IMG/VR virus record: IMGVR_UViG_3300037067_004899
Coordinates: 6,502-70,501 of that record
Length of the DNA stretch: 64,000 nt
Source: a virus
Lineage: Duplodnaviria; Caudoviricetes
Direction: 5' to 3' (one strand)
In this document: positions 1-64,000 of the stretch, one piece after another
Layout: each line of letters starts with the position of its first letter
How positions within the stretch are numbered: position 1 is the stretch's first letter
The notes under the pieces: generated by a model
Database searches by the model: none
The model's input: the letters and a program-made list of their open reading frames with translations, nothing else
What the model was told of the DNA's origin: nothing
Program-made: the position numbers and the translations under genes

Positions 1-363
1 AAAGAATGTTTTGAACTCTTGCTTCGGCTTTTTGAAAGGCTTAGTTAATTGGTCTGCTGTTTTTAATTCCTGTTCACCCACTATAACGGTATCTGGTTTT
101 ATCAGTGTTGCTTCGAATTCTGCTTTTAGTGTTTTCTTTTGTTCCTTTCTTCTGAATGCGTTAACGTTAAACAAATTCCTACATTTTACACTACAATATA
201 AAGCCTTCTCATTCCGGAGTTTAAATTCAACGCCACATTGTTTACATTTTCTGTTTTTAAATTCAAAGCACACACACCTCATATCAGTATTAAGTGTCAG
301 GTCTTTAAGTTTACATTCAAAGCCGTGATTATTTTTACAATTGTTGATAGGACATTTTGTCAT
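1..363 (-). CDS. Cys-rich zinc-finger protein, 3' end runs off window
   Basis: ATG at 363 after GGAGG RBS; 121 codons open to position 1; CKQCGVEF..LYCSVKC motif. Confidence 0.6.
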   Translation of the reverse strand, partial: MTKCPINNCKNNHGFECKLKDLTLNTDMRCVCFEFKNRKCKQCGVEFKLRNEKALYCSVKCRNLFNVNAFRRKEQKKTLKAEFEATLIKPDTVIVGEQELKTADQLTKPFKKPKQEFKTFF

Positions 364-465
364 TGTAATACCTCCTGTTTATGTAATAATTATGATAATA
401 TCACATTATTAAAGGCATTTCAACTATTACAACTTATTACTTATTGCTTTTGCATGGCAAACAGA

Positions 466-1029
466 TCACTCACCTTTTTCAAGGGCCTGTTTTAGCAGCT
501 GTTCAAAGGTTGGACTCCCTTGCCACTCAATTTTATCTGTAAACATGCCCAGGTGCTTGCCGATAAGCTCCAGGGCTTTTAACTGGTCATTGCGCTTAAA
601 CTTAAAGCCGTCCTTGGTCTCTTGTACCTCTGCTATTATGGAGCCGTCGACTTGATCGCTATCTTTTAGGTCAATGATCGTTTTGTATGCCGTTATGGGC
701 CTGCCCAACAGGGCTGTAGCGGTCTCATCTAGCGTCTGTATGGTCTTGTAACTCAGCATATCTTTTATATCTGCAAAGGCTATTTTAGACAGTTGATTTA
801 ATACTTTTTCAACCAGTGCTGTGTTTCTTTTTGCTAGTCCTTCTGCTAGTTCGGCAGTCCTTGACATAACCTTGGTATCTGCTGCAAGCTTACAAGCGTT
901 CTCATCTATACTCTTATCTGTCATATTCTCACAGTTATATGCCTGCTTATATGCCTCTCTCTGGCTTAATCCGGTAAATAGACCTTGAGCATATTTTTCC
1001 TGCTTTATGGTTAATTTATCTGCTGGCAT
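466..1029 (-). CDS. terS: Terminase small subunit
   Basis: N-terminal LTIKQEKYAQGLFTGLSQREAYKQAY and C-terminal DQLKALELIGKHLGMF, typical of Terminase_2 family. Confidence 0.85.
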   Translation of the reverse strand: MPADKLTIKQEKYAQGLFTGLSQREAYKQAYNCENMTDKSIDENACKLAADTKVMSRTAELAEGLAKRNTALVEKVLNQLSKIAFADIKDMLSYKTIQTLDETATALLGRPITAYKTIIDLKDSDQVDGSIIAEVQETKDGFKFKRNDQLKALELIGKHLGMFTDKIEWQGSPTFEQLLKQALEKGE

Positions 1030-1375
1030 AATATCAACTCCCTAAACTTATTTTTAACTTATACCTCTGCTATTACAGTCCCTGCTTCCCTTGCCTCGTT
1101 CAGTGGCGCGAAGAAACATTTCAGGCATACTCTATTATCATCCTCATCATGAGCTTGTTCCTCTACTGGGTCTATTGGCTTATGGCAGTTGGTGCATATC
1201 TCCGGAAATTGTATTATCTTACCTATATTGCTCACCTATCCTTTACACTGCGGCCTTGCAGACTATTTTATGGACATTTGCATGTATTTTAAATTATGTA
1301 TTGACATTGCAATTGCATTGATGTATGATGTATTTGTCGGCAGGGCAAGCAGCCCACGAACTGGAGGATAAATAT

Positions 1376-1759
1376 ATGTTGTGTAATCATTGCGGTACTT
1401 TAATGGTTGATGATTCAGGTAACTTTGGATGCCCAAAATGCGGCAATTACGTCGAGGTCGAGGTAATACCAGCCAAGACAGTAAAGCTTTACAAAACCAA
1501 TCAGACCAAAGCATATCGTATGGATGAGCAAGGCGAAGGATTTTCGCTTACACCTTACAGCAGCAACAGTCCTTATTATGAGGGATATGATGATGGTGGC
1601 AAGGATTACATCTTACCTGATGGCTACAGTATAGGCACGCTTGCCGGAGATGAACCCGCAATATTCGACGATAACAACAATTATTGCATACTATCAATCA
1701 AGTACAACAGCCCAATTTTACTAAGTGATAAATCGGCAATGCTTAAAAAAGTACGCTAG
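1376..1759 (+). CDS. Zn-ribbon hypothetical protein
   Basis: GGAGG RBS; CNHC..CPKC motif. Confidence 0.6.
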   Translation: MLCNHCGTLMVDDSGNFGCPKCGNYVEVEVIPAKTVKLYKTNQTKAYRMDEQGEGFSLTPYSSNSPYYEGYDDGGKDYILPDGYSIGTLAGDEPAIFDDNNNYCILSIKYNSPILLSDKSAMLKKVR

Positions 1760-1861
1760 CAGATGGCGCCGGACTACCGGCGTAATGCAGGGGCTCCCGT
1801 CCAAACCTCGGGGGCAGGCCGACATCCCGGCAAACCGGGCGGCTATGGTTGGAGGATTATT

Positions 1862-2182
1862 ATGAGTAAATTAACGTATCTATCGGGCAATAAGCTCCTT
1901 AAAAAACTTGTTGGCGCAGAGCTAACAGATGCAGTAAAAGGGGAAATTCAATCTCTGTTTATGCTTACGCTTTCGTATCATGGAGATATACATGTTGCAA
2001 AATTCGAAGATTTTCCACACAACGGTTACGCCATTGATATTGTAGTTAATGTAAATCTGCTAAACATCCATGTTGGGACAATCTTTCTTGAAAGAATTAG
2101 CTCCGAGTCATATGGGAACGTTGAAGAAATAGTACTTTATCCTGTCGCAAGCAGATTTATGAGAGAGGTGATCGCGCAATGA
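1862..2182 (+). CDS. Hypothetical protein
   Basis: GGAGG RBS before ATG 1862. Confidence 0.55.
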   Translation: MSKLTYLSGNKLLKKLVGAELTDAVKGEIQSLFMLTLSYHGDIHVAKFEDFPHNGYAIDIVVNVNLLNIHVGTIFLERISSESYGNVEEIVLYPVASRFMREVIAQ

Positions 2183-2319
2183 AGGACACTCAGCTCACTA
2201 TCCGCATCAACTCAGACCTCAAGGCCCAGGCAACTCAGCTTGCAAAATCACAAATCCGAACCCTCGGTAATCTGATAGAATATCTACTTAAGCAGGAAAT
2301 AGATAAGGCCTCCAAATAG
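2179..2319 (+). CDS. Ribbon-helix-helix DNA-binding protein (46 aa, not in ORF track)
   Basis: MKDTQLTIRINSDLKAQATQLAKSQIRTLGNLIEYLLKQE; ATGA overlap with upstream gene. Confidence 0.7.
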   Translation: MKDTQLTIRINSDLKAQATQLAKSQIRTLGNLIEYLLKQEIDKASK

Positions 2320-2606
2320 GGGGTCTTTTTTATTGCCTGTAATAGTTTATCTGCAAAATAAAAGGAACCTTATTAGGCTCCTAAACTATCTTATTGGATT
2401 ATACGGGCATTGTGTAGGTCTTGGTACTGGCCTGTCTATTGGATTGCTAAAACTGTGTGTCGGCTCGTTGGTTCTAGTACAAAAATTAAATCCGTATTTT
2501 TTATCCAATGGATCCTTGGCCTCGTTATAGCTTTCGCATTCCCCACATGTGTTAGGACATTTCATCTTCTTGCCTCCCTATCCCCTGAAGGGGCTTTTAT
2601 ACCCCT

Positions 2607-2819
2607 CTAAGCCGCTACTTTGGCTAATATGCCCTTAACTTCTGCCAATATCTTCTCTCTGCATTCGCTGCAAAGATATTTTTCTTTCAACATCCTTCTG
2701 CACTCTGGAGACAGTTTATCTTTAATGGCTTGCCAATTGACTTTCCATCCGTGCCATACCATATGATGGCTGTTATGATTCTTGTTACAATGGCATTTTT
2801 CTCTTTCATACTGCATCAT
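2607..2819 (-). CDS. Hypothetical Cys/His-containing protein
   Basis: 70-aa ORF with RBS-like GGGGA. Confidence 0.45.
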   Translation of the reverse strand: MMQYEREKCHCNKNHNSHHMVWHGWKVNWQAIKDKLSPECRRMLKEKYLCSECREKILAEVKGILAKVAA

Positions 2820-2982
2820 ATCCCCTATAGCCCCAAGAGGGGCTGCCCTCCCTCATTTTACTTTTCTCCATCCGCAATCGCCCTTACAGACATCTTTGAT
2901 TTCACAGGTCTTACATACCCGACCTTCTTTTAACTTTTTCATATCACTTTAGCCCCTGCATAGGAGGGGCTTTCCTGCCTTT

Positions 2983-3246
2983 CTAATCAACGTATTCGTT
3001 ATGCAGCCAGTTCTTTGCCTCATTTTCTGTCGATGGTTTTACGCTTACATCGGTGTGTGACATCCCATGATATCTAGCCCAACCTCTTGCTTTACGCACA
3101 GCCTCTTGTTCATCTTTTGCGTCAAATGCAAATTTCGGTTCGCGAAGTCCTTCAAACATTTTTTCATAAAGTGTAAATTTAGCCATATCCATACCCCTTT
3201 CAATATTTCTTGATACCATCATATCACCTTCGTAAATCACTGTCAA
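2983..3246 (-). CDS. Hypothetical phage protein (true start probably near 3190)
   Basis: ORF track; RBS GAAAGGGG before MDMAK. Confidence 0.5.
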   Translation of the reverse strand: MTVIYEGDMMVSRNIERGMDMAKFTLYEKMFEGLREPKFAFDAKDEQEAVRKARGWARYHGMSHTDVSVKPSTENEAKNWLHNEYVD

Positions 3247-3313
3247 TAACTTTTATTTGCTATTGCGAAATTATTTTTACAGTGATACAATGTTAATGAA
3301 AGGGGTTGACTTT

Positions 3314-3469
3314 ATGCCACTTAACACAGATACACACAAAGGCGTTCCGGTTAACTGTCCGCTTGATTTATATGAGCAAATAAAATCACTCGCTAAAAGT
3401 AACGAGCGCAGCATATCAGCACAAATCATTTATATGCTTAAGCAGCAACTTAAAAAGGATTCCAAGTAG
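3314..3469 (+). CDS. Arc-like ribbon-helix-helix repressor
   Basis: VPVNCPLDLYEQIKSLAKSNERSISAQIIYMLKQQL matches Arc pattern. Confidence 0.75.
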   Translation: MPLNTDTHKGVPVNCPLDLYEQIKSLAKSNERSISAQIIYMLKQQLKKDSK

Positions 3470-3566
3470 GGATCCTTTTCTTTGTAAATAAAAGCCGCCC
3501 CATCGGACAGCTTTCGTAACTATGTAACCATTATATCAATACAGTAGGGGTAATTACTGCAAGGAT

Positions 3567-3992
3567 TTATATTCTTAATCCTCTTTCGTGCGCAAATTCT
3601 TGACAAGCTTTATTCAGCCAGTAATATATTTGTCTTGGACTTGCCGGTATATGTATCTCCGCATAATGCACGCGTGTCTCTATGTCTCCCCACTCAATAT
3701 CCTTCCAGTAATCTTTTTGATATACCATTTCCACGGCCACCCGGGGAAATCTGCCGCATATGACGAGAGCCTTCTCCGCTGCGTCCAGGTCTGCCAGTTC
3801 GGCGGCGTTATCCCGTAATATCCTTTCCTTGTGCATCAACATAGCCTCTGTAGGATTGCTTATGCCCGCCGATCGGGCCTGCCTCATATAATCATCAACG
3901 AGTTTGCTTATGTATTTATCTGCACTGCCTTCACGGGCCAAAAAGCGAAAGGCCTGCGTTGCATACTCTCTATATGGCTGTCTTTTGTTCAT
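3567..3992 (-). CDS. RinA/ArpU-like transcriptional activator
   Basis: C-terminal helix-turn-helix-like segment (ASPRQIYYWLNKA); lies at end of early operon. Confidence 0.55.
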   Translation of the reverse strand: MNKRQPYREYATQAFRFLAREGSADKYISKLVDDYMRQARSAGISNPTEAMLMHKERILRDNAAELADLDAAEKALVICGRFPRVAVEMVYQKDYWKDIEWGDIETRVHYAEIHIPASPRQIYYWLNKACQEFAHERGLRI

Positions 3993-4183
3993 TCCCTCAC
4001 CCCTTTTTACGCCTCTTTACTGGTCTCTGTGGATGGTAACAGCCTCTTACCGGGTCGAAATACTGGCATCTGCCAATATCCTTGGCTTCATATTCCCGAT
4101 CTTTTAAAAATACGCCGTTGCAGCAATGGTCCGGTCGTGGACATATGTGCTGCAAAAATCTTATTTCTGCTGTGTTCATAGCC

Positions 4184-4588
4184 TTACTCTCCTATCTCTT
4201 GTATTTCTACCTCTACCCGTGGTTCCAGACTATACCGCTTTTCAATTGTTGCGCTCACTATTTGGCTGTCGTCGTGGTATGCAAGGCCGTTCAACGCGTC
4301 CGATATGATTTTGCCAACATTATCCCAATCCGGTTTCTTTGTTGGTCTTATTTCTCCTGTTCTCATAAGCCATCTATTTTTTTGTGACTGTGACTTTGGT
4401 ATCTTAAAGTACGCCTTGACCGTCATTTGCAATGCGCCTTCAAGTTGTTTTGTGTAATGTTCCATTATGTAGAGTTCTTTCACAAAGGTTTCATAGTTGA
4501 CTGTTTTAGTTGGTGTATACGTAAATCCTTTCATCACTCTTGGGCGCTGTTTGGCGCAGGGCTGACCTGGTATAGTGAGTTTAATCAT
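4184..4588 (-). CDS. rusA: RusA-family Holliday junction resolvase
   Basis: KQRPR, KKPDWDNVGKIISDALNGLAYHDDSQIV motifs. Confidence 0.92.
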   Translation of the reverse strand: MIKLTIPGQPCAKQRPRVMKGFTYTPTKTVNYETFVKELYIMEHYTKQLEGALQMTVKAYFKIPKSQSQKNRWLMRTGEIRPTKKPDWDNVGKIISDALNGLAYHDDSQIVSATIEKRYSLEPRVEVEIQEIGE

Positions 4589-4950
4589 TTTTCCCCGCCT
4601 CCTGCCTTCTCTATCTGCTCTAGGGCTTGTAGTGCCTTTTCAGCTGCTTCACGGGTGAGAAATACTGTTTTATTGAAAGCCATTGAAAGCCACAACACAT
4701 CCCGTTTACGGCAATCCTCATATGAATAAAGCCTTGCATAATGCCGTCCATCTTTCCATGTTGGAAAATCTGAAAGATGAATTGAACCGACTTTACATCT
4801 ATGAATTTTTCTCTTGAAAATGGCAAATACGGTATCCCCCACCTTACATGGTAATATTACAAATCGTCCCTCTTTCTTGGCAATGGCAATATCAATAAGA
4901 TCGTTTATATCGAGCCCTAATTCTTTCAATATTTCTGATGCCTCACTCAT
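4585..4950 (-). CDS. Hypothetical phage protein
   Basis: LPCKVGDTVF..KTVFLTREAAEKAL pattern common in Firmicute phages. Confidence 0.7.
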   Translation of the reverse strand: MSEASEILKELGLDINDLIDIAIAKKEGRFVILPCKVGDTVFAIFKRKIHRCKVGSIHLSDFPTWKDGRHYARLYSYEDCRKRDVLWLSMAFNKTVFLTREAAEKALQALEQIEKAGGGEK

Positions 4951-5558
4951 TTCTCCCTGCCTCCAATCTTTACTATGGCTGCAAGAGATTCCTCCCCCAT
5001 AATATCTGCTGCTTTGCTTATCTCATTGCAACTCATTAATGTTATTATTGCTTCTTTTGCCTTTGCAAGTGCCTCCACATCGGCAGGGTTATGGTAGGTG
5101 TCTTGCGTCCCGGATAAGGGCTCTATGTTTGGCTTTTGGTACTCTTTTTTATCCGCATGGGTGGCAGAGATAGCCTTGCCAATCGGGCAATCCGGTGTGT
5201 GACTGTTAATAGCCCCGCATAAAAAGCAGTGTACTTTACCTGTAACTACATTGCGATAAAATACTTTGTCAAGCGCCTCCTGCATAACTTTATTCTGTGC
5301 CTGTAGCTGCTCGTCCTCTTGCTGCAAATCTATAGCAGCCTCTGTCTGTTCGATGGCAATATGTTTGGTGGTTTCAAGTTCGGTCCGGAGTTCGTTATTC
5401 TCTTGCTGCATAGCCTTAATTGCCCGCAAGTCACATATTTCAAAATTGGTGTACAAATGGATTTTGCCTTCTGCAAGAGTTTCATCTAATCGCTTTATCC
5501 ATACGTCCTGTTCCTGCTTGTTAAATGGCATTATGTCTTCAAATTTTCCAGCATGCAT
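4947..5558 (-). CDS. Hypothetical coiled-coil/Zn-binding protein
   Basis: Coiled coil then CFLCG..HTPDC. Confidence 0.6.
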   Translation of the reverse strand: MHAGKFEDIMPFNKQEQDVWIKRLDETLAEGKIHLYTNFEICDLRAIKAMQQENNELRTELETTKHIAIEQTEAAIDLQQEDEQLQAQNKVMQEALDKVFYRNVVTGKVHCFLCGAINSHTPDCPIGKAISATHADKKEYQKPNIEPLSGTQDTYHNPADVEALAKAKEAIITLMSCNEISKAADIMGEESLAAIVKIGGREK

Positions 5559-5600
5559 CCTAACCCCTCCTATTCCATTACATATACTTCAGCTTTTGTC

Positions 5601-6422
5601 TTAAAATAAGCTCATTTGATTCTGTGGTTTATAATTCATCCATAAAACTTCCTGCCGAACCTGTCCGCCCTCGCATTTTGCCATTAGTTTTTCTGTGTGC
5701 CACCCCTGCAAGAGGTCATTGTAAAGTTCACTTTCATATCCGGATAACATAATTTTGCCCGAATGCTTTTTAAGGAGCTCGAGTAATTCAATATGGTCTT
5801 GATCGTTCATTTCACAAGCATAAATACGACCGCTTCTTGTGCTTCTGATATATGGCGGATCCGCATAGATAAATACATTATTGCGGTTATATCTGGTAAT
5901 GCAATCTACAGCTGGCCGGTTTTCAATTTGTACAAGGAAGTTTCTGAAATGTTTCAACCTCCAGGATGCGTCTAAAATTTTCTGTGGCAGCTTCGTAGAC
6001 CATTGCGGCACGTTTCCGTTTAATGCTTTAATATTACTTCTCCATCCGGTTATATCGCTGGATTTTGCACCTATGGCTTGCCACATTCTGACTAAAAATC
6101 TTCGGGCATCCTCGAGGTTCTCGCCTGTCATAGTGTAGCTTTTACTGTATTCCTCTCTGCTCCATGGTGTAAATTCAATCAGCCTTGCTAATTCTTCCGG
6201 CTGTTCCCTGATGACGTTAAATAAATTTACAACATTTCCATCCAAATCATTTATTGTTTCTACCACTGACCGTTTCTTGTTGAAAAATATTGCACCGGAT
6301 CCAAAGAAGGGCTCAAGGTATGTCATTTTTTCATATTCCGAAGGAAAGTTTGATATTATCCATTGTGCTATACTCCATTTACTCCCCTGATATTTCAAAA
6401 TGGTTTTCACTGCATCACCCAT
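5601..6422 (-). CDS. dam: Orphan Dam-like N6-adenine DNA methyltransferase
   Basis: KYQGSK, YLEPFFGSGA (motif I), INDLDG, YADPPY (motif IV); no restriction partner. Confidence 0.9.
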   Translation of the reverse strand: MGDAVKTILKYQGSKWSIAQWIISNFPSEYEKMTYLEPFFGSGAIFFNKKRSVVETINDLDGNVVNLFNVIREQPEELARLIEFTPWSREEYSKSYTMTGENLEDARRFLVRMWQAIGAKSSDITGWRSNIKALNGNVPQWSTKLPQKILDASWRLKHFRNFLVQIENRPAVDCITRYNRNNVFIYADPPYIRSTRSGRIYACEMNDQDHIELLELLKKHSGKIMLSGYESELYNDLLQGWHTEKLMAKCEGGQVRQEVLWMNYKPQNQMSLF

Positions 6423-6967
6423 ACTTCTAACTCCCTCCTACCAAACTCCATACAGCTTGCGTAATCCTCCATATACACATCCAGCTGTCCGTTGCCGATC
6501 ATGCCGCCCCTGTCCATTATCGTAAAAATCCTGTCAAAATAGGGTATATACAGCCTTGTACCTATGGGATATTCCGGCCCTGCCGCTACAAATCCATCCT
6601 GCACATATTCGCCGGATGCTGTGATGCCATAGTCAGGATCATTAGGAGATTTACCGCAGCTGCCTTCCCAGTATGCCGTGACCTCCATCATGCATCCGCG
6701 TTCGCCGCCTCGGTCTGGCTTGTGCTGTGTCTGTATAGTATTGATTTGCTGTGCCAGAGCGTTGATTTGCTGTGCCAGAGCGTCGATTTGATTCTGATAT
6801 TCAACATTCTGTTTGCTGATTTTGTCGATACGTGCTGTAAGGGTCAAAATTGCCGTTTCCTTGTTTGATGGTATACTTTCACCTTTATAGGTCTGACTTT
6901 CTAAATAAACCATAAGTACGACTGTCAGGGTGAGGATTAAAGCGAACACCCATTCGAATTTTTTCAT
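6407..6967 (-). CDS. Membrane-anchored 3D-domain protein
   Basis: N-terminal TM, coiled coil with 21-bp tandem duplication (6741-6782), VTAY..ITASG..DRGG..LDVY 3D domain. Confidence 0.85.
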   Translation of the reverse strand: MKKFEWVFALILTLTVVLMVYLESQTYKGESIPSNKETAILTLTARIDKISKQNVEYQNQIDALAQQINALAQQINTIQTQHKPDRGGERGCMMEVTAYWEGSCGKSPNDPDYGITASGEYVQDGFVAAGPEYPIGTRLYIPYFDRIFTIMDRGGMIGNGQLDVYMEDYASCMEFGRRELEVWVMQ

Positions 6968-7281
6968 AATGCGACCTCCTTAAATATTTTTTTAATATAA
7001 AGAGGCCGCCATACAATCATCCATTCACTCTCTATAAATCCGCGTTCCTTTTGTTCTGCCTCGTATTCTTTGGCGAGTTCCGGATCAAGTTCCAGCAAAT
7101 CCTCGTAATCTGCTTCAACCGCCACCGGGCAGCAAAAACTAAAACATTTTCCGGGTTCATCCTTGTTCCCTCGGTGTGTGCAACCATAGCCATTATTTTT
7201 CCAACTACCATCCCTGTATCGTGTAGTTGCGAAATATCCACACCGTTTAATTAGACTATCAAGGTCAATTAATCTTTTCAT
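6964..7281 (-). CDS. Hypothetical protein
   Basis: In-operon ORF with overlapping start/stop. Confidence 0.6.
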   Translation of the reverse strand: MKRLIDLDSLIKRCGYFATTRYRDGSWKNNGYGCTHRGNKDEPGKCFSFCCPVAVEADYEDLLELDPELAKEYEAEQKERGFIESEWMIVWRPLYIKKIFKEVAL

Positions 7282-7512
7282 TCTTCAAAATCCTCCTGTC
7301 CTTCCAAATCCCTGTACGCGCATCTACCCATTTTCCCGTAACATTTATCACAACATTTTTTACACCGCCTATTACAAGGTGACGCGTGCTGCATCTCGCA
7401 GTGGCAGAAGGGACATTCCATTTCCCGGCTGCGCTTGCCGGCACTCTTGGCTAGGGCAAATATGATCAATATGATTACTGCAACTGCCAGTATTAATAAA
7501 ACTAACATAGTA

Positions 7513-8787
7513 TCACCTCCCAATATTGTACAAGCGGAACGTCTTTTTATAGTGTCTCAGATAGATATATCCAGTAGGACCGTTGCGCTGTTTGGCTACT
7601 ATAACTTGTAGGTCGTAAATGTCTTGCGTTTCGTTGGTGTCTTTTGGAATATGCAGGAATATTACGTTATCTGCATCCTGCTCTATGCTTCCAGATTCCC
7701 TTAGGTCATGTAATTCAGGTGGACGGCCTGTCTTTGCGTTTTCTCTGGTAAGCTGGCTCAGCACGATAACTGGAATACTAAATTCCATCGATATTTCTTT
7801 AAACTGCCGGCTAATTTCTTCGATTTCCTGCCTACGTGATTCAATTTTCCCCGCGCTCCTGCAAAGCTGAAGATAGTCAACTACTAATACGTCAGGCTTT
7901 TCGTCCCGGCAGTATGCGCGGATTTCTTGTACTGTAGAAAGTTCGTCATTTATGATTATGGGCCATTCTCCCATTTCACCAGCTGCATGTGCAAGTTGCT
8001 GAAAGTCCGTTCCTGACAAGGTTTTACACAGCCTTAATTTTTGTCCGTCAATTGGTGTGTAATTGGCTATAAAACGCTTCATAAGTTGATTTGCGGACAT
8101 TTCGCGAGATACAAGCAAGCATTTATTACCTTTACGTGATAGGTTTATGATAAGATTTACGCCCATTACCGTCTTTCCAACACCAGGACGCGCCGCTATT
8201 ATTGTCAATTCCTCGGGGTGTAGTCCGGCAGTAAGCTTATCAAGATCATAAAACCCAGTCATGAGCCTGTTTTCATCGGTCTTATTATATTCATCTTCAA
8301 TGTTTTGCAAGGTGTCATTGATGATGTCTTGAAACTTAAAGCTCTTTTTTTGAAAGTCGTTTATAGGGATGTCAACCAGTTTCATAATGTCGGACTTAAA
8401 ACTTGCAACATTGTCATATTCGTATCTTTCAGCCATTTCAATGATTGTGTGCGCTGCTTTTGATACATTTCTCCTTGCAGAATATTCTTTTAATGTCCTG
8501 TAGTAATAGCCTGCATTTTCTTCCGTAGGCACGTCGTTCGTAGCCGCAGAAAGGATATTAAATATATTAGTTATCCTTGGAAGTTCATCTGCCACGCTTA
8601 TTATGTCAATGGCTTTTTTAGTATTATACAAATCCTTCATTGCCTGTAATGCTTCTTGATAACATGCGACAGAAAAATCAATTTCAGTAAGTTTATTTAC
8701 ATACTCCGTTTTTCCAAGTAACATACACCCTATCATAGCCTTTTCGATCTCAGTATTGAATATCATACTCTCACTCCCCCGGTTCAT
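7513..8787 (-). CDS. dnaB: DnaB-like replicative helicase
   Basis: IIAARPGVGKT Walker A, VVDYLQL, VLSQLTR, DLRESGSIEQDAD, AKQRNGPTG. Confidence 0.96.
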   Translation of the reverse strand: MNRGSESMIFNTEIEKAMIGCMLLGKTEYVNKLTEIDFSVACYQEALQAMKDLYNTKKAIDIISVADELPRITNIFNILSAATNDVPTEENAGYYYRTLKEYSARRNVSKAAHTIIEMAERYEYDNVASFKSDIMKLVDIPINDFQKKSFKFQDIINDTLQNIEDEYNKTDENRLMTGFYDLDKLTAGLHPEELTIIAARPGVGKTVMGVNLIINLSRKGNKCLLVSREMSANQLMKRFIANYTPIDGQKLRLCKTLSGTDFQQLAHAAGEMGEWPIIINDELSTVQEIRAYCRDEKPDVLVVDYLQLCRSAGKIESRRQEIEEISRQFKEISMEFSIPVIVLSQLTRENAKTGRPPELHDLRESGSIEQDADNVIFLHIPKDTNETQDIYDLQVIVAKQRNGPTGYIYLRHYKKTFRLYNIGR

Positions 8788-9553
8788 AATTTGTCATGTC
8801 ACGATATGTATTAGTTTCTTCTGCTTGTTCCTGATAATTTTTATCAAGGTAATCAACATAGCCTGAGTTAAAAAATGTGCTTCCATGCTGCCATGCTTTC
8901 CAATCCTCTTTTGATCGTCTGTACCGGTCGATACATCGGCTTAACTCTTCAAGTCCTATCTCAAACAGCTTGGTTTTTTGAGTATCCGATACTTGCCCTT
9001 TCCCCTTTTTATTAGGGTACAAATTCCAAATCGATTCAAAAAATGCGCATATATCTTTTTTATTATCTTTATTACTTTCTTTGTATGTGGTTATCTGCTG
9101 GTTATCTGCTGGTTTATCTGCTGGTTGTCTGCTGGTTATCTGCTGGTTAGTATCATCCTCTAAACTTTTATTCTGTAAGGGTTCTTGGTGGTTATATTTC
9201 CCACAGTGCAAAAATTCTTGGTGGTTATATTTTTCGTAGTTTTTAATTAAATAAATTGTAAACTTTGGATAGTCTTTTACATGTTCTATCATTTGATCGT
9301 CTGATAATTTTTTTATCAATGTACGAAGTTTCTGTTCGCCAACTTTTAACCGGTTGCTCCACGATACACGTCCAAATACAAATTGACCATATTCTAAAGT
9401 AACAAGGTATCCATCAACATAATCTGTCTTAGGTTCCTTAATATAACGCGCTCGGTATAACATTTCAAACCATATCTTAAAGTGATACGCATCCTTGTAA
9501 ATCCAATGATCTGTTATTCCTCTACTAATTCCTATGTATCCGTCCAATGGCAT
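8771..9553 (-). CDS. Phage replication initiator
   Basis: N-terminal winged-helix-type initiator region, internal iteron repeats, C-terminal FESIWNLYPNKKGK; directly upstream of helicase. Confidence 0.8.
   Translation of the reverse strand: MPLDGYIGISRGITDHWIYKDAYHFKIWFEMLYRARYIKEPKTDYVDGYLVTLEYGQFVFGRVSWSNRLKVGEQKLRTLIKKLSDDQMIEHVKDYPKFTIYLIKNYEKYNHQEFLHCGKYNHQEPLQNKSLEDDTNQQITSRQPADKPADNQQITTYKESNKDNKKDICAFFESIWNLYPNKKGKGQVSDTQKTKLFEIGLEELSRCIDRYRRSKEDWKAWQHGSTFFNSGYVDYLDKNYQEQAEETNTYRDMTNYEPGE
9089..9232. repeat. Iteron array, putative replication origin
   Basis: Five tandem GGTTATCTGCT-like 11-12-mers (9089-9144) plus TTCTTGGTGGTTATATTT x2. Confidence 0.75.
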
Positions 9554-9578
9554 CACCTGCCCCATTCTTTCAGTAGTG

Positions 9579-9923
9579 CTACATGTTTTGCCGTTCTGCG
9601 TTGATCTCATTTTCAATGATCCGCAGTTCGATTTTCAATTGGAGAATCTTCTCATAGCAGCAATCATAATCAGACTTGCGGATGTCCCGCTCAAATCTCA
9701 ACTTTGCAACTATTTCCTCACCCCTGCACAGATCACCGCAGGCTGTCCATGCAACACCGTCTGCTACATGGAGTCTGAGAAATTCCTTTCGCATGGCAAT
9801 ACGATATTTCATTTCAGCCTCTGCGAGCTTGCGACCGTTCTGCTTGTAAAATATAAGACATTCGTTAAGTTGCCTTCGCGTGTCGCTCATAGCTTGTATT
9901 AAATCTTGTCCTGAGTTTGGCAT
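9579..9923 (-). CDS. Hypothetical helical phage protein
   Basis: ORF with GGAGTG RBS. Confidence 0.65.
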   Translation of the reverse strand: MPNSGQDLIQAMSDTRRQLNECLIFYKQNGRKLAEAEMKYRIAMRKEFLRLHVADGVAWTACGDLCRGEEIVAKLRFERDIRKSDYDCCYEKILQLKIELRIIENEINAERQNM

Positions 9924-10252
9924 GATATCACTCCTTTGTGGATAGATTTAGATATGGCTTTCATGTGGTTGCCTCACTCTATCCTTTTATTACGAATCAT
10001 GACCACCACACCCTGTTTGATAATCAAAGTTATCGCAGTCTCCCATTGGGATAACTTTCCAACCCTTTGAGAGGCAGTCGTACAAATAGTCCCTTGCTTC
10101 TTCGTGTGATAATCCGCGCCCTGTTTCGTCTTTAAATACACTTTTTAGAGAGCCTTTTCGAGTATAATTGTTTAACATTCCGCGTATATCAGCGCACATA
10201 TGTATCGTTCGCATTTTAAAACCCTTTCTTCGCATACTTTATATATTCCGTA

Positions 10253-10594
10253 CTACAGATAATTCCAGCAGAACACATTCATCCAGTGTTCATGAGTATA
10301 TACCTTCTCAAATTCAGTCTGTGCTAATCGTTTGAGTTCCTTATCAAGCTTCAAATTGCCCTTGTGCACACCATGTTTACCAGTATGATAGTCTTGGGTA
10401 AGCCAGACAGTTAAACCGTAATCATCGGCATTTTTGCGATTCTTGCCGTATAGGCAATGATGTTGCTCAACGTCTAGCCTACCTGTGACATAACATGCTT
10501 TTGTATCTTGTAATTTTATCTTTTGTATAAGGGGATGCTTATGTACTTTCTGTTTCTTTTGTGTGAACTTGGGAAACTGCTGTACTTCAGGCAT
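10253..10594 (-). CDS. HNH-like nuclease-fold protein
   Basis: CYVTG..EQHHCLYGKNRK..WLTQDYH..GVH. Confidence 0.6.
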   Translation of the reverse strand: MPEVQQFPKFTQKKQKVHKHPLIQKIKLQDTKACYVTGRLDVEQHHCLYGKNRKNADDYGLTVWLTQDYHTGKHGVHKGNLKLDKELKRLAQTEFEKVYTHEHWMNVFCWNYL

Positions 10595-11273
10595 CGGGAT
10601 GCGCTGCCTTATATCTGATATTTAAACAGGGCTGGCACAACTCCAGCTTATGGTATTTCGCTCCATCAGCAAGAATTTGTTCAAGAGTCTTTTTCTTTGT
10701 CTCCTTTATTTCATTTCCGCAATCGTGGCAAATGTGTGCAGAATCGTTTTTGTCGTCTCGTTCAGGCTTTCCGCTCAGACATTCGGGGTAATCGTGCTTA
10801 TCTTTCTGTTGTGGTGGATCTTCATCATCCATACGCCTTTGAAAACTGTCGGGGTCGTCTTTGTCGGTAGGTATATTGAAGAATTTCAGTATAAAATATT
10901 TTTCTGCATATGTAAGCGCTTTGCCGACTCCTTTTTCGCCTGCAATGTCAACACCCTGCCCGTACCATGCGCACTCTATTTTTTCATCCGGTTTTTCTGC
11001 GTTTACCCAAGCCATAGACATATCAAGCTCCGTAAAATAAGTATTGGTGCGTTTGGATATGTGATCTTTAGCGTCAAAAAACTCAATGGACGATGTTGAC
11101 ACAGAATGTCCTTTTACAGATGGAACTAGCAATATTTTGAGTTCATCAAGTTTTGACTTGATGTTGCCTAATACCTGGCTGCTTGACACGTATTTATACT
11201 GTTCGCCTTGGTTTTCTTTTTGCAGGTATGGCACACATTTACGGACTTCGATTAGTTTTTCATGTAGGTTCAT
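10587..11273 (-). CDS. erf: ERF-family ssDNA annealing protein
   Basis: EKGVGKALTYAEKYFILKFFNIPTDKDDPD signature. Confidence 0.9.
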   Translation of the reverse strand: MNLHEKLIEVRKCVPYLQKENQGEQYKYVSSSQVLGNIKSKLDELKILLVPSVKGHSVSTSSIEFFDAKDHISKRTNTYFTELDMSMAWVNAEKPDEKIECAWYGQGVDIAGEKGVGKALTYAEKYFILKFFNIPTDKDDPDSFQRRMDDEDPPQQKDKHDYPECLSGKPERDDKNDSAHICHDCGNEIKETKKKTLEQILADGAKYHKLELCQPCLNIRYKAAHPDA

Positions 11274-11797
11274 ATTTCTACCTCAAAACTATCCGGCCTT
11301 TCCTGTGCTGTTACTCCATCAATGATTTCTCCGTTTACAGATATAATCTTGTCAGACCTAACAGTAACAGTCTTTTTCAACTCGCCCCATTGTGCCTTTT
11401 TCTCGGTTTTGACATAGGAACCAAACTCATTGTCTTCAAGCCACTTAACCAGAATATCGTTGTCAACCTTAAATTCCGGCGTGCCGAATTTCCTTTTGAG
11501 CGTACCAGAAGGAAGTTTATAGGTTTCCTGCGTTTTTGTAGCCTTGTGTGGTACTGATTCAAAATAAAGCCTGAGTTGTTCCTTAAGATATGCCGTTTTA
11601 CTTTCATACTGCTTTGAGTAGTTTTCAGCCTTCATTTGATACTCATTTATGAAAGTCTGACATACATTTATCATTCGCTGAGTTTCGGCTCTTTCTTCCG
11701 CAATTTTCTTCAACGCCCACTCGGCCAGGTTGTCGTTATTGATCGCGAAGCCTTCTTCTGCTTCACCTATGATTTCAAGCGCTAAATTGTCCATCAT
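11270..11797 (-). CDS. gam: Mu Gam-like host nuclease inhibitor
   Basis: AEWALKKI, coiled coil, KTQETYKLPSGTLKRK; adjacent to ERF. Confidence 0.75.
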   Translation of the reverse strand: MMDNLALEIIGEAEEGFAINNDNLAEWALKKIAEERAETQRMINVCQTFINEYQMKAENYSKQYESKTAYLKEQLRLYFESVPHKATKTQETYKLPSGTLKRKFGTPEFKVDNDILVKWLEDNEFGSYVKTEKKAQWGELKKTVTVRSDKIISVNGEIIDGVTAQERPDSFEVEI

Positions 11798-12406
11798 TTT
11801 TCCCCTCCCATAATATTTTTATCAGCCGGACATCCATTAAGGTAATTCGTCAGGCATAGCCAACGCGGTTTACTATCGTAAGAATATCCGTTTCCCACGC
11901 CGCCGCCTGATCGTACAGGGCAATTGTGCGGGTGAAAGCATTTTCGTGATGGACATTCTTTGTCAGTGACCTCTACCGTTCGAATTTCACCTGCAAACTT
12001 GACTTTAACCTTCATCCCATTACCTCCCCATTAATCCCCACCACCCACCGCACCGTACCCGACGCGTTCGCAGATGCCCGATACGGTTGGGCGGGGAAAG
12101 GTTTAAAATATTTCTTCAGGTTTGCTTTCAACGTCAGCTGTGACCTTTGACACTGCATAATCCCAAACAAATATATCCTTTGACTCCTTCTTAATGTCGT
12201 ACTCTTTCCTGAATTCTGCAAATGCCTTCTTGAGAAATTGCTCGGCATCATCAGCCAATTTGAGAGTCAGCGAACCATTGTAAGATTTTTCGAGTTTGAA
12301 TATTTTTATCCCCATCAGCTCCAACTGCTTATCAATTGCGTGTTGCTCGTATTCCTTGACCTTTTCTTTAAGTGCGTCATAATCTTTCAACGCCATTGTT
12401 ACTGAA

Positions 12407-12583
12407 TTATCCATTTACTTTTCCACCTTTCAATTTGTTTTTCCACTCTTTCCTTACCTGTCTGCAAATTTCGCACCTTTTAGGCTCCTTGAATCCCTTC
12501 TCCGCGTACCACTGCTGTTCGCCTGCTGTCCATATAAAGCCACATTTGCAGTCGGTACAGGATAGGGTTATATCGCCGATCAT
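12407..12583 (-). CDS. Zinc-ribbon domain protein
   Basis: LSCTDCKCGFIWTAGEQQWYAEKGFKEPKRCEICR. Confidence 0.8.
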   Translation of the reverse strand: MIGDITLSCTDCKCGFIWTAGEQQWYAEKGFKEPKRCEICRQVRKEWKNKLKGGKVNG

Positions 12584-12596
12584 GTGGCACCGCCTT

Positions 12597-12947
12597 TCAC
12601 TCCTCGACAGCCATGCCCTCATACGCCCGTATAACAACAAACGCTTCTTTGACATATTCAACCCTGCGCTTGTCGGTTATGCTGCCAATATTGGCATACT
12701 GCTTTTTCATGCGCTCAATAGTTGTAAAACAATGCGTTCCCCAATCGACAAGTTCGCCAGTTACGACATTTTCCCAAAGTGCATTCTGCTTGATTGTTTC
12801 ATCACTGCCAAACATACTGCGGTTTACTGTCACCACGGGTTCCTGCACCATCTGAAACAATTGTGGTTTTTCATCGTCTGATAATATAATGCGGTTCTTG
12901 TCGCTGATGTAGATTTCGTCTGCTCTGATTTCGCTATCAAGTAACAT
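12597..12947 (-). CDS. Hypothetical protein
   Basis: ORF with GGAGG RBS. Confidence 0.6.
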   Translation of the reverse strand: MLLDSEIRADEIYISDKNRIILSDDEKPQLFQMVQEPVVTVNRSMFGSDETIKQNALWENVVTGELVDWGTHCFTTIERMKKQYANIGSITDKRRVEYVKEAFVVIRAYEGMAVEE

Positions 12948-13040
12948 ATTAGTTACCTCCCATAAATTTATTTACATAATTGTGAAGCCGTGTTATACTT
13001 ACCTTGGATATTTACTTGACCGCTTAAGGGCGGTCTTTTT

Positions 13041-13589
13041 CTACCTTCTTACCGGTAACACGTACCGGATTCCGTCTTTAGAGCCTATTGATATTGCACC
13101 GATCTTACCTCTAAGCTGAATCTCTGCCGGATTTTTATGCAGACTATCTTTATGAATACTGTTGAGTGCATCAAGTAAAAAGAATTGGCTAACACTTACA
13201 GTGTGCGTTACAGGGAAACGTTCGATTTCTTCAATGGCTTTGTTTATGTCCATATAGTTTCCGTCAGGTTGCTTGTAGCCGACAATCCTACCGCCGATAT
13301 CTATCAAGCATCTTTTGTCAACCAGTTCAATGGTCGCATATTCAAAGTTTGCTCCAACAGGTAAATATGGCTTGATAAACACAGTGAAACTTTCATCAAC
13401 ATCAAAGCATTTCGCGTTTTCTATGGAAAGTCTGTACCCGTCACAAGAGACTGCTTTTGCCTGCATACCTTCGTGAGTAAATTCGAGTTTTATGTATTGC
13501 TGCATATGTCTGTTGTCGTCTTTTGAAATAAACTTTGCAGTTGCCTTTATGAGTCGTTTCAATTCATCTGTTAATATAACTGCTTTCAT
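13041..13589 (-). CDS. DNA polymerase III beta-clamp-like protein (short)
   Basis: ISKDDNRH..AVSCDGYRLS resembles DnaN domain (..RPILTG..VATDGHRLA); C-terminal RYVLPVR. Confidence 0.65.
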   Translation of the reverse strand: MKAVILTDELKRLIKATAKFISKDDNRHMQQYIKLEFTHEGMQAKAVSCDGYRLSIENAKCFDVDESFTVFIKPYLPVGANFEYATIELVDKRCLIDIGGRIVGYKQPDGNYMDINKAIEEIERFPVTHTVSVSQFFLLDALNSIHKDSLHKNPAEIQLRGKIGAISIGSKDGIRYVLPVRR

Positions 13590-13624
13590 TATCTTTCCTT
13601 TCTGCCCCTTGAATGGGGCTTTTT

Positions 13625-14323
13625 CTATTCCTCAATTGTCCAGAGTCCATCCACCATTTTTGTTGAAATGTTAATTGTTGCTCCAACAACGCTTCTTGCT
13701 TTCAGCCAGTGACCGATTTTATTTGCCGAACTTTCTTCTGCGAGCAGTGTAAGTTTCATGCCGTCAAGTGTAATGATCGGATGTCTGCCCTCAATAGCCG
13801 CCTTTACTGCTTCCATGAATGGAACGGGTTGAGGGATTTCTTCAAGTTCTGCGTGCCCACTTACGTATGCCCAATTGTCGTAATCATTGCCTTGTAAAAT
13901 GCCGTTAGCATCTACAACAATTTCAAAGTACTTCTTGCCCGCGGGACTAACACAAGCACCTGCAACCACCTTGTACTTCTTCCCCCCATACTTCTGCGGA
14001 TTCTCCAATGCATCTACCATTAATTTACATGCCTTCATCTTTCCTTCTCCTTTCGATTCAACAAGAGTCAAACAACCTCTGTCATTGTTCGATATGTAAA
14101 TTTTCCCTTCCTCATTGCGTAGTAAGTAAAGAGTCCCATATTGTCGAGGTTTACTATGCTTCCCCGTTGCAACAACAGTGTAGTCACCTACTGGCAATTC
14201 CTTACACTCTGCCCAAAATTCCTTAAACTTTTCCAATCCGTTTTCCTTGAAAAAATTATCATAAGTTGAAAATGTGCCCCCGCCGTTTATTGCGCGTACC
14301 TTGTCCCCTACTTTGTACTTCAT
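13625..14323 (-). CDS. Hypothetical phage protein
   Basis: MKYKVGDKVR start with GGAGG RBS. Confidence 0.65.
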   Translation of the reverse strand: MKYKVGDKVRAINGGGTFSTYDNFFKENGLEKFKEFWAECKELPVGDYTVVATGKHSKPRQYGTLYLLRNEEGKIYISNNDRGCLTLVESKGEGKMKACKLMVDALENPQKYGGKKYKVVAGACVSPAGKKYFEIVVDANGILQGNDYDNWAYVSGHAELEEIPQPVPFMEAVKAAIEGRHPIITLDGMKLTLLAEESSANKIGHWLKARSVVGATINISTKMVDGLWTIEE

Positions 14324-14342
14324 TTTCCTTCCCTCCTTCCCG

Positions 14343-14625
14343 TTACTCTGCCGGCATTGTGTAAATTGGTGTAACGAAAATCTCATCTTCTTTACCCATG
14401 AACTGTTTTAGTTCAATGCTGTATATGTGCTTTTGTATCTCGTCAAGCACCTGCAATGCCCGTTCCTTTGTGGCATATCCACCAAGAAACGCACGGTTGA
14501 TTTCATCATCGTCAATGATAAAATGCCCTCTTACTTGGAAAGATGCAAAGTTGGTATAACCGATTTTATTTGTACATCCTAATGATTCCTTGTTCTGTGA
14601 CCTAATCCAGATTCCGATAAGTCAT
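14343..14625 (-). pseudogene. WIRSQ-type phage ORF whose start is one base out of frame
   Basis: GGAGG-ATG ACT T ATC GGA ATC TGG ATT AGG TCA CAG: one extra base separates the ATG from the open frame. Confidence 0.4.
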
Positions 14626-16498
14626 CCCTCCTCCCTTGATAAATTGGCCTGCCCTTCTGGTCATATGCCAGTACCTTGATGCGTTCAGGATGTTTAATTA
14701 CCTGTTTAGGTTTTGGCTCCATGTAGCGCTTCCAGATTGCGTCAGTGATGATTTTGGCGATATACAAATTCCCTGCGATTATGATTAGCCCTAGCGCGCA
14801 GTATCCGAGTCGTGTCAAAGGTGACAAACTGTACCAATCCATAAGATCACCCCTCCCTAAGCTTTATTGCTCTGACTTCTCCCGGGCAATTTCTTGCTAC
14901 AAGTTGGCACATGGACTTATATTTAAGGCAATAGCCCTTCTTGCCATCCTGCTGACGGTAAGTGCATTTTTTACACATTCCTTTTCGCGTTACCAATTTC
15001 ATGCCCTCCTGCGTTCCATTTTCCTGCGCTTATGCTGGTCACTGCGGAAGTTGTATCCCGCCGCCCCGTTGCCGTCGAAGTAGTGTCCTCTGCCTCCAAG
15101 AGACTCCAAGGGCTTTACAACACTGAGTTTAGGATTCATAGCTTTCAAGTCTTTCCCGAAGAACCGTTTCCACAGTCTGACTATTGCAGACCATATTCCG
15201 TTTGTGTATTTCATAATTGACCTCCTTAATTTATTAGCCTTTCGGCTTGGGCCCGATACGCTCGGGCGGGCGTGCGGGTTATACCCTGTTCTGGATTTCA
15301 CACAATTTGTCGTTGATGTCCTGCGCCGTGGTTCTGATAAAGCGCAGTCTTGATTCAAGATTGCAAGGTTCTGCTGTATTAGACGTTTTGCTTGCTTCGT
15401 CGCCAAACAATCTGTCCTTAATGATGCTTGCTTTGTTGTTTACGTCTGCGAGAGTGTCAATGATAGTTGACGCAATGTCATTCAACTGCTGTGCCGGTGG
15501 TGCTGCCATACATTTTGCTTCGTTCATGATAGTCCTCCTTTCACTTAGATTTATTTATGTGAATTGTGGGTGGGGAATGGGATGCTAAGGCGAAGTCATT
15601 CTGTGTCTAATCCGTCCTTTGTATATCCAAGTATTTTTAATGTCTCTTGTTTATATGCGTCAAGTAAAACATATTCCGCTAAATTTAGCAGTGCTTTTCT
15701 GTATTTTTCGTTATCGTCAACCGATTCCTTCAATTGTTGTTTGCAAGCCTTTAGCTCGTGTTTTAAGGATTCTATTTCTCTTTCGCGTTGACATTCTTTC
15801 TGATCTTGAGCCGTATCCTCTTCATCCGGTATAGGATTATAAAATGGATGATGTAATAAACTCATAATTTGCACACCTCTTTCAACTACCTTTGCTATCC
15901 AACCCCATACGCCCCATCCTGCACCTTCTCCGCAATACTCAGGCATATGTCGTATATCTCCTGTTGCTGTGCTTCCGTAGGAACCTTACCGAATGCTGTC
16001 CAGTTAAATGCTATATCTTGGTCGGTCATGGATTGGGCTAGTTTTTGCATAGACAATTGCGTAGTCATAATACACTCACTCTTGGAATTGCAAGTTCAGC
16101 ACCTGTTATCCTTGAGGTGTTAAGCATGTTAAAAATTCCACTCGGGTAATTAGTTTCAAGGGCAGGATTAAACATGGTATATTCAGGATTAACATCTGTA
16201 ACATTGCCAATGAGATAATATGTCCCGTTGTGTTTGTTACTGCGGAAAAATACCTTGATCTGTTTGCCTAAATTGCTTAAGATAAATTCAATATTTGAAT
16301 CAATGGAAACAGATTGCCTTTCCACCTTTGCAGATACAGACAGCAATTGAGTTGCACTGTTATCTTTTAACGCAGATAATCTTTCGTCAATGTCCTCACA
16401 TTTGCAGTACGCTATATGCCTGCTACATTTTGCACAATACATTTTACCTTCCTCCGTTCTGATCTCTCCTATGCCGATATACCTACTGCTGGTAAGCG

Positions 16499-17035
16499 CT
16501 ATTTCAAAAGCAAAACTGACTGTATCTTCTCCTTGACAAACTCTGTATCTACCTCGGCGGTAACCGTTGAATTAACCTCAATTGATGGCGTTTCGATACC
16601 GACAGCATCAGCAAGCTCCTTAATCCTTACCGCTGATCTGGAAGTTTTCGCAGCCCGAATTGCAGCATCGAATTTATTTCTGATTTCAGATTCCTTTTGC
16701 TTGTATGTGGAATTTTCTCTAATACCTTCCGCAATGCTTCCAATAACGCCATCAAGAATATTTGTTGTGGCGGTGTTGTGGTAAAACCTGATGTGTGACG
16801 GAAACTTATTATCCGATGCAATACCTTTGAATTCCTGTGCGATTTTTGAAAGTCCAGAGTTGACCATAGTACATGATTTTTCAAGTTCGGTTATCGCCGA
16901 CTTAAACCCATCTGACAATAAAAGTGATGCCTGTACATTTGCTTCTTTGCGAAGCTCCATGATAGCCCTGTTTCTGTACTCTTCCAGTAACTTAATAAAA
17001 TTTGACCTTTCCATTTGATAAATTCCACCTTTCAT
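16499..17035 (-). CDS. Hypothetical helical protein
   Basis: 178-aa ORF in early operon. Confidence 0.65.
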   Translation of the reverse strand: MKGGIYQMERSNFIKLLEEYRNRAIMELRKEANVQASLLLSDGFKSAITELEKSCTMVNSGLSKIAQEFKGIASDNKFPSHIRFYHNTATTNILDGVIGSIAEGIRENSTYKQKESEIRNKFDAAIRAAKTSRSAVRIKELADAVGIETPSIEVNSTVTAEVDTEFVKEKIQSVLLLK

Positions 17036-17177
17036 ATAAAATAAATTTGTGATATGATTATGTAGATAAATTCCTTTAGCCCTCCGGGGCTATTTTTTTT
17101 GCGCTCCTCCTATTTAGGAAAATAAGTGAACATTTGTGTCTTATGTGGTAAAATATTGTCGAAAGGGGGTGATTATA

Positions 17178-17447
17178 TTGAGTTCATACTTTATTTCTTA
17201 TGATCTGGAAAATCCGGGTCAAAATTACGATGCAGTACACAAGGCGATTGAATCAATGGGAACCTATAACCATATTTTAAAATCCGCTTACTTGCTTAGG
17301 TGTGGTCTTCCTATAGAAACCGTGGAAGACAATATATCAAAAGTTCTTGATTCTAATGACCGCCTTGTGATTTGCCTGATTCAACCGCCAGTACACGGAT
17401 ATCTTAAAACAGTTGAATGGCCTGATATTCATTCAACATTCATTTGA
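17178..17447 (+). CDS. Cas2/VapD-like ferredoxin-fold small protein, counter-oriented
   Basis: SYFISYDLENPGQNYDAVHKAIESMG..SAYLL..DSNDRLVI; TTG start after AGGGGG RBS. Confidence 0.6.
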   Translation: MSSYFISYDLENPGQNYDAVHKAIESMGTYNHILKSAYLLRCGLPIETVEDNISKVLDSNDRLVICLIQPPVHGYLKTVEWPDIHSTFI

Positions 17448-17692
17448 GATTTGAGCCATTCGTTCCCGGTGATGTTAGGGCTATCCGATACTAACTGACT
17501 AGCTCTGATTTCATCTTCGCTTGGGCTGGATTCTTCCGGCCCTTCTTCTATGTAATTGAAGCAAATCTCCTGGACTCCGTTTTCCAACGCTTCCTTTACT
17601 ATTGAGATAATTTCTTCAACCTGAGTTTCTCCGTCTAGCACTGTAGCGTTTTCCTTCTTGACATAGTTACTGAATAATTTAACTTTTGACAT
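17429..17692 (-). CDS. Hypothetical acidic protein
   Basis: AGGAGG RBS; first gene after cro. Confidence 0.6.
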   Translation of the reverse strand: MSKVKLFSNYVKKENATVLDGETQVEEIISIVKEALENGVQEICFNYIEEGPEESSPSEDEIRASQLVSDSPNITGNEWLKSQMNVE

Positions 17693-17772
17693 TTTAGTTC
17701 ACCTCCTTTCTATGCTGGCTTGGATTCTATCCCGTTTGGGTTGTTGCTTATGTAGGGTTATGCTGGTTTGGA

Positions 17773-18138
17773 TTGTTCACGATTGTTACCACTAAGAGAA
17801 AAAAATATCATCTATTGTAACGCTTTCACCTATCACGGTAAATACCTTCGCAATTTTGCCAGCTTCCACAATGTTAAATAGCACGTCGCCGTTGATTTTT
17901 TTAAGGGTATTCCGATAAGTTACTCCAATAGTTTTTGAAATGTCTTCTCTGCTTACGCCGTGTTTTGCCATAAGCTGTGCCAAAGTAGGATATGCCGGTT
18001 TTTTCATCTACAATCACCTCGCAATACTTTTGTTGTTCACGTTTGTTACCATTATATCATTTTGCATAATGTTGTCAATACCATTTGTGCAAATTTCAAT
18101 AATATTTTTATTTACAAAGTGGTAACAATAGTGTACAA
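17773..18138. promoter_or_regulatory. Three 21-bp operator-like sites around cro
   Basis: TTGTTCACGATTGTTACCACT (17773-17793), TTGTTCACGTTTGTTACCATT (18033-18053), TTGTACACTATTGTTACCACT (minus strand, 18118-18138). Confidence 0.65.
17792..18007 (-). CDS. Cro-like HTH regulator
   Basis: VSREDISKTIGVTYRNTLKKING; divergent from cI-like gene. Confidence 0.85.
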   Translation of the reverse strand: MKKPAYPTLAQLMAKHGVSREDISKTIGVTYRNTLKKINGDVLFNIVEAGKIAKVFTVIGESVTIDDIFFS

Positions 18139-18171
18139 TGCATAATGAATATAATGAGAAGGAGATTTAAA

Positions 18172-18399
18172 ATGGGTTCAGAAGTACTTGCAAGGCGGTT
18201 GAAGGAATTAAGAGAGGAAAAGGGACTGGGCGTTAGGCAACTTGCTGCAATTTTAGGAATGTCTCATGTGGCAATTTCTTATTACGAAAATCAAAAAAGA
18301 GTTCCTGATTTATTAGTAGGGAAAAAATTTGCTGACTTTTTTAATACAACTTGCGATTATCTTATAGGTTTATCGGATGAAAGATACAGGAAGGATTGA
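18172..18399 (+). CDS. CI-like XRE repressor (HTH only)
   Basis: RLKELREEKGLGVRQLAAILGMSHVAISYYENQKRVPD. Confidence 0.9.
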   Translation: MGSEVLARRLKELREEKGLGVRQLAAILGMSHVAISYYENQKRVPDLLVGKKFADFFNTTCDYLIGLSDERYRKD

Positions 18400-18404
18400 T
18401 CGGT

Positions 18405-19595
18405 ATGGCAAAATCTACCATGAAGCGCGGTCCCAAAGGCACAGGGCATTATTACATGACACCTGAGGGTAAGTATGGTTGGCGACAAAGAATTGATGGA
18501 GAAGAACGTTATCTTTCTGCTGATACTCTGAAAGAGTTGCAGGAGAAAATTAATGAAGTAATTGATTTGAAGATTATAAGATCGAAGTTAAAAGTTGATG
18601 AATTGTTTACCAAATATCTTGCTTACATTAAAGCATTAAGAAAAAAGGCAACACACAATCAATATAACGACATTTATAAAAAACACATCCAGCCTGAAAT
18701 CGGTAAAAGAAAAATTTCAACAATAAGTCCCGGGGATATACAGGATGTTATTTTTGCAATGAATCAAAAGGGTCTATCTACTTGGACAATGAAACATGCC
18801 AAGAAGATAATGAACGGCGGATTTACCTATGCCATTAAAAAAGAAAAGGTCATATCTCGTAACCCTGTTCAGGATATTGATAGTAAAATTGAAATACCAC
18901 AGAAAAATGCGAAGCTTCGCAAAACCTTAAACAGTGAAGAGTTGCTTAAATTATACAGGCAACTTGAACGATCACGGTGGATATGGTCCGCAAAGTTTCT
19001 ATTGATAACCGGGATGCGCCGCGGAGAACTCTTGGCTCTGCGTTCGCCCGATATCGATGTAATCAATAAGAGAATCGCCATTGATGAATCAGACAGTTCT
19101 ACGGGCTTGGGTGACACTAAAACAAAGATACATTACATTCCACTTTCTCCACTGATGGAAAAATATCTAGCGGGGCAAAAGCAGATGCTTGAGGCTGAAA
19201 CAAATCCGATATTACACAATAAAGAGTTGAAGAAAACTAACCTGATATTCCCCAATAAGAAAGGTGTAATGCTCCAGCCAGGTTCTTATTATACCATGAT
19301 GGCAAGGGCAGCGATTAACGCCGGCATACATGCAAGTCCCCACATGCTCCGACATACATTCGTATATATGAACCGCAAAAAGTTATCCTTAAAAGAAATA
19401 CAGAATATTCTCGGACATGATGAAAGTACAACCACTCTTGACATATACGGCGATATGCTGGATGAATCTACAGAGCAAACAGGAAAAGATATAGATGAAA
19501 CGTTTGCTGATCTGGATAAAAGTATATCTGAAATGAAAAATAATGAACTGGCAAAAGTCATCGATATTAACAAGCGTAAAAATATAGGGGGATAA
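18405..19595 (+). CDS. int: Tyrosine integrase
   Basis: TGMRRGELLAL, K, HMLRH, LGH..TTLDIY catalytic residues; SAM-like N-terminal domain. Confidence 0.96.
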   Translation: MAKSTMKRGPKGTGHYYMTPEGKYGWRQRIDGEERYLSADTLKELQEKINEVIDLKIIRSKLKVDELFTKYLAYIKALRKKATHNQYNDIYKKHIQPEIGKRKISTISPGDIQDVIFAMNQKGLSTWTMKHAKKIMNGGFTYAIKKEKVISRNPVQDIDSKIEIPQKNAKLRKTLNSEELLKLYRQLERSRWIWSAKFLLITGMRRGELLALRSPDIDVINKRIAIDESDSSTGLGDTKTKIHYIPLSPLMEKYLAGQKQMLEAETNPILHNKELKKTNLIFPNKKGVMLQPGSYYTMMARAAINAGIHASPHMLRHTFVYMNRKKLSLKEIQNILGHDESTTTLDIYGDMLDESTEQTGKDIDETFADLDKSISEMKNNELAKVIDINKRKNIGG

Positions 19596-19868
19596 TAGGG
19601 GGATTTTTCATAAGAATGGCGGGAATCAGAAAAGCTGAAACCCGCCATTTTAAATGGTCGGAGTGACGTGACTTGAACACGCGACCTCTTGCACCCCAAG
19701 CAAATAATCGTTGCAGATAATATCGGTAACAATTGTATACACACCATCATAATTCAAAGCTTGTAATCTGTGGTAACATATGTTTACGTGTTGTTATGTC
19801 TACTGAACTGATTGAAAATAGGGGGATAATAAGGGGATATTTAATATAAGGGGATAATAAGGGGATAT
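19585..19868. repeat. Integrase arm-type binding sites
   Basis: (T/A)AGGGG(G)AT(A) direct repeats: two left of core (19585-19603), four right (19819-19868). Confidence 0.75.
19655..19702 (-). other. attP core: 3' half of tRNA-Pro(GGG)
   Basis: Reverse complement TGCTTGGGGTGCAAGAGGTCGCGTGTTCAAGTCACGTCACTCCGACCA has anticodon arm, T arm, acceptor 3' strand and CCA; 5' half absent. Confidence 0.9.
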
Positions 19869-19924
19869 TACGCGAGTGCTTGCTCCTGACTTTTGAGTAA
19901 AAAAAATAACCCTTTCGGGTTATT

Positions 19925-20176
19925 TCATTTAAGTGGAAAGTCATCTATTGCTTGTTGGTATATCAAAATTACTGCATGAGCGACTAAATCCAGATTAAGT
20001 TTTTCGTATTCATTTATTTTTACGAGAAGTTCACCGGATACCAAGGTTTTTATTTCCCCCTCTTTTTGTAAGATAAGTTCATTAATACCGCGATACTCTT
20101 CGTCACTCTCAATAATTTCTTCGCATCTCTTTTGTAAGAATTCCTGGAATGCTGCGCTGTTAATAACGTCACTCAT
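19925..20176 (-). CDS. Hypothetical protein
   Basis: 83-aa ORF. Confidence 0.55.
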   Translation of the reverse strand: MSDVINSAAFQEFLQKRCEEIIESDEEYRGINELILQKEGEIKTLVSGELLVKINEYEKLNLDLVAHAVILIYQQAIDDFPLK

Positions 20177-20984
20177 TACTCATTCTCCCTTACTATTTAT
20201 TCCCAATTTAGTGATCCATAATGAACAATAGAAACTTTAATGCCTGCTCAACAGCCTGGCTGACAGATATGCCATGTTTACTGCAGTACCTGTACAATAC
20301 TCTTGATTGCCTTTTGTTGAGCCTTATACCATCGGTTTGAATCGGTTGGCTGGTATGCTTAATTTTGCTGTTTGATATTTCCATAGCATCATCCTCCGAT
20401 ACGTTGTGACATTTTGCGACATATTACGACATGTTATGTAAACCTAATTATATTATATTGCTGGCAATGACTTTTTACAATGCGCTGAAAGTCCTATGGA
20501 TAAAGCAGAGATATAATTATCATCTGATCATAATACCAAGTCGTATGACAAGATGATGATACCAAGTCATATCACCTGATTATATAACTTTATCTTATTA
20601 ACAGGTTTGTAGACAAGCATGGGTGAAATCTGTTAAGCTTGGAGGCGAACATCTGTTGTTGATATCAGTTCGTAATCTGCATTGAGATTTCAGGGTTATA
20701 AAAAGGTTTCAGAGTGTGCATTCTTTCTTACTTCTGTTCTTGGGGAAAGTATTTTTTCTTTGGTTCTTTCTTTGTTAGAAAACCCCTTCTTATCTTCGTT
20801 CTTTCTTAATTTATTTTTTGTGCAAAAAGAAAGGCCGCCCATAAGAGGCAGCCTAATCGCTTAAGGAAGAAGGGATAATACCCTTCTTTCTCTTATACTA
20901 TACATTATACACCATTTTCAGGAAAGTAAACATATTTTCAAAAATAATCCCCTCACCGGTTAAGGTAAAGGGGGCGCTGTGAGT

Positions 20985-21185
20985 TTAATCTTTGACTACT
21001 GTTGCCATATATTCAACGCTTATCGATATTTCCATTTCGCCATTACATTCAGGACAAAATATATTCAGCATGCAGTCCATATCTCCGTTAACAGCCCGTT
21101 CGCCTTCAAATTTGTATCCACAATAAGGGCAAATAATATCATCGATACATTGAGTTTGGTCGGTAGGATACTTACTCTTTGACAT
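20985..21185 (-). CDS. Zn-ribbon protein
   Basis: CPYCG..CPECN. Confidence 0.65.
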   Translation of the reverse strand: MSKSKYPTDQTQCIDDIICPYCGYKFEGERAVNGDMDCMLNIFCPECNGEMEISISVEYMATVVKD

Positions 21186-21244
21186 TTTAAATCACTCCTT
21201 CCACCTTTTTATATTCCCTTATACCCCTGTATCCAGGGTGTGGG

Positions 21245-21577
21245 TTACTCCTTTTTCAATAGTTGTTCTGCCCGCTCGTAATCGTCGCAGCATCCGGAAG
21301 GTTCCCTGTATTCCGATGTACAGGTTTCATATTTGTCGCAGTTTGGACAAAAGCCTTCATCTGTTTTCTTTTTAAGTAGTTGTTCTGTTCTTTCCACAGT
21401 CAAGTATATCAAAGTATCTTCCAATTCCTTCACCTTGGCTACTAATGCATCATGGGAATTGACAGCGGTAACGATAAATTCAGCGTCGTTTTCCCTTGTG
21501 CTGGCAACGCTTCCGCCTTCATTATCAGTGATAAGCCATCCGGCCAATACTTTCCATGGTAATTGGCTATGTTTCAT
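21245..21577 (-). CDS. Hypothetical phage protein
   Basis: LPWKV..DAEFIVTAVNSHDALV pattern seen in phage early genes. Confidence 0.65.
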   Translation of the reverse strand: MKHSQLPWKVLAGWLITDNEGGSVASTRENDAEFIVTAVNSHDALVAKVKELEDTLIYLTVERTEQLLKKKTDEGFCPNCDKYETCTSEYREPSGCCDDYERAEQLLKKE

Positions 21578-21600
21578 TTCCCTTTCCCCTCCTTACGGTA

Positions 21601-21846
21601 TTACAACTTATGAATAGCCATGCACACATAACCTTCCGGTACGAAAGGCTGTTCAGCTAGAATATAAGAAACAATAACAGGTGTTACCCTACCGCTGCAT
21701 ACTTGTTCAATAGGGTCGAATTCATAAAGCCTTAATATATCACCAACTTTGAATTCCCTATCATCAGCTTTTCTAATTTCAAAGGTCTTTGCACCGACAT
21801 CTACCTGTTCATAATATTCAGGCCATGTTTTTAGATTGTGTATCAT
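21601..21846 (-). CDS. DUF3850/ASCH-like protein
   Basis: HNLKTWPEYYEQV..GAKTFEIRKADDREFKVGDILRLYEF. Confidence 0.85.
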   Translation of the reverse strand: MIHNLKTWPEYYEQVDVGAKTFEIRKADDREFKVGDILRLYEFDPIEQVCSGRVTPVIVSYILAEQPFVPEGYVCMAIHKL

Positions 21847-21869
21847 ATTACTTCTCCTTTTTGATTATT

Positions 21870-22136
21870 TCAGATGTAATCCTCGCTTGAATAGTAACAT
21901 CCAGCGGCAGTTACCCTGCCATAATCTTTATCAAAATCACTGTCAACTATAACGTTGTTCTGACCGCCGACGTTCTTTTGTCTCAAATATGCCCTCATGT
22001 CAATATAAGCTTCATCGTCTGAAAAATGGTTTACGCATAATGCCCGTGCCTTGTTTGCAGTTGAAGCAAATACAAAACAGCTATATTCCGCATTGACGGG
22101 GCCAACGCAATACAAATTGACTATTTCATCACTCAT
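21870..22136 (-). CDS. Hypothetical protein
   Basis: ORF with GGAGG RBS. Confidence 0.55.
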   Translation of the reverse strand: MSDEIVNLYCVGPVNAEYSCFVFASTANKARALCVNHFSDDEAYIDMRAYLRQKNVGGQNNVIVDSDFDKDYGRVTAAGCYYSSEDYI

Positions 22137-22368
22137 TTCTTTTCCTCCAATTCCTTTACTCTACGTTCCAACTCCCCGAGCCTTATGTCTGCCTCAATAA
22201 GTCTGCTAATGTATTTCCCTTTTTTCTTATCCAATGATATAAGCTTATCAATTACAGCCTTGTTATGGATTGTTATAGTAAATATCTGCATGCGTCCACC
22301 TCCACTATAATTATACCATGCATCCTTAGAATAAGCAATACTTTTTATCAGGATATTGCATATTTATC

Positions 22369-22396
22369 TTGACATTCCCGCCCATTGGAGTATAAT
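22369..22396 (+). promoter_or_regulatory. Consensus sigma-A promoter
   Basis: TTGACA-16 nt-TATAAT upstream of the plus-strand accessory cluster. Confidence 0.75.
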
Positions 22397-22770
22397 GATA
22401 GTGTAGTAACAAACGAGTAGTTCAAGGAGGTAACAGACCACATGAAACGTAATAACCCCGGAAGGCGTGAACGGCTGGCTGGAAAAAGGCATAGGCGCGC
22501 GATCGTATGGTCGAATGCTTGGCCGTCGGGTTCTGCACCGTTAAAGGTTGGTTCAAGGCATTTCGGGCGCTGTATGCGTGAACGTCTATCTGTGGCTGAG
22601 AACGAAAACTTGGGATAGTTAACCAAGGAGCGCAGAAGGCAGTTAACTGTTAGACTGCTGGTAACGGGTTAGGTCTTGACATTACGGTCATGTAAAACGC
22701 GCCTAGCCTGTTTCCTACCATCCAATACTATAACATGGGGAAATCTTTATAGTAAATCACAAGTAAGGAG

Positions 22771-22956
22771 GTGAATACCGTGGAAAGAACGCAGGAAGAT
22801 ATTCTAAAGATCCATCAGGAGTTAAAGGAAGCAGCCAAACCCTTGATAGATTTTCTTTACAAGTATTATCATCCTCATGCAACTATATTGGTTACACAAG
22901 CTAATGTAGAAGTATGTGAAGGCGACATAGCTGTGATAAATGAATTAAGAGATTAA
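22771..22956 (+). CDS. Small hypothetical phage protein
   Basis: GGAGG RBS, GTG start; LKEAAKPLIDFL..HPHATILVT. Confidence 0.7.
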   Translation: MNTVERTQEDILKIHQELKEAAKPLIDFLYKYYHPHATILVTQANVEVCEGDIAVINELRD

Positions 22957-22966
22957 TATATTGCAT

Positions 22967-23057
22967 GGGGAAGTGACACAATTGACAGTGGACTGCGGAA
23001 CGATAGTACGCAGGAGCCGGAAACGGCTTGTCGGTTCAAGCCCGGCCTTCCCTACTA
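22967..23057 (+). ncRNA. tRNA-like RNA with long variable arm and 11-nt anticodon loop
   Basis: Acceptor GGGGAAG/CTTCCCT; anticodon stem CTGCG/CGCAG; variable arm GAGCCG-GAAA-CGGCTT; T arm GTCGG-TTCAAGC-CCGGC. Confidence 0.6.
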
Positions 23058-23124
23058 TGGCAGGTTCCCGGTTACCTTGCTAAAAACAGCGGCGTTCTCC
23101 CGGCTCCGATATAGCCGGGTGCAT

Positions 23125-23249
23125 GGGGAAGTTGACTGAGGCAGACCGAAAGGCCTAGGGCAAAAGGTTGATACTGGATAAAGCTTCGACAGTCCGTCCA
23201 GATACGGTAGGCTGTGGGGCACGTCAGTTCGAATCTGACACTTCCCCCA
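23125..23249 (+). ncRNA. tRNA-like RNA with 50-nt insert at the anticodon loop position
   Basis: Acceptor GGGGAAGT/ACTTCCCC; T arm GTCAG-TTCGAAT-CTGAC; GCCTA/TAGGC stem enclosing a CTGGA/TCCAG hairpin. Confidence 0.55.
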
Positions 23250-23575
23250 ATAATCTCACATAGCCGAGGGTGCAGCACTATATCGGAGGCAACTCGGCCG
23301 GTGGGTTTATTGAGGATTATAAAAATAATGTGAAGGAGAATAAAACAAATGACATGTATTGAAGCAATTGAAACCATAAAAAATAATTGGCCTCCAGATA
23401 ATTACTCAATGCTTAGAGAAGCATTAACAAAAGCTATAGAAGTACTTGAAAATGAATCAGCAAGATTAACAAGAAATCACGCAAGAGAAACGCCGGACAA
23501 TTGCACATGCGGCATGGGCAGAGATTAATATTGCAACAATAGCAGGATATCCCACACATAGCGGAGGGGAAAGGA

Positions 23576-23719
23576 ATGAAGTGGTTTAAGAGACTCGTCT
23601 GTAAAATTAAAGGTCATGATTGGGAAACATATGCTTACATGCCTAAAGGCGGTTATTATTCCTACGACTTTGAACAGGCAGGGCATTGTAAAAGGTGTGG
23701 TGCTGATACGCATAAATAG
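23576..23719 (+). CDS. DUF1660-like prophage protein
   Basis: MKWFKRLVCKIKGHDW..CKRCG. Confidence 0.7.
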   Translation: MKWFKRLVCKIKGHDWETYAYMPKGGYYSYDFEQAGHCKRCGADTHK

Positions 23720-23749
23720 TCCCACACATAGCGGAGAAGGAGGATAAGG

Positions 23750-24753
23750 ATGGAAGAACTTCTCAAAAAAATCAGAGCCTGCAAATCAATGCCTGAATTA
23801 GATGATCTCAGAATGGATTGCGTTGTAGCTTTTAGCAAGGGCAACAAAACCGAATTTTTAGCAATTCAAGGAGCGTTTATTAAAAAGAAAAACAAGCTTC
23901 AAAGAGTGCCACTTGTAGATAGAAATTGGTGAAACGGGTTTAGCATAGAAGGGAGATAGATGCAGGGATGAAAATATCAATACCTTTAAATGAACGATGG
24001 GAACGTGGAATACCACATCACCCTAAGAGCATTGAATTGTACGAGTTCATAGCAAATATGGACTTTGAACACGGTGGAGATTTTTTCTGTTTTAAAAGCG
24101 GAGGCGATGGGGATAACGGAGAAGTACTTATGTGGTACATGGATGAATACTTTGAACAAAGAAACCCGGTTTGAGCCTATAATAGAATGGAGGTAATAAA
24201 ATGTGGGGTAAAATTAGTGATGATATATTTTTCAAATGCGGGCATTGTGGGAAGGTTGTAAACCCTTATGTATGGCCTGGATTTTTAGGTGTTAGTCCAG
24301 AAGAAGCGTTTTGTAGCATGCCACCATGCCCGGATTGCTATCATAGAGAATGGATAAATAATAATTAATGGAGGTAATAGGGATGAAGTGTAGCAAATGC
24401 CCATATTATTCAGAAGGATGCATGAGCAACGAATGCAGACTTGTTGGATGGGAAAATAGCAGGACGCTAGAAGATTGCAGATTAGTAAATGATGACGGAA
24501 CGGTAAATCAGGAAGAATTGAGTAAAAATTGTTATTGAATGAAAGGAAGTGATAAGCAGTGAATGATCAAAATTATTTGCTAATCTTTGAAATGGTTAAT
24601 CCAGGATATGGCGCTTTATCCGGTAAAAATGTAGAATGGTTTGGCACTGAATCCGAAATGCTTGATAGAATAGATGAAATTAACGGGATTGCGTTAAATA
24701 TTGAAGGACTGCATATAAACGTTATAGAGGAAATTTGGGCTCCCGCCGATTGA
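23750..24753 (+). other. Array of five small accessory ORFs (about 50-68 aa)
   Basis: Each has an RBS-like purine run; several are Cys-rich. Confidence 0.6.
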
Positions 24754-24771
24754 CAGGAGCCTTCGTCATGT

Positions 24772-24948
24772 CTATGTATTCTTTTCAGCAATTTTAGTCC
24801 CCAAGTAAAACGATACTGCCATTACTACGAGATTTTCAATAACCTTGGATTCCAGTTTACCCACTGCAACAAAAGATATAGCAGCTGCAACAAGTGCAAG
24901 GGTTACAATAGTTTTGACATCAATGAGCTTTGAAAATTTCTCTTTCAT
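24772..24948 (-). CDS. Putative holin (2 TM, 58 aa, not in ORF track)
   Basis: KLIDVKTIVTLALVAAAISFVAVG..LVVMAVSFYLGTK. Confidence 0.7.
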   Translation of the reverse strand: MKEKFSKLIDVKTIVTLALVAAAISFVAVGKLESKVIENLVVMAVSFYLGTKIAEKNT

Positions 24949-24964
24949 ATCTATTTCCTCCCTT

Positions 24965-25162
24965 CTATTTAATTGAATCCCAAGTTATTTTGACTGTCCC
25001 GTCATACCAAGGCGTAACGGGGGTTGTTGGATAATACGGTGGACACCACGGAACAAGGATTGGCGCAGGGTTATTTATTGTTGGAGTCTCATCCTCTTCT
25101 GTGATGGTTTCCTTTATGAGTTTGCCTTCAAGGTTGTATTCTTTTACGGTCGTGCGCTTCAT
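24965..25162 (-). CDS. Pro-rich small protein in lysis cassette
   Basis: GGAGG RBS; PAPILVPWCPPYYPTTPVTPW. Confidence 0.55.
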   Translation of the reverse strand: MKRTTVKEYNLEGKLIKETITEEDETPTINNPAPILVPWCPPYYPTTPVTPWYDGTVKITWDSIK

Positions 25163-25163
25163 A

Positions 25164-25757
25164 CTATTTCCTCCCTTCATCATATTTTTTAAACTTATCC
25201 AATAAGGCATATATCTCAGGGTCTGCCATTGCCTTTTTAAGCCACTTTGGTTCATCAGTGAGTATTTTACCCTTGGCGTAAGCAACAACGTCCTCCTGTG
25301 GCGTGACAGGCTCTACATAACGCAATACAGAGTTCCATGGATGGTTATAGTAACTCCGTACGCAGATTTCCTTGCCTGTCTGATCTCCAGACAAGCCTCC
25401 TACTATTTTGCCAAGCTCATTGATGGATGCATGAACAAGCTGCTTGTTGCCTATGTACAAAGCTGTGTGGTGCCCTTCGTGGAGTAGAACGTCCCCAGGT
25501 AGTAAACCTTCACCTGTTTTGACATTAACCTTCCCAAACACGTCTACGAACTTGCAAGACAGGAATGCCGTTCTCATGTTTCCGGTATAGCTTGCGCCGG
25601 CCGACTTAACTTTTACTCCTGCGTTTTCCCATGCAGCGATCACCAGGGATGAACAGTCAAAATTAGGATTACCTGAACGGTGTAACTGATCGTATCCGTG
25701 AGATTCATCTTTTGCTATCGCTACAGCAAAAGCAACCGCTAGTTGTATTTTACTCAC
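25164..25757 (-). CDS. Endolysin, NlpC/P60-type peptidoglycan hydrolase
   Basis: GYDQ..FDCSSLV, GDVLL..HHTALY catalytic Cys/His. Confidence 0.88.
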   Translation of the reverse strand: MSKIQLAVAFAVAIAKDESHGYDQLHRSGNPNFDCSSLVIAAWENAGVKVKSAGASYTGNMRTAFLSCKFVDVFGKVNVKTGEGLLPGDVLLHEGHHTALYIGNKQLVHASINELGKIVGGLSGDQTGKEICVRSYYNHPWNSVLRYVEPVTPQEDVVAYAKGKILTDEPKWLKKAMADPEIYALLDKFKKYDEGRK

Positions 25758-25999
25758 TCTTCTTCCTCCCTTTCCAAATCGTCTATTCTGTGGTTTGCTA
25801 CTTTGAATTTTTCCTCGTAAAGATCACACCGTTTTTCAACCTCGTAAGTCCGTTCAATAAGGTTGTTGTGCTTATTCACTTTTATTTCCAGTTGTTCAAG
25901 TCGATATGATATCAGTGCCGAACTTGCCCGGTGAGCAAGGTAACTGCCTGCAAGTGTTCCAATGAGACTTAACACCGCAACTATGATTGTATCTGTCAT
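25754..25999 (-). CDS. Holin-like single-TM protein
   Basis: IIVAVLSLIGTLAGSY..YRLEQLEIKVNKHNNLIERTY family pattern. Confidence 0.75.
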   Translation of the reverse strand: MTDTIIVAVLSLIGTLAGSYLAHRASSALISYRLEQLEIKVNKHNNLIERTYEVEKRCDLYEEKFKVANHRIDDLEREEEE

Positions 26000-26111
26000 T
26001 TGACACCTCCTGCGTATTTTTGATATACTTTATGTCACCTTCCCTTATCTACCTGCGTGGGTAGGGGTCGGTACTGGGCCGGTTGTGTTAACGCACTTCC
26101 GGCCTACTCGC

Positions 26112-27716
26112 TTAAAATAAGTTAAGTAATTTCTCTACAGCTGCTAAAATAAGATTTATTCTCTGTTCTTGAAAAATCTTGACGGATTCCGCGATATCCA
26201 TTCCCCTCTTTATACGTCCTTCGCTTCGGATTTCCGCAATATAGATATCAGGCTGGACGTATTCGTCGATCAAAGTCCACGCTTTGTACTTTTGAAACGC
26301 AGGGTTGACAGATTTGTTCTTTTCAATAAAATCCTTTATTTCCAATAACTCAACCCTGTAATCATCCTTTGCACCATCTATCAATTCAAACTCAGGCATG
26401 ACGATCTCTTTGTCAAAAGTAAATTCGTCCAAGGTCTTGTTTGGGATAGACTTAATTATCAGCCCCCTCTCTGTGCAGTTGTAGACTTCTGGTTTCACAC
26501 GGTTTACATATTCCTCGTACCAGTTTCGCATTGAAACGAACGAGGGTTCAGTAAAGCACATTTCACCTTTGTTGTTGGTCATTTGCATTAAGTTGGTTTC
26601 CTGAATGTCCTGGTTGAACTTTGTCCCGTCGCAGTATAATTTATTGTCAGTATAGGACAAATCCATTCCTACTAAAAGAATCGGGCTGCACCCCATTTTA
26701 TGAAGTACGTCAAGCGCGACATTCGCCACTGACGGACCGGATTCAAATATAGGCAGTTCAACGGTTGTGTACCTGTTGACGTTCAGTTGCATCTGTATCT
26801 TGGGACCTTTATAATTTAGTGAATTTTGTGCGATCTGTGTGTCAAAAATTAAGGGCACATCAGAGTCCAGGTTTTCATGTAACCCGCCTGACGTAATGGG
26901 GTCTTGGTCTATCGCGATCATGTAGGTTGGTCTTATATCGTGAGAGTGCAAAATTTCCATTGCGGTTGACGCGGCGATCACAATGGCTTTACTTTGAATA
27001 TCCCTTAGTTTTTCTAATTGAGTTTTTAGACTTGGTCCCGCCCCGACAATGATACCGGGCAATCCCTTGTGTGCGTCTATCAAAGTCTTTCCGTTATATG
27101 AGGGTTTGCGGGCATTGATTATCCGGTTGGCGTACCATTTGTCCACAAGACATCTTTTTGTATTAGTCATTACCGCATAATCGTTTATCATTTGCTTAAC
27201 ATGATTTAATAATAGGTTAAAATAATCCTGGTACACGTTCGCATAGAACGGAAGTAGCATTATCCCCCTTGCTAATGGGTGGGTTATCATTTCATAAATC
27301 TTTGCCTTAACAAGGTCAACAGATTCATCCAGCCAGACAGTACAATTTTTTATGATAAACTCAAAGTCTTTTATCTGAATGGCGTGGTAAAACAGTCTTT
27401 TGTCCGGTTCAATTACGATTATTTTTTTATCCGGATATTTCTTGATTAAAGACTCTATGTGGTTTCCCAATCCAAGCCCGTATACAATAATAGTATGCAG
27501 GTCAGGGTTAACGTTTTGCAGCCAACCTTCATTATCTGAGGTTCCCACAGTCAGCATTTTATCCTCTGAGTTTATCACCAGATTATCAACTGCTTGGTTT
27601 TCATTCAACCCGAACATTACCTGTTCTGTAAATGTCAATGCGGTTTCAGGGGTTTGAATCTTTTTAAATGCTTCCGGCTGAAACTCACTTAAAAGCTTAC
27701 AATTTCTTTCAAACAT
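26112..27716 (-). CDS. maf: Maf (motility-associated factor, DUF115/MAF_flag10) nonulosonic-acid O-glycosyltransferase
   Basis: IIVYGLGLGNHI, IIVGAGPSL, IVIAASTA..IRPTYMIAID, GPSVANVAL..MGCSPILLVGMDLSY, VYNCTERG. Confidence 0.85.
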   Translation of the reverse strand: MFERNCKLLSEFQPEAFKKIQTPETALTFTEQVMFGLNENQAVDNLVINSEDKMLTVGTSDNEGWLQNVNPDLHTIIVYGLGLGNHIESLIKKYPDKKIIVIEPDKRLFYHAIQIKDFEFIIKNCTVWLDESVDLVKAKIYEMITHPLARGIMLLPFYANVYQDYFNLLLNHVKQMINDYAVMTNTKRCLVDKWYANRIINARKPSYNGKTLIDAHKGLPGIIVGAGPSLKTQLEKLRDIQSKAIVIAASTAMEILHSHDIRPTYMIAIDQDPITSGGLHENLDSDVPLIFDTQIAQNSLNYKGPKIQMQLNVNRYTTVELPIFESGPSVANVALDVLHKMGCSPILLVGMDLSYTDNKLYCDGTKFNQDIQETNLMQMTNNKGEMCFTEPSFVSMRNWYEEYVNRVKPEVYNCTERGLIIKSIPNKTLDEFTFDKEIVMPEFELIDGAKDDYRVELLEIKDFIEKNKSVNPAFQKYKAWTLIDEYVQPDIYIAEIRSEGRIKRGMDIAESVKIFQEQRINLILAAVEKLLNLF

Positions 27717-27864
27717 TCTGTACCTCCTGTGGGTAAACCATGCCGGCCCCGATTTTGTCGGTAGAGTCAAGCACGATAAACATGTTATCAAATGTCTGTT
27801 TCCCGTTTATCTCCACCGGGTTAAAAGTTATAAATTGAAAAATAACATCAATTCCGTTTTCCAT
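27709..27864 (-). CDS. 51-aa ORF bridging neuB and maf (not in ORF track)
   Basis: GGAGG RBS inside neuB 3' end; its TGA overlaps the maf start (ATGTTTGA). Confidence 0.55.
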   Translation of the reverse strand: MENGIDVIFQFITFNPVEINGKQTFDNMFIVLDSTDKIGAGMVYPQEVQNV

Positions 27865-28570
27865 TGTTCCTCCTTATAATTTCGCACATTTTAGTAAAAT
27901 CGCTCGGTAATAACGATACGGCAGCATCGACGCATTTTTCGTCTGATAGCATGAAATGTTTTTCAACCATTTCTGCGCCATGCATATCAACCGCATCTAG
28001 GGCATTCTTAATCCCAACGCAATGGCACGAAAGGCCAACCGGCACATGGAATTTTTTCTTCAGCCGTTTAATCTCAGATAGTTTGTAATCGCCTGGCCGT
28101 GACGGATATTTTGAAACACAGTAAAGCAATGTCACGGGAACGTCAACCTCGTTGAGAATCCTTTTGATCTGATCGTCGTCTATTTTGCCAGTTGAAATAA
28201 TAAGCGGTTTACCGAATTCAGCCACTTGCTTAACAAAGTTTAAGTCAGCCGCTTCGGGACTTGCTATTTTAAAGCGTTTCACGTAACCAGATATTTCCTC
28301 CGCGCTGAACTTGTCAAAGCATGTACACAAAAACTCGACATTTTGCCGTTTGCATTCGTTTGCAATGATTGGGATCCATTGCGGGCGTAGGCGTATTTTA
28401 TCCAGCAGTTTGAATGAATCAAAACAATTTCGGTTAACACATAAAATATCTGTATAATAGAATTGAAACTTTGCTATGTCCGCGCCGCACTCCTTTGCTA
28501 TTCTAATCATGTCAAGTGCCTTGTTAAGATCGCCCATGTGGTTAAGGCCGATTTCTGCGATTATTTCCAT
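27848..28570 (-). CDS. neuB: NeuB/SpsE-family nonulosonic acid synthase lacking C-terminal SAF domain
   Basis: IIAEIGLNHMG, GADIAKFQ, FKIAS, KPLIISTG, LLYCVSKYP, VGLSCH, MVEKHF. Confidence 0.93.
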   Translation of the reverse strand: MEIIAEIGLNHMGDLNKALDMIRIAKECGADIAKFQFYYTDILCVNRNCFDSFKLLDKIRLRPQWIPIIANECKRQNVEFLCTCFDKFSAEEISGYVKRFKIASPEAADLNFVKQVAEFGKPLIISTGKIDDDQIKRILNEVDVPVTLLYCVSKYPSRPGDYKLSEIKRLKKKFHVPVGLSCHCVGIKNALDAVDMHGAEMVEKHFMLSDEKCVDAAVSLLPSDFTKMCEIIRRNNGKRN

Positions 28571-28590
28571 ATGATTCCTTTCAAAAATTA

Positions 28591-28610
28591 AGGCACCCTT
28601 TCGAGTGCCT
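28591..28610 (-). terminator. Hairpin, possible weak intrinsic terminator
   Basis: AGGCAC-loop-GTGCCT followed by TAATTTTT on minus strand. Confidence 0.45.
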
Positions 28611-31600
28611 ATTTTGCCATCTTGAATTTAGGTATTTCGCTTTCTTGCCGTTTGTCCTTTTCCTCTTGCTTGGTAGGTTTCTTTATATTTAGTTTACCTG
28701 CCATATATAACTCAGCTTCGTTCCCGATTTCCTCCATAATATTGCTTATCACTTTAAGCTTGGTTTCATCGGGTAAGTCTGAAAACTCCTTTCCTTTTGT
28801 AGATTTGGCAGTAATTAAATTATCCAATGTACTCCATGTCATTTGTCCGACGTACTTTTGTAAATCGGCTTTTTGGTCATTTGACAAAGGGTATTCCGTC
28901 CCGTATATCTTTATTTTGTTGGTCTGAAGCTTGGGGAATTGCGAGGTCTTTCCTGTTGACTTGTAAAGGTCAATCAGTAAATCCCTCCCGGGTGATTTCT
29001 TGTAAATTCCCAAATACCCCGGACTTAGCAGAACATTCAAGGGATTGTTTGAACCGCCTGCGTACATTTCTTTTGTCTCTCCCGTAGTCGTGAGTACAGC
29101 GGGCAGTGTTTTTGAGGCTCCGGGGAAACGATTCTTAATCAAGTTGATTGCCTTTTGCTTCGGATCATCACTTGCCACGTCGCGCTTGGTATTGTCGGTC
29201 ATTTGCCGCACTTGGTTGACTATGGACCCCATCGGAACAAATCTTGACGGCATGGATACTAATGTCTGTGTTAGCCGTTCGCCAAAATCCTGATAATAAT
29301 TATTGCCTAATAGATTAGATATTGCATCGTTTTCAGCAAAAGTTTTCATGCCGGCGCCAAAAGTATCCGGCAATGCTTTCAACGTGTTCAGTTTTATACC
29401 TTCTTGCGCCACATTCGCGCCCAAACCGATATTGAATGAAAATGGAGCAAACCAATCATAGGTATACCACTTATCACCGTCCTGAGGTTTCAACAGTGAA
29501 TCATCCTTGAATCCGTTTAACGCCCATCTTGCGATCGCATCCGCGTTGAATGAATATGCCTTCGAACCGTTTTCATCAAAGAAATTCCGCGCTTCCTTAT
29601 CACTTGGAGCCTGTCCCGTCATTGCGCCCTTAGCAGTGAGATAATATCCTGTTCCTGACAACAACAGTGTCCCGCTTACGGCTTTGGTAATGGACTCTAT
29701 CAGCTTTTCACGGTTTAGCCCGCCTGTGCCTTTAGCGGATTTATAAACCCCTTCACCTATGTAATACAACGATTTGGCAAACCCAGCTAAGCTGTATTCA
29801 AGCCCGATGTTTAATAATGCCCCCGGTGTACGTGCGAACATCATTACGGCATCGCCTAACCCGAATTCCCTTGAAGGGATTTTTCCTATCGTCGCTTGTG
29901 CCTTGCCTATTCCGGCAATGTTTAACGTATCGTGAACGCCTTTCAAAATGTCACTTATCACGTTAGCGTCCCTGAATGTAGCTTTTTCGCCTTGGCGGTT
30001 TGCAACGTCCAAAACACCTTTTGAGAATTCAGACATGTTTTTAGCACTGTTTATAACTCCATCGGCGTATATCTTGGCTTGCGCTTTTAAAGCTTTCCCG
30101 CGGAACCCCTCGTTCATTGCTTTTAAGACAGACTGTTCGCCGATTGAATCCATGACGGCCTTCATGTAAAACGGATAATCACCCGCACCACTCAAAGCCG
30201 CACCTAATGCTTTTTCCATGTAGGTCAAAGGATTGTATTTTCCTCGGAACGCCTGCGTAGCCATCTTAAATTCACTTATCGTTCCATAGGGGTTGTATCC
30301 TTCCCAGCCCGATTTTAAACCCGTTTTAATATCGCTGAAAAATTCTTTAAGTACATTATCCAAGCCACGGTTTGTCTTAAAGGTAACTGTTCTGTCTTTA
30401 CCTGTAAGTTTGGACGTAGTAAAGTCTATCGACGACATAAAGGCTTTGTTTACCCTCATTGCAGTCGCTTGCGCAATATTGCCGGGTACGTTACGCGCTA
30501 TTATGGTTTTAGTGTTCAAAAGCGTGTTTATCATGGTGAATGCTTTGGCTTTTGCAGCAAACGATGACGGAATTTTGCTTTGAATTTCCGACATCATTTT
30601 ATTTACGGAAGCCTGTCTCTTGAATACGTTCGTCATGCCTTGAATCTGTTCGGTCTGTTTGATGATATACTGCGCTTCTTCCGCAGTCAGTCCGGGGATA
30701 TTGTATTTTTCATTCAGTATCTTGGCATACTTTGAATCACCTATCGCGCCCATGTTGGACAGTTCGATAATCTTGTCCGACAGAGATTTCCTGAGATACG
30801 TTTTTTTAGGCTTGAATAAATTATCAAGTATAAGTTTTTTCTTGGCTGCAGTCAGTTCCTTCAGTCGTGTAGTGAATATCTTTTCAACCTTTTCAGCCAC
30901 GTCCTTTGACAAGCCCGCTTCCGTGACAAATTTCTGCGCTAATGTCTGGCCTGTTTCATCAATTTCAGATACATGCTTTTTGGCAATATCCTGCAATTTT
31001 ACCCCGTTATCGCTTAATACTTGCCTGATCGCCTTGTCTACAGAAACATTCATTTTCTGTTCCGGCGTTTTCAAAGACTTGGATTTTATCAGATTCAAGG
31101 AATTATCGTAAATTTCCTTAAGATAAGGCTTTACTTTTTCTCCAAATTCCGATATCATCTCAACGGACCATTCCGCGAAATCTAAGGTCTTTCTCGCCAG
31201 TCGTGCCGCGCCTATCTTTGTCAAGTCGGTTAAGACTTCCCCAGGTAATCCGGCGCGCATTTTAATTATTCCGCTTGTATCAGGTTTGAAATATTCCTTT
31301 ACCCTCGTAGTTGCTTCTGTCTCTTGTTTTTCAAGCCATTCACGCACAGCTTTTGAAACACGCGGTTTATTTGTGATATCACGAAACGCAGCGTCAACAC
31401 TGTCAAGGTTAGCCTTGTTCAATGCTTCCATAACTGGTTTGGCAGACTTGACCTCTTCCTTTACTGCTGTTTTGACTTCTTTCGGTACAACCTCATCCAA
31501 CACCCTTTGTATCTTTACAAGCGTTCCGGCAGGGCTTGCTTTATCCCATGCCGTATCCGTGCCTTTTAATGCCCTTGCTGTTTCACGGGTCTTTTCCGCT

Positions 31601-34600
31601 ACCACAGGCAGCCATTCAAGCAAGCCTTCGGTATCTCCCTGCTTTGCTTTTTCAACAAGGTCTTGTGTGATAACCGCCGCTTCATGCGCTTGCGTGCCGC
31701 CTGAAATAGACTCTGCTTCACGGATATTCTTTATAACTGCGTTCCTGTCCTTTTGAATGTTCTGAATAGCTTTATCCTGCCATTCCTTTGATGTTTCAGG
31801 TATAAAGTCAAAATCCTCCGTTTTGATCTGTTTCTTTATCTTATCAGGTATTACAGTAGTACGGTCGATTGTGTTGGTCTTGAACTGACTCGTTTTAAGC
31901 TTCTGTACGCCGTTTTTAGCGACTACTTCTGCCGAGGGTGCCTTTGCCTGTTCAGCCGTTTTTAAAGTCCGTGTGCCTTGTGCAACGTTTCCAGTTGCTG
32001 ATTCCTTTGCATATTTGCCTTCAACCTTAGGCGGAACAGTAGACCTCGCCACAGTGAACGGTGTTTCCTTACGGTACTGTTCAGGAACGTTGAATTTAAC
32101 GTTGTTTGCAGCTTCGTCATATATTCTGGCTTTTTCTTTTATAGCTTGCTTTTCTGCTAAATCAGCAGTATCAATTTTAGAGAGTGATTTTACCCAATCT
32201 GACTGAGATTTTACAACAGGTTCCTTGGGTATCAAGTCAGACTGCTTTGTTATGTTTTTGGGAAAATTTAGTTTTTCAGCCTCGTTTTTTGTTACGGCAA
32301 AAGGACGCTCTATTTGCCTTGTTTTTTCTGTAAGAGATGCTATGGCGCTGGAATCTGGCTGAGATTTAACTGGATTTACATATGTAGCGCTCCCATCTGA
32401 ATTAATTGTTTTATTCCATTTGTTAAGCATATTTTTTAATCTTGCACTTGCCGTCTTGCTACCTTTTGCACCTTGTTTTATAGTAATGCTTTTGACAGAA
32501 TCAACATAATCCCAGTGGCTATTTTTACTTGCAATAAATTCTGCATCTCCATTTTGATATGATAATTCCCATGCCGGTTTTGATTTATTTACATTGCCTT
32601 TTAATTTTGCGTTAGGTTCAAACTCTATTAGTACGCCTTTGTTATTTCCCTGCCCTAATGCTAAGTCTTTGTTATTTGAAAGATAAATATTGTTATATTC
32701 CATGTCTTTAATGTAATTGCTGTCAACTAAAGGAAGAGCATCATCCAAGCTTGTTTCATGATACATAGTATCTGAAAATTCTTTTAAAAGTTTTCTGTTG
32801 TTATCGTTTTGAGGTAACCGGAACTTTTTAAGTTCTCCTTTGGTTACTGCAAACGGGCGTTCAATTTGCCTTTCAGGTGCCTTAACGGATGCAGAAATTT
32901 CAGACTCAACTTCCTGTATACCATTCCTACTATACATGGGTTCATTACCTAAAAGCTCATCAACTTCAGCAGGAGTCAGCACATCGCCTTCCTTGCCGAA
33001 ATATTCCTCCCTTGTCATTGTGGGCTCGACAGCTTTAGCTTTAGGCGCGTTCAATAGTAAAGGTGCTTTTTGGCCGCTTTTTAGTGTGTTGCCATATTGG
33101 TCAACGGTAAAATCAGCCTTTTTTTCTGCAATTTCCTTTTCTTTTGGTAAGGCTTTTACTGGAGTATTCAGCTTTTTTATCTCTGCCGTTGTTGGTTTTG
33201 GCGGTAACGATTCAATTACATCAGGCGTACGTAGTTTCGGAGCTTCCAGCATAAGATACTGTTTTGCTTCCGGCAGTGTGCGGAGTTCAGGCGTATTATT
33301 GACTACTTCCTTTTCTGCTGCCGTAAGCTTTTGACCGCCTTTTAGCTTTTTGAAAACCGTTTTTGCAATCCCACTTAAACCCATTATTCCAAGTTCCGCA
33401 CCCATGCCGAATAATGCATTACCCGTTATTGTTCTTAGTGCATTCTTAGCAATCTTGCCATAGTCAGTAGAATATAATTTCGCTTGGTCTTCGTGCAGCG
33501 TTTCAGCGTATTTACTTGCTTCACCTTCGGTCTTAAACTTACCCAAGTATTCACCTGTTTTTTTATACCACTGCCAAGCTTCTTCGGATGTCATTTTCCT
33601 GTCTAAACCTTTGCGAACACCTGGAACAAGTACAGCAGTACCATCATCGTTTGTAAATGTCATTGAATACACTGTGCTGATTGAACCATCTGGATTCTTT
33701 ATTGTAGGTCTATCGTTTAGGTCAACATTCCCCTTGCCATAATCTGGCTGTTTAGGCGTATCAATTTCCTTCTGTGTAGCAATCTGCTGTGCGGAGTACG
33801 GCAGTGATTCTATTGTACCTTGTACCACTCTTTTACCGGCCTTATTCGCTATTCCTTCAGCAACAGGAAATAACTTATTCACTGCTTTTTTTGCCAGAGT
33901 ATTAGCCGCAGTGGGCAGTGTAACACCGGGACTGCCTGTAGGAACCATAAACCCTGCTATTGTCCCGCCTACGTCCGAAATAACGTTTCCAACCTTTCCC
34001 GCGCCGCCAATTCCGGCAGATTCAGCGTAATCCTTTGCACTGCTGTCGCCGAACCCTACTGACATGGCTTGCCTTCCGGTTCTGTCAAAAACTTTCCCGA
34101 GAGTGCCTTTTTTAGCATAGTCAACTTTTTCCATGGCTTTCTGAAACTGCTGTGTGAACCCTTCCGGGACTTTCTTGTCAAAATAGTATGCGGTAATTTC
34201 GCCGCCCATGTTGTAGGATTTTGGATCCAAGGACAACCCCTTGCTTAAGATGTCTATTTCGTCAGCGGTCAACACTTCTTTGGCTTTTTGCCTTGTTTTC
34301 TCCTCGTCTTTTTTAAGCATACTTCCAATTACAGGCGTGTTGTAAAAAGATGACTTGCTATTGTAATTCGGTATTTTTGCAGCAGCCTCCGACTTCGCCT
34401 TTTCCTGATCGATTCTGTTTTTTATATCTACAAAGTTTGTTGACAACTTAAATGGCGCATTAAATATAGTGTCGGAAGTACCTTTCGCCTGCGTATTTTG
34501 GGTTGATACCGGCAAATTGAGCGTAGGAAATTCAAGGGTATGTTGTTTTGCAATGCTCTGATAGGCAGGGATGCTTTGTACAGGGGTAACAGTTTCAAAC

Positions 34601-34716
34601 AGTGCTTGTCTTTCTTTATCATATTTACTTGCCCTTTTAGCCTTTTGTGCAGTGCCTTGCGTTTTCGCCGTAACCTTTATTCCAAGCGCTTCACGCTCCT
34701 TGTCATACTTGCTCAT
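28609..34716 (-). CDS. Giant polyvalent ejection-type virion protein (about 2035 aa)
   Basis: Position after tail genes and before lysis; helical, Lys/Ala-rich; inserted domains; no tape-measure repeats. Confidence 0.7.
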   Translation of the reverse strand: MSKYDKEREALGIKVTAKTQGTAQKAKRASKYDKERQALFETVTPVQSIPAYQSIAKQHTLEFPTLNLPVSTQNTQAKGTSDTIFNAPFKLSTNFVDIKNRIDQEKAKSEAAAKIPNYNSKSSFYNTPVIGSMLKKDEEKTRQKAKEVLTADEIDILSKGLSLDPKSYNMGGEITAYYFDKKVPEGFTQQFQKAMEKVDYAKKGTLGKVFDRTGRQAMSVGFGDSSAKDYAESAGIGGAGKVGNVISDVGGTIAGFMVPTGSPGVTLPTAANTLAKKAVNKLFPVAEGIANKAGKRVVQGTIESLPYSAQQIATQKEIDTPKQPDYGKGNVDLNDRPTIKNPDGSISTVYSMTFTNDDGTAVLVPGVRKGLDRKMTSEEAWQWYKKTGEYLGKFKTEGEASKYAETLHEDQAKLYSTDYGKIAKNALRTITGNALFGMGAELGIMGLSGIAKTVFKKLKGGQKLTAAEKEVVNNTPELRTLPEAKQYLMLEAPKLRTPDVIESLPPKPTTAEIKKLNTPVKALPKEKEIAEKKADFTVDQYGNTLKSGQKAPLLLNAPKAKAVEPTMTREEYFGKEGDVLTPAEVDELLGNEPMYSRNGIQEVESEISASVKAPERQIERPFAVTKGELKKFRLPQNDNNRKLLKEFSDTMYHETSLDDALPLVDSNYIKDMEYNNIYLSNNKDLALGQGNNKGVLIEFEPNAKLKGNVNKSKPAWELSYQNGDAEFIASKNSHWDYVDSVKSITIKQGAKGSKTASARLKNMLNKWNKTINSDGSATYVNPVKSQPDSSAIASLTEKTRQIERPFAVTKNEAEKLNFPKNITKQSDLIPKEPVVKSQSDWVKSLSKIDTADLAEKQAIKEKARIYDEAANNVKFNVPEQYRKETPFTVARSTVPPKVEGKYAKESATGNVAQGTRTLKTAEQAKAPSAEVVAKNGVQKLKTSQFKTNTIDRTTVIPDKIKKQIKTEDFDFIPETSKEWQDKAIQNIQKDRNAVIKNIREAESISGGTQAHEAAVITQDLVEKAKQGDTEGLLEWLPVVAEKTRETARALKGTDTAWDKASPAGTLVKIQRVLDEVVPKEVKTAVKEEVKSAKPVMEALNKANLDSVDAAFRDITNKPRVSKAVREWLEKQETEATTRVKEYFKPDTSGIIKMRAGLPGEVLTDLTKIGAARLARKTLDFAEWSVEMISEFGEKVKPYLKEIYDNSLNLIKSKSLKTPEQKMNVSVDKAIRQVLSDNGVKLQDIAKKHVSEIDETGQTLAQKFVTEAGLSKDVAEKVEKIFTTRLKELTAAKKKLILDNLFKPKKTYLRKSLSDKIIELSNMGAIGDSKYAKILNEKYNIPGLTAEEAQYIIKQTEQIQGMTNVFKRQASVNKMMSEIQSKIPSSFAAKAKAFTMINTLLNTKTIIARNVPGNIAQATAMRVNKAFMSSIDFTTSKLTGKDRTVTFKTNRGLDNVLKEFFSDIKTGLKSGWEGYNPYGTISEFKMATQAFRGKYNPLTYMEKALGAALSGAGDYPFYMKAVMDSIGEQSVLKAMNEGFRGKALKAQAKIYADGVINSAKNMSEFSKGVLDVANRQGEKATFRDANVISDILKGVHDTLNIAGIGKAQATIGKIPSREFGLGDAVMMFARTPGALLNIGLEYSLAGFAKSLYYIGEGVYKSAKGTGGLNREKLIESITKAVSGTLLLSGTGYYLTAKGAMTGQAPSDKEARNFFDENGSKAYSFNADAIARWALNGFKDDSLLKPQDGDKWYTYDWFAPFSFNIGLGANVAQEGIKLNTLKALPDTFGAGMKTFAENDAISNLLGNNYYQDFGERLTQTLVSMPSRFVPMGSIVNQVRQMTDNTKRDVASDDPKQKAINLIKNRFPGASKTLPAVLTTTGETKEMYAGGSNNPLNVLLSPGYLGIYKKSPGRDLLIDLYKSTGKTSQFPKLQTNKIKIYGTEYPLSNDQKADLQKYVGQMTWSTLDNLITAKSTKGKEFSDLPDETKLKVISNIMEEIGNEAELYMAGKLNIKKPTKQEEKDKRQESEIPKFKMAK

Positions 34717-34729
34717 ATAATCACCCACT

Positions 34730-36901
34730 TTAGTTAATAGGCAAACCATACCTCAGTAATAGCGGATCTGTAATGGTATCATCAAGATTTAGACCTATGA
34801 TATAACTTCTAAGCCCTGCTTTATCACTGATCTGTGTTATACCGCCGGCATCTTTTGAAATGAATGAACTACTGTCTACCATATCAATGTAGTTGTTGTA
34901 CTGTGTTCTTTCGGTTTCTGTAAGTTGCTGTTCCTTGTCGAATGCAAACTTGTCCTGCTGGAGTTTTATCTGCGCTGCTGCCTGCGCTGCTGATATGTTG
35001 CCAAGCTTGATATCATTCTTAAGTTTATCAAGTTCAAGTTTCTGAGATTTAGACATATTTTCATATTCAAGTTCTTTTATCTGATATTCCAATGCAGATG
35101 TTTTCGCTTTATTGACATCATCTATCAAGGTCCTCATAGTATCCACTGAATCCGCTGCTACACCTGCCTCCTGCAATAGCTGATTGAATGCAGTGTCTTT
35201 TTCTGCTTTACTCAAATCACTATATTTCTGACTGGCCTCATAAAGCATCTGTGACCGTTTTTCAGCAAGGTTATCAAGTGAGGTCTGTTCGTCTGTTGTA
35301 AGGTTATTCAGAGCATCGTTGACCTTTTTAATGATCGCCATTTTCCCGCTTGATAAGGTCTGCGCAGCTGCCCCCTCTGCTCTTGCGATGCCTGCCAAAC
35401 CCGATACTCGGCCCTGTTCAAGATCCGCTAATGAATTTTGATAATCTCTTTCCGCTTGACCTTTTAATCTTTCCGCATCTGCCAGGCTTAAGGTTTTGTT
35501 GGATTCAATCTCACTTATGCTATTGGTGTAGTCCTGTTCTATTTGTATCTTTTTACGTTCCGCATCCGCAAGTCCTGTAGCCTGTTCCTGTTCAAGTCCT
35601 GTTAATTTGTTGGACACGTCACGTTCATATGACTGTTTTTGACCTGTAATTTTGCCGATTTCACTTAGATTAGTCTGCCCGGCCTGACCTAACTCAGAAG
35701 TCACTTGACCGCCAGCGGATAATCCTCTTTGTGCAAATTCACCCTCAAGCTGTTTGGCCTGTCTTTGGGCGAGAATATCCTGCTGATTCATTGCTGTGTC
35801 GTAAGTAGGCAGAGTCTCAGCTTTTGTGGATTCTATGCCTGTCTTGGCTGTCGAATAAGCATTTTTAATCTTGTCTACGTTAGTTGAAAGTTCATCTGAC
35901 AAGGATTGCTTGTTTGCGCCTAACTCGTTTTTACTTTGTTCGTACAGTTGAATTATCTTATCGGCCTGCGCGGCTATGCTGTCCATAGTATCAGTATTTT
36001 GCGTGTCAACATTTCGTTTTCCTGTCGAATAAGCATTTCTTATCTCGTCGGCCTGACTGGATAATTCAGCCAATTGCGCCGCGTAGGAATCGTCCAACTC
36101 CTGCTTGGTAATATCCGCATCCGATAAAATTCCAGCCCTTGCCTTTTTGGCATTAGCTTCAGCAATGTTTTTCTGTTCCTGCAAGATACTGTTTACATAA
36201 GCGGAAATTTTAGACATATAGTCTTCTTCTGTTACTTTAGGAACATAGGTTTGATCAAAATTAGTCAGTTGGGCGTTTTTGTCCGCTAATGCACCTGTAC
36301 TATAATCAAGGTAATCCTGTGTTGTAAGTTCGCTTTTCAATCTTGCTATCTGGGCCGCATTTGTAGCAGCCTGTCCCTGTGATACCCTGTAGTTATCCGC
36401 AGCTTCGGCGGCCATAAGCATGCCAACCTTGTTTCCTGTGCTTTGAGCGGCGGCATACTGATCTTTATAGCCCTGCAAGGTCGCATCTACCGTAGGAGCC
36501 GCAGACGATGAACTGGACGACGAGCTAGATGATGTATTGTTTGACGTTGCTCCAAGATTTTGCACTGCCGTATCGGCAGCTGAACCGCTTATTTGATTGT
36601 CTCTAATTTGACGCGCAAGTTCCCTGTCGGGGTCTACTGTAGTGCTTGTAGCCGGACTTACTGCCGGTTTAGTTGTGGTACCTGTGGTACTTACTGGCTT
36701 AGTGACTGTCGGCGTTATTGTCTGCGTTTTGACCGGAACAACCGTGGTAGATGGTGTGGGTATTGTCAGCGACGCGCCGGCCTGTATCTTATTCGCATTT
36801 GTTATGCTTGGGTTTGCTGCAACAATAGCGGCAACAGTGGTTTTATTGTCTTTGGCTAATTGACTTAATGTATCGCCGCTTTTTATTTTAACAGTAGCCA
36901 T
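34730..36901 (-). CDS. LysM-containing coiled-coil virion/ejection protein
   Basis: VKIKSGDTLSQLA..IVAANPSITNANKIQAGASLTIP LysM; Thr/Pro and poly-Ser linker; coiled-coil repeats. Confidence 0.75.
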   Translation of the reverse strand: MATVKIKSGDTLSQLAKDNKTTVAAIVAANPSITNANKIQAGASLTIPTPSTTVVPVKTQTITPTVTKPVSTTGTTTKPAVSPATSTTVDPDRELARQIRDNQISGSAADTAVQNLGATSNNTSSSSSSSSSSAAPTVDATLQGYKDQYAAAQSTGNKVGMLMAAEAADNYRVSQGQAATNAAQIARLKSELTTQDYLDYSTGALADKNAQLTNFDQTYVPKVTEEDYMSKISAYVNSILQEQKNIAEANAKKARAGILSDADITKQELDDSYAAQLAELSSQADEIRNAYSTGKRNVDTQNTDTMDSIAAQADKIIQLYEQSKNELGANKQSLSDELSTNVDKIKNAYSTAKTGIESTKAETLPTYDTAMNQQDILAQRQAKQLEGEFAQRGLSAGGQVTSELGQAGQTNLSEIGKITGQKQSYERDVSNKLTGLEQEQATGLADAERKKIQIEQDYTNSISEIESNKTLSLADAERLKGQAERDYQNSLADLEQGRVSGLAGIARAEGAAAQTLSSGKMAIIKKVNDALNNLTTDEQTSLDNLAEKRSQMLYEASQKYSDLSKAEKDTAFNQLLQEAGVAADSVDTMRTLIDDVNKAKTSALEYQIKELEYENMSKSQKLELDKLKNDIKLGNISAAQAAAQIKLQQDKFAFDKEQQLTETERTQYNNYIDMVDSSSFISKDAGGITQISDKAGLRSYIIGLNLDDTITDPLLLRYGLPIN

Positions 36902-36905
36902 AAAA

Positions 36906-37469
36906 TCACCCCTCAGTTTTCTTAATAATCCTTGCTGGATTTCCCACAACAGTTACATTGTCCGGAATGTCCCTTATAACTAAACTGCCTGCGCCTATGA
37001 CGGCGTTTTTGCCCGCCTTGATGCCTTGAATTAATATTGCACCCGCCCCGATGAAAACGTTGTCGGAAAGTGTCACATCCCCGCACAATGTAACGCGCGG
37101 ACTGAGAACACAATTGTCCCCTATCACGCAGTCATGGTGTATCTGAGAGCATAATCCGATAGCAACATTTTCGCCGATTTGCACGTTATGGCAAATATGT
37201 GATGAAAATATTAAAGGCTCCGTTTTTATCGAAGCCTTTAAAAGTTTTTCATATATTCGATTTCTTGTCTCGTTATCTCCTACGCTTCCCACGGCGTTAT
37301 AAACGGGGTATCGTATGGGTATTCGCCCTTGGCATAAATCGTCAACGGTCCCTAGAATCTTATACCCTTCAAATGTTCCAACTTTAAAATCATCAATAAA
37401 AAATACCTCTTGGTGAGGTATAAAAGAAAGGACATCTAAACTATTTTGTCCTGCACCTATTAAAATCAT
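36906..37469 (-). CDS. neuD: NeuD/PglD-family sugar acetyltransferase
   Basis: LIGAG, FIDD, GDNETR N-terminal domain; hexapeptide repeats; IGAGSLVIRDIPDNVTVVGNPARII. Confidence 0.9.
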   Translation of the reverse strand: MILIGAGQNSLDVLSFIPHQEVFFIDDFKVGTFEGYKILGTVDDLCQGRIPIRYPVYNAVGSVGDNETRNRIYEKLLKASIKTEPLIFSSHICHNVQIGENVAIGLCSQIHHDCVIGDNCVLSPRVTLCGDVTLSDNVFIGAGAILIQGIKAGKNAVIGAGSLVIRDIPDNVTVVGNPARIIKKTEG

Positions 37470-37473
37470 ATAA

Positions 37474-37674
37474 TCACCTTTTAAACGATAAATAAAAAAC
37501 GAATATCAATACGAGAAATCCGTAAAATAACTTTAACTTTTCAAATGTCTCCTGCTTGCATTTTATTTTTACGTATACTGCAAGTATGACTAATGGTAGA
37601 CTGATAACCGTAATCATTAGTGTCATCTTAGCCATTGCCGCCATTGCTTCTAACATACTTAATAAGTCTCCCAA
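37474..37674 (-). CDS. Small 2-TM membrane protein
   Basis: Two hydrophobic segments. Confidence 0.5.
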   Translation of the reverse strand: MGDLLSMLEAMAAMAKMTLMITVISLPLVILAVYVKIKCKQETFEKLKLFYGFLVLIFVFYLSFKR

Positions 37675-38357
37675 TATTTATTTCTATACTGGTCATCATA
37701 CTGCTGAATATTATCATATTTCAATTTGACAAGAAAGTTGTGCATTACGGGATATACAGCATTTTCATAATCCTCGGTCGTTATGTATATCTTAGCCTTA
37801 TAATCGCTAATATGTGTTGCTTCGTGTAGTAATGCGGCCATTAGATATTTGTGGTCTGAAGACGTGCCTATTGTTAAAGTGCAAAACCCATGTTCGAGAT
37901 ATGCCCCATTCCTTTCCCCTTGCGAAACGCTAATCAAATTTTTAGCCACAATATCATATTCGTCAGGGTAGTTTTCTCTCATGTCTCTTAAAGCGTCCCA
38001 AATAGCTGTCTTAAATTCGGAATATCCTTTTACAAGTATATCCCCTTCGTTATCAATAAACAGTCGCTGAAAGTATGAAAGATAGCCATACGTTTCATTA
38101 CCTATTAATTTGCAGTCAGGCAATGAATTTTCCTGTTGAATGTCATTGATAAATAAGCTTCCGTCATCCAAACCGATTTTTACGGAATATTCATATTTTG
38201 TATCTTGATATACTCTGGCAAGGAAATATTCATCTGTTTGTTGCGTCTCAAATCCAAGTTGTTTAAACCAATCATTCAGCGAAATATCTTCCGCATAGAT
38301 TGGAGCACAAATACATGAAAATATTACAGATAACAGTATTACACATTTTTTCATCAT
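37659..38357 (-). CDS. Secreted protein with HEXXH zincin motif (AT-rich moron)
   Basis: Signal peptide MMKKCVILLSVIFSCICAPIYA; AALLHEATH. Confidence 0.65.
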   Translation of the reverse strand: MMKKCVILLSVIFSCICAPIYAEDISLNDWFKQLGFETQQTDEYFLARVYQDTKYEYSVKIGLDDGSLFINDIQQENSLPDCKLIGNETYGYLSYFQRLFIDNEGDILVKGYSEFKTAIWDALRDMRENYPDEYDIVAKNLISVSQGERNGAYLEHGFCTLTIGTSSDHKYLMAALLHEATHISDYKAKIYITTEDYENAVYPVMHNFLVKLKYDNIQQYDDQYRNKYWETY

Positions 38358-38410
38358 AATTCTTCTTTCTAAATATATAATACTATTTACTGGTAATTTA
38401 TACAATAGTC

Positions 38411-39094
38411 TTAGTTCCCTATTTTTTTAATCATTTCCAATGTATTCTTGTCGGAAATTTGCTTTAAGACTTTGGTCATGCACCCCTTTTGTTTACAAAG
38501 TTTTATCCCTTTATCCAGTTGGCCTAAAAGATTATTCCTCTCTGATATGCTTGTGTTCTCACTCAGTCCTGAGAGTTGATTTATCCAGCGCAGCGTATAA
38601 CTTACCAGTTGGTGTTCATTTACATCAGTCAAGGATGCAGTCATATCGGGTTTCAATGATTCCTTAATTTCGTGCCATTCCCGGAGTTCCCTGATACGGT
38701 CTTTTGCTGTACGTTCCTGATTGATTCCAATGAACTGCTTCTTTTCAATCTCAATCTGCAAAAGTTCTTTTTCAAGATCGTCAGATTCAAGAGCGAGTTT
38801 TCTTTCCAGGATTTTTATTTCAACCTGATTCTTCCGATATTCATACGACAGCATGACTAGTTCCTGAAACATGACGTTTTGTTCGCGCATAGCCTGCCAA
38901 TACTTTGAGTCAGGCGTAGGATGCTTCAGGTCATTTAAAATGCTTACTTCCATTTCCGTGCGTGTTCGGAATATCTGGACGTTCAGGAACGTATCTTGTA
39001 ATTCAGATTTTAACTCAGACAAAACTAAAAAATCATCCGCTTTAAGTATTTGGGATGATTCAATAATTGATAAAGATTGCGTGTTGAAATTCAT
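38411..39094 (-). CDS. Coiled-coil phage protein paired with Kelch-repeat protein
   Basis: FRTRTEMEVSILND..PTPDSKYWQAMREQNV..KDRIRELREW. Confidence 0.65.
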   Translation of the reverse strand: MNFNTQSLSIIESSQILKADDFLVLSELKSELQDTFLNVQIFRTRTEMEVSILNDLKHPTPDSKYWQAMREQNVMFQELVMLSYEYRKNQVEIKILERKLALESDDLEKELLQIEIEKKQFIGINQERTAKDRIRELREWHEIKESLKPDMTASLTDVNEHQLVSYTLRWINQLSGLSENTSISERNNLLGQLDKGIKLCKQKGCMTKVLKQISDKNTLEMIKKIGN

Positions 39095-39102
39095 AAGTCC
39101 TC

Positions 39103-40044
39103 CTAAATTTTTGTATATTCCTCGGTTATATTAGAAACTGATCCGGTATACCCTCCGAAGCTTAGTCCCGCCGACTGTGAACCGCAACCAGCTAAACTAC
39201 TTCGCGCAACGGTGAGGTTACCAGCAATTGTCCACGCCAATCCATCATATTCCTCTGTTGCATTGCTTACGGAACCACTATCTCCTCCGAAGCTTAGTCC
39301 CGCCGACTGTGAACCGCAACCAGCTAAACTGTTACGCGCGGTTACTAGATTTCCGCCGGAACCCCAAGTTGTTCCATTGTATTCTTCTGTAATAGCCGCG
39401 CCTGAAACACCCCCAAAACTCAATCCAGCTGTTTGTGTTCCACAACCCGCCAGCGCAGACCGCGCAGTATTAAGATCACCACCTGCTGACCACGAAGTGC
39501 CGTTGTATTCTTCAGTTGTAGGTATTTCTGTCGGAGGAGTGCCATAAACATACCCCCCAAAACTCAATCCAGCTGTTTGTGTTCCACAACCAGCTAAGCC
39601 GATGCGCGCTGTGCCAAGGTTCCCACCCGATGACCACGAAGTGCCGTTGTACTCTTCGGTAACATTTGTTCCAAAAGGTGTGGTTAAACCACCAAAACTT
39701 AGTCCCGCCGACTGTGAACCGCAACCAGCTAAACTGTTGCGTGCTGTTGCTAGACTGCCCCCTGCTGACCACGCAGTGCCGTTGTACTCTTCGGTAACGG
39801 CAGAGTTTGATCCTGTATACCCTCCGAAGCTTAATCCATCTGTTTGAGACCCACATCCAGCTAAACCAGATCGCGCGGTATTTAGGTTTCCACCTGCCGT
39901 CCACGTACCAATTTCCCAAATAGTTTTTATAACTCCGTCTATATTGGCAAATACTTTAGCTACCTGTTTTATGGCACCGTCTATATTTACCTGTACATTT
40001 GCCACTGTCTTTATGGCACCGTCTATATTCACCTGAATGCTCAT
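39103..40044 (-). CDS. Six-bladed Kelch-like beta-propeller, putative receptor-binding protein
   Basis: Six W-x-x-GG-x-L-x-TAR-x-x-LAGCG-x-Q-x-x-GLSFGG..TEEY repeats. Confidence 0.8.
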   Translation of the reverse strand: MSIQVNIDGAIKTVANVQVNIDGAIKQVAKVFANIDGVIKTIWEIGTWTAGGNLNTARSGLAGCGSQTDGLSFGGYTGSNSAVTEEYNGTAWSAGGSLATARNSLAGCGSQSAGLSFGGLTTPFGTNVTEEYNGTSWSSGGNLGTARIGLAGCGTQTAGLSFGGYVYGTPPTEIPTTEEYNGTSWSAGGDLNTARSALAGCGTQTAGLSFGGVSGAAITEEYNGTTWGSGGNLVTARNSLAGCGSQSAGLSFGGDSGSVSNATEEYDGLAWTIAGNLTVARSSLAGCGSQSAGLSFGGYTGSVSNITEEYTKI

Positions 40045-40054
40045 AATGCCCTCC

Positions 40055-40570
40055 TTATGGCGTATACATCAGCCATGTGTCACCGCTATTGCACGCCCCG
40101 GCTGTTGCTGCTGTTGTGGAATATATGGCGTTTCTCATAAATGGCGACGTATATGAACTGTGGTTTTGTGTCTTTAGTTTATTGGTCATTACCTGACTGC
40201 CTGTAGTGGTCATGATATTGCCGTAACCGCTTAACGCGCCTGCTGAACCGGCATAAGCCGCCGATATATTTATAGCTGATACGGCTGTGCTGATCGCATA
40301 CAAAGCAGAAAATACCGTTGAACCCGTGCCTATACCGTCAACTCCGCTCATACCGACATATCTCGCACCGCTTGCGCCCTCGATCAAATTTAGTTCATTT
40401 ACTGCGCTGTTTAACAGAAGTTTGTACTGGTTGTCAAGCTGGCTTGCAACATCATTCCAATTCGCTTGGAGGGCTCCACCTGTGGCTAAATTTGACGAAT
40501 CAAAAACTGTCCACGGATTTGAACCGGAATATGTTAATGTTATTGTTGATACTACTGATGCACTAATCAT
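40055..40570 (-). CDS. Tail fibre-associated Ser/Thr/Ala-rich protein
   Basis: Position; GASGARYVG..GDTWL motifs. Confidence 0.55.
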   Translation of the reverse strand: MISASVVSTITLTYSGSNPWTVFDSSNLATGGALQANWNDVASQLDNQYKLLLNSAVNELNLIEGASGARYVGMSGVDGIGTGSTVFSALYAISTAVSAINISAAYAGSAGALSGYGNIMTTTGSQVMTNKLKTQNHSSYTSPFMRNAIYSTTAATAGACNSGDTWLMYTP

Positions 40571-40600
40571 AAAATCACCTCTTAATTTTGTGAATATAGA

Positions 40601-41221
40601 CTATTTTGCTATCCACCCTGTATTTCCCGTACCGGATTCTTTAACATACAACGTTGTATTTGCCCCTCCGTCTGTCCTACGGTATAATGTACCTATTGAG
40701 GCAGTTACAGCACCTTCGGGACTACCTGCACCGTAAGGCACGTCGTTTGATGTTATAATCTTTTTCCACCCTGTGAAAATTGTGCTATTGTAAATTTGTC
40801 CAAAATATTTAATATGCCCGCCAGTCATAGATTCAACTGTCATTGTGGCATAATACAAACTAGGGTTTCCCGCATAACTACACCCGCCGAATATAGTGAC
40901 CATATAATCACTTGTAATTTCAGCAGGTAGTCCTGTTATATTAGATAAATAAATATTATTACCTATTAAATATCCAAATTCCATTTTCAGGTAGGCAATG
41001 TATTGATCTAAACTAATTGGTGTAACTGGGTTGGTTATTGCAAGCGCTTTATGTTTATTCACATATGTTGTATACTCCACTACAAGTGAGTCAAAGACCG
41101 TTTGTCCTACCTTGTCGCCAGGCAATGCATTTATAACATCAAATCCGATTTTGAGTAAATTCCCTTGATTGTCATAGTATCCCCTTGGCCTTAAAAAATC
41201 ATCAGTTCTCTGTACAGCCAT
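40601..41221 (-). CDS. Tail fibre/spike-related protein
   Basis: C-terminal GSPEGAVTASIGTLYRRTDGGANTTLYVKESGTGNTGWIAK motif. Confidence 0.7.
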   Translation of the reverse strand: MAVQRTDDFLRPRGYYDNQGNLLKIGFDVINALPGDKVGQTVFDSLVVEYTTYVNKHKALAITNPVTPISLDQYIAYLKMEFGYLIGNNIYLSNITGLPAEITSDYMVTIFGGCSYAGNPSLYYATMTVESMTGGHIKYFGQIYNSTIFTGWKKIITSNDVPYGAGSPEGAVTASIGTLYRRTDGGANTTLYVKESGTGNTGWIAK

Positions 41222-43015
41222 TTATATCACTCTCCGGTCTATCGCATAGTATAACTTGCTGTTTAGCAAGGTAAAGCCTTGATTTAAGGTGTTACTCCTT
41301 ACCTTGTATTGGAAATACTTTCCCTTCAGATTTATGGGTACTCTTTTGGGGAAATTGGAGTAAGTCGCTACATTCGGGGCAAATGCGTTCGGGTTGAAAG
41401 CGTCCGGTATCCACACACCCGCAAGTTCATAGGGCGCGGACGTTGATGTTCCGGCGATGTCGTTTATGTATACAGTGATTGCTATGGTGGTATTTCCGAA
41501 CATTGTTCTGAATTCAAAATATAAATGTGTAAATAGTTTAATCAAGTCATACCCCTGTCCGGGGTTCATTTTCTTTGAATACCAGTACGCGTCAATGGCT
41601 GTTCCGTCGTCGCTTGCGGCGGATGGGTCAAATTTATAGAGATTCCCCGCACCGCCGAAATACAAATATCCATCCTTGACGTTGAAACACGTCGGTTCAT
41701 GCGCCAGTGTCCACTTAAGCCATGGATAGACAGTTCTACCTTTCCCTTGGTGGATAAGGTTATGTTGGAGGATAAAAATTTGGTCATTCACATGAAGCCA
41801 GTACTTTTTATCATGCACAATTGCAAAAGCGTTCGCCCGGCTTGTTGCGGATTCCGTCATCAGTCCGTCGCGTATCCCGGTGAATCCGTTTATGTCCTCA
41901 CTGATAAGGTCAAGCTTGTACCCGGTTCCCTCTGTCTTTAACTGGACAACACCCCTTTGACTTAATCCCGTTGGGATACCGTCTACCAGTTTCAAAGTGT
42001 CAGTTGCAACCAGTCCTTCTCCGTCGTACATTTCAGTAATTGAATTGTTCGGCGGCGCGCCCACTAAAGCGTGAATTGACCTATATTTCCATAACTGAAG
42101 CGTGTTGGCTGTCTTTAAAAATCCCATCATTTTATCGTTTTTCACACCTACGTCCGCATATGAGGTAGCAGGGCAATAAGTGGGATCCAGGATATCAGAC
42201 CAAAACACCCTCGCGGGGAAAGACGGGTTTCCACTTAAGTAAACGTTGGTGTCGTTTCCTTCGCCGTATGTCTCACAGAAAGTGCAATTTGTTATACATG
42301 TCGCGGCAAGTACAGGTTTATGCGTTGTTATTTCTACATTCCCTACTCCCGAAACCGCCGCAGTGGTCAACGAGAAGTACCCGCTTGTGTAGTTGACCGT
42401 GAATCCTGCTGTAGCCGCGCCAGAGGTTAAAGTTGCGTTATTGACTATAACCACATTATCGCCCGTCGTAAGGCTTCCAAATGACATGTAGAACGTTGTG
42501 GCCGTCGCATTCCCTGAGAATGTTTCTTTAAGCCCGGACTGGATATAGTTGAGTTCGTCAATCTGTCCCCCACCGGTCCCGTCAGGGTTTTTATCCGCGA
42601 AATAAGTCGGAATGTAACCTGACACCGTGGAAGCTGTGGCACCGTTGTATTCTATGTAACCAGAACCGTCAAGCATGTATATGTACCCGTTCATTTCAAA
42701 CGCTCTTGACTTACCGGAAACCATGCCTGAATATATGGTCGAGGCTGAACCTGCAAGATCAATCTTTAGCGAAGTTCCAACTGGGTAAATAAAGTCTGAC
42801 GAACTGAATGAATTGTAGACAAATAATGAATTTACATTTGCCGTTGCGAGTGCGGTCGTGTAATACTTTGAGTACCCGTACCTTGAATTTATTCCGTATA
42901 GTTCATTATTGACTACGTTTTCACAGTCCGGACTTTGATCGTCCTCTATGTCAGTCGGCGGCTTTGTCACATTAAGCCCGCCTATAAACGCCGTTATCGG
43001 GTATTCCTGCAACAT
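41222..43015 (-). CDS. Podovirus tail nozzle (P22 gp10/T7 gp12-like)
   Basis: FIGGLN..SPDCENV..SRYG start, beta-rich body, YWYSKK..KYFQYKV end. Confidence 0.7.
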   Translation of the reverse strand: MLQEYPITAFIGGLNVTKPPTDIEDDQSPDCENVVNNELYGINSRYGYSKYYTTALATANVNSLFVYNSFSSSDFIYPVGTSLKIDLAGSASTIYSGMVSGKSRAFEMNGYIYMLDGSGYIEYNGATASTVSGYIPTYFADKNPDGTGGGQIDELNYIQSGLKETFSGNATATTFYMSFGSLTTGDNVVIVNNATLTSGAATAGFTVNYTSGYFSLTTAAVSGVGNVEITTHKPVLAATCITNCTFCETYGEGNDTNVYLSGNPSFPARVFWSDILDPTYCPATSYADVGVKNDKMMGFLKTANTLQLWKYRSIHALVGAPPNNSITEMYDGEGLVATDTLKLVDGIPTGLSQRGVVQLKTEGTGYKLDLISEDINGFTGIRDGLMTESATSRANAFAIVHDKKYWLHVNDQIFILQHNLIHQGKGRTVYPWLKWTLAHEPTCFNVKDGYLYFGGAGNLYKFDPSAASDDGTAIDAYWYSKKMNPGQGYDLIKLFTHLYFEFRTMFGNTTIAITVYINDIAGTSTSAPYELAGVWIPDAFNPNAFAPNVATYSNFPKRVPINLKGKYFQYKVRSNTLNQGFTLLNSKLYYAIDRRVI

Positions 43016-43019
43016 GGTA

Positions 43020-43922
43020 TCACCAGCCCCTTGTATTGTTTATTGTCTGTTTGCCGTGTTCCGTTGAGGTGTCTATTTTATCGCGTTTCTTTTCATACTC
43101 AGTCTTAAAAGCCTGACCCTGACCTACATTTACTCCGTTTCCAATCAGGACATCCCCTGCAACTCCGAAAGGAATTATCAAGGTTGTTCTGTCTTTTATC
43201 AGGAATGCACTCGTAGACGTTGTCACCACCGGAGGGATAATCCAGTAGTCAAGGAAAAATTCAGCAGAATATCCCCTGCTTATCAAAAGCTTTTTATTGT
43301 CAATCCTGTAGTCTGTAAATGTTCCGTAATCGCTGTTTTTATGGTATCTTACCTTGTTTATATCGCTGTAATCGGAAGGTAAGTCATATTCTACATAAGG
43401 CTTAAAACTTGGTATTGCAGCAGTGGAACTTCCGAAAGTATACGGATAAAAAGCCACATTCTGTATTCTGTATTCCTGATTACCGTAAAAGTTCAGTTTG
43501 ATATAGTCAGACGATACCGCAGCTGTGACAAAATTTTTGTACGCTATGAACGTACTTGCTGCAGTGACGGTCACAGTAGATAAGGTCGTCATGGTCGTAG
43601 TGCTTGAACCTTCCATGATGTCCACGGAATGAGGCCCGTCACACTCATAGTAATACGCATATGCAGAGGCTGCGACGTAGCCTACCGACGTGGTAGTATG
43701 GGTGTTATAGGAAAAAATTTCGCCAAGCATGTTTTCAACGGGGAATTGTGGTATTGCCACACTGGAGGATATTTTGTCTTTTAGGGCAAGTTCCTGATAA
43801 TATAGGTTGATTGGGTCGTCCAGTCTGTTTAGAATTGAAATGTCTATGTTTGCGGTCACAGTTTGGTACTCGTTGATTAATTTTATTGTTGCGTTACGAA
43901 TATCCCCTAATGTATATCCCAC
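43020..43922 (-). CDS. Head-tail adaptor-like protein
   Basis: TLGDIRNATIKLINEY start, EYDLPSDY; directly upstream of nozzle. Confidence 0.55.
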   Translation of the reverse strand: MGYTLGDIRNATIKLINEYQTVTANIDISILNRLDDPINLYYQELALKDKISSSVAIPQFPVENMLGEIFSYNTHTTTSVGYVAASAYAYYYECDGPHSVDIMEGSSTTTMTTLSTVTVTAASTFIAYKNFVTAAVSSDYIKLNFYGNQEYRIQNVAFYPYTFGSSTAAIPSFKPYVEYDLPSDYSDINKVRYHKNSDYGTFTDYRIDNKKLLISRGYSAEFFLDYWIIPPVVTTSTSAFLIKDRTTLIIPFGVAGDVLIGNGVNVGQGQAFKTEYEKKRDKIDTSTEHGKQTINNTRGW

Positions 43923-43994
43923 CTATATCACCTACTTTCCATAATGAAAGGGGTTTGTTTTCACAAGCCCCTACTTTGCAATTACTTATCTAAA

Positions 43995-45758
43995 CTAAAC
44001 CAATGCCACTTCAATATTTTTGACATATGTGAATGGGTCATGAGCATAGTACAGGTCTATTGATATTTTATCCGCATATACCTCGCATACCATAAACTGA
44101 CCGCTTGGGTTTAATTCCATAAGTGCTGCACCGGCAACGTTTGTAAGCACTCCATCCACTGCAGTCGGAAGATTGGGTGTATGTGTATGCCCGCTTAAAT
44201 ACAGTTTTGCCCCGTTTGCAGTCGCCAGTACAATTATTTCGTCATGCCCCGTGCCAATACTCCAGTTAAGAGCAGCAGCTATTGCAAAATGGCATGCAAG
44301 TATTTTATGAGTTGCCGGTACTTGCAACTGAGTTTCTAACCATGTCAATTCTGCCGCTGATACACTACCGCCGTGAGTTGCATCAACATAGTCAGCGTTG
44401 AAGAAGATAATTCTTACACCGTTCACTTCAACAACTCCATGACTGAGTATACGATCTTCATCTCTATCATGATTGCCTTTAAAGAAGTATTTCGGCCTTG
44501 TAAACAAGTTCGTAGCGGCTATGTACTCTTGATATTGCGATTCTCTTAATTCTGGAGTATCTGAGTATCCGCTGTCTTCGTTGTCCCCTGTTGACAATCC
44601 GAATTCTGCATCAGACACTATATTAATAGCCGAAAATGTAGACTTTAATTCATTCGGCAACCATATTGCATGTTGAGTGTGAGGATCGGACCACCACGCA
44701 AATTTTGTTAAATAGCCGATACTGGCTAAAGGTGTTACTGCAAATGAACTTAGTGTTCCTGTTCCGGTTGTGAACGAGCCGCATGTAGCACTATAAAGAA
44801 TTGACAAGTCCTTTACCGTTTGGTCTGTGCCGATTTGAACACTGTTATAATACAGTTTAAATATCGCGCCGGACTTCGATATCTTAATATTCTGTCCCTC
44901 AACATAGGTTATGCTTGAACTTATAAGTCCGGTTACAATACCCTTGACGTATTTTTCAAGCACAATCTTGTCGCCGTCCGAACGGTCTATGTACGCTAAA
45001 ACTCCGTTCTGAGGGAAAACCGAACTATCCAGCATTGCTATACCGCCTCTGCCGGTTGTCACGGCTGCATTTGCTGATATTTCAGTATTTAAGCCATATG
45101 AAGCTACATTTGCCAGAGTACCCGTCGGAACCTTTATTGTCTGCAAATATGAATCACTCAAATATCCGCTTTCAGCAAGGCGCGATTTCGCAATGTTATC
45201 AAGTTGAGTTTTGGTAAATGGCATTCCGTTCACTTTACAATAATGAAATAATTTTACTTCTATTCCAGCCCAGCCGGAAGTCTTGAACGTCTGTACAAAC
45301 ATATCAAACGTCGCCGCAGTCGTTACGGTTGTCAATAAGGATACAAACTCAAACGTACCACTTCCACTATGAGCGTTACTCGCTGTAGGACTCGCATTTG
45401 TTACGTCAATTTGTGCTGTATTATCTGTAGTTTTAATCATTGCATAGATATGAATAATATCACCTGCAACCAGTGCGCTTCTCAGGGTAGTTCTCTCTGC
45501 TGAACCAAGGCACATATTACCGTATTGAGCTTCAGGAGTAAAAGACTGCACGTTCCCACTTACAGATCTTACAGAAGTAGTATACGTGCTTCTCCATCCA
45601 TTAGCCCAGCCGTCAGCGTTAGTGTCAGTCGCGAAGTTGCCATAGCTGGCTAAAAGGTTTATAAAGCGATACTTGCGTATATTAACACCATTGAACATTA
45701 CTTTTGATATTTCCTGCCCGTTGAACATATATTTATCTATTTCAGCGCCGTTGAACAT
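43995..45758 (-). CDS. Virion-associated protein with C-terminal calcineurin-like metallophosphoesterase
   Basis: WSDPH, TGD, KGNHD, ACH, SGHTH motifs; N-terminal MFNG repeat x3. Confidence 0.8.
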   Translation of the reverse strand: MFNGAEIDKYMFNGQEISKVMFNGVNIRKYRFINLLASYGNFATDTNADGWANGWRSTYTTSVRSVSGNVQSFTPEAQYGNMCLGSAERTTLRSALVAGDIIHIYAMIKTTDNTAQIDVTNASPTASNAHSGSGTFEFVSLLTTVTTAATFDMFVQTFKTSGWAGIEVKLFHYCKVNGMPFTKTQLDNIAKSRLAESGYLSDSYLQTIKVPTGTLANVASYGLNTEISANAAVTTGRGGIAMLDSSVFPQNGVLAYIDRSDGDKIVLEKYVKGIVTGLISSSITYVEGQNIKISKSGAIFKLYYNSVQIGTDQTVKDLSILYSATCGSFTTGTGTLSSFAVTPLASIGYLTKFAWWSDPHTQHAIWLPNELKSTFSAINIVSDAEFGLSTGDNEDSGYSDTPELRESQYQEYIAATNLFTRPKYFFKGNHDRDEDRILSHGVVEVNGVRIIFFNADYVDATHGGSVSAAELTWLETQLQVPATHKILACHFAIAAALNWSIGTGHDEIIVLATANGAKLYLSGHTHTPNLPTAVDGVLTNVAGAALMELNPSGQFMVCEVYADKISIDLYYAHDPFTYVKNIEVALV

Positions 45759-45762
45759 GCTA

Positions 45763-45927
45763 TCACCCACTTATCCTGTAATCAATGCCATCAGTTAGCT
45801 TGCTGGCAGGAAGGGCATCATATTCTGCCTGAGTAAGTATAACAGCACCTTTTATTTGTCCGTTGTTCGTCATATCTGCCAAGTCTGCATTAGTCTTGCC
45901 CCAATTATAAGTTGTTTCAACTCCCAT
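45763..45927 (-). CDS. Small virion protein with LTQAEYDAL motif (not in ORF track)
   Basis: 54 aa; motif common in phage tail proteins. Confidence 0.6.
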   Translation of the reverse strand: MGVETTYNWGKTNADLADMTNNGQIKGAVILTQAEYDALPASKLTDGIDYRISG

Positions 45928-45939
45928 AAAATCACATCC

Positions 45940-46218
45940 TTAATATAAGTATTGAAAGAATTTCAATGGTTGCGCCGCACTTGCCAAAAACCAATTTCCT
46001 GTCGTCAAATGCAATGGTCCTATCTTTTCGCCTGCGCCGATATCCCAACTTCCTGTTCCAGAACCAAGAGTCGAGGCTATACCCATATAAACAGTGCCTG
46101 TTCCGGCGTTGTGTAGTTGAAATGCGCCGTTGTACGGGAATGTTGTCGCTACCGTAGAAACAGTCATAGATGTTACTGTGCCAAATTTGTACCCACCTTC
46201 TCTAAATATATCAGACAT
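45940..46218 (-). CDS. Small Thr-rich structural protein
   Basis: Position; beta-rich. Confidence 0.55.
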   Translation of the reverse strand: MSDIFREGGYKFGTVTSMTVSTVATTFPYNGAFQLHNAGTGTVYMGIASTLGSGTGSWDIGAGEKIGPLHLTTGNWFLASAAQPLKFFQYLY

Positions 46219-46220
46219 GA

Positions 46221-46439
46221 TTATACCCCCCTACATTTGATTTTATGGCCCCTTAACTGCCTTTCGGTTTCAAAAGGTTTTCCACATGAACACTTGAACC
46301 CTTGCTTTATTTCTGCCTTGACTTCCTTGACCTCCTGCGGTTTCAGAAGCGTAATTATTTCCTGAAGCTGTTCGGATATATTGGATAAAAGCATATTGGT
46401 TGTATCACCGATACACCTTGATTTGTCTATATTATACAT
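46221..46439 (-). CDS. Small protein with C-terminal Zn finger
   Basis: CSCGKPFETERQLRGHKIKC. Confidence 0.6.
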   Translation of the reverse strand: MYNIDKSRCIGDTTNMLLSNISEQLQEIITLLKPQEVKEVKAEIKQGFKCSCGKPFETERQLRGHKIKCRGV

Positions 46440-46483
46440 AAGTCCTCCAAAAGAATAAGGCGGTTTTTACGCCGCCTTTCTTG

Positions 46484-47011
46484 TTATTCATTCCCGATGA
46501 CTATGTAGCTTACAATTCCCTGCGTAGCTACGCCGGTTGAATTGTTTATCAACCACCTTATACCTGTCTGAGTTGCTATAGCACCGGCAATCAACCCCGT
46601 GACCTGCGGTGTTACAAAGGCATATAAGGCTGTTGACAAGCCGCAGTTTGTTACGGATGTCATTACTACAGCGTCAGTTGCCAGGGCTGAACCGAACGCC
46701 ACCTTGTACTTTGTACCGTATAGTGCAGCGTTCAGCATTGCAGCACCTGCGGTTAGACCGGATATGTTGGCTTTTAAAGCTGATGCATCAACACTTGTTG
46801 TAAGTCCACTCACGAGGTTTACCAACGATGATGCGTTTACCGCCGTTGTTAAGCCACTCACAAGATTAACCAAGGACGACGCATTTACTGCGGTTGTCAG
46901 ACCAGATACCAGGTTATTTACCGCAGATGCATACTGGTACATAGTCCCGGCTGAGTCCTTAAAGCCTTCTGCGCGGACATATGAGGACACCCTTGTTGTT
47001 TCAGTTGACAT
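46484..47011 (-). CDS. Ser/Thr/Ala-rich structural protein with 16-aa tandem repeats
   Basis: NLVSGLTTAVNASSLV repeated about 3 times. Confidence 0.65.
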   Translation of the reverse strand: MSTETTRVSSYVRAEGFKDSAGTMYQYASAVNNLVSGLTTAVNASSLVNLVSGLTTAVNASSLVNLVSGLTTSVDASALKANISGLTAGAAMLNAALYGTKYKVAFGSALATDAVVMTSVTNCGLSTALYAFVTPQVTGLIAGAIATQTGIRWLINNSTGVATQGIVSYIVIGNE

Positions 47012-47070
47012 GTTCTTTCACCTCCATGAAACAAGGCACCCTTGCGAGTGCCTTGTGTTGGTTTGTATTT

Positions 47071-47673
47071 TTACTTCCATCTGCTTAATTCGTGAGTTTG
47101 AGAATGACAGGAGTTGCAGAGAGTTTCAAGGTTATCAGGTTCGTTGTTGGGCTTTTCGGATTGGCCACTTTCATCCTTATGGTGAACATTTAAACCGTCT
47201 TCGCGTCCACACATAACACATTTGTGTCCGTCTCGTTCAAGTACGAGTTCCCTATTGCCGCCAAACCTTTCATTGTTGTGGCAATCGTTTACTTTTTGCC
47301 TTGCGCGTTCACCGTTTTGGACTCTCCATTCTTTAGCTTGCTGCTTATACAGTTCTGGGTTAGACCTGTATAATTCCTTGCGCTTTTCTCTTACATGTTC
47401 AATGTTTTGTTCTTGCCATTGTCTGTTCTTTTTGTTTATATCCTCTTTGTGTATTATGTAATCATAGTGTTTCCTACATTTTGGGCTACAATATTTTTGG
47501 TCATTTTTCTTTGGAGGAACGAACATTTTTCCGCATACAACGCAAGGCCTTTCTGTCTTTGGGTATTCACGAATAAGTCTGGCTCGCTTATAGCAAGCCG
47601 TTGAACAATATTTTTTTGCCCTTTCTGTTTTGAATTCTTTTTGACACACAGGGCAAATGATCCTCGCAACCAT
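47071..47673 (-). CDS. HNH endonuclease with Zn-finger repeats
   Basis: LERDGHKCVMCG..VHHKD..NLETLCNSCHSQTH; two CxxC..KYCS..C fingers. Confidence 0.85.
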   Translation of the reverse strand: MVARIICPVCQKEFKTERAKKYCSTACYKRARLIREYPKTERPCVVCGKMFVPPKKNDQKYCSPKCRKHYDYIIHKEDINKKNRQWQEQNIEHVREKRKELYRSNPELYKQQAKEWRVQNGERARQKVNDCHNNERFGGNRELVLERDGHKCVMCGREDGLNVHHKDESGQSEKPNNEPDNLETLCNSCHSQTHELSRWK

Positions 47674-47758
47674 GTTAACAACCTCCCATTTATTAATGTT
47701 ATATTGTTATTGTAACACATATCTGGGAAGTTGTAAACATTTATGTTTATGATGAACC

Positions 47759-48718
47759 TTAAGCTGGCAGATTTCCCACGATAAATTTCCAGTCGTAAAC
47801 ACAAATTCCAAATCTTGCATATACGCCTATGGCCCATGACAACGTTTCAAAGCTGCTGTTGCTTTGCGTTTCGGGTTTGATTCTGTCAAGGAAATACAGG
47901 TTTTCCTTAGCCGCAACACTATCTATCCAGTGCCACGGATGATTGGATTTACCTGACTGTTTCTTGAGCTTCTTCCACACAACAACCTTGAACATTCCCT
48001 CGTAGATGTTATACTCGTTGTTGGCTACTTTGGGCTTTTTGTCACTGTTGGCGAGTTCGAGGGCGGTTTTGGCGTTTGCCATACCCACCAGCAATGTATC
48101 GCCGAAATAACTTCCGTCGTTTCCGGTATCGTCTGTGAAATCACTCATCGTCACTATTGCGGTATCAAGGTTGTCACCATCAAGCGTGTTGGTGGTCTTG
48201 TTGTCAAGGTAGTCAGTGTTTTTCCCACTCTTGCTTACGTGGGTATCATTGACGAACGAAACGCCATCTGCGCCGAGTGTCCATGTGTAGGTATCGCCAT
48301 CTTTGGTAAATGAACTCTGATCTGCATTGGTGAAAACAGCAGCTGCAAAGTTTTCCTGCGTCCTATAGGCAGCTTCCATCAGCGACTTACCGGAGGTCTG
48401 CATGGACAAGAGTTTGTTGTCGTCAAGGAATTTTCTGCCGAACGATGCCGTGTCGGAAAATTCAGTGAATTCGCAAGTCTTGGCAAAATATTCGTTGATA
48501 TCCGAATAGTTCCTTGTGCCATGCATCTGTTTAATATCGCCTCTTGAACTGGTTCCCAAAATGGAAACTGCCGGTTCGTCTACGTCCTGTCTGTTGAACA
48601 GTTCGTTTATCATTCCTGTGTCAGCTTTGGCTGTGCCTATGTCCTCCATGAATTTCAATATGGCCACTTCATAGTTACCTACAAGCTTGTTGAATTCTGT
48701 TGCGGTATAGTTAATCAT
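47759..48718 (-). CDS. Major capsid protein
   Basis: 319 aa after scaffold and decoration genes; GADGVSFVNDTH, DTLLV, YARFGICVYDWKFIVG pattern. Confidence 0.8.
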   Translation of the reverse strand: MINYTATEFNKLVGNYEVAILKFMEDIGTAKADTGMINELFNRQDVDEPAVSILGTSSRGDIKQMHGTRNYSDINEYFAKTCEFTEFSDTASFGRKFLDDNKLLSMQTSGKSLMEAAYRTQENFAAAVFTNADQSSFTKDGDTYTWTLGADGVSFVNDTHVSKSGKNTDYLDNKTTNTLDGDNLDTAIVTMSDFTDDTGNDGSYFGDTLLVGMANAKTALELANSDKKPKVANNEYNIYEGMFKVVVWKKLKKQSGKSNHPWHWIDSVAAKENLYFLDRIKPETQSNSSFETLSWAIGVYARFGICVYDWKFIVGNLPA

Positions 48719-48733
48719 TTATGCCACCCCCCC

Positions 48734-49177
48734 TTATATTGCAGGGGCAAAGATTACATAGATTGAACTGGTCGGAGAATCCGCCGTTGCAGTCTTGTAA
48801 ACTAAGAGCCCTGTACCTACCGCCGCGCCGTTAACACCTGTGCCAACTGAAGCAGTACTCAAGTTAATCTTGGAACCGGCTACCGTTGCCGCTGTTATGG
48901 CGGTTGAAATTGAAGATTTCCACACCTGGTTATCATTCACCGGTGTTACTGTCGGGTAATATGCCGCTGTTACTACGGATGATGCGGCGGAAACGTTGGA
49001 TATTGCATATACCGTGTCGGCGCTGTCTGCAAAGCAAAGGGCACCGCCCGTTACTTTCAAGGCCTGACCGTTGTATAATGCGTACCCGCTGAGTGCGGGT
49101 AATCTTTTTTCAGAGTAAAGACTGTTGCCTTCACCCTGTGCGAATTTTGCGAATTCTATCATGAAAATCCCTCCCAA
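48734..49177 (-). CDS. Capsid decoration/cement protein
   Basis: Position between scaffold and capsid; Ser/Thr/Ala-rich. Confidence 0.6.
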   Translation of the reverse strand: MGGIFMIEFAKFAQGEGNSLYSEKRLPALSGYALYNGQALKVTGGALCFADSADTVYAISNVSAASSVVTAAYYPTVTPVNDNQVWKSSISTAITAATVAGSKINLSTASVGTGVNGAAVGTGLLVYKTATADSPTSSIYVIFAPAI

Positions 49178-49200
49178 TAAAATAACGGGAGGTTGTCCCG

Positions 49201-50019
49201 TTATCTGTGGTATTTTACGTATGCCATTTTTTGTTGTAGTGGGTCTTTAACCCCTACTAGTTCGAGATTTCTCCTCACCGCTTCCGGCACGATGACGTTG
49301 TCATATTCCGCTGGTGCGTTTGCGCCGTTCACCTGTGCCGTATGTGCCGTACTCATTACTGTAGCTGTTGCCTGATTTGCACCGGATTTTCTGGCGCTTT
49401 CAACGTCCGTGTCATACCGATGTTCTTTAAGGTGACTCAGCAATGTGCGCTTGCTCTTTCCCTCATCCCATGCTTTCCATACTTCTTCAGGGATGTCCTC
49501 AGCCTTTTGAATGTCTTTAAACACTTTTTGCGCTTCTTTAAAGCTGGTGACAAGGAACCTGTCCTGACGTTCTTTTTCGGCTGCTTTAATCAACGGGTGT
49601 TCGCTTACCTTTGTGTCAATCTGTTTTGACAGCACGTCAAAGATTTTTCTTTCGTCAATAGCAGGCTTTTGAGTGCTTGCCTGCTCTGCTAGTTCCGAAT
49701 TTTCGAGGTATTCAAGATACTCGTCTACAGTTGCGAACCCTTCAGGTAAAGCTTTTTGCGCAAGCTTTTCAAACTTGGACTTGTACCCGTCATTTTCTTT
49801 CAAAAGGTTGTCTGCAAGTTCGGCTTTACGTCTTAGCTCTGCCCACGCTGCATCTGGCTTGTTACCATCAGGTATCGGGGCGGCTGATCCCGTTGTTTCG
49901 CCTGTCCCTGTGGTATCCGTATTAGCGGGGGTGACTAATTCCCCTGTGGCTCCGCCACTTGCGTCAATTTCATCCATCAACGGTATAGGAAAATATTTTA
50001 AAAACATAATTGCCTCCAA
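49201..50019 (-). CDS. Capsid scaffolding protein
   Basis: Acidic flexible N-terminus, AWAELRRKAE coiled coil, position. Confidence 0.7.
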   Translation of the reverse strand: MEAIMFLKYFPIPLMDEIDASGGATGELVTPANTDTTGTGETTGSAAPIPDGNKPDAAWAELRRKAELADNLLKENDGYKSKFEKLAQKALPEGFATVDEYLEYLENSELAEQASTQKPAIDERKIFDVLSKQIDTKVSEHPLIKAAEKERQDRFLVTSFKEAQKVFKDIQKAEDIPEEVWKAWDEGKSKRTLLSHLKEHRYDTDVESARKSGANQATATVMSTAHTAQVNGANAPAEYDNVIVPEAVRRNLELVGVKDPLQQKMAYVKYHR

Positions 50020-50218
50020 TTGAGTTTTTACCCGAATCTCACGGTTAATTTAAAAAAGCACCCTACTTGTGCTTACTGCTTTGCTTTCCCGCCATTCTGG
50101 CAAGGCTTGGAGCGTAAATCTCCGCCTTTCATAGTCTTTTGTATTGAGGACTGTTTGTCACCACCTGCGCTTCCCATGGTGAACGTGGCTTTATTCGGCA
50201 TTTTTTTACCCATATATA

Positions 50219-50752
50219 TCACCTCCTGTCCCTATAATCTTGATTCCATATTTGATTAAACATCGTTTCCTCTTCGGCTTCAGTTACTGCGCGGGATTCT
50301 TTTTCGCCCTTTTGTGAAGCTAACATATCATGTATGTATTGGGCTTTTACGCCAGGATGATCATGTACCTTTGATAGACTGCGTTCTTTTGCCCCGCCCC
50401 CAGGCCGAATAAAAGTACCCTTGTTCACAAGAATCACTTCCTATCGTAGGCAATTGCTACCGCCTGTTTGATCGCCTTTTTCTTACTTTTAGGCTTTGAC
50501 GTGCCTATCTTTCCGGATTTCTCATACTTGTTGACAAGTTCGTGTATGTTGGAACTCATGTTTTTCTTTCCAGATTTCAAAGGCATAAAATCACTTCCTT
50601 TTTACCGGTTTCATTTTCATCACGGATTTCATTGCGGCCATTTCTTCTGTTGCTACTTTCTTGGCGGCTTCCATGCGTTTCGCATCACACTTTATTTCTT
50701 CTGCACACTTAAGTGTCCTTGCATCATCCTGTGCCTGCCACTTTTTATCCAT
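50219..50752 (-). other. Three small head-module ORFs (50591-50752, 50434-50586, 50219-50437)
   Basis: MDKKWQAQDDARTL.. and MPLKSGKK..KQAVAIAY patterns familiar from podovirus head modules. Confidence 0.55.
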
Positions 50753-50770
50753 GCTTATTCCTTTTGCCAA

Positions 50771-51583
50771 TTAAATCACCTTCCATTTCGTAAAAATTTC
50801 TCCGTCCCGGTACAATGATTCATGGAGTTTCTCATAAGGTTTCAAACCTGTCTGCACGATGTCACAGCCGCCAAATCCAGCCAGTAAATCCTTGACTGAA
50901 TATTCTTTCATATCTAGCACCACAAGTCCACTCAAACCGCTTTCGGCAATGTCCAAAACGGCTTTTGATATGCTTTCCTTTGACGCACCGTAGCGAGTGG
51001 CGTTCAGGTCTGTCACTGTCAAGGGCAAGCCTTGTTCCTTTTGCTTCTGCCATATTTCCAGAACTGAACCGCTTGAACCGAAAATATTTCCGCTTCTGAC
51101 TACGATAAATTTTGTTTTAGCCTTACCACACCAGTTCACAGCGTCCAAAACCAAATGTTCCGACATTGCCTTTGAATGCCCGTAGATATTGACAGGCAGA
51201 ACGGCCTTATCGGTTGATATCTGTATGAACGTTTCAATATTGTTTTTTACAGCACATTCAAGGGCTTTTTGCACACCGACAACGTTTGTATTAAGGCAGG
51301 CGAAAGGGTTCTCGTCGCACATTTCGACCCGTTTCATTGCGGCGCAGTTTATAACGACGTCTGCGTTGGTCATAGCCATGTTAAGGCGTTCCAAATCACA
51401 TATGTCACCAATCAAATACCTCATTTGGGGTTCATATTCCTTGAACTTTTCACGCAATAAAAAAAGCCTGTATTCGTTTCTCGAATAGGCCCTTATCGTA
51501 ACATCCTGCTTGACTAATTCAGTTATCAGCGCAGTCCCCAATGTCCCACTTGCCCCAATTACCAAAATGTTTTTAAATAGCAT
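50771..51583 (-). CDS. UDP-GlcNAc 4,6-dehydratase family (PseB/LegB/CapD-like)
   Basis: GASGTLG, VINCAAMKRV, ISTDKAVLPVNIYGHSK, VRSGNIFGSSGSV. Confidence 0.92.
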   Translation of the reverse strand: MLFKNILVIGASGTLGTALITELVKQDVTIRAYSRNEYRLFLLREKFKEYEPQMRYLIGDICDLERLNMAMTNADVVINCAAMKRVEMCDENPFACLNTNVVGVQKALECAVKNNIETFIQISTDKAVLPVNIYGHSKAMSEHLVLDAVNWCGKAKTKFIVVRSGNIFGSSGSVLEIWQKQKEQGLPLTVTDLNATRYGASKESISKAVLDIAESGLSGLVVLDMKEYSVKDLLAGFGGCDIVQTGLKPYEKLHESLYRDGEIFTKWKVI

Positions 51584-53549
51584 CGCCGCCTCCTATTTTC
51601 TGCGCGATTGTATTCAACGTCTGAGCCTCAGGACTGTTTGCCTTATCGGTCTGTGCTTGAACCTGCGCCTGTTGCATCATTTGCTGTTGGTCAAACTGTT
51701 CCTGAAGAGTCTGCAAAATACTCGCGGCATTCGGGAAATTCATCTTGACCAAGAGTTTCCAGACCAGCAGGTTTTGTTCGTTTGGCGCAAGGAACCCTCC
51801 ACTAGCTAATTCTTTGACCTGTTCAATTAAAACTGACCTGTTTTTGTTCATAGCCGGTTCAGCAGAAATTTCGATATCCCAGCCTGACCAGACGGGTTTA
51901 TTGTCAACCATTTTCACCATGTCAAGTTTGTTGAACTTTCCGTATTCGGGTTTAAGTTTGGCGTCTATCCTGTACGGTCTGTCGCCGTCAGAGAAACAAA
52001 GGATATGATCACACAGTAGTTGATAGATTCTTTTGTATGCGATATTCTTTTCATTGGCCTTTATGCCGATTTTCTCCGCCGTCTGGTTGATAAGCGAATC
52101 AGTCATTTTTCCGGACTGGGACTCACCTTTGTTTATACCCTGCCAGACCGAGGTAATGCCTATCATGTACTGAAGTTGATCGGATATGAACGTATAGAAT
52201 TCCAGCGCTTCACGTCCATTATCTTTAAATTCAACCGGTAAAAAATTGTTAACATCATTTACTCCAATAACAGTCATATCGTCATTATCAATTAAGGCCG
52301 CAGCTTCTTCCTCCATTTGTTTATTGTATAGAATCTTGGTGGATCCTTTGAGAATCTTTTCTTCATGTTTGTAGACCATTTTTTTCATAGTCTGTTCAAA
52401 GTCCGCAGTCCTTTCGATGTCCGATATGCCTACAATTGATTTTGAACGTGGAATGTTATTCTGTATGACTATCGGAATGGACTTTGGTCCCTTTGGATAG
52501 TAATAGGGAACTTGTGTACCTTTGGGTATCTTGACAATTTGGATTTTCTTTTTTTCCCCGTTATCTTCGTATTCTTCTTCTTCTCCATAGTCATCCGCAA
52601 TAGTCTCAGAGTCCACAAGGACTTCATTACCCTGTTCGTCCCGTTCAAACTCCTTTTTATCCGGGTCATATTTTCGCCTGTGGTAGTATTTGGGTGTCTT
52701 TAACAAAATCAATTTATCACTGAATGCCGTCAGGCAGAGTTCGTCGTCATCGTCAAGATGCCATTTTTCAATAATGACATACTTCGTCAGCGGGTGATTC
52801 ATTTGCCGTGTCATTAAATCAACTTGCGCGTTGACGTCGTTGGTGTTGTTAACCTTTGAACCGTTTCCATCTCCTACGGTGTCGTACTTGATATCTGCGC
52901 ATAAACCGTATTCGGGGAGTTTTTTGGCAATATCACCATACTTTTTAATACAGTCCCGCAAGGTCTCGTTTTCAATATGATACATGCATTGACACTTGTT
53001 TTTATCTACGGTTCCGGCGGCCCATGCAATATTTTTGGGATGAACCTCGATAATTTCCGGCCTGCCCCTGAACCCCGGCCCCTGATAATTGGGATTCCAC
53101 AAGACTTTATAACAGGTGATACCGTGTTTTTTGACTACTCTTTCGGCGGATGAATTCACTTCGTCAAGGTCACTGTTACGTATTGTATAGTCAGCTTCAG
53201 CCTGTAGTTTTTTGACGGCGTTTTCGTCATCTTCCGCTATGGGTTTGAACACTGCCTCAGGGATATTGAGGTCAATCTGTGCCTCAATAATGGACTGAGA
53301 TATCCTTATAGGCGTACGTGCATCGTCGGAAGCCGCAGATGAATATGTATTGCCGAATACCCTGTCGCCGACGTAAATTTTTTCCTCGCGGTCAAACTTT
53401 TCGTTCCATGGTTGTTTTTCTTTGTCAGCAGCGAGATACTCGTCCATTAGTTCGGTTGCTTCCCTGACCATTTCGTCCATATCTTTTATTTCATCCATTT
53501 TCTTTTTCACCCCGCTTATGAGGTTTTTTACAGGTTTTAAAATGTCCAT
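51573..53549 (-). CDS. Portal protein (P22-like)
   Basis: 658 aa directly after terL; helical with Gln-rich C-terminus; GKSIVGISDI region. Confidence 0.8.
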   Translation of the reverse strand: MDILKPVKNLISGVKKKMDEIKDMDEMVREATELMDEYLAADKEKQPWNEKFDREEKIYVGDRVFGNTYSSAASDDARTPIRISQSIIEAQIDLNIPEAVFKPIAEDDENAVKKLQAEADYTIRNSDLDEVNSSAERVVKKHGITCYKVLWNPNYQGPGFRGRPEIIEVHPKNIAWAAGTVDKNKCQCMYHIENETLRDCIKKYGDIAKKLPEYGLCADIKYDTVGDGNGSKVNNTNDVNAQVDLMTRQMNHPLTKYVIIEKWHLDDDDELCLTAFSDKLILLKTPKYYHRRKYDPDKKEFERDEQGNEVLVDSETIADDYGEEEEYEDNGEKKKIQIVKIPKGTQVPYYYPKGPKSIPIVIQNNIPRSKSIVGISDIERTADFEQTMKKMVYKHEEKILKGSTKILYNKQMEEEAAALIDNDDMTVIGVNDVNNFLPVEFKDNGREALEFYTFISDQLQYMIGITSVWQGINKGESQSGKMTDSLINQTAEKIGIKANEKNIAYKRIYQLLCDHILCFSDGDRPYRIDAKLKPEYGKFNKLDMVKMVDNKPVWSGWDIEISAEPAMNKNRSVLIEQVKELASGGFLAPNEQNLLVWKLLVKMNFPNAASILQTLQEQFDQQQMMQQAQVQAQTDKANSPEAQTLNTIAQKIGGGDAI

Positions 53550-53564
53550 TGTTCACACCTGCTT

Positions 53565-53924
53565 TTATTCTAAAATTCGTTTTCTGACTTGAACACGATT
53601 TAAAGACTTTCCATATTGATCTAAAAACTTATTGACCGGGAATCCGATATCTCGGAACCCAAGCATCGAATAAGCCCAAACGCCATACATGAACTCGATG
53701 TCAAATGAATTTTTATATGCGTTGTCTGTGCGATAAAGCTTTTCGTCAAATGTTGCAGGAAGACCAATTAACCTTTCCGCTGCAAATTCCATCAGTTCAT
53801 CGGTGGACATTTCAATCATTGATTTACGCTTGGCTTCTGGACGTTTTGGTATATCGTGCATGGGTTTTACGGTGGGTGCAATCAAAATTTCAGGGCTTGT
53901 GTTTTTCTTAAAATCCATAATCAT
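53565..53924 (-). CDS. Hypothetical protein
   Basis: ATGA overlap with terL stop. Confidence 0.55.
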   Translation of the reverse strand: MIMDFKKNTSPEILIAPTVKPMHDIPKRPEAKRKSMIEMSTDELMEFAAERLIGLPATFDEKLYRTDNAYKNSFDIEFMYGVWAYSMLGFRDIGFPVNKFLDQYGKSLNRVQVRKRILE

Positions 53925-55651
53925 TTCCTTCCATATTTTTTTTGATAATATCGTTTCAGTTGTGGATTTTTGGTTGAATCTATCAACACACTCGGATGGG
54001 TGTATTTGTTGTTGTCCCATTTCTCGGGTTCGGGTGTGGAATAGGCGCGTTGCTGTGACCGGGCTTCATGCATGATCGCGAATGAAAGTACACAATCATC
54101 ATGGAATCCTTGTTCAGCTTCTTCTTTTCCACTATGCGCGTATATAAATGTTGTCATTTCCTGCAACGTAGCCACGTCGTTTATGAGGTAAGCTTCGTCA
54201 CGCACTATTGCCCTTGTCTTGTCTATAAGCTTCGGGCGCGTTGAAACTGTCGTAAGGAATCCGAATTTTTGCTGTCTCTTTTGAGAGATTTCGTCGTATG
54301 TTTCACGTTTGTATTGATTGTAATATCCCAAATACTGCAAGTGTTTTATAACAGTAAGTCCATGATTGTTCTGTTCGTTAGAAATAAGGGCATTATTGTA
54401 ATACCGTGCAAGTTTTATCTGTTCTTCCGCAAATCTATCCGGTTCAATGTGTGATCTTTGTGTCGCAACTTGATTTCCGGTTGTGTTGTCACAAACTTGG
54501 CTGACGCTATAGTCGCCTCCGCGTATGCCTTCAGCTGCATCTGCACCAATGCAATAAGGGCGATTAACTTTCGGGTGTTCATAAATTGTCAGCGAACCGT
54601 TTTTATCTGGTACAAATACGTACTTACCGTTAACAATATCGATGTATCCGACATCTGGCGGTTTTTTATCATATTCATTTCTTAGGTACTCAAGCCGTCT
54701 GGTTATTTTTGCCATGTCAAATACCGGCCTGCCTGATGAAAGGAAACTTTCTTCGGGACATGCGGGATATTCTTGATGAAATTGATCCAAGTCGCCTGAA
54801 CATTTATTTTTTATAGCCCATCTGCGCCATTCTAATTGGTCGTTATCAAGGTCATATTCTTTTTTGATACGTATTTCTTCGTTATCCAGTTCAAAACCGG
54901 TGTAAGGCATCCTGTAACCTTCATCATCAAACCAAGGAACAAATAATGTAATATAACTGTTTTTACCTAATACCGCATCATCCCACAGGCTTTTAAAGTA
55001 GTTCATTCCCTTTGATGTGCTTTCACAAATGACAATACTGTTCGTCTGTGGAACGGAGTTGAGCAATGACGTCATTGTTTCCTTGATGTTTCCCGGCCAT
55101 TTCGCCACCTCAGATAAATGAAGATAATTTATCGTATATGAAGAACCGGCGTTCTTGTTATCTGCTGTTTCAATTAGAAACTTACATTGCAAGCCAGGGT
55201 CATTACCTTGAGAAATAGGTTTTGATGGGTCAAATTTCGGATTTTCCAGTAACAGCCCTTTACTTAAGCTAGATCGTTTTGCTGGTTTTAAAAATTGCGG
55301 CAATTCCTGATAAAACAAATCTGACATGTTGTTTATCGTAGTCGCGCTATCCGCATCGTAACTGACTATCATTGCAACTTTGCCTAAACTAAAATGCAGT
55401 TCCTTAAAAAAAAGAGCCTCAGTGCATGTACTGAAACCCTGTTTTCTGCTTTTGCATATTATTACATATAAAGTAGGCCTTGTTTTTTCATCCGGATATT
55501 GTTCTTTCCAATCCTCCACAATCTTTACGAGTCTGTCTTGACTCTTGTTTGTTATAAATGGTTTTATCGTACTTGTTTCCCTGTCTCGTATCTTCAGACA
55601 GGTTTTAAAATACAATTTAGTACCGTTCATCAGTTTTTTCAGATCATCCAC
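53921..55651 (-). CDS. terL: Terminase large subunit
   Basis: ICKSRKQGFST Walker A, HLSEVAKW Walker B, CESTSKG, IGADAAEG, HDDCVLS nuclease aspartates. Confidence 0.93.
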   Translation of the reverse strand: MDDLKKLMNGTKLYFKTCLKIRDRETSTIKPFITNKSQDRLVKIVEDWKEQYPDEKTRPTLYVIICKSRKQGFSTCTEALFFKELHFSLGKVAMIVSYDADSATTINNMSDLFYQELPQFLKPAKRSSLSKGLLLENPKFDPSKPISQGNDPGLQCKFLIETADNKNAGSSYTINYLHLSEVAKWPGNIKETMTSLLNSVPQTNSIVICESTSKGMNYFKSLWDDAVLGKNSYITLFVPWFDDEGYRMPYTGFELDNEEIRIKKEYDLDNDQLEWRRWAIKNKCSGDLDQFHQEYPACPEESFLSSGRPVFDMAKITRRLEYLRNEYDKKPPDVGYIDIVNGKYVFVPDKNGSLTIYEHPKVNRPYCIGADAAEGIRGGDYSVSQVCDNTTGNQVATQRSHIEPDRFAEEQIKLARYYNNALISNEQNNHGLTVIKHLQYLGYYNQYKRETYDEISQKRQQKFGFLTTVSTRPKLIDKTRAIVRDEAYLINDVATLQEMTTFIYAHSGKEEAEQGFHDDCVLSFAIMHEARSQQRAYSTPEPEKWDNNKYTHPSVLIDSTKNPQLKRYYQKKYGRK

Positions 55652-55852
55652 TATTCCACCCCGATTTTAGGCACAAAAAAATAAGGCATTTTGCCTTATT
55701 TCAATATAGGAGCTTAGCCATGAATTTTAACATATTCTCACAATATTAATAATATGGTATCCTAACTGCAAAGGACTGCAAAGTTTTGAGCATAAAAAAG
55801 AAGCCTACCCAATCCGGTTAAGGACTGAATAGGCTCTCAATGAAGCTATGAA

Positions 55853-56200
55853 CTATTCTATTTCTAACTCTTTTAATGGTTCTTTTATATTTGAAAAATT
55901 TGGAGTTTGCATAAAATCAATTAAACAATGCTTGTGAATCATTGCTTCGCCTGGCAATTTAAAATATTTGTCTGTAGGGTATAAATTATTGCCGCATTGA
56001 ACGCAAACTCCTTTTTTAACGTTTTCCAACTGTTTTAATGCATCCTGTATCTTGTTCACGAGGTCTTGTGCGTTTGTATTGCTGAAAAAGTACACCTTTT
56101 CACGCTTTTTACTGGCACACTGTTCCGTTATGCCAATTATAATATCATTGCTGAGGCTTGATATTGATACGCGTACATCATCATTTGCCATTTTCAACAC
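55853..56200 (-). CDS. Hypothetical protein
   Basis: CVQCG..IHKHC. Confidence 0.55.
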   Translation of the reverse strand: MLKMANDDVRVSISSLSNDIIIGITEQCASKKREKVYFFSNTNAQDLVNKIQDALKQLENVKKGVCVQCGNNLYPTDKYFKLPGEAMIHKHCLIDFMQTPNFSNIKEPLKELEIE

Positions 56201-56292
56201 TCTCCTTTTTGGTGTTCATTTCCCCACGTCGGGGCATTTTATTTCAATGATGGTTTTCTTCTTTTTCAAATTTATTATTTCTTTTCGTCCTT

Positions 56293-56784
56293 TCACTCTT
56301 TATAGTTTTGCGCTAACTTTTCCAGCGCGATATCCCGTATGTTGTAGCAGTTCCTTTCGCTATTATTGGTTTTTAAGGCTACTGTGAGCCATTCGTAACC
56401 CTTTATATATCTGTGGTAGATTATGTTGTATTCGTTCTTGTCCAAGCATTTAAGAGCATCATACATGTCTGTTTCCGCCTGATTATAGAGTTTGATCTGA
56501 GCGCAGTAATAGTCGAGGTGTACCTGGTATTCATCGATGATTTTCTGAACGGCTTGATATACAATATCGCGCATTTCCGTTCCGTGTGGCATACCGTCAA
56601 AATTAGGCACTTTTAGCGTATTGACAGCGTTTTGCTTGAATTGCTGCGTTTCCCTCAGTTTTATTTCAATTTCACGCCGTCTTTCCGGTATATTGGAATA
56701 TTCAATCAGCAATCTTTCCATGTGCAGTAATTTCAACCGTATCACCTCACGTTCTTCTGAAAACTGGTTTTTCGCAATGTCCAT
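56293..56784 (-). CDS. ArpU/RinA-family transcriptional activator
   Basis: ALKCLDKNEYNIIYHRYIKGYEWLTVALKTNNSERNCYNIRDIALEKL sigma-4-like HTH. Confidence 0.8.
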   Translation of the reverse strand: MDIAKNQFSEEREVIRLKLLHMERLLIEYSNIPERRREIEIKLRETQQFKQNAVNTLKVPNFDGMPHGTEMRDIVYQAVQKIIDEYQVHLDYYCAQIKLYNQAETDMYDALKCLDKNEYNIIYHRYIKGYEWLTVALKTNNSERNCYNIRDIALEKLAQNYKE

Positions 56785-58114
56785 TTATCAAACTTTCCTT
56801 TACGTAGTTATTATTCAATGCCGCCTTGCAAGCCATTAGTGCTATTTCTACGGCTTCTATTGTGCGGTTAACCTCTTTATCTGTATGTGATGCACTAGGG
56901 GCTATATATGGCATTAAAATCCCTTCTTGGATCATAACTTGGTCGAACAAGGTTTTCAGCGCCATGCTTGAAAATGAAATTGACGGATTTGCGCCCTCTA
57001 TTATCCCTATACTTTCATTGCCGTGGCATTTTATTTTTATGTGTTGGCTTAGATATGTTCCATCAGATAATTGTGTATTGTATTTTAATATAGTTTCATT
57101 TATCCCCCGCACAATAAAACGCCCTATTTGGTTAATGCAATCCACCGCATCTTTAGGGTAATCGTTGTAGCCATTATAAAATTCTGTTTTCTGCAATTCT
57201 TTCACGCAGGCAATTGCCGCAGCTATGTCAGGCGTGTTGGAAAAATAAGTCCCGGACAGCAGGAAGACATTGCCTTTATCGCGTAACCCAAGATCAAATA
57301 ACTCTTTTTTTCCGCACAGGGCAGATACAGCATATCCATTCCCCATAGCCTTGCCAAGCGTACAAAGGTCTGGATTTACGCCGTATAATCCTTGAACGCC
57401 ACCTATTCCGTACCGGAAACCGGATATTACCTCGTCAAGTATCATGATTATGCCGTATTTATCGCATATGTTGCGGATATGCTGAAGTTTTTCGCGGGTT
57501 ATGTCTACTGTGGAGGGGTCAAGGACAATGGCGGCAGGTCGATATGCTTTGCATAACCATTCAATTTGTGTTATTTCATATTTATTATTCGGACTAAAAT
57601 ATATTTCACGAGGGTGCGTTATGTCCGTTAGCGTATTATATGAATAGTGCTCAACTGTTTCGGAGTCTTCGCAGGGTATGCCACCATCCACAAGGGTAGT
57701 TCCAATGAAAAAGTCTGCCGTTGATATAAACGGGTTTTCCTTTGCAATAAGCACTAAATCCCTGCCCGTGTAAGCCCTAGCCAACTTTACGGCGGCATGT
57801 GTTACGTCCGAACCATTCTTCCCAAGTTTGACCTCTTCAGCACAAGGGATAATCGACTTTAGCAGTTCTTTTAATTCCCCCTCATACGGATTTGACCGCG
57901 TAAAGCACACCCCGTTATCTATCGCTTTCTTTGCGGCGTCATCCACAGGTTTATATGCGTAGCCAAGTATACAGGCGCGTAAAGCCATTCCCCAATCAAT
58001 GAATTCGCGTCCATCCTCTGCTGTCACGTGGCAGCCGGATCCTTTTACGAACGTGTCCGGACAATTTGAGCTAAAACAATCATCTGAACGGCTGTATGTT
58101 GCGTAATGTTTCAT
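56747..58114 (-). CDS. Class III PLP aminotransferase (GSA-aminomutase-like, sugar-cluster type)
   Basis: GREFIDW..ILGY, KNGSD..AAVKLARAYTGR, ILDEVISGFR, TLGKAMGNG. Confidence 0.9.
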   Translation of the reverse strand: MKHYATYSRSDDCFSSNCPDTFVKGSGCHVTAEDGREFIDWGMALRACILGYAYKPVDDAAKKAIDNGVCFTRSNPYEGELKELLKSIIPCAEEVKLGKNGSDVTHAAVKLARAYTGRDLVLIAKENPFISTADFFIGTTLVDGGIPCEDSETVEHYSYNTLTDITHPREIYFSPNNKYEITQIEWLCKAYRPAAIVLDPSTVDITREKLQHIRNICDKYGIIMILDEVISGFRYGIGGVQGLYGVNPDLCTLGKAMGNGYAVSALCGKKELFDLGLRDKGNVFLLSGTYFSNTPDIAAAIACVKELQKTEFYNGYNDYPKDAVDCINQIGRFIVRGINETILKYNTQLSDGTYLSQHIKIKCHGNESIGIIEGANPSISFSSMALKTLFDQVMIQEGILMPYIAPSASHTDKEVNRTIEAVEIALMACKAALNNNYVKESLINGHCEKPVFRRT

Positions 58115-58135
58115 TTGTGACCTCCTAAAATTAAA

Positions 58136-58627
58136 TCAAAGATAGAGAGTTGACTAATTTATACTAATCTTTCAATGGTCTGGCCTTTGTCGTTCATCAA
58201 AAAACATTTCTGGTTTGTCACAAGCACTATTGAGTCGTATTCCGAATGTTCTTCGACATACAGTAAAACAATAGCCGCATATGCCCCACTTGTGGCAATT
58301 TCGTAGTCGATTAAGTCTTCCGTGTGTACCTTATTGCCCCAGTTTTCCTTATTATTTGTTGCAATAATGAAAACCTTGTTCGTGTATGCAACATCGGCTG
58401 GAAGTTCTTCTCCGCACGTGTAACTCGCTATGTCTTTTTCTCCGTTTCCGGGATTACAATTGTCCTGATACTCAGGACTCTCATTGTATTTCTTGACAAG
58501 TTCATCACAGTTTATGGATTGATTTCCAACCTGTCTTATATTGTCGATAAAGCCCCATACATCATCTTTTAAATATTTTACTATCATACTATCAACCTCT
58601 CTTTTCTTTCTAACTCTCTATCTTTGA
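58136..58627. repeat. Perfect 16-bp inverted repeat bracketing one gene
   Basis: TCAAAGATAGAGAGTT at 58136-58151; its reverse complement at 58612-58627. Confidence 0.85.
58159..58587 (-). CDS. Hypothetical protein
   Basis: C-terminal FLMNDKGQTIERL. Confidence 0.65.
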   Translation of the reverse strand: MIVKYLKDDVWGFIDNIRQVGNQSINCDELVKKYNESPEYQDNCNPGNGEKDIASYTCGEELPADVAYTNKVFIIATNNKENWGNKVHTEDLIDYEIATSGAYAAIVLLYVEEHSEYDSIVLVTNQKCFLMNDKGQTIERLV

Positions 58628-58680
58628 AAATTGGCATTAAAAAAGCAGCCTGTTAAGCTGCTAGGTTCTTTGTCTATGCA

Positions 58681-59037
58681 TTATTTGTGTCTGCCGTTTA
58701 TGTGACGTGTATAAGCAGACGTGCCATAGCAATCAATTCCACAAATTTCGCATTTTATTATTCTGTATCTTAATTTTTGATTCTGTTTTTGATTCTGTTT
58801 TTTAAATGCAGTAATTTCCTTATTTGTTTTAGGTTTCAACTTTTTTATGATATTATTTAATAGTGTTACTTGCTTTTGGGTTTCCAACATTGTATTTTGG
58901 TTGATTTGGTGCACTTGCTTAAGTTCTTTTAAATATGATTTTAAATCGCATATATCGCATTGTTCTATTTCATCAATGCCCAATTGTTTTATTAAGATGC
59001 AGTTTTCGTATATGCACACACTATTACATTTACTCAT
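58681..59037 (-). CDS. Cys-rich protein with C2H2-like finger
   Basis: CEICGIDCYGTSAYTRHINGRH. Confidence 0.55.
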   Translation of the reverse strand: MSKCNSVCIYENCILIKQLGIDEIEQCDICDLKSYLKELKQVHQINQNTMLETQKQVTLLNNIIKKLKPKTNKEITAFKKQNQKQNQKLRYRIIKCEICGIDCYGTSAYTRHINGRHK

Positions 59038-59926
59038 GTTCCTCCACCTTTCTAAGCATTTCCATAACAGCCATTTCATCCTCGCGGTTGAATAAATACT
59101 GTTCCTTGCCTTGTATTGCTGCAATCCAGTTCGCCAGTTCACTCCGGTACATTTCTTCGCAAATATTAGAGTTATATCCCTCCGCCGCTGTGCCTTTGGA
59201 ATACGATATCGGCAATATTGCTCCACTTGGATGCTCGAGTTTAACATAATCGTCATTCCAGTTCCACAGGAGATTACATTTTTCGCCTACAATACGCAGT
59301 TTGCGGATTGCAGGACGAGATAGTATATCAATCAGGACGGTACCAATTACTTCTGCAAATTTAACCGATGCAGAATATACATCATCAGCTGATATGTCCA
59401 GGTCGTCCAGTTTTTTATCGATAAATCCAGTGCAGTCAGTCGGGGATCCGAACAGGTAAGATAACCACGATAATTCAAAGCAGAACATTTCCTTTGTTCC
59501 TAACTCCGCTGCATAATAACTTTTAAAGTCAAATCCCGCCAGTCTCCAATCTCTTAAATGCATCCCGCAATGATGAGTGAATGTGTATATTTTGCCTAAC
59601 GTGCCATTGTCGATAAGTTCCTTTATCTTTTGTACAGCAGGATGAAAACGCATGGTAGATGAACTGTAATATGTTCCTGTGTATTCCGTCACATCCGCTT
59701 CGCAGAACACTGGAATCGTTAAAGCATTTGCTAAATCAATGTAAATTTGTTTTGTCAAAGGAGGACTGCATACCAGCAATGCGTCAGGTTTAAGCATGGT
59801 AACTACATCGCCACACTTACTGTCATCCATTATGTCCCATGTGAAATACTCATCGTATCCCAAGGTTTCTAGGCAACGTTGCCTCCTCTTACTCATTGAA
59901 CCTCGTCCGATAATTCCAAATCTCAT
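59030..59926 (-). CDS. Gfo/Idh/MocA-family oxidoreductase
   Basis: FGIIGRGSM Rossmann start, LLVCSPP, PVFCEA, MRFHPAVQKIKELI. Confidence 0.88.
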   Translation of the reverse strand: MRFGIIGRGSMSKRRQRCLETLGYDEYFTWDIMDDSKCGDVVTMLKPDALLVCSPPLTKQIYIDLANALTIPVFCEADVTEYTGTYYSSSTMRFHPAVQKIKELIDNGTLGKIYTFTHHCGMHLRDWRLAGFDFKSYYAAELGTKEMFCFELSWLSYLFGSPTDCTGFIDKKLDDLDISADDVYSASVKFAEVIGTVLIDILSRPAIRKLRIVGEKCNLLWNWNDDYVKLEHPSGAILPISYSKGTAAEGYNSNICEEMYRSELANWIAAIQGKEQYLFNREDEMAVMEMLRKVEEHE

Positions 59927-60447
59927 ATATCTACCTCAATTAACCTTTCTGTTTCATCAAGTTCATTCAGACAGTTTCCGTCATAGTTATAAACTGCGCT
60001 GTGACCATTTACATTTATGCCTGCAACAAAGCATTTCCCCTCAATTGCCCTTGCCTTCAGCAGTGTGTCCCAGTGATGTATACGTTCAAACGGCCAACAA
60101 GCGGGCACGATTATGAGTTCGGGCTTTTCCATTCGTGCAAATAACTCTGGGAAGCGTAAGTCATAGCAGATCACCACATAGGTTTTCATGTTGTTTATGT
60201 ATGTATGGGGCAGATTAACCCCTGCTGTTCGGCCTTCATCGTACCCTGGGAACAGGTGATTCTTTATGTAGACGAAATCACCTATGCGGTATGCGTTAAG
60301 CTTTAAATTAAATACGTTGTCCTCATATCCATAGCCTGTCAGACTGTTTATACGTGTCGGTGTGACCATTTCAGGCCAAAATATGGGATGGTTTTCAATG
60401 ATCTCCCACTTGTTGCCGAGTTTTACTTGCGCCAATGTGATTTTCAC
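59923..60447 (-). CDS. Compact nitrilase/carbon-nitrogen hydrolase
   Basis: Glu (WPEM), Lys (YIKNHLF), Cys (ICYDLRFPE) triad; ARAIE. Confidence 0.85.
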   Translation of the reverse strand: MKITLAQVKLGNKWEIIENHPIFWPEMVTPTRINSLTGYGYEDNVFNLKLNAYRIGDFVYIKNHLFPGYDEGRTAGVNLPHTYINNMKTYVVICYDLRFPELFARMEKPELIIVPACWPFERIHHWDTLLKARAIEGKCFVAGINVNGHSAVYNYDGNCLNELDETERLIEVDI

Positions 60448-61145
60448 TTGCCTGCTTCACCTATCCTTTCCCAATACTTCTTATTCAGGTATAAATTTGA
60501 CTTCGCAATGTCAGGGTGCTTCAGCAGCCAGTCGCATATCCCTCCGACGGTCATGTTCCGTTTACATTTTGTCAAGACCGCCTCGATTACGTCAAAATCT
60601 TCAGAATAATCCATAGTCAAGCGATAGTCATGGTCGTATCTGAACGGTATCTCCACATATCGTCCTTTAAAAAGCTGTGCGCCCCACCCGGTGTCGGTAT
60701 CAAAATTGACTTCTTTCAGTTTGCTCACAGGATAAGCTATCACATTGAGTCCTAACGGAAGTCCAACCGTGCGTATCGGTAAAAGTTCTTTCATTTGCTG
60801 AACGCAGTAGTAGACTGACTGGATTGTTTCAGGTGTTACCAAAATATCATCACCGTCCGCATTGATGATAAAGTCAATTTTGTGTTTCAGGGCGCAATCA
60901 AGGTGCCTTTTAATGATATTTTGCCTTTCCCCGGAAAAAAAGCCAATATTGTTTCTATCGGCTATGGCCTTCATGCGCAAATTGTCTTCCGGCGTATCCG
61001 GCGTACACATTATGATAGGTATTTTTGAACGTTTCAGACGTTTTATCAGTATATCAGTTAATGTTTTGCCGTTTATGTCCGTTAAGTGCTTACCAGGTAG
61101 ACGGGTTGAACCGTAACGAGTGGTTAAAAAGATGCAAGTTTTCAT
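60444..61145 (-). CDS. SpsF/NeuA-type acylneuraminate cytidylyltransferase
   Basis: RYGSTRLPGKHL, INADGDD, RLTMDYSEDF. Confidence 0.88.
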   Translation of the reverse strand: MKTCIFLTTRYGSTRLPGKHLTDINGKTLTDILIKRLKRSKIPIIMCTPDTPEDNLRMKAIADRNNIGFFSGERQNIIKRHLDCALKHKIDFIINADGDDILVTPETIQSVYYCVQQMKELLPIRTVGLPLGLNVIAYPVSKLKEVNFDTDTGWGAQLFKGRYVEIPFRYDHDYRLTMDYSEDFDVIEAVLTKCKRNMTVGGICDWLLKHPDIAKSNLYLNKKYWERIGEAGK

Positions 61146-62084
61146 ATTGCGCCCTCCAACTCCGAATAGTTCATTGCAAGGAGTTTGTTCTGTACTTGCA
61201 GTATTCTAAGATTATGTAAATAACTAACATTCCTTACGGCTTTTTTTGCTATTTTGTAGGGTTTAGTGCCAAATCTTAAATCATATTCAAAAACACATTC
61301 ATCTTCAATATTGATTCTAAAAGAACTATATCCTATCCCATACGACCGAACAGTAATTAAATATTTTTTAATGCTGATACTTGTTGTGATATAATCTTTG
61401 AATTCCCAAGCATCAATGTTTTTTGTTAACAAGGAGCAGATGAGATCAATATACTTTTGTTCCATCAGTTTGGCTTCTTCTTCTATGCTTACTTTTGGTG
61501 TATATTTTTCCTCCGATTTATTTGCCGCTTGCCATTCCTGAATCTCTTTTATAGCTTCTAAAGTTTCAGTTTTCATATTACACCTCGCAACGCGTTACCA
61601 TACGTTCTGTAGTGTTCGTGTTCAATATCTTGCAGCCTGTGTAATTCGTCGGCGCTTATTATGTAAAAACTAATCCTGTGTTCTTCAACAAAGCAATCTT
61701 TAGTTGTCCTTGTTTCTCGATTTATGGGTAATTCATCCATATTATCTTGAATAACGCAAGCAATCCCGCGCGATAATTCACGCTTTACAATACGTTCTAT
61801 GACTTTTTTGGGTATATTCTTTTTCATTTGTTCAGTAACATTGTAACAGCTAAATAATTTTTCAATATCTTTCATAATCAACTAAACTCCTTCAAAAATA
61901 TTTTTGAGTCAGAGATACATGTACATGTTACTTGTCCGTACAAGTAATTAATTGTCCCATCTTCCTCAACAAATGGCATTGTGGGTAAATTTCCATGTAT
62001 ATCCCTTATCGACATCGCTTCTCTTATTTTGTCGCCCAAACCCTTTCTTTTTTTCGGGATTAATCGATTAAAAAAACTTTTCAT
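61142..62084 (-). other. Three small hypothetical ORFs inside the sugar cluster (61142-61576, 61573-61881, 61878-62084)
   Basis: Overlapping start/stop codons. Confidence 0.55.
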
Positions 62085-63289
62085 ATTCCCTCCAATATCT
62101 TTACTATCCTAGCAGACGAATGACCGTCGCCATATGGGTTCTCACACTTTCCAACCGTCGCTTTCCATTCCCTTGCACGTCCCATGGCGGTCAAAATAGC
62201 GTCTGTCTCGCATGGACATGAAATTACATTGCCCGGTTTAATACGTCCATCCTGACGGTTACCGACGGTTACAGACGGCAGATTGAACGATGCTGATTCA
62301 ATGACTCCGCTGGACGAGTTGCCTACCATCATTTCGGCATATTGGAGTAGGGACAAGTAGGTAAGATGGTCAAGGTTGTCAGCAACGCAAAGTCTTTTGT
62401 CGTCCTTTATATCAAACCCAGTTTTAAGATATTGTATCGATTCCCTTATTTGTTTATTCTCGGGGTCACAGTTTGGTTGTATTAAGATTACTTGTTCGTC
62501 TATACCTGCTATCGCGGTTAAAAAACTTACAATATAATGCTTTGTACGTTCCAATTCCTTTGTAACGGGATGAAAACAAGCCACTATAAACGGCTGGTCA
62601 AGGTTAATGGGTGTATTGGGTTGTAGTGCATCCTTGGAAAGTAGTTTTGCACGGGTCAGCCAGTCAAGGGCAGGGGAACCGACATTGAAAACGTTTATTT
62701 TTTGGTCAGGATAATATTTATCCCAGTCTTCACCTGATAGCCACATATCATATGCCTCACACCAATCCCAAGTACATGGATTTGGTAAATGCGGATTCAT
62801 TTCAAGATAGTTGATAATAGGCTTAATGCCTAACATTAAACCAACTTTTTCAGCGTAATCCTTTGTTGCTGTAAAATGATATGTGGACATTTGGGTAATT
62901 GAATTGCGGAGTTCATTGTCGAACGCTCCTAATGTTGTCTCTCCACCCGCTATATGCGCTATGGGAATATTTAACAGCAATGCTGCTGTGGCTGCTGCAT
63001 GGACTTCAAACCTGTCACCTAAAATTACAACCATGTCTGGTTTGAGTAGGTTATACATCTCTAAACATCTGTCGAAAAACTGTCCTATGTCGTATATGCT
63101 ATCCATGTCGCCTAAAACAACATGGTTGTTGTGATCGGTAAATTCGTTCCATATTTCTTCCCGGCAATGATGGGTATATGGATATGCTATTTGCAGTTTA
63201 AGTTTATCGCTGGCTTCTATATCTTTCATGATGAAATATAAATAGCCAAAATCGGCACGGCAGGTTGAAATTATACATATTTTCTTCAT
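62081..63289 (-). CDS. neuC: NeuC/LegG-type hydrolysing UDP-sugar 2-epimerase
   Basis: ISTCRADFG, KPDMVVILGDRFE, HIAGGETTLGAFD, FHPVT, MVGNSSSG, VGNRQDGR, NPYGDG. Confidence 0.92.
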   Translation of the reverse strand: MKKICIISTCRADFGYLYFIMKDIEASDKLKLQIAYPYTHHCREEIWNEFTDHNNHVVLGDMDSIYDIGQFFDRCLEMYNLLKPDMVVILGDRFEVHAAATAALLLNIPIAHIAGGETTLGAFDNELRNSITQMSTYHFTATKDYAEKVGLMLGIKPIINYLEMNPHLPNPCTWDWCEAYDMWLSGEDWDKYYPDQKINVFNVGSPALDWLTRAKLLSKDALQPNTPINLDQPFIVACFHPVTKELERTKHYIVSFLTAIAGIDEQVILIQPNCDPENKQIRESIQYLKTGFDIKDDKRLCVADNLDHLTYLSLLQYAEMMVGNSSSGVIESASFNLPSVTVGNRQDGRIKPGNVISCPCETDAILTAMGRAREWKATVGKCENPYGDGHSSARIVKILEGI

Positions 63290-63304
63290 GGCTTTAACTC
63301 CTTA

Positions 63305-63871
63305 TTAAAATATTTCGTTTTTTATGTCCATCAAAAACAATTCCTCACCTTTTGGTAATGGACATTCTTTCATCCAGTGCATTTTGCGTATCACAGACCA
63401 TTGCGAAAAATTTATATTGGAAAAATCATATTTATCATATAGGCGGCTATCAATTGCCAGCCTATAGGATTGACAACGTGGTTTTGAGAAATCCCATGTA
63501 TGAGTAATAACGTTTTCTGATAATTCTTTAAGCTCTTTAATTTCCTTATCTGTTGCTTCGTAATGTACTGTAAAATGAATACCATCTATTAGAGTTAACA
63601 AACTGTCGTATGCGGCATATAGTGAAATATTATATAATGCGGTATACAAATATATTTTACCTTTGTAATTTTCATTTTTAAGCCATAAAACAAACCTAAA
63701 AACATAGTCTGGAATCAACATCGGTTCTCCGCCGGTAATCATTATTACATCATATTTCAAAAGTTTTTCCTTATTTTCCAATAGTTTATGTTGGTAAAAA
63801 ACATTTTCTTTATTACAACAGTTTTCACAATTTCTTGGACAATCCAATGTGATAATTACACGCGCTTTCAT
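63305..63871 (-). CDS. Short radical SAM protein
   Basis: CPRNCENC (CX3CX2C) and ITGGEP. Confidence 0.85.
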   Translation of the reverse strand: MKARVIITLDCPRNCENCCNKENVFYQHKLLENKEKLLKYDVIMITGGEPMLIPDYVFRFVLWLKNENYKGKIYLYTALYNISLYAAYDSLLTLIDGIHFTVHYEATDKEIKELKELSENVITHTWDFSKPRCQSYRLAIDSRLYDKYDFSNINFSQWSVIRKMHWMKECPLPKGEELFLMDIKNEIF

Positions 63872-64000
63872 ACTACCTCCAATATGTGGTTAAGGTTGGT
63901 TATAGGATAGATAGATACAAATATTACAGCCAATTTATCAACAGTTCTTTCATTACTTACGTTACTATCGTTTTCTACTGCTTTTTTACTTTAGATCGGA

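Follow-up and report, generated by a model that had tools for sequence, protein, structure and literature searches.

This locus raises the question of what a tailed phage would modify with a predicted sialic-acid-like sugar of its own making. We analyzed the IMG/VR virus record IMGVR_UViG_3300037067_004899, a permuted genome of 70,501 bp, 100% complete according to CheckV; the window is the 64,000-nt stretch at record positions 6,502-70,501. In this window, an earlier note had recognized seven open reading frames (ORFs) on the minus strand as a 4,6-dehydratase, an aminotransferase, an acetyltransferase, a hydrolysing 2-epimerase, a NeuB synthase, a CMP-transferase, and a Maf protein, and all seven lie at the coordinates it gave and match these families in profile searches (Pfam, NCBIfam). 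As judged from such matches, the late genes of this phage and its relatives hold every enzyme family for a CMP-activated, nine-carbon sialic-acid-like nonulosonate, plus a full-length Maf. The note's description of the pathway as complete holds for the genome but not for the window, as the canonical DegT 4-aminotransferase lies outside it. The best explanation, to which we give an even chance, is that a temperate, probably Firmicutes phage carries its own CMP-nonulosonate route and that its Maf modifies its own virion protein or proteins.

The late-strand phage setting that the note described is borne out by PHROGs matches for terminase, portal, and major head protein and by Pfam matches for a holin-like ORF, an endolysin, and an integrase. 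The terminase large subunit (53921..55651, minus strand; PHROGs 38407, 24361, and 6681) and small subunit (466..1029, minus strand; PHROG 51, 100 bits) are split by a block of ~13-15 kb that holds six sugar genes, a layout also seen in the relative G002. A transcriptional regulator or activator (56293..56784, minus strand; PHROG 36, PHROG 248) lies between this block and the terminase. The portal protein (51573..53549, minus strand; PHROG 156, 83 bits) is 76-83% identical to the relatives' copies. The major head protein (47759..48718, minus strand; PHROGs 133, 371, and 4523, with a weak Mu gpT match) has annotated major capsid proteins among its tblastn matches, and a further virion structural protein is predicted at 41222-43015 (PHROGs). 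Directly after Maf is a lysis cassette (25164..25999, minus strand; Pfam) with an XhlA-like holin candidate, whose match is weak, and an NlpC/P60 endolysin (ELLD 97 bits, NLPC_P60 36 bits); relatives have a holin and Amidase_2 or Amidase_3 at this place. A tyrosine integrase (18396..19595, plus strand; Phage_integrase 81 bits, plus SAM-like domains) marks the phage as temperate, as the integrase or serine recombinase of the relatives does for them. The genome represents an uncultured, conserved lineage of 57-70 kb temperate tailed phages, and the host phylum is probably Firmicutes. Several DNA methyltransferase and radical-SAM genes are also present within the genome.

The putative sugar route can be followed through its steps, all assigned at family level from sequence. 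It would start with a UDP-GlcNAc 4,6-dehydratase of the Polysacc_synt_2 (PseB/Pen/CapD) type (50771..51583, minus strand; Pfam 210 bits), a short 270-aa form that would convert UDP-GlcNAc into a 4-keto-6-deoxy sugar. Its best NCBIfam model is PseB (204 bits), and among solved structures it matches Pen 6BWC (161 bits) and PseB 2GN4 (145 bits) best, with PglF at ~100 bits. The STDK and YGHSK motifs are intact, and the triad residue is Tyr, as in PseB and Pen; the retaining dehydratases PglF and SpsM carry Met at this position (PMC7439481). The gene follows that of the portal, which it overlaps by 11 nt, and has the same place in G002 and two other relatives, L013 and L015. The amino group at C4 would most likely be introduced by a DegT/LegC-type sugar 4-aminotransferase (genome 2176-3306, within the record's first 6.5 kb; minus strand, 316 bits). 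The note had given this step to the gene at 56747..58114 (minus strand). That gene does encode an aminotransferase (Aminotran_3 94 bits; NCBIfam PRK06209 345 bits), but of class III (glutamate-1-semialdehyde-aminomutase-like), and we know of no use of this fold at this amination step in characterized Neu, Leg, or Pse routes. The G002 and L013 copies are 56-67% identical to it; the gene always lies immediately upstream of the terminase and appears to be a conserved accessory gene and a tailoring candidate.

N-acetylation would follow, by a PglD/NeuD-type left-handed beta-helix N-acetyltransferase in the LegH role (36906..37469, minus strand; Hexapep and PglD_N 30 bits, NeuD/PglB/VioB model 128 bits). 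Its catalytic HDC motif is intact, its best solved relatives are 4-amino-sugar N-acetyltransferases, and its gene overlaps that of a LysM protein by 44 nt. A NeuC/LegG-type hydrolysing nucleotide-sugar 2-epimerase of 402 aa (62081..63289, minus strand; Epimerase_2 197 bits) would then yield the free 6-deoxy-hexose. This epimerase scores 301 bits against NCBIfam NeuC_NnaA (cut-off 236), and its best solved relative is the A. baumannii GDP/UDP-diNAcBac 2-epimerase 5XVS (162 bits), with N. meningitidis SiaA at 29 bits. Its GDRFE, GGE, and FDxxxR motifs are intact, it has a ~38-aa insertion, and it is 49% identical to the G002 copy.

Condensation of the 6-deoxy-hexose with PEP would fall to a nonulosonate synthase, NeuB (27848..28570, minus strand; Pfam NeuB 166 bits), whose 240 aa form a TIM barrel only. 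It has no SAF domain, and this short form is kept in relatives (233-240 aa). Both metal-binding His residues (SCH, EKH) and the KFQ, KIAS, and YP motifs are intact, and the NeuB and PseI models score almost equally on it (164 vs 159 bits). CMP activation could be performed by a 233-aa CMP-nonulosonate synthetase candidate (60444..61145, minus strand; CTP_transf_3 43 bits, cut-off 22.6, residues 9-145), whose best solved relative is the cytidylyltransferase 6OEW (61 bits). Its gene has a 4-nt overlap with each neighbor, and the protein is 54% identical in G002. The end product would be a CMP-activated 5,7-diacylamido-3,5,7,9-tetradeoxy-nonulosonate, although this route is weakened by the SAF-less NeuB and the weak CMP-synthetase match (43 bits).

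Two further genes accompany the synthetase. One encodes a GFO/IDH/MocA-type oxidoreductase (59030..59926, minus strand; GFO_IDH_MocA_C3 39 bits), a conserved accessory gene whose product is 51% identical in G002, where it adjoins the CMP-synthetase gene as well. The other encodes the C-terminal part, 174 aa, of a carbon-nitrogen hydrolase (59923..60447, minus strand; CN_hydrolase 47 bits, profile positions 106-246 only), for which tblastn against G002 gave no match. The oxidoreductase and the class-III aminotransferase probably tailor the sugar. Overall, the predicted enzymes fit a legionaminic-type route (LegG-like, PglD-like), with the exception of the PseB/Pen-like dehydratase; neither PseG nor PseH was found in the genome. 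A plain legionaminic route fits poorly because the dehydratase has the Tyr of PseB and Pen, not the Met of PglF and SpsM, and with this Tyr in the triad the enzyme set does not fix the stereochemistry of the sugar. The family matches, with an epimerase closest to LegG, agree with the earlier proposal that the phage encodes a NeuC/LegG route to a CMP-nonulosonate, which here would be of the 5,7-diamino-tetradeoxy type, together with a Maf.

The predicted transferase is a full-length Maf-type nonulosonate O-glycosyltransferase (26112..27716, minus strand; MptE-like 124 bits, Maf_flag10_N 38 bits) of 534 aa from the ATG, or 559 aa from a TTG at 27791, and would link the nonulosonate to Ser/Thr. 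The sole structural match of its AlphaFold model (pLDDT 90.7) is the Maf 5MU5 (Foldseek E 4e-21), the three-domain fold of which is kept in the model. The 5MU5 structure is from Magnetospirillum magneticum. Like bacterial Mafs, the phage protein combines an MptE-like core with a Maf N-terminal domain; unlike them, it has a shorter C-terminal helical domain that cannot be aligned to theirs, and its ~30-32% identity to Clostridia Mafs applies to the alignable residues 1-430 only. A resemblance between the C-terminal domain of bacterial Maf and flagellin chaperones has been noted (PMC11339370). The 29 phage-type Mafs that we aligned form one clade beside the Clostridia Mafs (SH-aLRT 100, stem 1.45), and the long stem of this phage clade suggests a functional shift. 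No other glycosyltransferase was recognized among the 70 ORFs scanned. Some IMG/VR contigs also gave matches confined to the Maf core, at 23-29% identity.

We find that the arrangement of these genes is conserved. The order runs TerS, DegT, NeuC, CMP-synthetase, oxidoreductase, class-III aminotransferase, TerL, portal, dehydratase, and capsid genes, and continues with PglD, LysM protein, giant protein, NeuB, Maf, and lysis genes. All sugar genes are on the late (minus) strand, at four loci interleaved with structural genes, and 4-nt overlaps join the run from NeuC to the oxidoreductase. NeuB and Maf follow the tail/ejection genes and precede the lysis cassette, and in this genome and all relatives compared the holin and endolysin come directly after Maf. 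This location is a classic moron position. A terminator-like hairpin lies upstream of NeuB/Maf, and a hairpin almost identical to it is found after another late gene. The same gene order is seen again in relatives from other samples: G002 has the whole layout, with sugar enzymes 49-58% identical, and ~10 further contigs have the local layout, with Maf identity down to 38%. The co-occurrence with terminase and portal, a check proposed in the note, recurs in the relatives' contigs. Maf, NeuB, and PglD are under strong purifying selection (dN/dS 0.06, 0.10, and 0.17; 0.09 for a neighboring structural gene). The conserved synteny across samples rules out a chimera of phage and host sequence. Dead enzymes are ruled out by the intact active-site motifs of the dehydratase, NeuB, PglD, and NeuC and by the dN/dS values (0.06-0.17) of Maf, NeuB, and PglD.

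In the favored explanation, Maf would act in the cytoplasm at a late stage of infection, shortly before lysis, and would modify one or several virion proteins of the phage itself. The candidate acceptors comprise a 147-aa cement-like protein, the major head protein, a mucin-like linker in the LysM protein, and tail proteins. The 147-aa protein (48734..49177, minus strand), a small Ser/Thr/Ala-rich beta protein encoded between the scaffold and the major head protein, contains 21% S+T and few charged residues, and is 77-83% identical in relatives. It has no matches in Pfam, PDB, or AlphaFold; its ESM Atlas neighbors carry Phage_cement_2 or Phage_cement (scores 0.92-0.93), and this language-model similarity makes a capsid cement or decoration role a lead only. 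The LysM-domain protein, a virion-associated lysin candidate (34730..36949, minus strand; LysM 40 bits, PHROG 4602 transglycosylase), has a mucin-like Pro/Thr/Ser linker (residues 62-108, ~50% S+T) and a poly-Ser run at residues 139-149. A giant protein of 2046 aa (28609..34749, minus strand) probably belongs to the virion as a polyvalent or ejected protein, with LPD3, LPD38, and MuF_C among its ESM Atlas neighbors. Pfam and PHROG searches with it gave no match, while its homologue in the relative L035 matches Pfam LPD38; its gene always precedes NeuB and Maf in the relatives compared. No flagellin gene was found in the genome. A virion protein is our best-supported guess for the acceptor, held with about even confidence and drawn only from gene position, inferred timing, and the absence of a phage flagellin.

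Host flagellin is the main rival acceptor. The only known role of Maf enzymes is to glycosylate flagellin (PMC11339370), and a virion coat is made less credible because every characterized Maf that we met in the literature modifies flagellin. It is also weakened because the phage is temperate and carries NeuB and Maf in a moron position, with a hairpin upstream. The pathway and Maf might act on host proteins, most obviously flagellin, either in lysogens or in the course of infection; this would alter flagellar or surface antigenicity or block competing phages that are flagellotropic or bind glycans. The temperate lifestyle of the phage and its relatives keeps this alternative alive, and the adjoining lysis and lysogeny modules and the full three-domain architecture of a Maf sister to those of Clostridia are consistent with it. 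However, host conversion would require expression of at least nine genes that are scattered over late operons and overlap portal and virion genes, and late genes of this kind are normally silent in lysogens. Flagellin glycosylation minutes before lysis offers no obvious gain, the Maf C-terminal domain differs from the bacterial ones, the long clade stem hints at a functional shift, and hairpins like that before NeuB occur between other late genes too. We regard modification of host proteins as rather unlikely.

More doubtful still is an internal or ejected acceptor, either the giant polyvalent protein or the LysM lysin, on which the sugar would protect from proteolysis or tune the protein in the next host's envelope, with no outer coat. 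The block of PglD, LysM protein, giant protein, NeuB, and Maf is invariant in the lineage, and both the Ser/Thr-rich stretches of the LysM protein and the resemblance of the giant protein to polyvalent injected proteins would suit this role. Adjacency of genes is by itself weak evidence, though, the remaining sugar genes adjoin portal and terminase, and the giant protein has a charged composition that is not Ser/Thr-rich. A target other than protein, whether phage DNA (as glycan hypermodification) or a host cell-wall polymer, with transfer by Maf or a host transferase, is very improbable. Phage glycosyltransferases are described as hypermodifying DNA (Pyle 2024, bioRxiv 10.1101/2023.12.21.572611), and the methyltransferase and radical-SAM genes could be read in this light. 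Against this, the fold and family of Maf indicate protein Ser/Thr acceptors, no thymidylate-synthase-like hydroxymethylase was found in the genome, and the ORF scan found neither a flippase nor a membrane-embedded transferase.

The combination resembles the flagellin glycosylation islands of Campylobacter jejuni, Clostridium botulinum, Geobacillus kaustophilus, and Aeromonas caviae, which also pair a CMP-nonulosonate pathway with Maf. Unlike these, the phage genes are embedded in operons of late structural genes, have neither flagellin nor other flagellar genes in their vicinity, and are spread over four loci rather than a single island. The note knew of no phage with a CMP-nonulosonate supply and a Maf, and our literature search likewise found none. 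GenBank phages yielded no Maf homologue and, for NeuB, just three distant matches, one of them to a record with the title Moritella viscosa. Mimivirus and chloroviruses encode their own nucleotide-sugar supply (4,6-dehydratase, aminotransferase, and acetyltransferase steps) and transferases for their own particle; their sugars are viosamine, bacillosamine, and rhamnosamine, their hosts are eukaryotic, and we know of no report of a CMP-nonulosonate and Maf combination in them. To our knowledge, glycosylating mycobacteriophages use ordinary glycosyltransferases and host nucleotide sugars, in a different host phylum, and have no nonulosonate pathway or Maf. Their phage-encoded enzymes are described as O-glycosylating capsid and tail proteins of the phages themselves (Freeman et al. 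2023, Cell Host Microbe, PMC10527164; cited in PMC12619734), which is what we propose here from genes alone.

A virion coat would also have a parallel in the Bacillus subtilis spore, a non-flagellar particle that forms at a late stage within a cell destined to lyse, and whose legionaminic acid crust confers hydrophilicity and negative charge (PMC7439481). Its UDP-based CMP-legionaminic route (SpsM, SpsC, SpsD, SpsG, SpsE, SpsF) and that of the phage are both of a Firmicutes type, in which a Polysacc_synt_2 dehydratase acts first and a DegT aminotransferase next; they also have in common an acetyltransferase, a NeuB-like synthase, and a cytidylyltransferase. The phage route differs in its dehydratase Tyr (as in PseB and Pen; Met in SpsM and PglF), its LegG/NeuC-type epimerase, its Maf, and the extra oxidoreductase and class-III aminotransferase. 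If the virion is indeed coated, the nonulosonate would make the particles acidic and hydrophilic.

Profile matches to PHROGs and Pfam identify the source DNA, as judged from gene content, as a temperate tailed phage, because they include terminase, portal, head, lysis, and integrase genes. The minus strand, which carries nearly all genes of the window, encodes the small (466-1029) and large (53921-55651) terminase subunits, the portal (51573-53549), the major head protein (47759-48718), a 739-aa LysM/transglycosylase-like protein (34730-36949), and an NlpC/P60 endolysin with an XhlA-like holin candidate (25164-25999). A virion structural protein lies at 41222-43015, and a tyrosine integrase is encoded on the plus strand (18396-19595). 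Also identified by these searches were DnaB, a DnaD-like loader, Erf, Gam, RusA, and DNA methyltransferases. The window spans bases 6502-70501 of a 70,501-bp record, which is rated 100% complete by CheckV and classed as linear in IMG/VR. It is circularly permuted, and the 6.5 kb beyond the window fits between the small terminase gene and NeuC. Megablast against GenBank phages gave zero matches, and tblastn matched the portal and capsid at 23-30% identity only.

We find that this phage encodes a set of sugar enzymes. An earlier note had assigned seven ORFs to a nonulosonic acid pathway plus a Maf transferase, and all seven are present where it placed them, with profile searches assigning each to the family it named. 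These are a 4,6-dehydratase (50771-51583; Polysacc_synt_2, 210 bits), a class-III aminotransferase (56747-58114; 94 bits, and 345 bits as PRK06209-like), the epimerase NeuC (62081-63289; NeuC model, 301 bits against a curated cut-off of 236), the synthase NeuB (27848-28570), a CMP-synthetase candidate (60444-61145), a PglD/NeuD-type acetyltransferase (36906-37469), and Maf (26112-27716). NeuB (166 bits) and the CMP-synthetase (CTP_transf_3, 43 bits; cut-off, 22.6) are family-level matches, and NeuB lacks the SAF domain both here and in all phage relatives. The acetyltransferase has PglD_N and Hexapep domains, and scores 128 bits against the NeuD/PglB/VioB model, below its cut-off of 161.

In the characterized pseudaminic, legionaminic, and bacillosamine routes, C4 amination is known to be performed by a DegT-fold enzyme. 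The class-III gene is present, as the earlier note stated, but the C4 amination enzyme of the pathway is most likely a DegT_DnrJ_EryC1 aminotransferase (316 bits) encoded beyond the window (genome 2176-3306, minus strand). Its specificity scores are nearly equal for PglE (105 bits) and PseC (102 bits). In G002, a 56.6-kb contig of a related phage, the DegT gene directly precedes NeuC. The class-III aminotransferase is kept in relatives at 56-67% identity, always just before the terminase, and together with a conserved GFO/IDH/MocA oxidoreductase it more plausibly has an accessory or tailoring role. These putative accessory enzymes suggest a derivatized sugar. A legionaminic acid cluster in Leptospira also contains a second aminotransferase, with no role assigned (PMC3438082).

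The enzymes appear to be functional. Catalytic residues, whose absence the earlier note had feared, are in place: GxxGxxG, STDK, and YGHSK in the dehydratase; both metal-binding histidines and the Lys/Glu/Tyr-Pro motifs in NeuB; the catalytic HDC motif in PglD; and GDRFE, GGE, and FDxxxR in the NeuC-type epimerase (catalytic Asp/Glu/Asp). Relative to a phage contig with 87-92% identity (L002), dN/dS was 0.06 for Maf, 0.10 for NeuB, and 0.17 for PglD, with 0.09 for the neighboring LysM structural gene. Intact motifs and low dN/dS together rule out dead genes. Going by these family assignments, the phage clearly has the genes for a self-sufficient CMP-nonulosonate supply and for a Maf, kept under selection in its lineage.

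For the identity of the sugar, we favor a legionaminic-type route, because the epimerase is LegG-like, the acetyltransferase is of PglD type, and PseG and PseH are missing. The best solved relative of the epimerase is the diNAcBac 2-epimerase LegG of Acinetobacter baumannii (5XVS, 162 bits, versus 29 bits for SiaA of Neisseria meningitidis). Neither PseG (TIGR03590) nor PseH (TIGR03585) has a match in the whole genome at E ≤ 1, which rules out the canonical pseudaminic pathway; NeuC/LegG-type and PglD-type enzymes occupy the corresponding steps. A plain Neu5Ac pathway comprising only NeuC, NeuB, and NeuA is also unlikely, given the conservation of the dehydratase, DegT, and PglD, and an epimerase that resembles LegG rather than SiaA. 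The predicted stereochemistry is nevertheless ambiguous, because the dehydratase is closest to Pen and PseB (LegB model, 49 bits; TDK...Y...K motif intact) and has Tyr where the retaining enzymes PglF and SpsM have Met. The favored route would resemble the UDP-based legionaminic route of Bacillus subtilis (PMC7439481).

The transferase itself has a catalytic MptE-like/MAF_flag10 (DUF115) domain (PF01973, 123.6 bits; cut-off, 34.6) at residues 235-382 of its 559-aa form and a Maf N-terminal domain (PF20157, 38.2 bits; cut-off, 23.5). Across an alignment of phage and bacterial Mafs, the GAGPSL and GxDL columns show little or no variation. An AlphaFold model built from 43 sequences (pLDDT 90.7, pTM 0.85) has one strong PDB match, the Magnetospirillum magneticum Maf 5MU5 (E 4e-21; TM 0.59/0.51). 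The phage Maf is, according to this model, full length, with all three domains of the 5MU5 fold, including a predicted C-terminal helical bundle (residues 454-533). BLASTP alignments to Clostridia Mafs cover residues 1-430 only, and the phage C-terminal domain is 60-90 aa shorter. For bacterial Mafs, a resemblance of this domain to flagellin chaperones and flagellin has been pointed out (PMC11339370). The Maf gene is placed between the genes for a giant virion protein and NeuB and the lysis cassette, rather than in a flagellar or flagellin glycosylation locus. A Flagellin_N search of the genome gave no match, and thus no flagellin-like acceptor encoded by the phage was found. Among 70 ORFs scanned, there was no glycosyltransferase besides Maf.

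Phage-type Mafs form a lineage of their own. Approximately 33 Maf clusters at 37-92% identity are on contigs of at most 68 kb, followed by a sharp drop to Clostridia Mafs at approximately 32%. In a quick maximum likelihood tree, all 29 phage-type Mafs sampled cluster together (SH-aLRT 100, stem 1.45), with Acetivibrio and other Clostridia Mafs as its sister. Matches to the Maf core only are also seen in other IMG/VR contigs. In relatives from IMG/VR, JGI, ENA, and Logan, the block of PglD, LysM-type protein, giant protein, NeuB, Maf, holin, and endolysin recurs down to 38-46% Maf identity, and the dehydratase follows the portal in all capsid relatives found. In G002, the order runs TerS, MT-A70, DegT, NeuC, CMP-synthetase, oxidoreductase, class-III aminotransferase, TerL, portal, dehydratase, scaffold, a 147-aa protein, and capsid, followed by the stretch from PglD to Maf. 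Identity to the source phage is 49-58% for the sugar enzymes and 82% for the capsid. Identical gene order in contigs from at least six other samples, together with even GC across the window (37-47%), rules out an assembly artefact, including the phage-host chimera that the earlier note had considered. The system combines a full-length Maf, legionaminic-type enzymes spread over four late loci, and a temperate lifestyle.

The two terminase genes are split by approximately 13-15 kb, an arrangement shared with G002. The block between them holds an MT-A70 methyltransferase, DegT, an HNH endonuclease, the NeuC-to-oxidoreductase operon, and a transcription activator, as well as two radical-SAM ORFs (genome 945-1634 and window 63305-63871). 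The sugar genes overlap with their neighbors: by 4 nt each along the seven-gene run that starts with NeuC and ends with the oxidoreductase, by 11 nt between dehydratase and portal, and by 44 nt between PglD and the LysM gene. NeuB is preceded by a terminator-like hairpin (28591-28610), and a near-identical one lies at approximately 47025-47050 (minus strand), after another late gene and upstream of ORF 46484-47011. Both have the GC-rich form GGCACTCG[A/C]AAGGGTGCC and a T-rich tail. Since a similar hairpin follows another late gene, the one upstream of NeuB says little in favor of a separate moron, a self-contained set that would have a promoter and terminator of its own. The rest of the pathway overlaps portal and virion genes. 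Other terminator-like hairpins precede the terminase and scaffold genes and follow the oxidoreductase gene. Such hairpins may be late-operon attenuators that are passed by antitermination. The intergenic regions yielded no late-promoter motif in common.

What does this Maf glycosylate? We favor virion proteins, with confidence that is about evenly balanced. This choice draws on the sugar genes being embedded in, and apparently cotranscribed with, late structural operons; on Maf being the final late gene before lysis; on the strong divergence of the Maf clade, with its changed C-terminal domain; and on two precedents. The B. subtilis spore bears a legionaminic acid coat on a particle built inside a cell about to lyse (PMC7439481), and virion glycosylation is known in mycobacteriophages (cited in PMC12619734). 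The main rival, conversion of host flagellin or of the host surface, would fit the temperate lifestyle and the known specificity of Mafs; set against the late-operon placement and diverged C-terminal domain, we consider it unlikely. Were flagellin the target, this would be an unusually large lysogenic or lytic conversion system, likewise undescribed. Glycosylation of ejected proteins is more doubtful still, and non-protein targets are highly improbable. DNA hypermodification finds no support, with no hydroxymethylase found in the genome. The full reading in which virion proteins are the acceptor, namely that temperate phages of this lineage produce a legionaminic- or pseudaminic-like sugar themselves and that their full-length Maf, retargeted, O-links it to non-flagellin proteins of their own virions, is one that we would believe and doubt in equal measure.

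If virion proteins are the acceptor, several candidates are available: the capsid protein, the LysM protein with its mucin-like Pro/Thr/Ser linker and poly-Ser run, Ser/Thr-rich tail proteins, and the highly conserved, Ser/Thr/Ala-rich 147-aa protein encoded between the scaffold and major head protein genes (48734-49177, minus strand). The single lead on the latter, from the ESM Atlas, is to a cement protein; its structure model has a pLDDT of 35.8, and Pfam and PDB profile searches with an 11-member family gave no match. The giant 2046-aa orphan (28609-34749, minus strand) is probably a "polyvalent" injected protein. Its C-terminal 800-1200 residues are approximately 55% conserved, and the N-terminal part is variable. 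Its ESM Atlas neighbors carry LPD3, LPD38, or MuF_C, and a 2152-aa homologue in a related contig (L035) has a Pfam LPD38 match.

In searches of full-text papers, no phage that combines a nonulosonate pathway with a Maf was found described. Among GenBank phages, Maf homologues are absent and NeuB has just three distant matches, including one in a record titled Moritella viscosa. Nonulosonic acids, which correspond in bacteria to sialic acid, make surfaces charged and hydrophilic and can hide them from recognition. If the virion is the target, this would be a naturally "sialylated" phage particle, the first nonulosonic acid virion coat in a bacterial virus, and the first non-flagellin substrate class for Maf enzymes. 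With its own activated sugar and transferase, virion surface chemistry could be independent of host glycan metabolism. Such a coat could alter particle stability, adhesion, and aggregation, or the recognition of phages by host defenses, grazers, and immune systems. A Maf acting beyond flagellin would also be relevant to glyco-engineering, such as the neo-sialylation of proteins in Escherichia coli. The pathway would in addition supply compact, apparently minimal enzymes, with a dehydratase of 270 aa and a NeuB of 240 aa that has no SAF domain.

Indirect hints point to a Firmicutes host: the DnaD loader, XhlA-like holin, and LysM protein, strong GGAGG ribosome-binding sites, the Clostridia sister group of Maf, and Amidase_3 and Cu_amine_oxidN1 in relatives. 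GTDB genomes contain no close Maf relative, and the capsid has relatives only in contigs assigned to Paceibacterota and Babeliales MAGs. Lineage contigs (L013, L014, and L015 from GTDB genomes, and P0007) are found in MAGs labelled Candidatus Paceibacterota, Babeliales, and Nanoarchaeia; as genes for terminase, portal, capsid, and sugar enzymes are present on them, these are probably phage contigs that were binned wrongly and not host evidence. ARAGORN predicted neither tRNAs nor a tmRNA for the window, and tRNA-like RNAs proposed at 22967-23298 had no Rfam match at gathering thresholds.

Other features of the genome were observed. A 591-aa structural-module protein (43995-45770, minus strand) contains a calcineurin-like phosphoesterase domain (Metallophos, residues 357-532). 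As neither G002 nor L013 has a counterpart, the protein occupies a variable slot, perhaps as a receptor-binding or depolymerase protein. A 313-aa protein (39103-40044, minus strand) with 23% Ser/Thr and few charged residues is not conserved in G002. It strongly matches PHROG 27227 (191 bits; function unknown). A Kelch propeller had been suggested for it, and Pfam gave no Kelch match at E < 0.01. HNH homing-type endonuclease genes follow the capsid gene (47071-47673, minus strand) and adjoin DegT (1718-2179, minus strand, of L005, the stretch at genome 1-6500). In a relative (L009), another is inserted between NeuB and Maf (8612-9856). Finally, a match to the type-P5 twister ribozyme (1758-1812, plus strand; Rfam 41 bits, gathering score 37.6, E 4e-5) lies exactly at the junction of the plus-strand ORFs 1325-1759 and 1763-2182.

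What the first reader, a model, noticed from the sequence alone, without database searches (positions are those of the whole stretch)
26112..27716. Maf flagellin-type glycosyltransferase in a phage with no flagellin, placed between ejection genes and lysis
Seen: a full-length (534 aa) Maf with its N-terminal methyltransferase-like region and GAGPSL/GxDL core, and no flagellin or fliS gene in the window. Established: Maf genes normally sit in flagellar glycosylation islands and recognise flagellin. Inference: a Maf retargeted to non-flagellin substrates would be a new protein O-sialyltransferase specificity, of interest for glycoengineering.
Basis: partly seen in the sequence, partly recalled or inferred. 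Interest (0 to 1): 0.8.

Follow-up and report, generated by a model that had tools for sequence, protein, structure and literature searches.

The report
Full-length Maf sugar transferase in phage
An uncultured temperate phage and all its relatives carry an intact copy of the bacterial enzyme that puts sialic-acid-like sugars on flagella, plus every gene needed to make such a sugar, yet no flagellin, so the phage most likely sugar-coats one of its own particle proteins, which has not been shown for any phage.

Summary
Window 26112-27716 (-) encodes a 534-aa protein that passes both Pfam Maf models. Its predicted fold matches the only solved Maf (5MU5) over its whole length, and it keeps the three residues shown to be needed for Maf activity. 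Neither the complete 70.5-kb phage genome nor five relatives encode flagellin.

It is not a recent capture. Thirty phage-type Mafs form one clade on a long stem, at most 32% identical to any cellular Maf, and under strong purifying selection (dN/dS 0.06).

The nearest cellular clade is a second Maf paralogue of Clostridia that lies beside nrdR and the sporulation sigma genes. It is not the flagellin-linked copy.

Maf always follows NeuB at the end of the late operon, just before the lysis genes. A complete legionaminic-type pathway is spread through the same operon in all relatives.

The most likely reading (about 0.55) is late-infection O-glycosylation of a virion protein. A Ser/Thr-rich fibre-like protein with a variable repeat number is the best candidate. 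The acceptor is not shown and the host is unknown.

This scan has noted cut-down Maf-like genes in other phages before. This one is a full-length, three-domain Maf. I found no paper on phage Mafs.

The parts
26112..27716 (-). Maf-family nonulosonic-acid protein glycosyltransferase, 534 aa. It has three domains: an N-terminal Rossmann/methyltransferase-like domain, a central GT-A/sialyltransferase-like DUF115 domain, and a short C-terminal helical domain (residues about 454-533).
   Evidence: Pfam. AF2 model pLDDT 85.9. 5MU5: Foldseek E 2.2e-21; VIA-align Z 26.2 with 490 residues aligned. D270, S329 and D352 are conserved.
27848..28570 (-). NeuB-family nonulosonic-acid synthase, 240 aa, without a SAF domain. 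It lies immediately upstream of Maf in every relative.
   Evidence: PF03102 at 166 bits. NeuB/PseI NCBIfam hits are below cut-off. Synteny.
28591..28610 (-). Terminator-like hairpin followed by a T-run, between the 2046-aa gene and NeuB.
   Evidence: Pattern scan only. Function untested.
36906..37469 (-). PglD/NeuD-type sugar N-acetyltransferase.
   Evidence: PF17836 plus Hexapep. TIGR03570 at 128 bits.
50771..51583 (-). PseB/PglF/LegB-like UDP-sugar 4,6-dehydratase, wedged between the portal and scaffold genes.
   Evidence: PF02719 at 210 bits. TIGR03589 at 204 bits, below cut-off. The position is conserved.
56747..58114 (-). Class-III aminotransferase (tailoring step?).
   Evidence: PF00202. 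PRK06209 at 345 bits.
59030..59926 (-). Gfo/Idh/MocA oxidoreductase.
   Evidence: PF22725.
59923..60447 (-). Carbon-nitrogen hydrolase-family protein.
   Evidence: PF00795.
60444..61145 (-). CMP-nonulosonate cytidylyltransferase.
   Evidence: PF02348.
62081..63289 (-). NeuC/LegG-type hydrolysing UDP-sugar 2-epimerase.
   Evidence: PF02350 at 197 bits.
46484..47011 (-). Candidate acceptor: a 175-aa fibre-like protein just after the capsid gene, 24% Ser+Thr. It has a conserved 33-aa N-terminus, a variable number of 16-aa LVSGLTTSVNASSLVN repeats, an Ala/Ser/Thr stalk in some relatives (143-293 aa overall) and a lectin/fibre-tip-like C-terminal knob.
   Evidence: Composition. Relatives. Atlas leads only. 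Its role as acceptor is inferred.
48734..49177 (-). Second candidate acceptor: a small (about 142 aa), highly conserved, Ala/Ser/Thr-rich protein between the scaffold and capsid genes (position typical of a decoration protein).
   Evidence: The AF2 model is unusable. Inferred.
25164..25999 (-). Lysis cassette directly downstream of Maf: an XhlA-like small protein (25754-25999) and an NlpC/P60 + ELLD endolysin (25164-25757).
28609..36949 (-). A 2046-aa protein and a 739-aa LysM/transglycosylase-like protein (probable internal or ejection proteins), upstream of NeuB-Maf. The LysM protein has a linker with 20 Ser/Thr in 40 residues.
   Evidence: Conserved order.

Best explanation
The gene encodes an active, full-length Maf-family glycosyltransferase that is a core late gene of a family of uncultured temperate, podovirus-like phages. 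Late in infection the phage's own enzymes build a CMP-activated legionaminic-acid-type sugar. These enzymes are a 4,6-dehydratase, a DegT aminotransferase (just outside the window, genome 2176-3306), a PglD/NeuD acetyltransferase, a NeuC-type hydrolysing epimerase, a NeuB synthase, a cytidylyltransferase and several tailoring enzymes. Maf then transfers the sugar to Ser/Thr of a protein made at the same time. That protein is most likely a surface protein of the phage particle. The best candidates are the Ser/Thr-rich repeat fibre at 46484-47011, the small protein before the capsid gene, and the Ser/Thr linker of the LysM protein. Shown here: family membership, fold, conserved catalytic residues, purifying selection, an old phage-specific clade, the co-inherited donor pathway, late-operon placement and the absence of flagellin. 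Inferred: the identity of the sugar, transfer to protein, and above all the acceptor.
For: Family and fold. VIA-align against 5MU5 gives Z 26.2, with model residues 1-534 matched to chain residues 11-647. The central domain also aligns to the sialyltransferase CstII at Z 9.8.

Catalytic residues: D270, S329 and D352 are invariant in 28 phage Mafs (S329 nearly so) and conserved in all 10 other Mafs aligned with the window's protein (3 phage-type, 7 cellular). Their equivalents are required for activity in M. magneticum and C. botulinum Maf (bioRxiv 10.1101/2020.06.03.131540).

Selection: dN/dS is 0.059 at dS 0.72 against a 92%-identical relative.

Phylogeny: the phage clade has support 100 and a stem of 0.88-0.93.

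Synteny: the order PglD, LysM protein, giant protein, NeuB, Maf, lysis genes is conserved at 43-92% Maf identity. The order DegT, NeuC, CMP-transferase, hydrolase, oxidoreductase, aminotransferase, TerL, portal, dehydratase, scaffold, capsid is also conserved. It persists even at 44-54% portal identity. The pathway genes are interleaved with essential head and tail genes on one strand, so they cannot be a lysogen-expressed moron block.

No sigma-70-like promoter was seen within 900 bp upstream of NeuB.

No flagellin or FliS.

The C-terminal region after the catalytic domain is 116-121 aa (134 in one divergent member) against 163-173 aa in cellular Mafs, and BLAST does not align it.
Against: No acceptor was identified by any test. 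The host is unknown, so a host flagellin, pilin or S-layer target cannot be excluded. Every experimentally characterised Maf modifies flagellin. The C-terminal helical domain still superimposes on that of 5MU5, so the shorter tail alone does not prove a new specificity. A terminator-like hairpin precedes NeuB, so NeuB, Maf and the lysis genes could be regulated apart from the virion genes. Ser/Thr-rich composition is common in phage fibres whether or not they are glycosylated.
Confidence: 0.55

Rival explanations
1. The phage Maf modifies a host protein (flagellin, pilin or an S-layer or cell-wall protein) using the phage-made sugar. This might block adsorption of competing or progeny phages, or alter motility.
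For: All characterised Mafs act on flagellin (PMC4065374 listed). The full three-domain Maf architecture is retained. The phage is temperate, with an integrase at 18396-19595. The nearest cellular Mafs are from flagellated Clostridia.
Against: All pathway genes lie in the late, virion-and-lysis strand, interleaved with terminase, portal, capsid and tail genes. They would therefore be off in a lysogen and on only shortly before lysis, when newly made flagellin has little chance to matter. The closest cellular clade is the non-flagellar-locus paralogue, not the flagellin-linked one.
Confidence: 0.25
2. The acceptor is not a protein. The enzyme adds the nonulosonate to a glycan, for example a host wall polymer or a glycan already on a virion protein, in the manner of the structurally related GT42/GT29 sialyltransferases.
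For: The central domain aligns to CstII and to mammalian sialyltransferases at Z 8-10. A weak Gb3_synth-like hit in the 313-aa tail-module protein hints at other sugar chemistry.
Against: The best match by far is Maf itself (Z 26.2 against at most 9.8). The Maf-specific N-terminal domain is present. No other clear glycosyltransferase that could build an underlying glycan was found in the genome.
Confidence: 0.1
3. It is a recently captured, passenger or decaying host gene with no role in the phage.
For: Temperate phages do pick up host genes, and Maf lies near the lysis/lysogeny junction where cargo often sits.
Against: Identity to any cellular Maf is at most 32%. The phage clade is monophyletic on a long stem. 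dN/dS is 0.059. The gene is present in every relative that covers the region. Catalytic residues are intact.
Confidence: 0.03

Closest known systems
Bacterial Maf (motility-associated factor) flagellin nonulosonic-acid O-glycosyltransferases: Magnetospirillum magneticum Maf (PDB 5MU5), Clostridium botulinum and Geobacillus kaustophilus Maf, Aeromonas caviae Maf1, Campylobacter Maf/PseD/PseE
   Same: Both Pfam domains are present. The three-domain fold matches over the whole length (Z 26.2). The catalytic Asp/Ser/Asp equivalents are conserved. The gene is genetically linked to a CMP-nonulosonate pathway.
   Different: It is encoded by a phage, in the late operon next to the lysis genes. No flagellin, FliS or other flagellar gene is present. 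Identity is at most 32%. The C-terminal region is about 50 aa shorter and cannot be aligned by sequence. It scores far below the NCBIfam PseD cut-off (85.7 against 670 bits).
nrdR-linked Maf paralogue of Clostridia (e.g. Acetivibrio cellulolyticus P0035; gene order ftsZ, spoIIGA, sigE, sigG, nrdR, Maf)
   Same: It is the sister clade of the phage Mafs (support 96-97). It is not in a flagellar locus. It is the best cellular BLAST match (237 bits).
   Different: It is chromosomal and 617-622 aa long, with a long C-terminal region and no adjacent NeuB. Its function is uncharacterised as far as I could find.
Virion glycosylation in mycobacteriophages (Che8 and cluster F1; Freeman et al. 2023, cited in PMC12619734)
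   Same: Phage-encoded glycosyltransferases are expressed with the structural genes and decorate capsid or tail proteins.
   Different: Those phages use ordinary GT-family enzymes and host nucleotide sugars. Here the transferase is Maf-type and the phage encodes the whole nonulosonate donor pathway. Particle glycosylation is not shown here.
Cut-down DUF115/MptE-like proteins of uncultured phages and giant viruses
   Same: They share the central DUF115 catalytic domain in viral genomes, sometimes with NeuB or NeuC nearby.
   Different: They match only the central domain (best TMq 0.40) and lack the Maf N-terminal Pfam domain. The protein here is a complete three-domain Maf.

Membership tests
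Maf (motility-associated factor) glycosyltransferases | Central MAF_flag10/DUF115 domain (PF01973) above the gathering score | tested here: met
   123.8 bits against a cut-off of 34.6, residues 210-357.
Maf (motility-associated factor) glycosyltransferases | Maf-specific N-terminal domain (PF20157) | tested here: met
   38.2 bits against a cut-off of 23.5. The domain is also on record for nearly all phage-clade relatives.
Maf (motility-associated factor) glycosyltransferases | Three-domain architecture as in the crystal structure 5MU5 | tested here: met
   Foldseek E 2.2e-21, TMq 0.65. VIA-align Z 26.2, 490 residues aligned, model 1-534 against chain 11-647.
Maf (motility-associated factor) glycosyltransferases | Acidic and Ser residues needed for activity (M. 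magneticum 324/415; C. botulinum D272, S334, D357) | tested here: met
   D270, S329 and D352 align with the conserved D/S/D of all 10 other Mafs aligned with the window's protein (3 phage-type, 7 cellular) and with the 5MU5 motifs. The correspondence is by alignment and the paper's own numbering could not be matched exactly.
Maf (motility-associated factor) glycosyltransferases | Genetic linkage to flagellin or a flagellar glycosylation island | tested here: not met
   No Flagellin_N or FliS in the complete genome or in five relatives. For contrast, C. botulinum Maf lies directly after flagellin.
Maf (motility-associated factor) glycosyltransferases | Linkage to CMP-nonulosonate biosynthesis genes | tested here: met
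   NeuB is adjacent. The dehydratase, DegT, PglD, NeuC and cytidylyltransferase genes are in the same operon.
Maf (motility-associated factor) glycosyltransferases | O-glycosylation of Ser/Thr of flagellin with a nonulosonic acid | not testable with these tools
   Needs co-expression and mass spectrometry.
PseD (NCBIfam NF050051, flagellin modification protein) | Score above the curated cut-off | tested here: not met
   85.7 bits against 670.
Legionaminic-acid-type (NeuC-dependent) nonulosonate pathway | 4,6-dehydratase, DegT aminotransferase, N-acetyltransferase, hydrolysing 2-epimerase, NeuB-type synthase and cytidylyltransferase all present | tested here: met
   All enzyme classes are found at Pfam level. 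No NCBIfam equivalog cut-off is reached, so Leg versus Pse versus a new derivative is not settled.
Phage virion glycosylation systems | Glycan demonstrated on a structural protein of the particle | not testable with these tools
   Uncultured phage.

The most novel reading that the evidence does not exclude
A whole family of temperate phages makes its own legionaminic-acid-type sugar and uses a full-length Maf, whose acceptor-recognition part has been remodelled, to O-glycosylate a virion fibre or capsid-surface protein. This would be the first virus-encoded nonulosonic-acid protein glycosylation system and the first Maf with a non-flagellin acceptor. Its sister clade, the nrdR-linked paralogue of Clostridia, might then also be a non-flagellin Maf.
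Probability: 0.5. Interest if true: 0.8.

Novelty: new variant of a known kind. Interest (0 to 1): 0.66.

Why it matters
Mafs are the only known enzymes that put sialic-acid-like sugars directly on protein Ser/Thr. So far they are known only with flagellin, and how they recognise it is unknown. A Maf that has evolved for a long time without flagellin, together with its own donor pathway and a short list of co-encoded candidate acceptors, would give a compact system for studying acceptor recognition. It could also serve for engineering protein O-sialylation. If the particles are coated with an acidic nonulosonate, that would add a new kind of phage surface chemistry, with possible effects on adsorption, stability and recognition by predators or immune systems. 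The nrdR-linked paralogue of Clostridia is an unexplored cellular counterpart.

Tried and rejected
No result.

2. AF2 of the small protein before the capsid gene: pLDDT 37, unusable.

3. Host identification failed.
- tblastn of Maf and megablast of 24 kb against 50,697 phage records gave no match.
- The portal gave one 28%-identical partial hit.
- Two scans of 185,579 species genomes found only three short MAG contigs. They were binned as Nanoarchaeia, Paceibacterota and Babeliales, and the NeuB-Maf block (plus the giant-protein and other late genes where the contig reaches) on them matches the phage's at 59-72% identity. I read these as probably misbinned phage contigs, not as hosts.
- The portal search named no cellular organism.
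- In 399 Clostridia genomes, portal relatives were at most 30% identical.
- No host junction or tRNA was found on the MAG contigs.

4. The IQ-TREE mixture model on 114 rows did not finish. It was replaced by FastTree on all rows and IQ-TREE LG+G4 on 41 rows, which agree.

5. Four literature searches found no paper on a phage-encoded Maf. The library lacks most subscription journals.

6. PHROGs has no family for Maf or NeuB of this phage.

7. The 'recent capture' reading was rejected on phylogeny and dN/dS. The 'moron expressed in lysogens' reading was judged unlikely because the pathway genes are interleaved with essential structural genes.

Full report
**What is there.** The window is bases 6502-70501 of a 70.5-kb IMG/VR virus record that CheckV rates 100% complete. 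The ORF at 26112-27791 (-) opens with TTG.

Family evidence:
- Pfam: PF01973 (MptE-like/DUF115, the Maf catalytic domain) at 123.8 bits, and PF20157 (Maf N-terminal domain) at 38.2 bits. Both are above their gathering scores.
- NCBIfam: only PseD, far below its cut-off.
- Structure: an AlphaFold2 model built on 28 relatives has mean pLDDT 85.9. Its only strong PDB match is the Magnetospirillum Maf 5MU5, with Foldseek E 2.2e-21 and VIA-align Z 26.2 over 490 residues spanning model 1-534.
- Domains: the central domain also resembles CstII and mammalian sialyltransferases (Z 8-10). The N-terminal domain resembles SAM-methyltransferase folds (Z 7-8.7).

**Is it likely active?** In M. magneticum and C. 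botulinum Maf, two acidic residues and a conserved Ser are needed for activity (bioRxiv 10.1101/2020.06.03.131540). The aligned positions here are D270 (IDQDP), S329 (GPSV) and D352 (GMDL). They are invariant or nearly so in the phage clade and conserved in all Mafs aligned with the window's protein. Against a 92%-identical relative, dN/dS is 0.059 at dS 0.72. The gene is clearly under selection.

**Where it came from.** No relative was found in 50,697 sequenced phage records. The large protein collection holds about 33 relatives at 37-92% identity, all from metagenomes. Identity then drops abruptly to at most 32%, for 600-620-aa Mafs of Clostridia and other Firmicutes.

In a FastTree of 114 rows and an IQ-TREE of 41 rows, the phage-type proteins form one clade (support 100) on a stem of about 0.9 changes per site. 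Their sister (support 96-97) is a small clade of Clostridial Mafs.

Three members of that sister clade were checked, and all lie at ftsZ, spoIIGA, sigE, sigG, nrdR, Maf rather than in a flagellar locus. Acetivibrio cellulolyticus has a second Maf 1.2 kb from four flagellin genes. The phage protein is closer to the nrdR-linked copy (237 bits) than to the flagellar copy (154 bits). C. botulinum Maf, in the next clade out, lies directly after flagellin in a classical glycosylation island.

So this is not a recent capture, and its nearest cellular kin are themselves not flagellum-linked.

**Context.** Transcription of the minus strand runs in this order:
1. small terminase subunit;
2. the 6.5 kb outside the window, with a DegT aminotransferase and a radical-SAM gene;
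3. radical SAM, NeuC-type epimerase, cytidylyltransferase, CN-hydrolase, Gfo/Idh/MocA oxidoreductase, class-III aminotransferase;
4. TerL, portal, PseB-like dehydratase, scaffold, small protein, capsid, repeat fibre, tail genes;
5. PglD/NeuD acetyltransferase, LysM protein, 2046-aa protein, NeuB, Maf;
6. XhlA-like protein and endolysin.

All enzyme classes of a NeuC-dependent (legionaminic-type) pathway are present. None reaches an equivalog cut-off, so the exact sugar is open.

The order is conserved in every related contig examined:
- PglD, LysM protein, giant protein, NeuB, Maf at 43-92% Maf identity;
- DegT through capsid at 72-93% portal identity;
- the sugar genes still precede TerL at 44-54% portal identity.

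Neither this genome nor five relatives encode flagellin or FliS. The phage is temperate, with an integrase at 18396-19595.

**How it most likely works.** A full donor pathway that is stably interleaved with essential head and tail genes must be expressed with them, late in lytic growth. A transferase made at that time meets large amounts of virion protein and, shortly afterwards, lysis. I therefore favour O-glycosylation of a particle protein (about 0.55).

The region after the catalytic domain is about 50 aa shorter than in cellular Mafs and cannot be aligned to them by sequence. It still forms a helical domain that superimposes on 5MU5 and carries clade-invariant acidic residues E495 and E499. 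This fits altered acceptor recognition but does not prove it.

Candidate acceptors:
- the 175-aa protein after the capsid gene. It has 24% Ser+Thr and a conserved N-terminus. Relatives carry 1-6 copies of a 16-aa repeat, and some add an Ala/Ser/Thr stalk, giving 143-293 aa overall. Atlas look-alikes suggest a fibre-tip-like C-terminus;
- the small conserved Ala/Ser/Thr-rich protein before the capsid gene;
- the Ser/Thr linker of the LysM protein.

None was tested. The complex predictor was unreachable and then closed.

**Rivals.** A host protein target (flagellin, pilin or S-layer) stays open at about 0.25, because the host could not be identified and every characterised Maf acts on flagellin. 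A glycan acceptor is possible (0.1). A passenger or decaying gene is contradicted by the data (0.03). A terminator-like hairpin between the giant gene and NeuB leaves room for separate regulation of NeuB, Maf and the lysis genes.

**Novelty.** I found no paper on a phage-encoded Maf. BFVD and IMG/VR hold shorter viral DUF115 proteins that match only the central domain. Earlier reports of this scan describe such cut-down Maf-like genes in capsid modules of other phages. So the general idea has been noted before in this scan on other DNA.

The features specific to this case are:
- a complete three-domain Maf;
- a complete pathway scattered through the late operon;
- its position next to the lysis genes;
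- the link to a non-flagellar Maf paralogue of Clostridia.

I class it as a new variant of a known kind. Interest is moderate to high, limited by the unproven acceptor.

Noticed in passing
L034:10001-11869, L050:10001-11854, L051:10001-11860; G006:C3:1943329-1943841: Some Clostridia carry a Maf paralogue in a fixed position after ftsZ, spoIIGA, sigE, sigG and nrdR, away from any flagellar gene. Acetivibrio cellulolyticus has this copy in addition to a flagellin-linked Maf. It may be a non-flagellin (sporulation-linked?) Maf.
   Followed up: partly
window 27848-28570 and all relatives (e.g. L005:9147-9857): The phage NeuB is only 233-240 aa and matches the NeuB model to about position 231-253 of 241-329. 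The C-terminal SAF domain of cellular NeuB/PseI/LegI is missing throughout the family.
   Followed up: partly
window 63305-63871 and genome 945-1634 (L035): Two radical-SAM genes, a carbon-nitrogen hydrolase, a Gfo/Idh/MocA oxidoreductase and a class-III (GSA-aminomutase-like) aminotransferase sit within the sugar block. This suggests a tailored, possibly new nonulosonate derivative.
   Followed up: no
L033:8612-9856; L052:6688-9630: Mobile elements have invaded the conserved operon in relatives: an HNH/RRXRR gene between NeuB and Maf, and an intein with a LAGLIDADG domain in the gene before the portal (probably TerL).
   Followed up: no
L007:7282-7358: A tRNA-Ala with anticodon AGC, unusual for bacteria, lies between the lysis genes and the integrase of a relative.
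   Followed up: no
L008, L009, L010 (MAG contigs JAQTNH010000003.1, JBAZIW010000014.1, JBAZHB010000149.1): Contigs that carry this phage family's NeuB-Maf late-gene block are binned in MAGs labelled Nanoarchaeia, Paceibacterota and Babeliales. This is probably misbinning, though a host among small-celled groundwater lineages was not excluded.
   Followed up: partly
L013 (IMGVR_UViG_3300035698_009217): A 43%-identical Maf lies in a differently arranged contig, with the aminotransferase, oxidoreductase and cytidylyltransferase on the opposite strand after Maf. CheckV rates the record only 6% complete, so it may belong to a much larger phage.
   Followed up: no
window 5601-6422 and genome 5059-6186 (L035): The phage encodes two DNA adenine methyltransferase-type genes (D12 class and MT-A70).
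   Followed up: no
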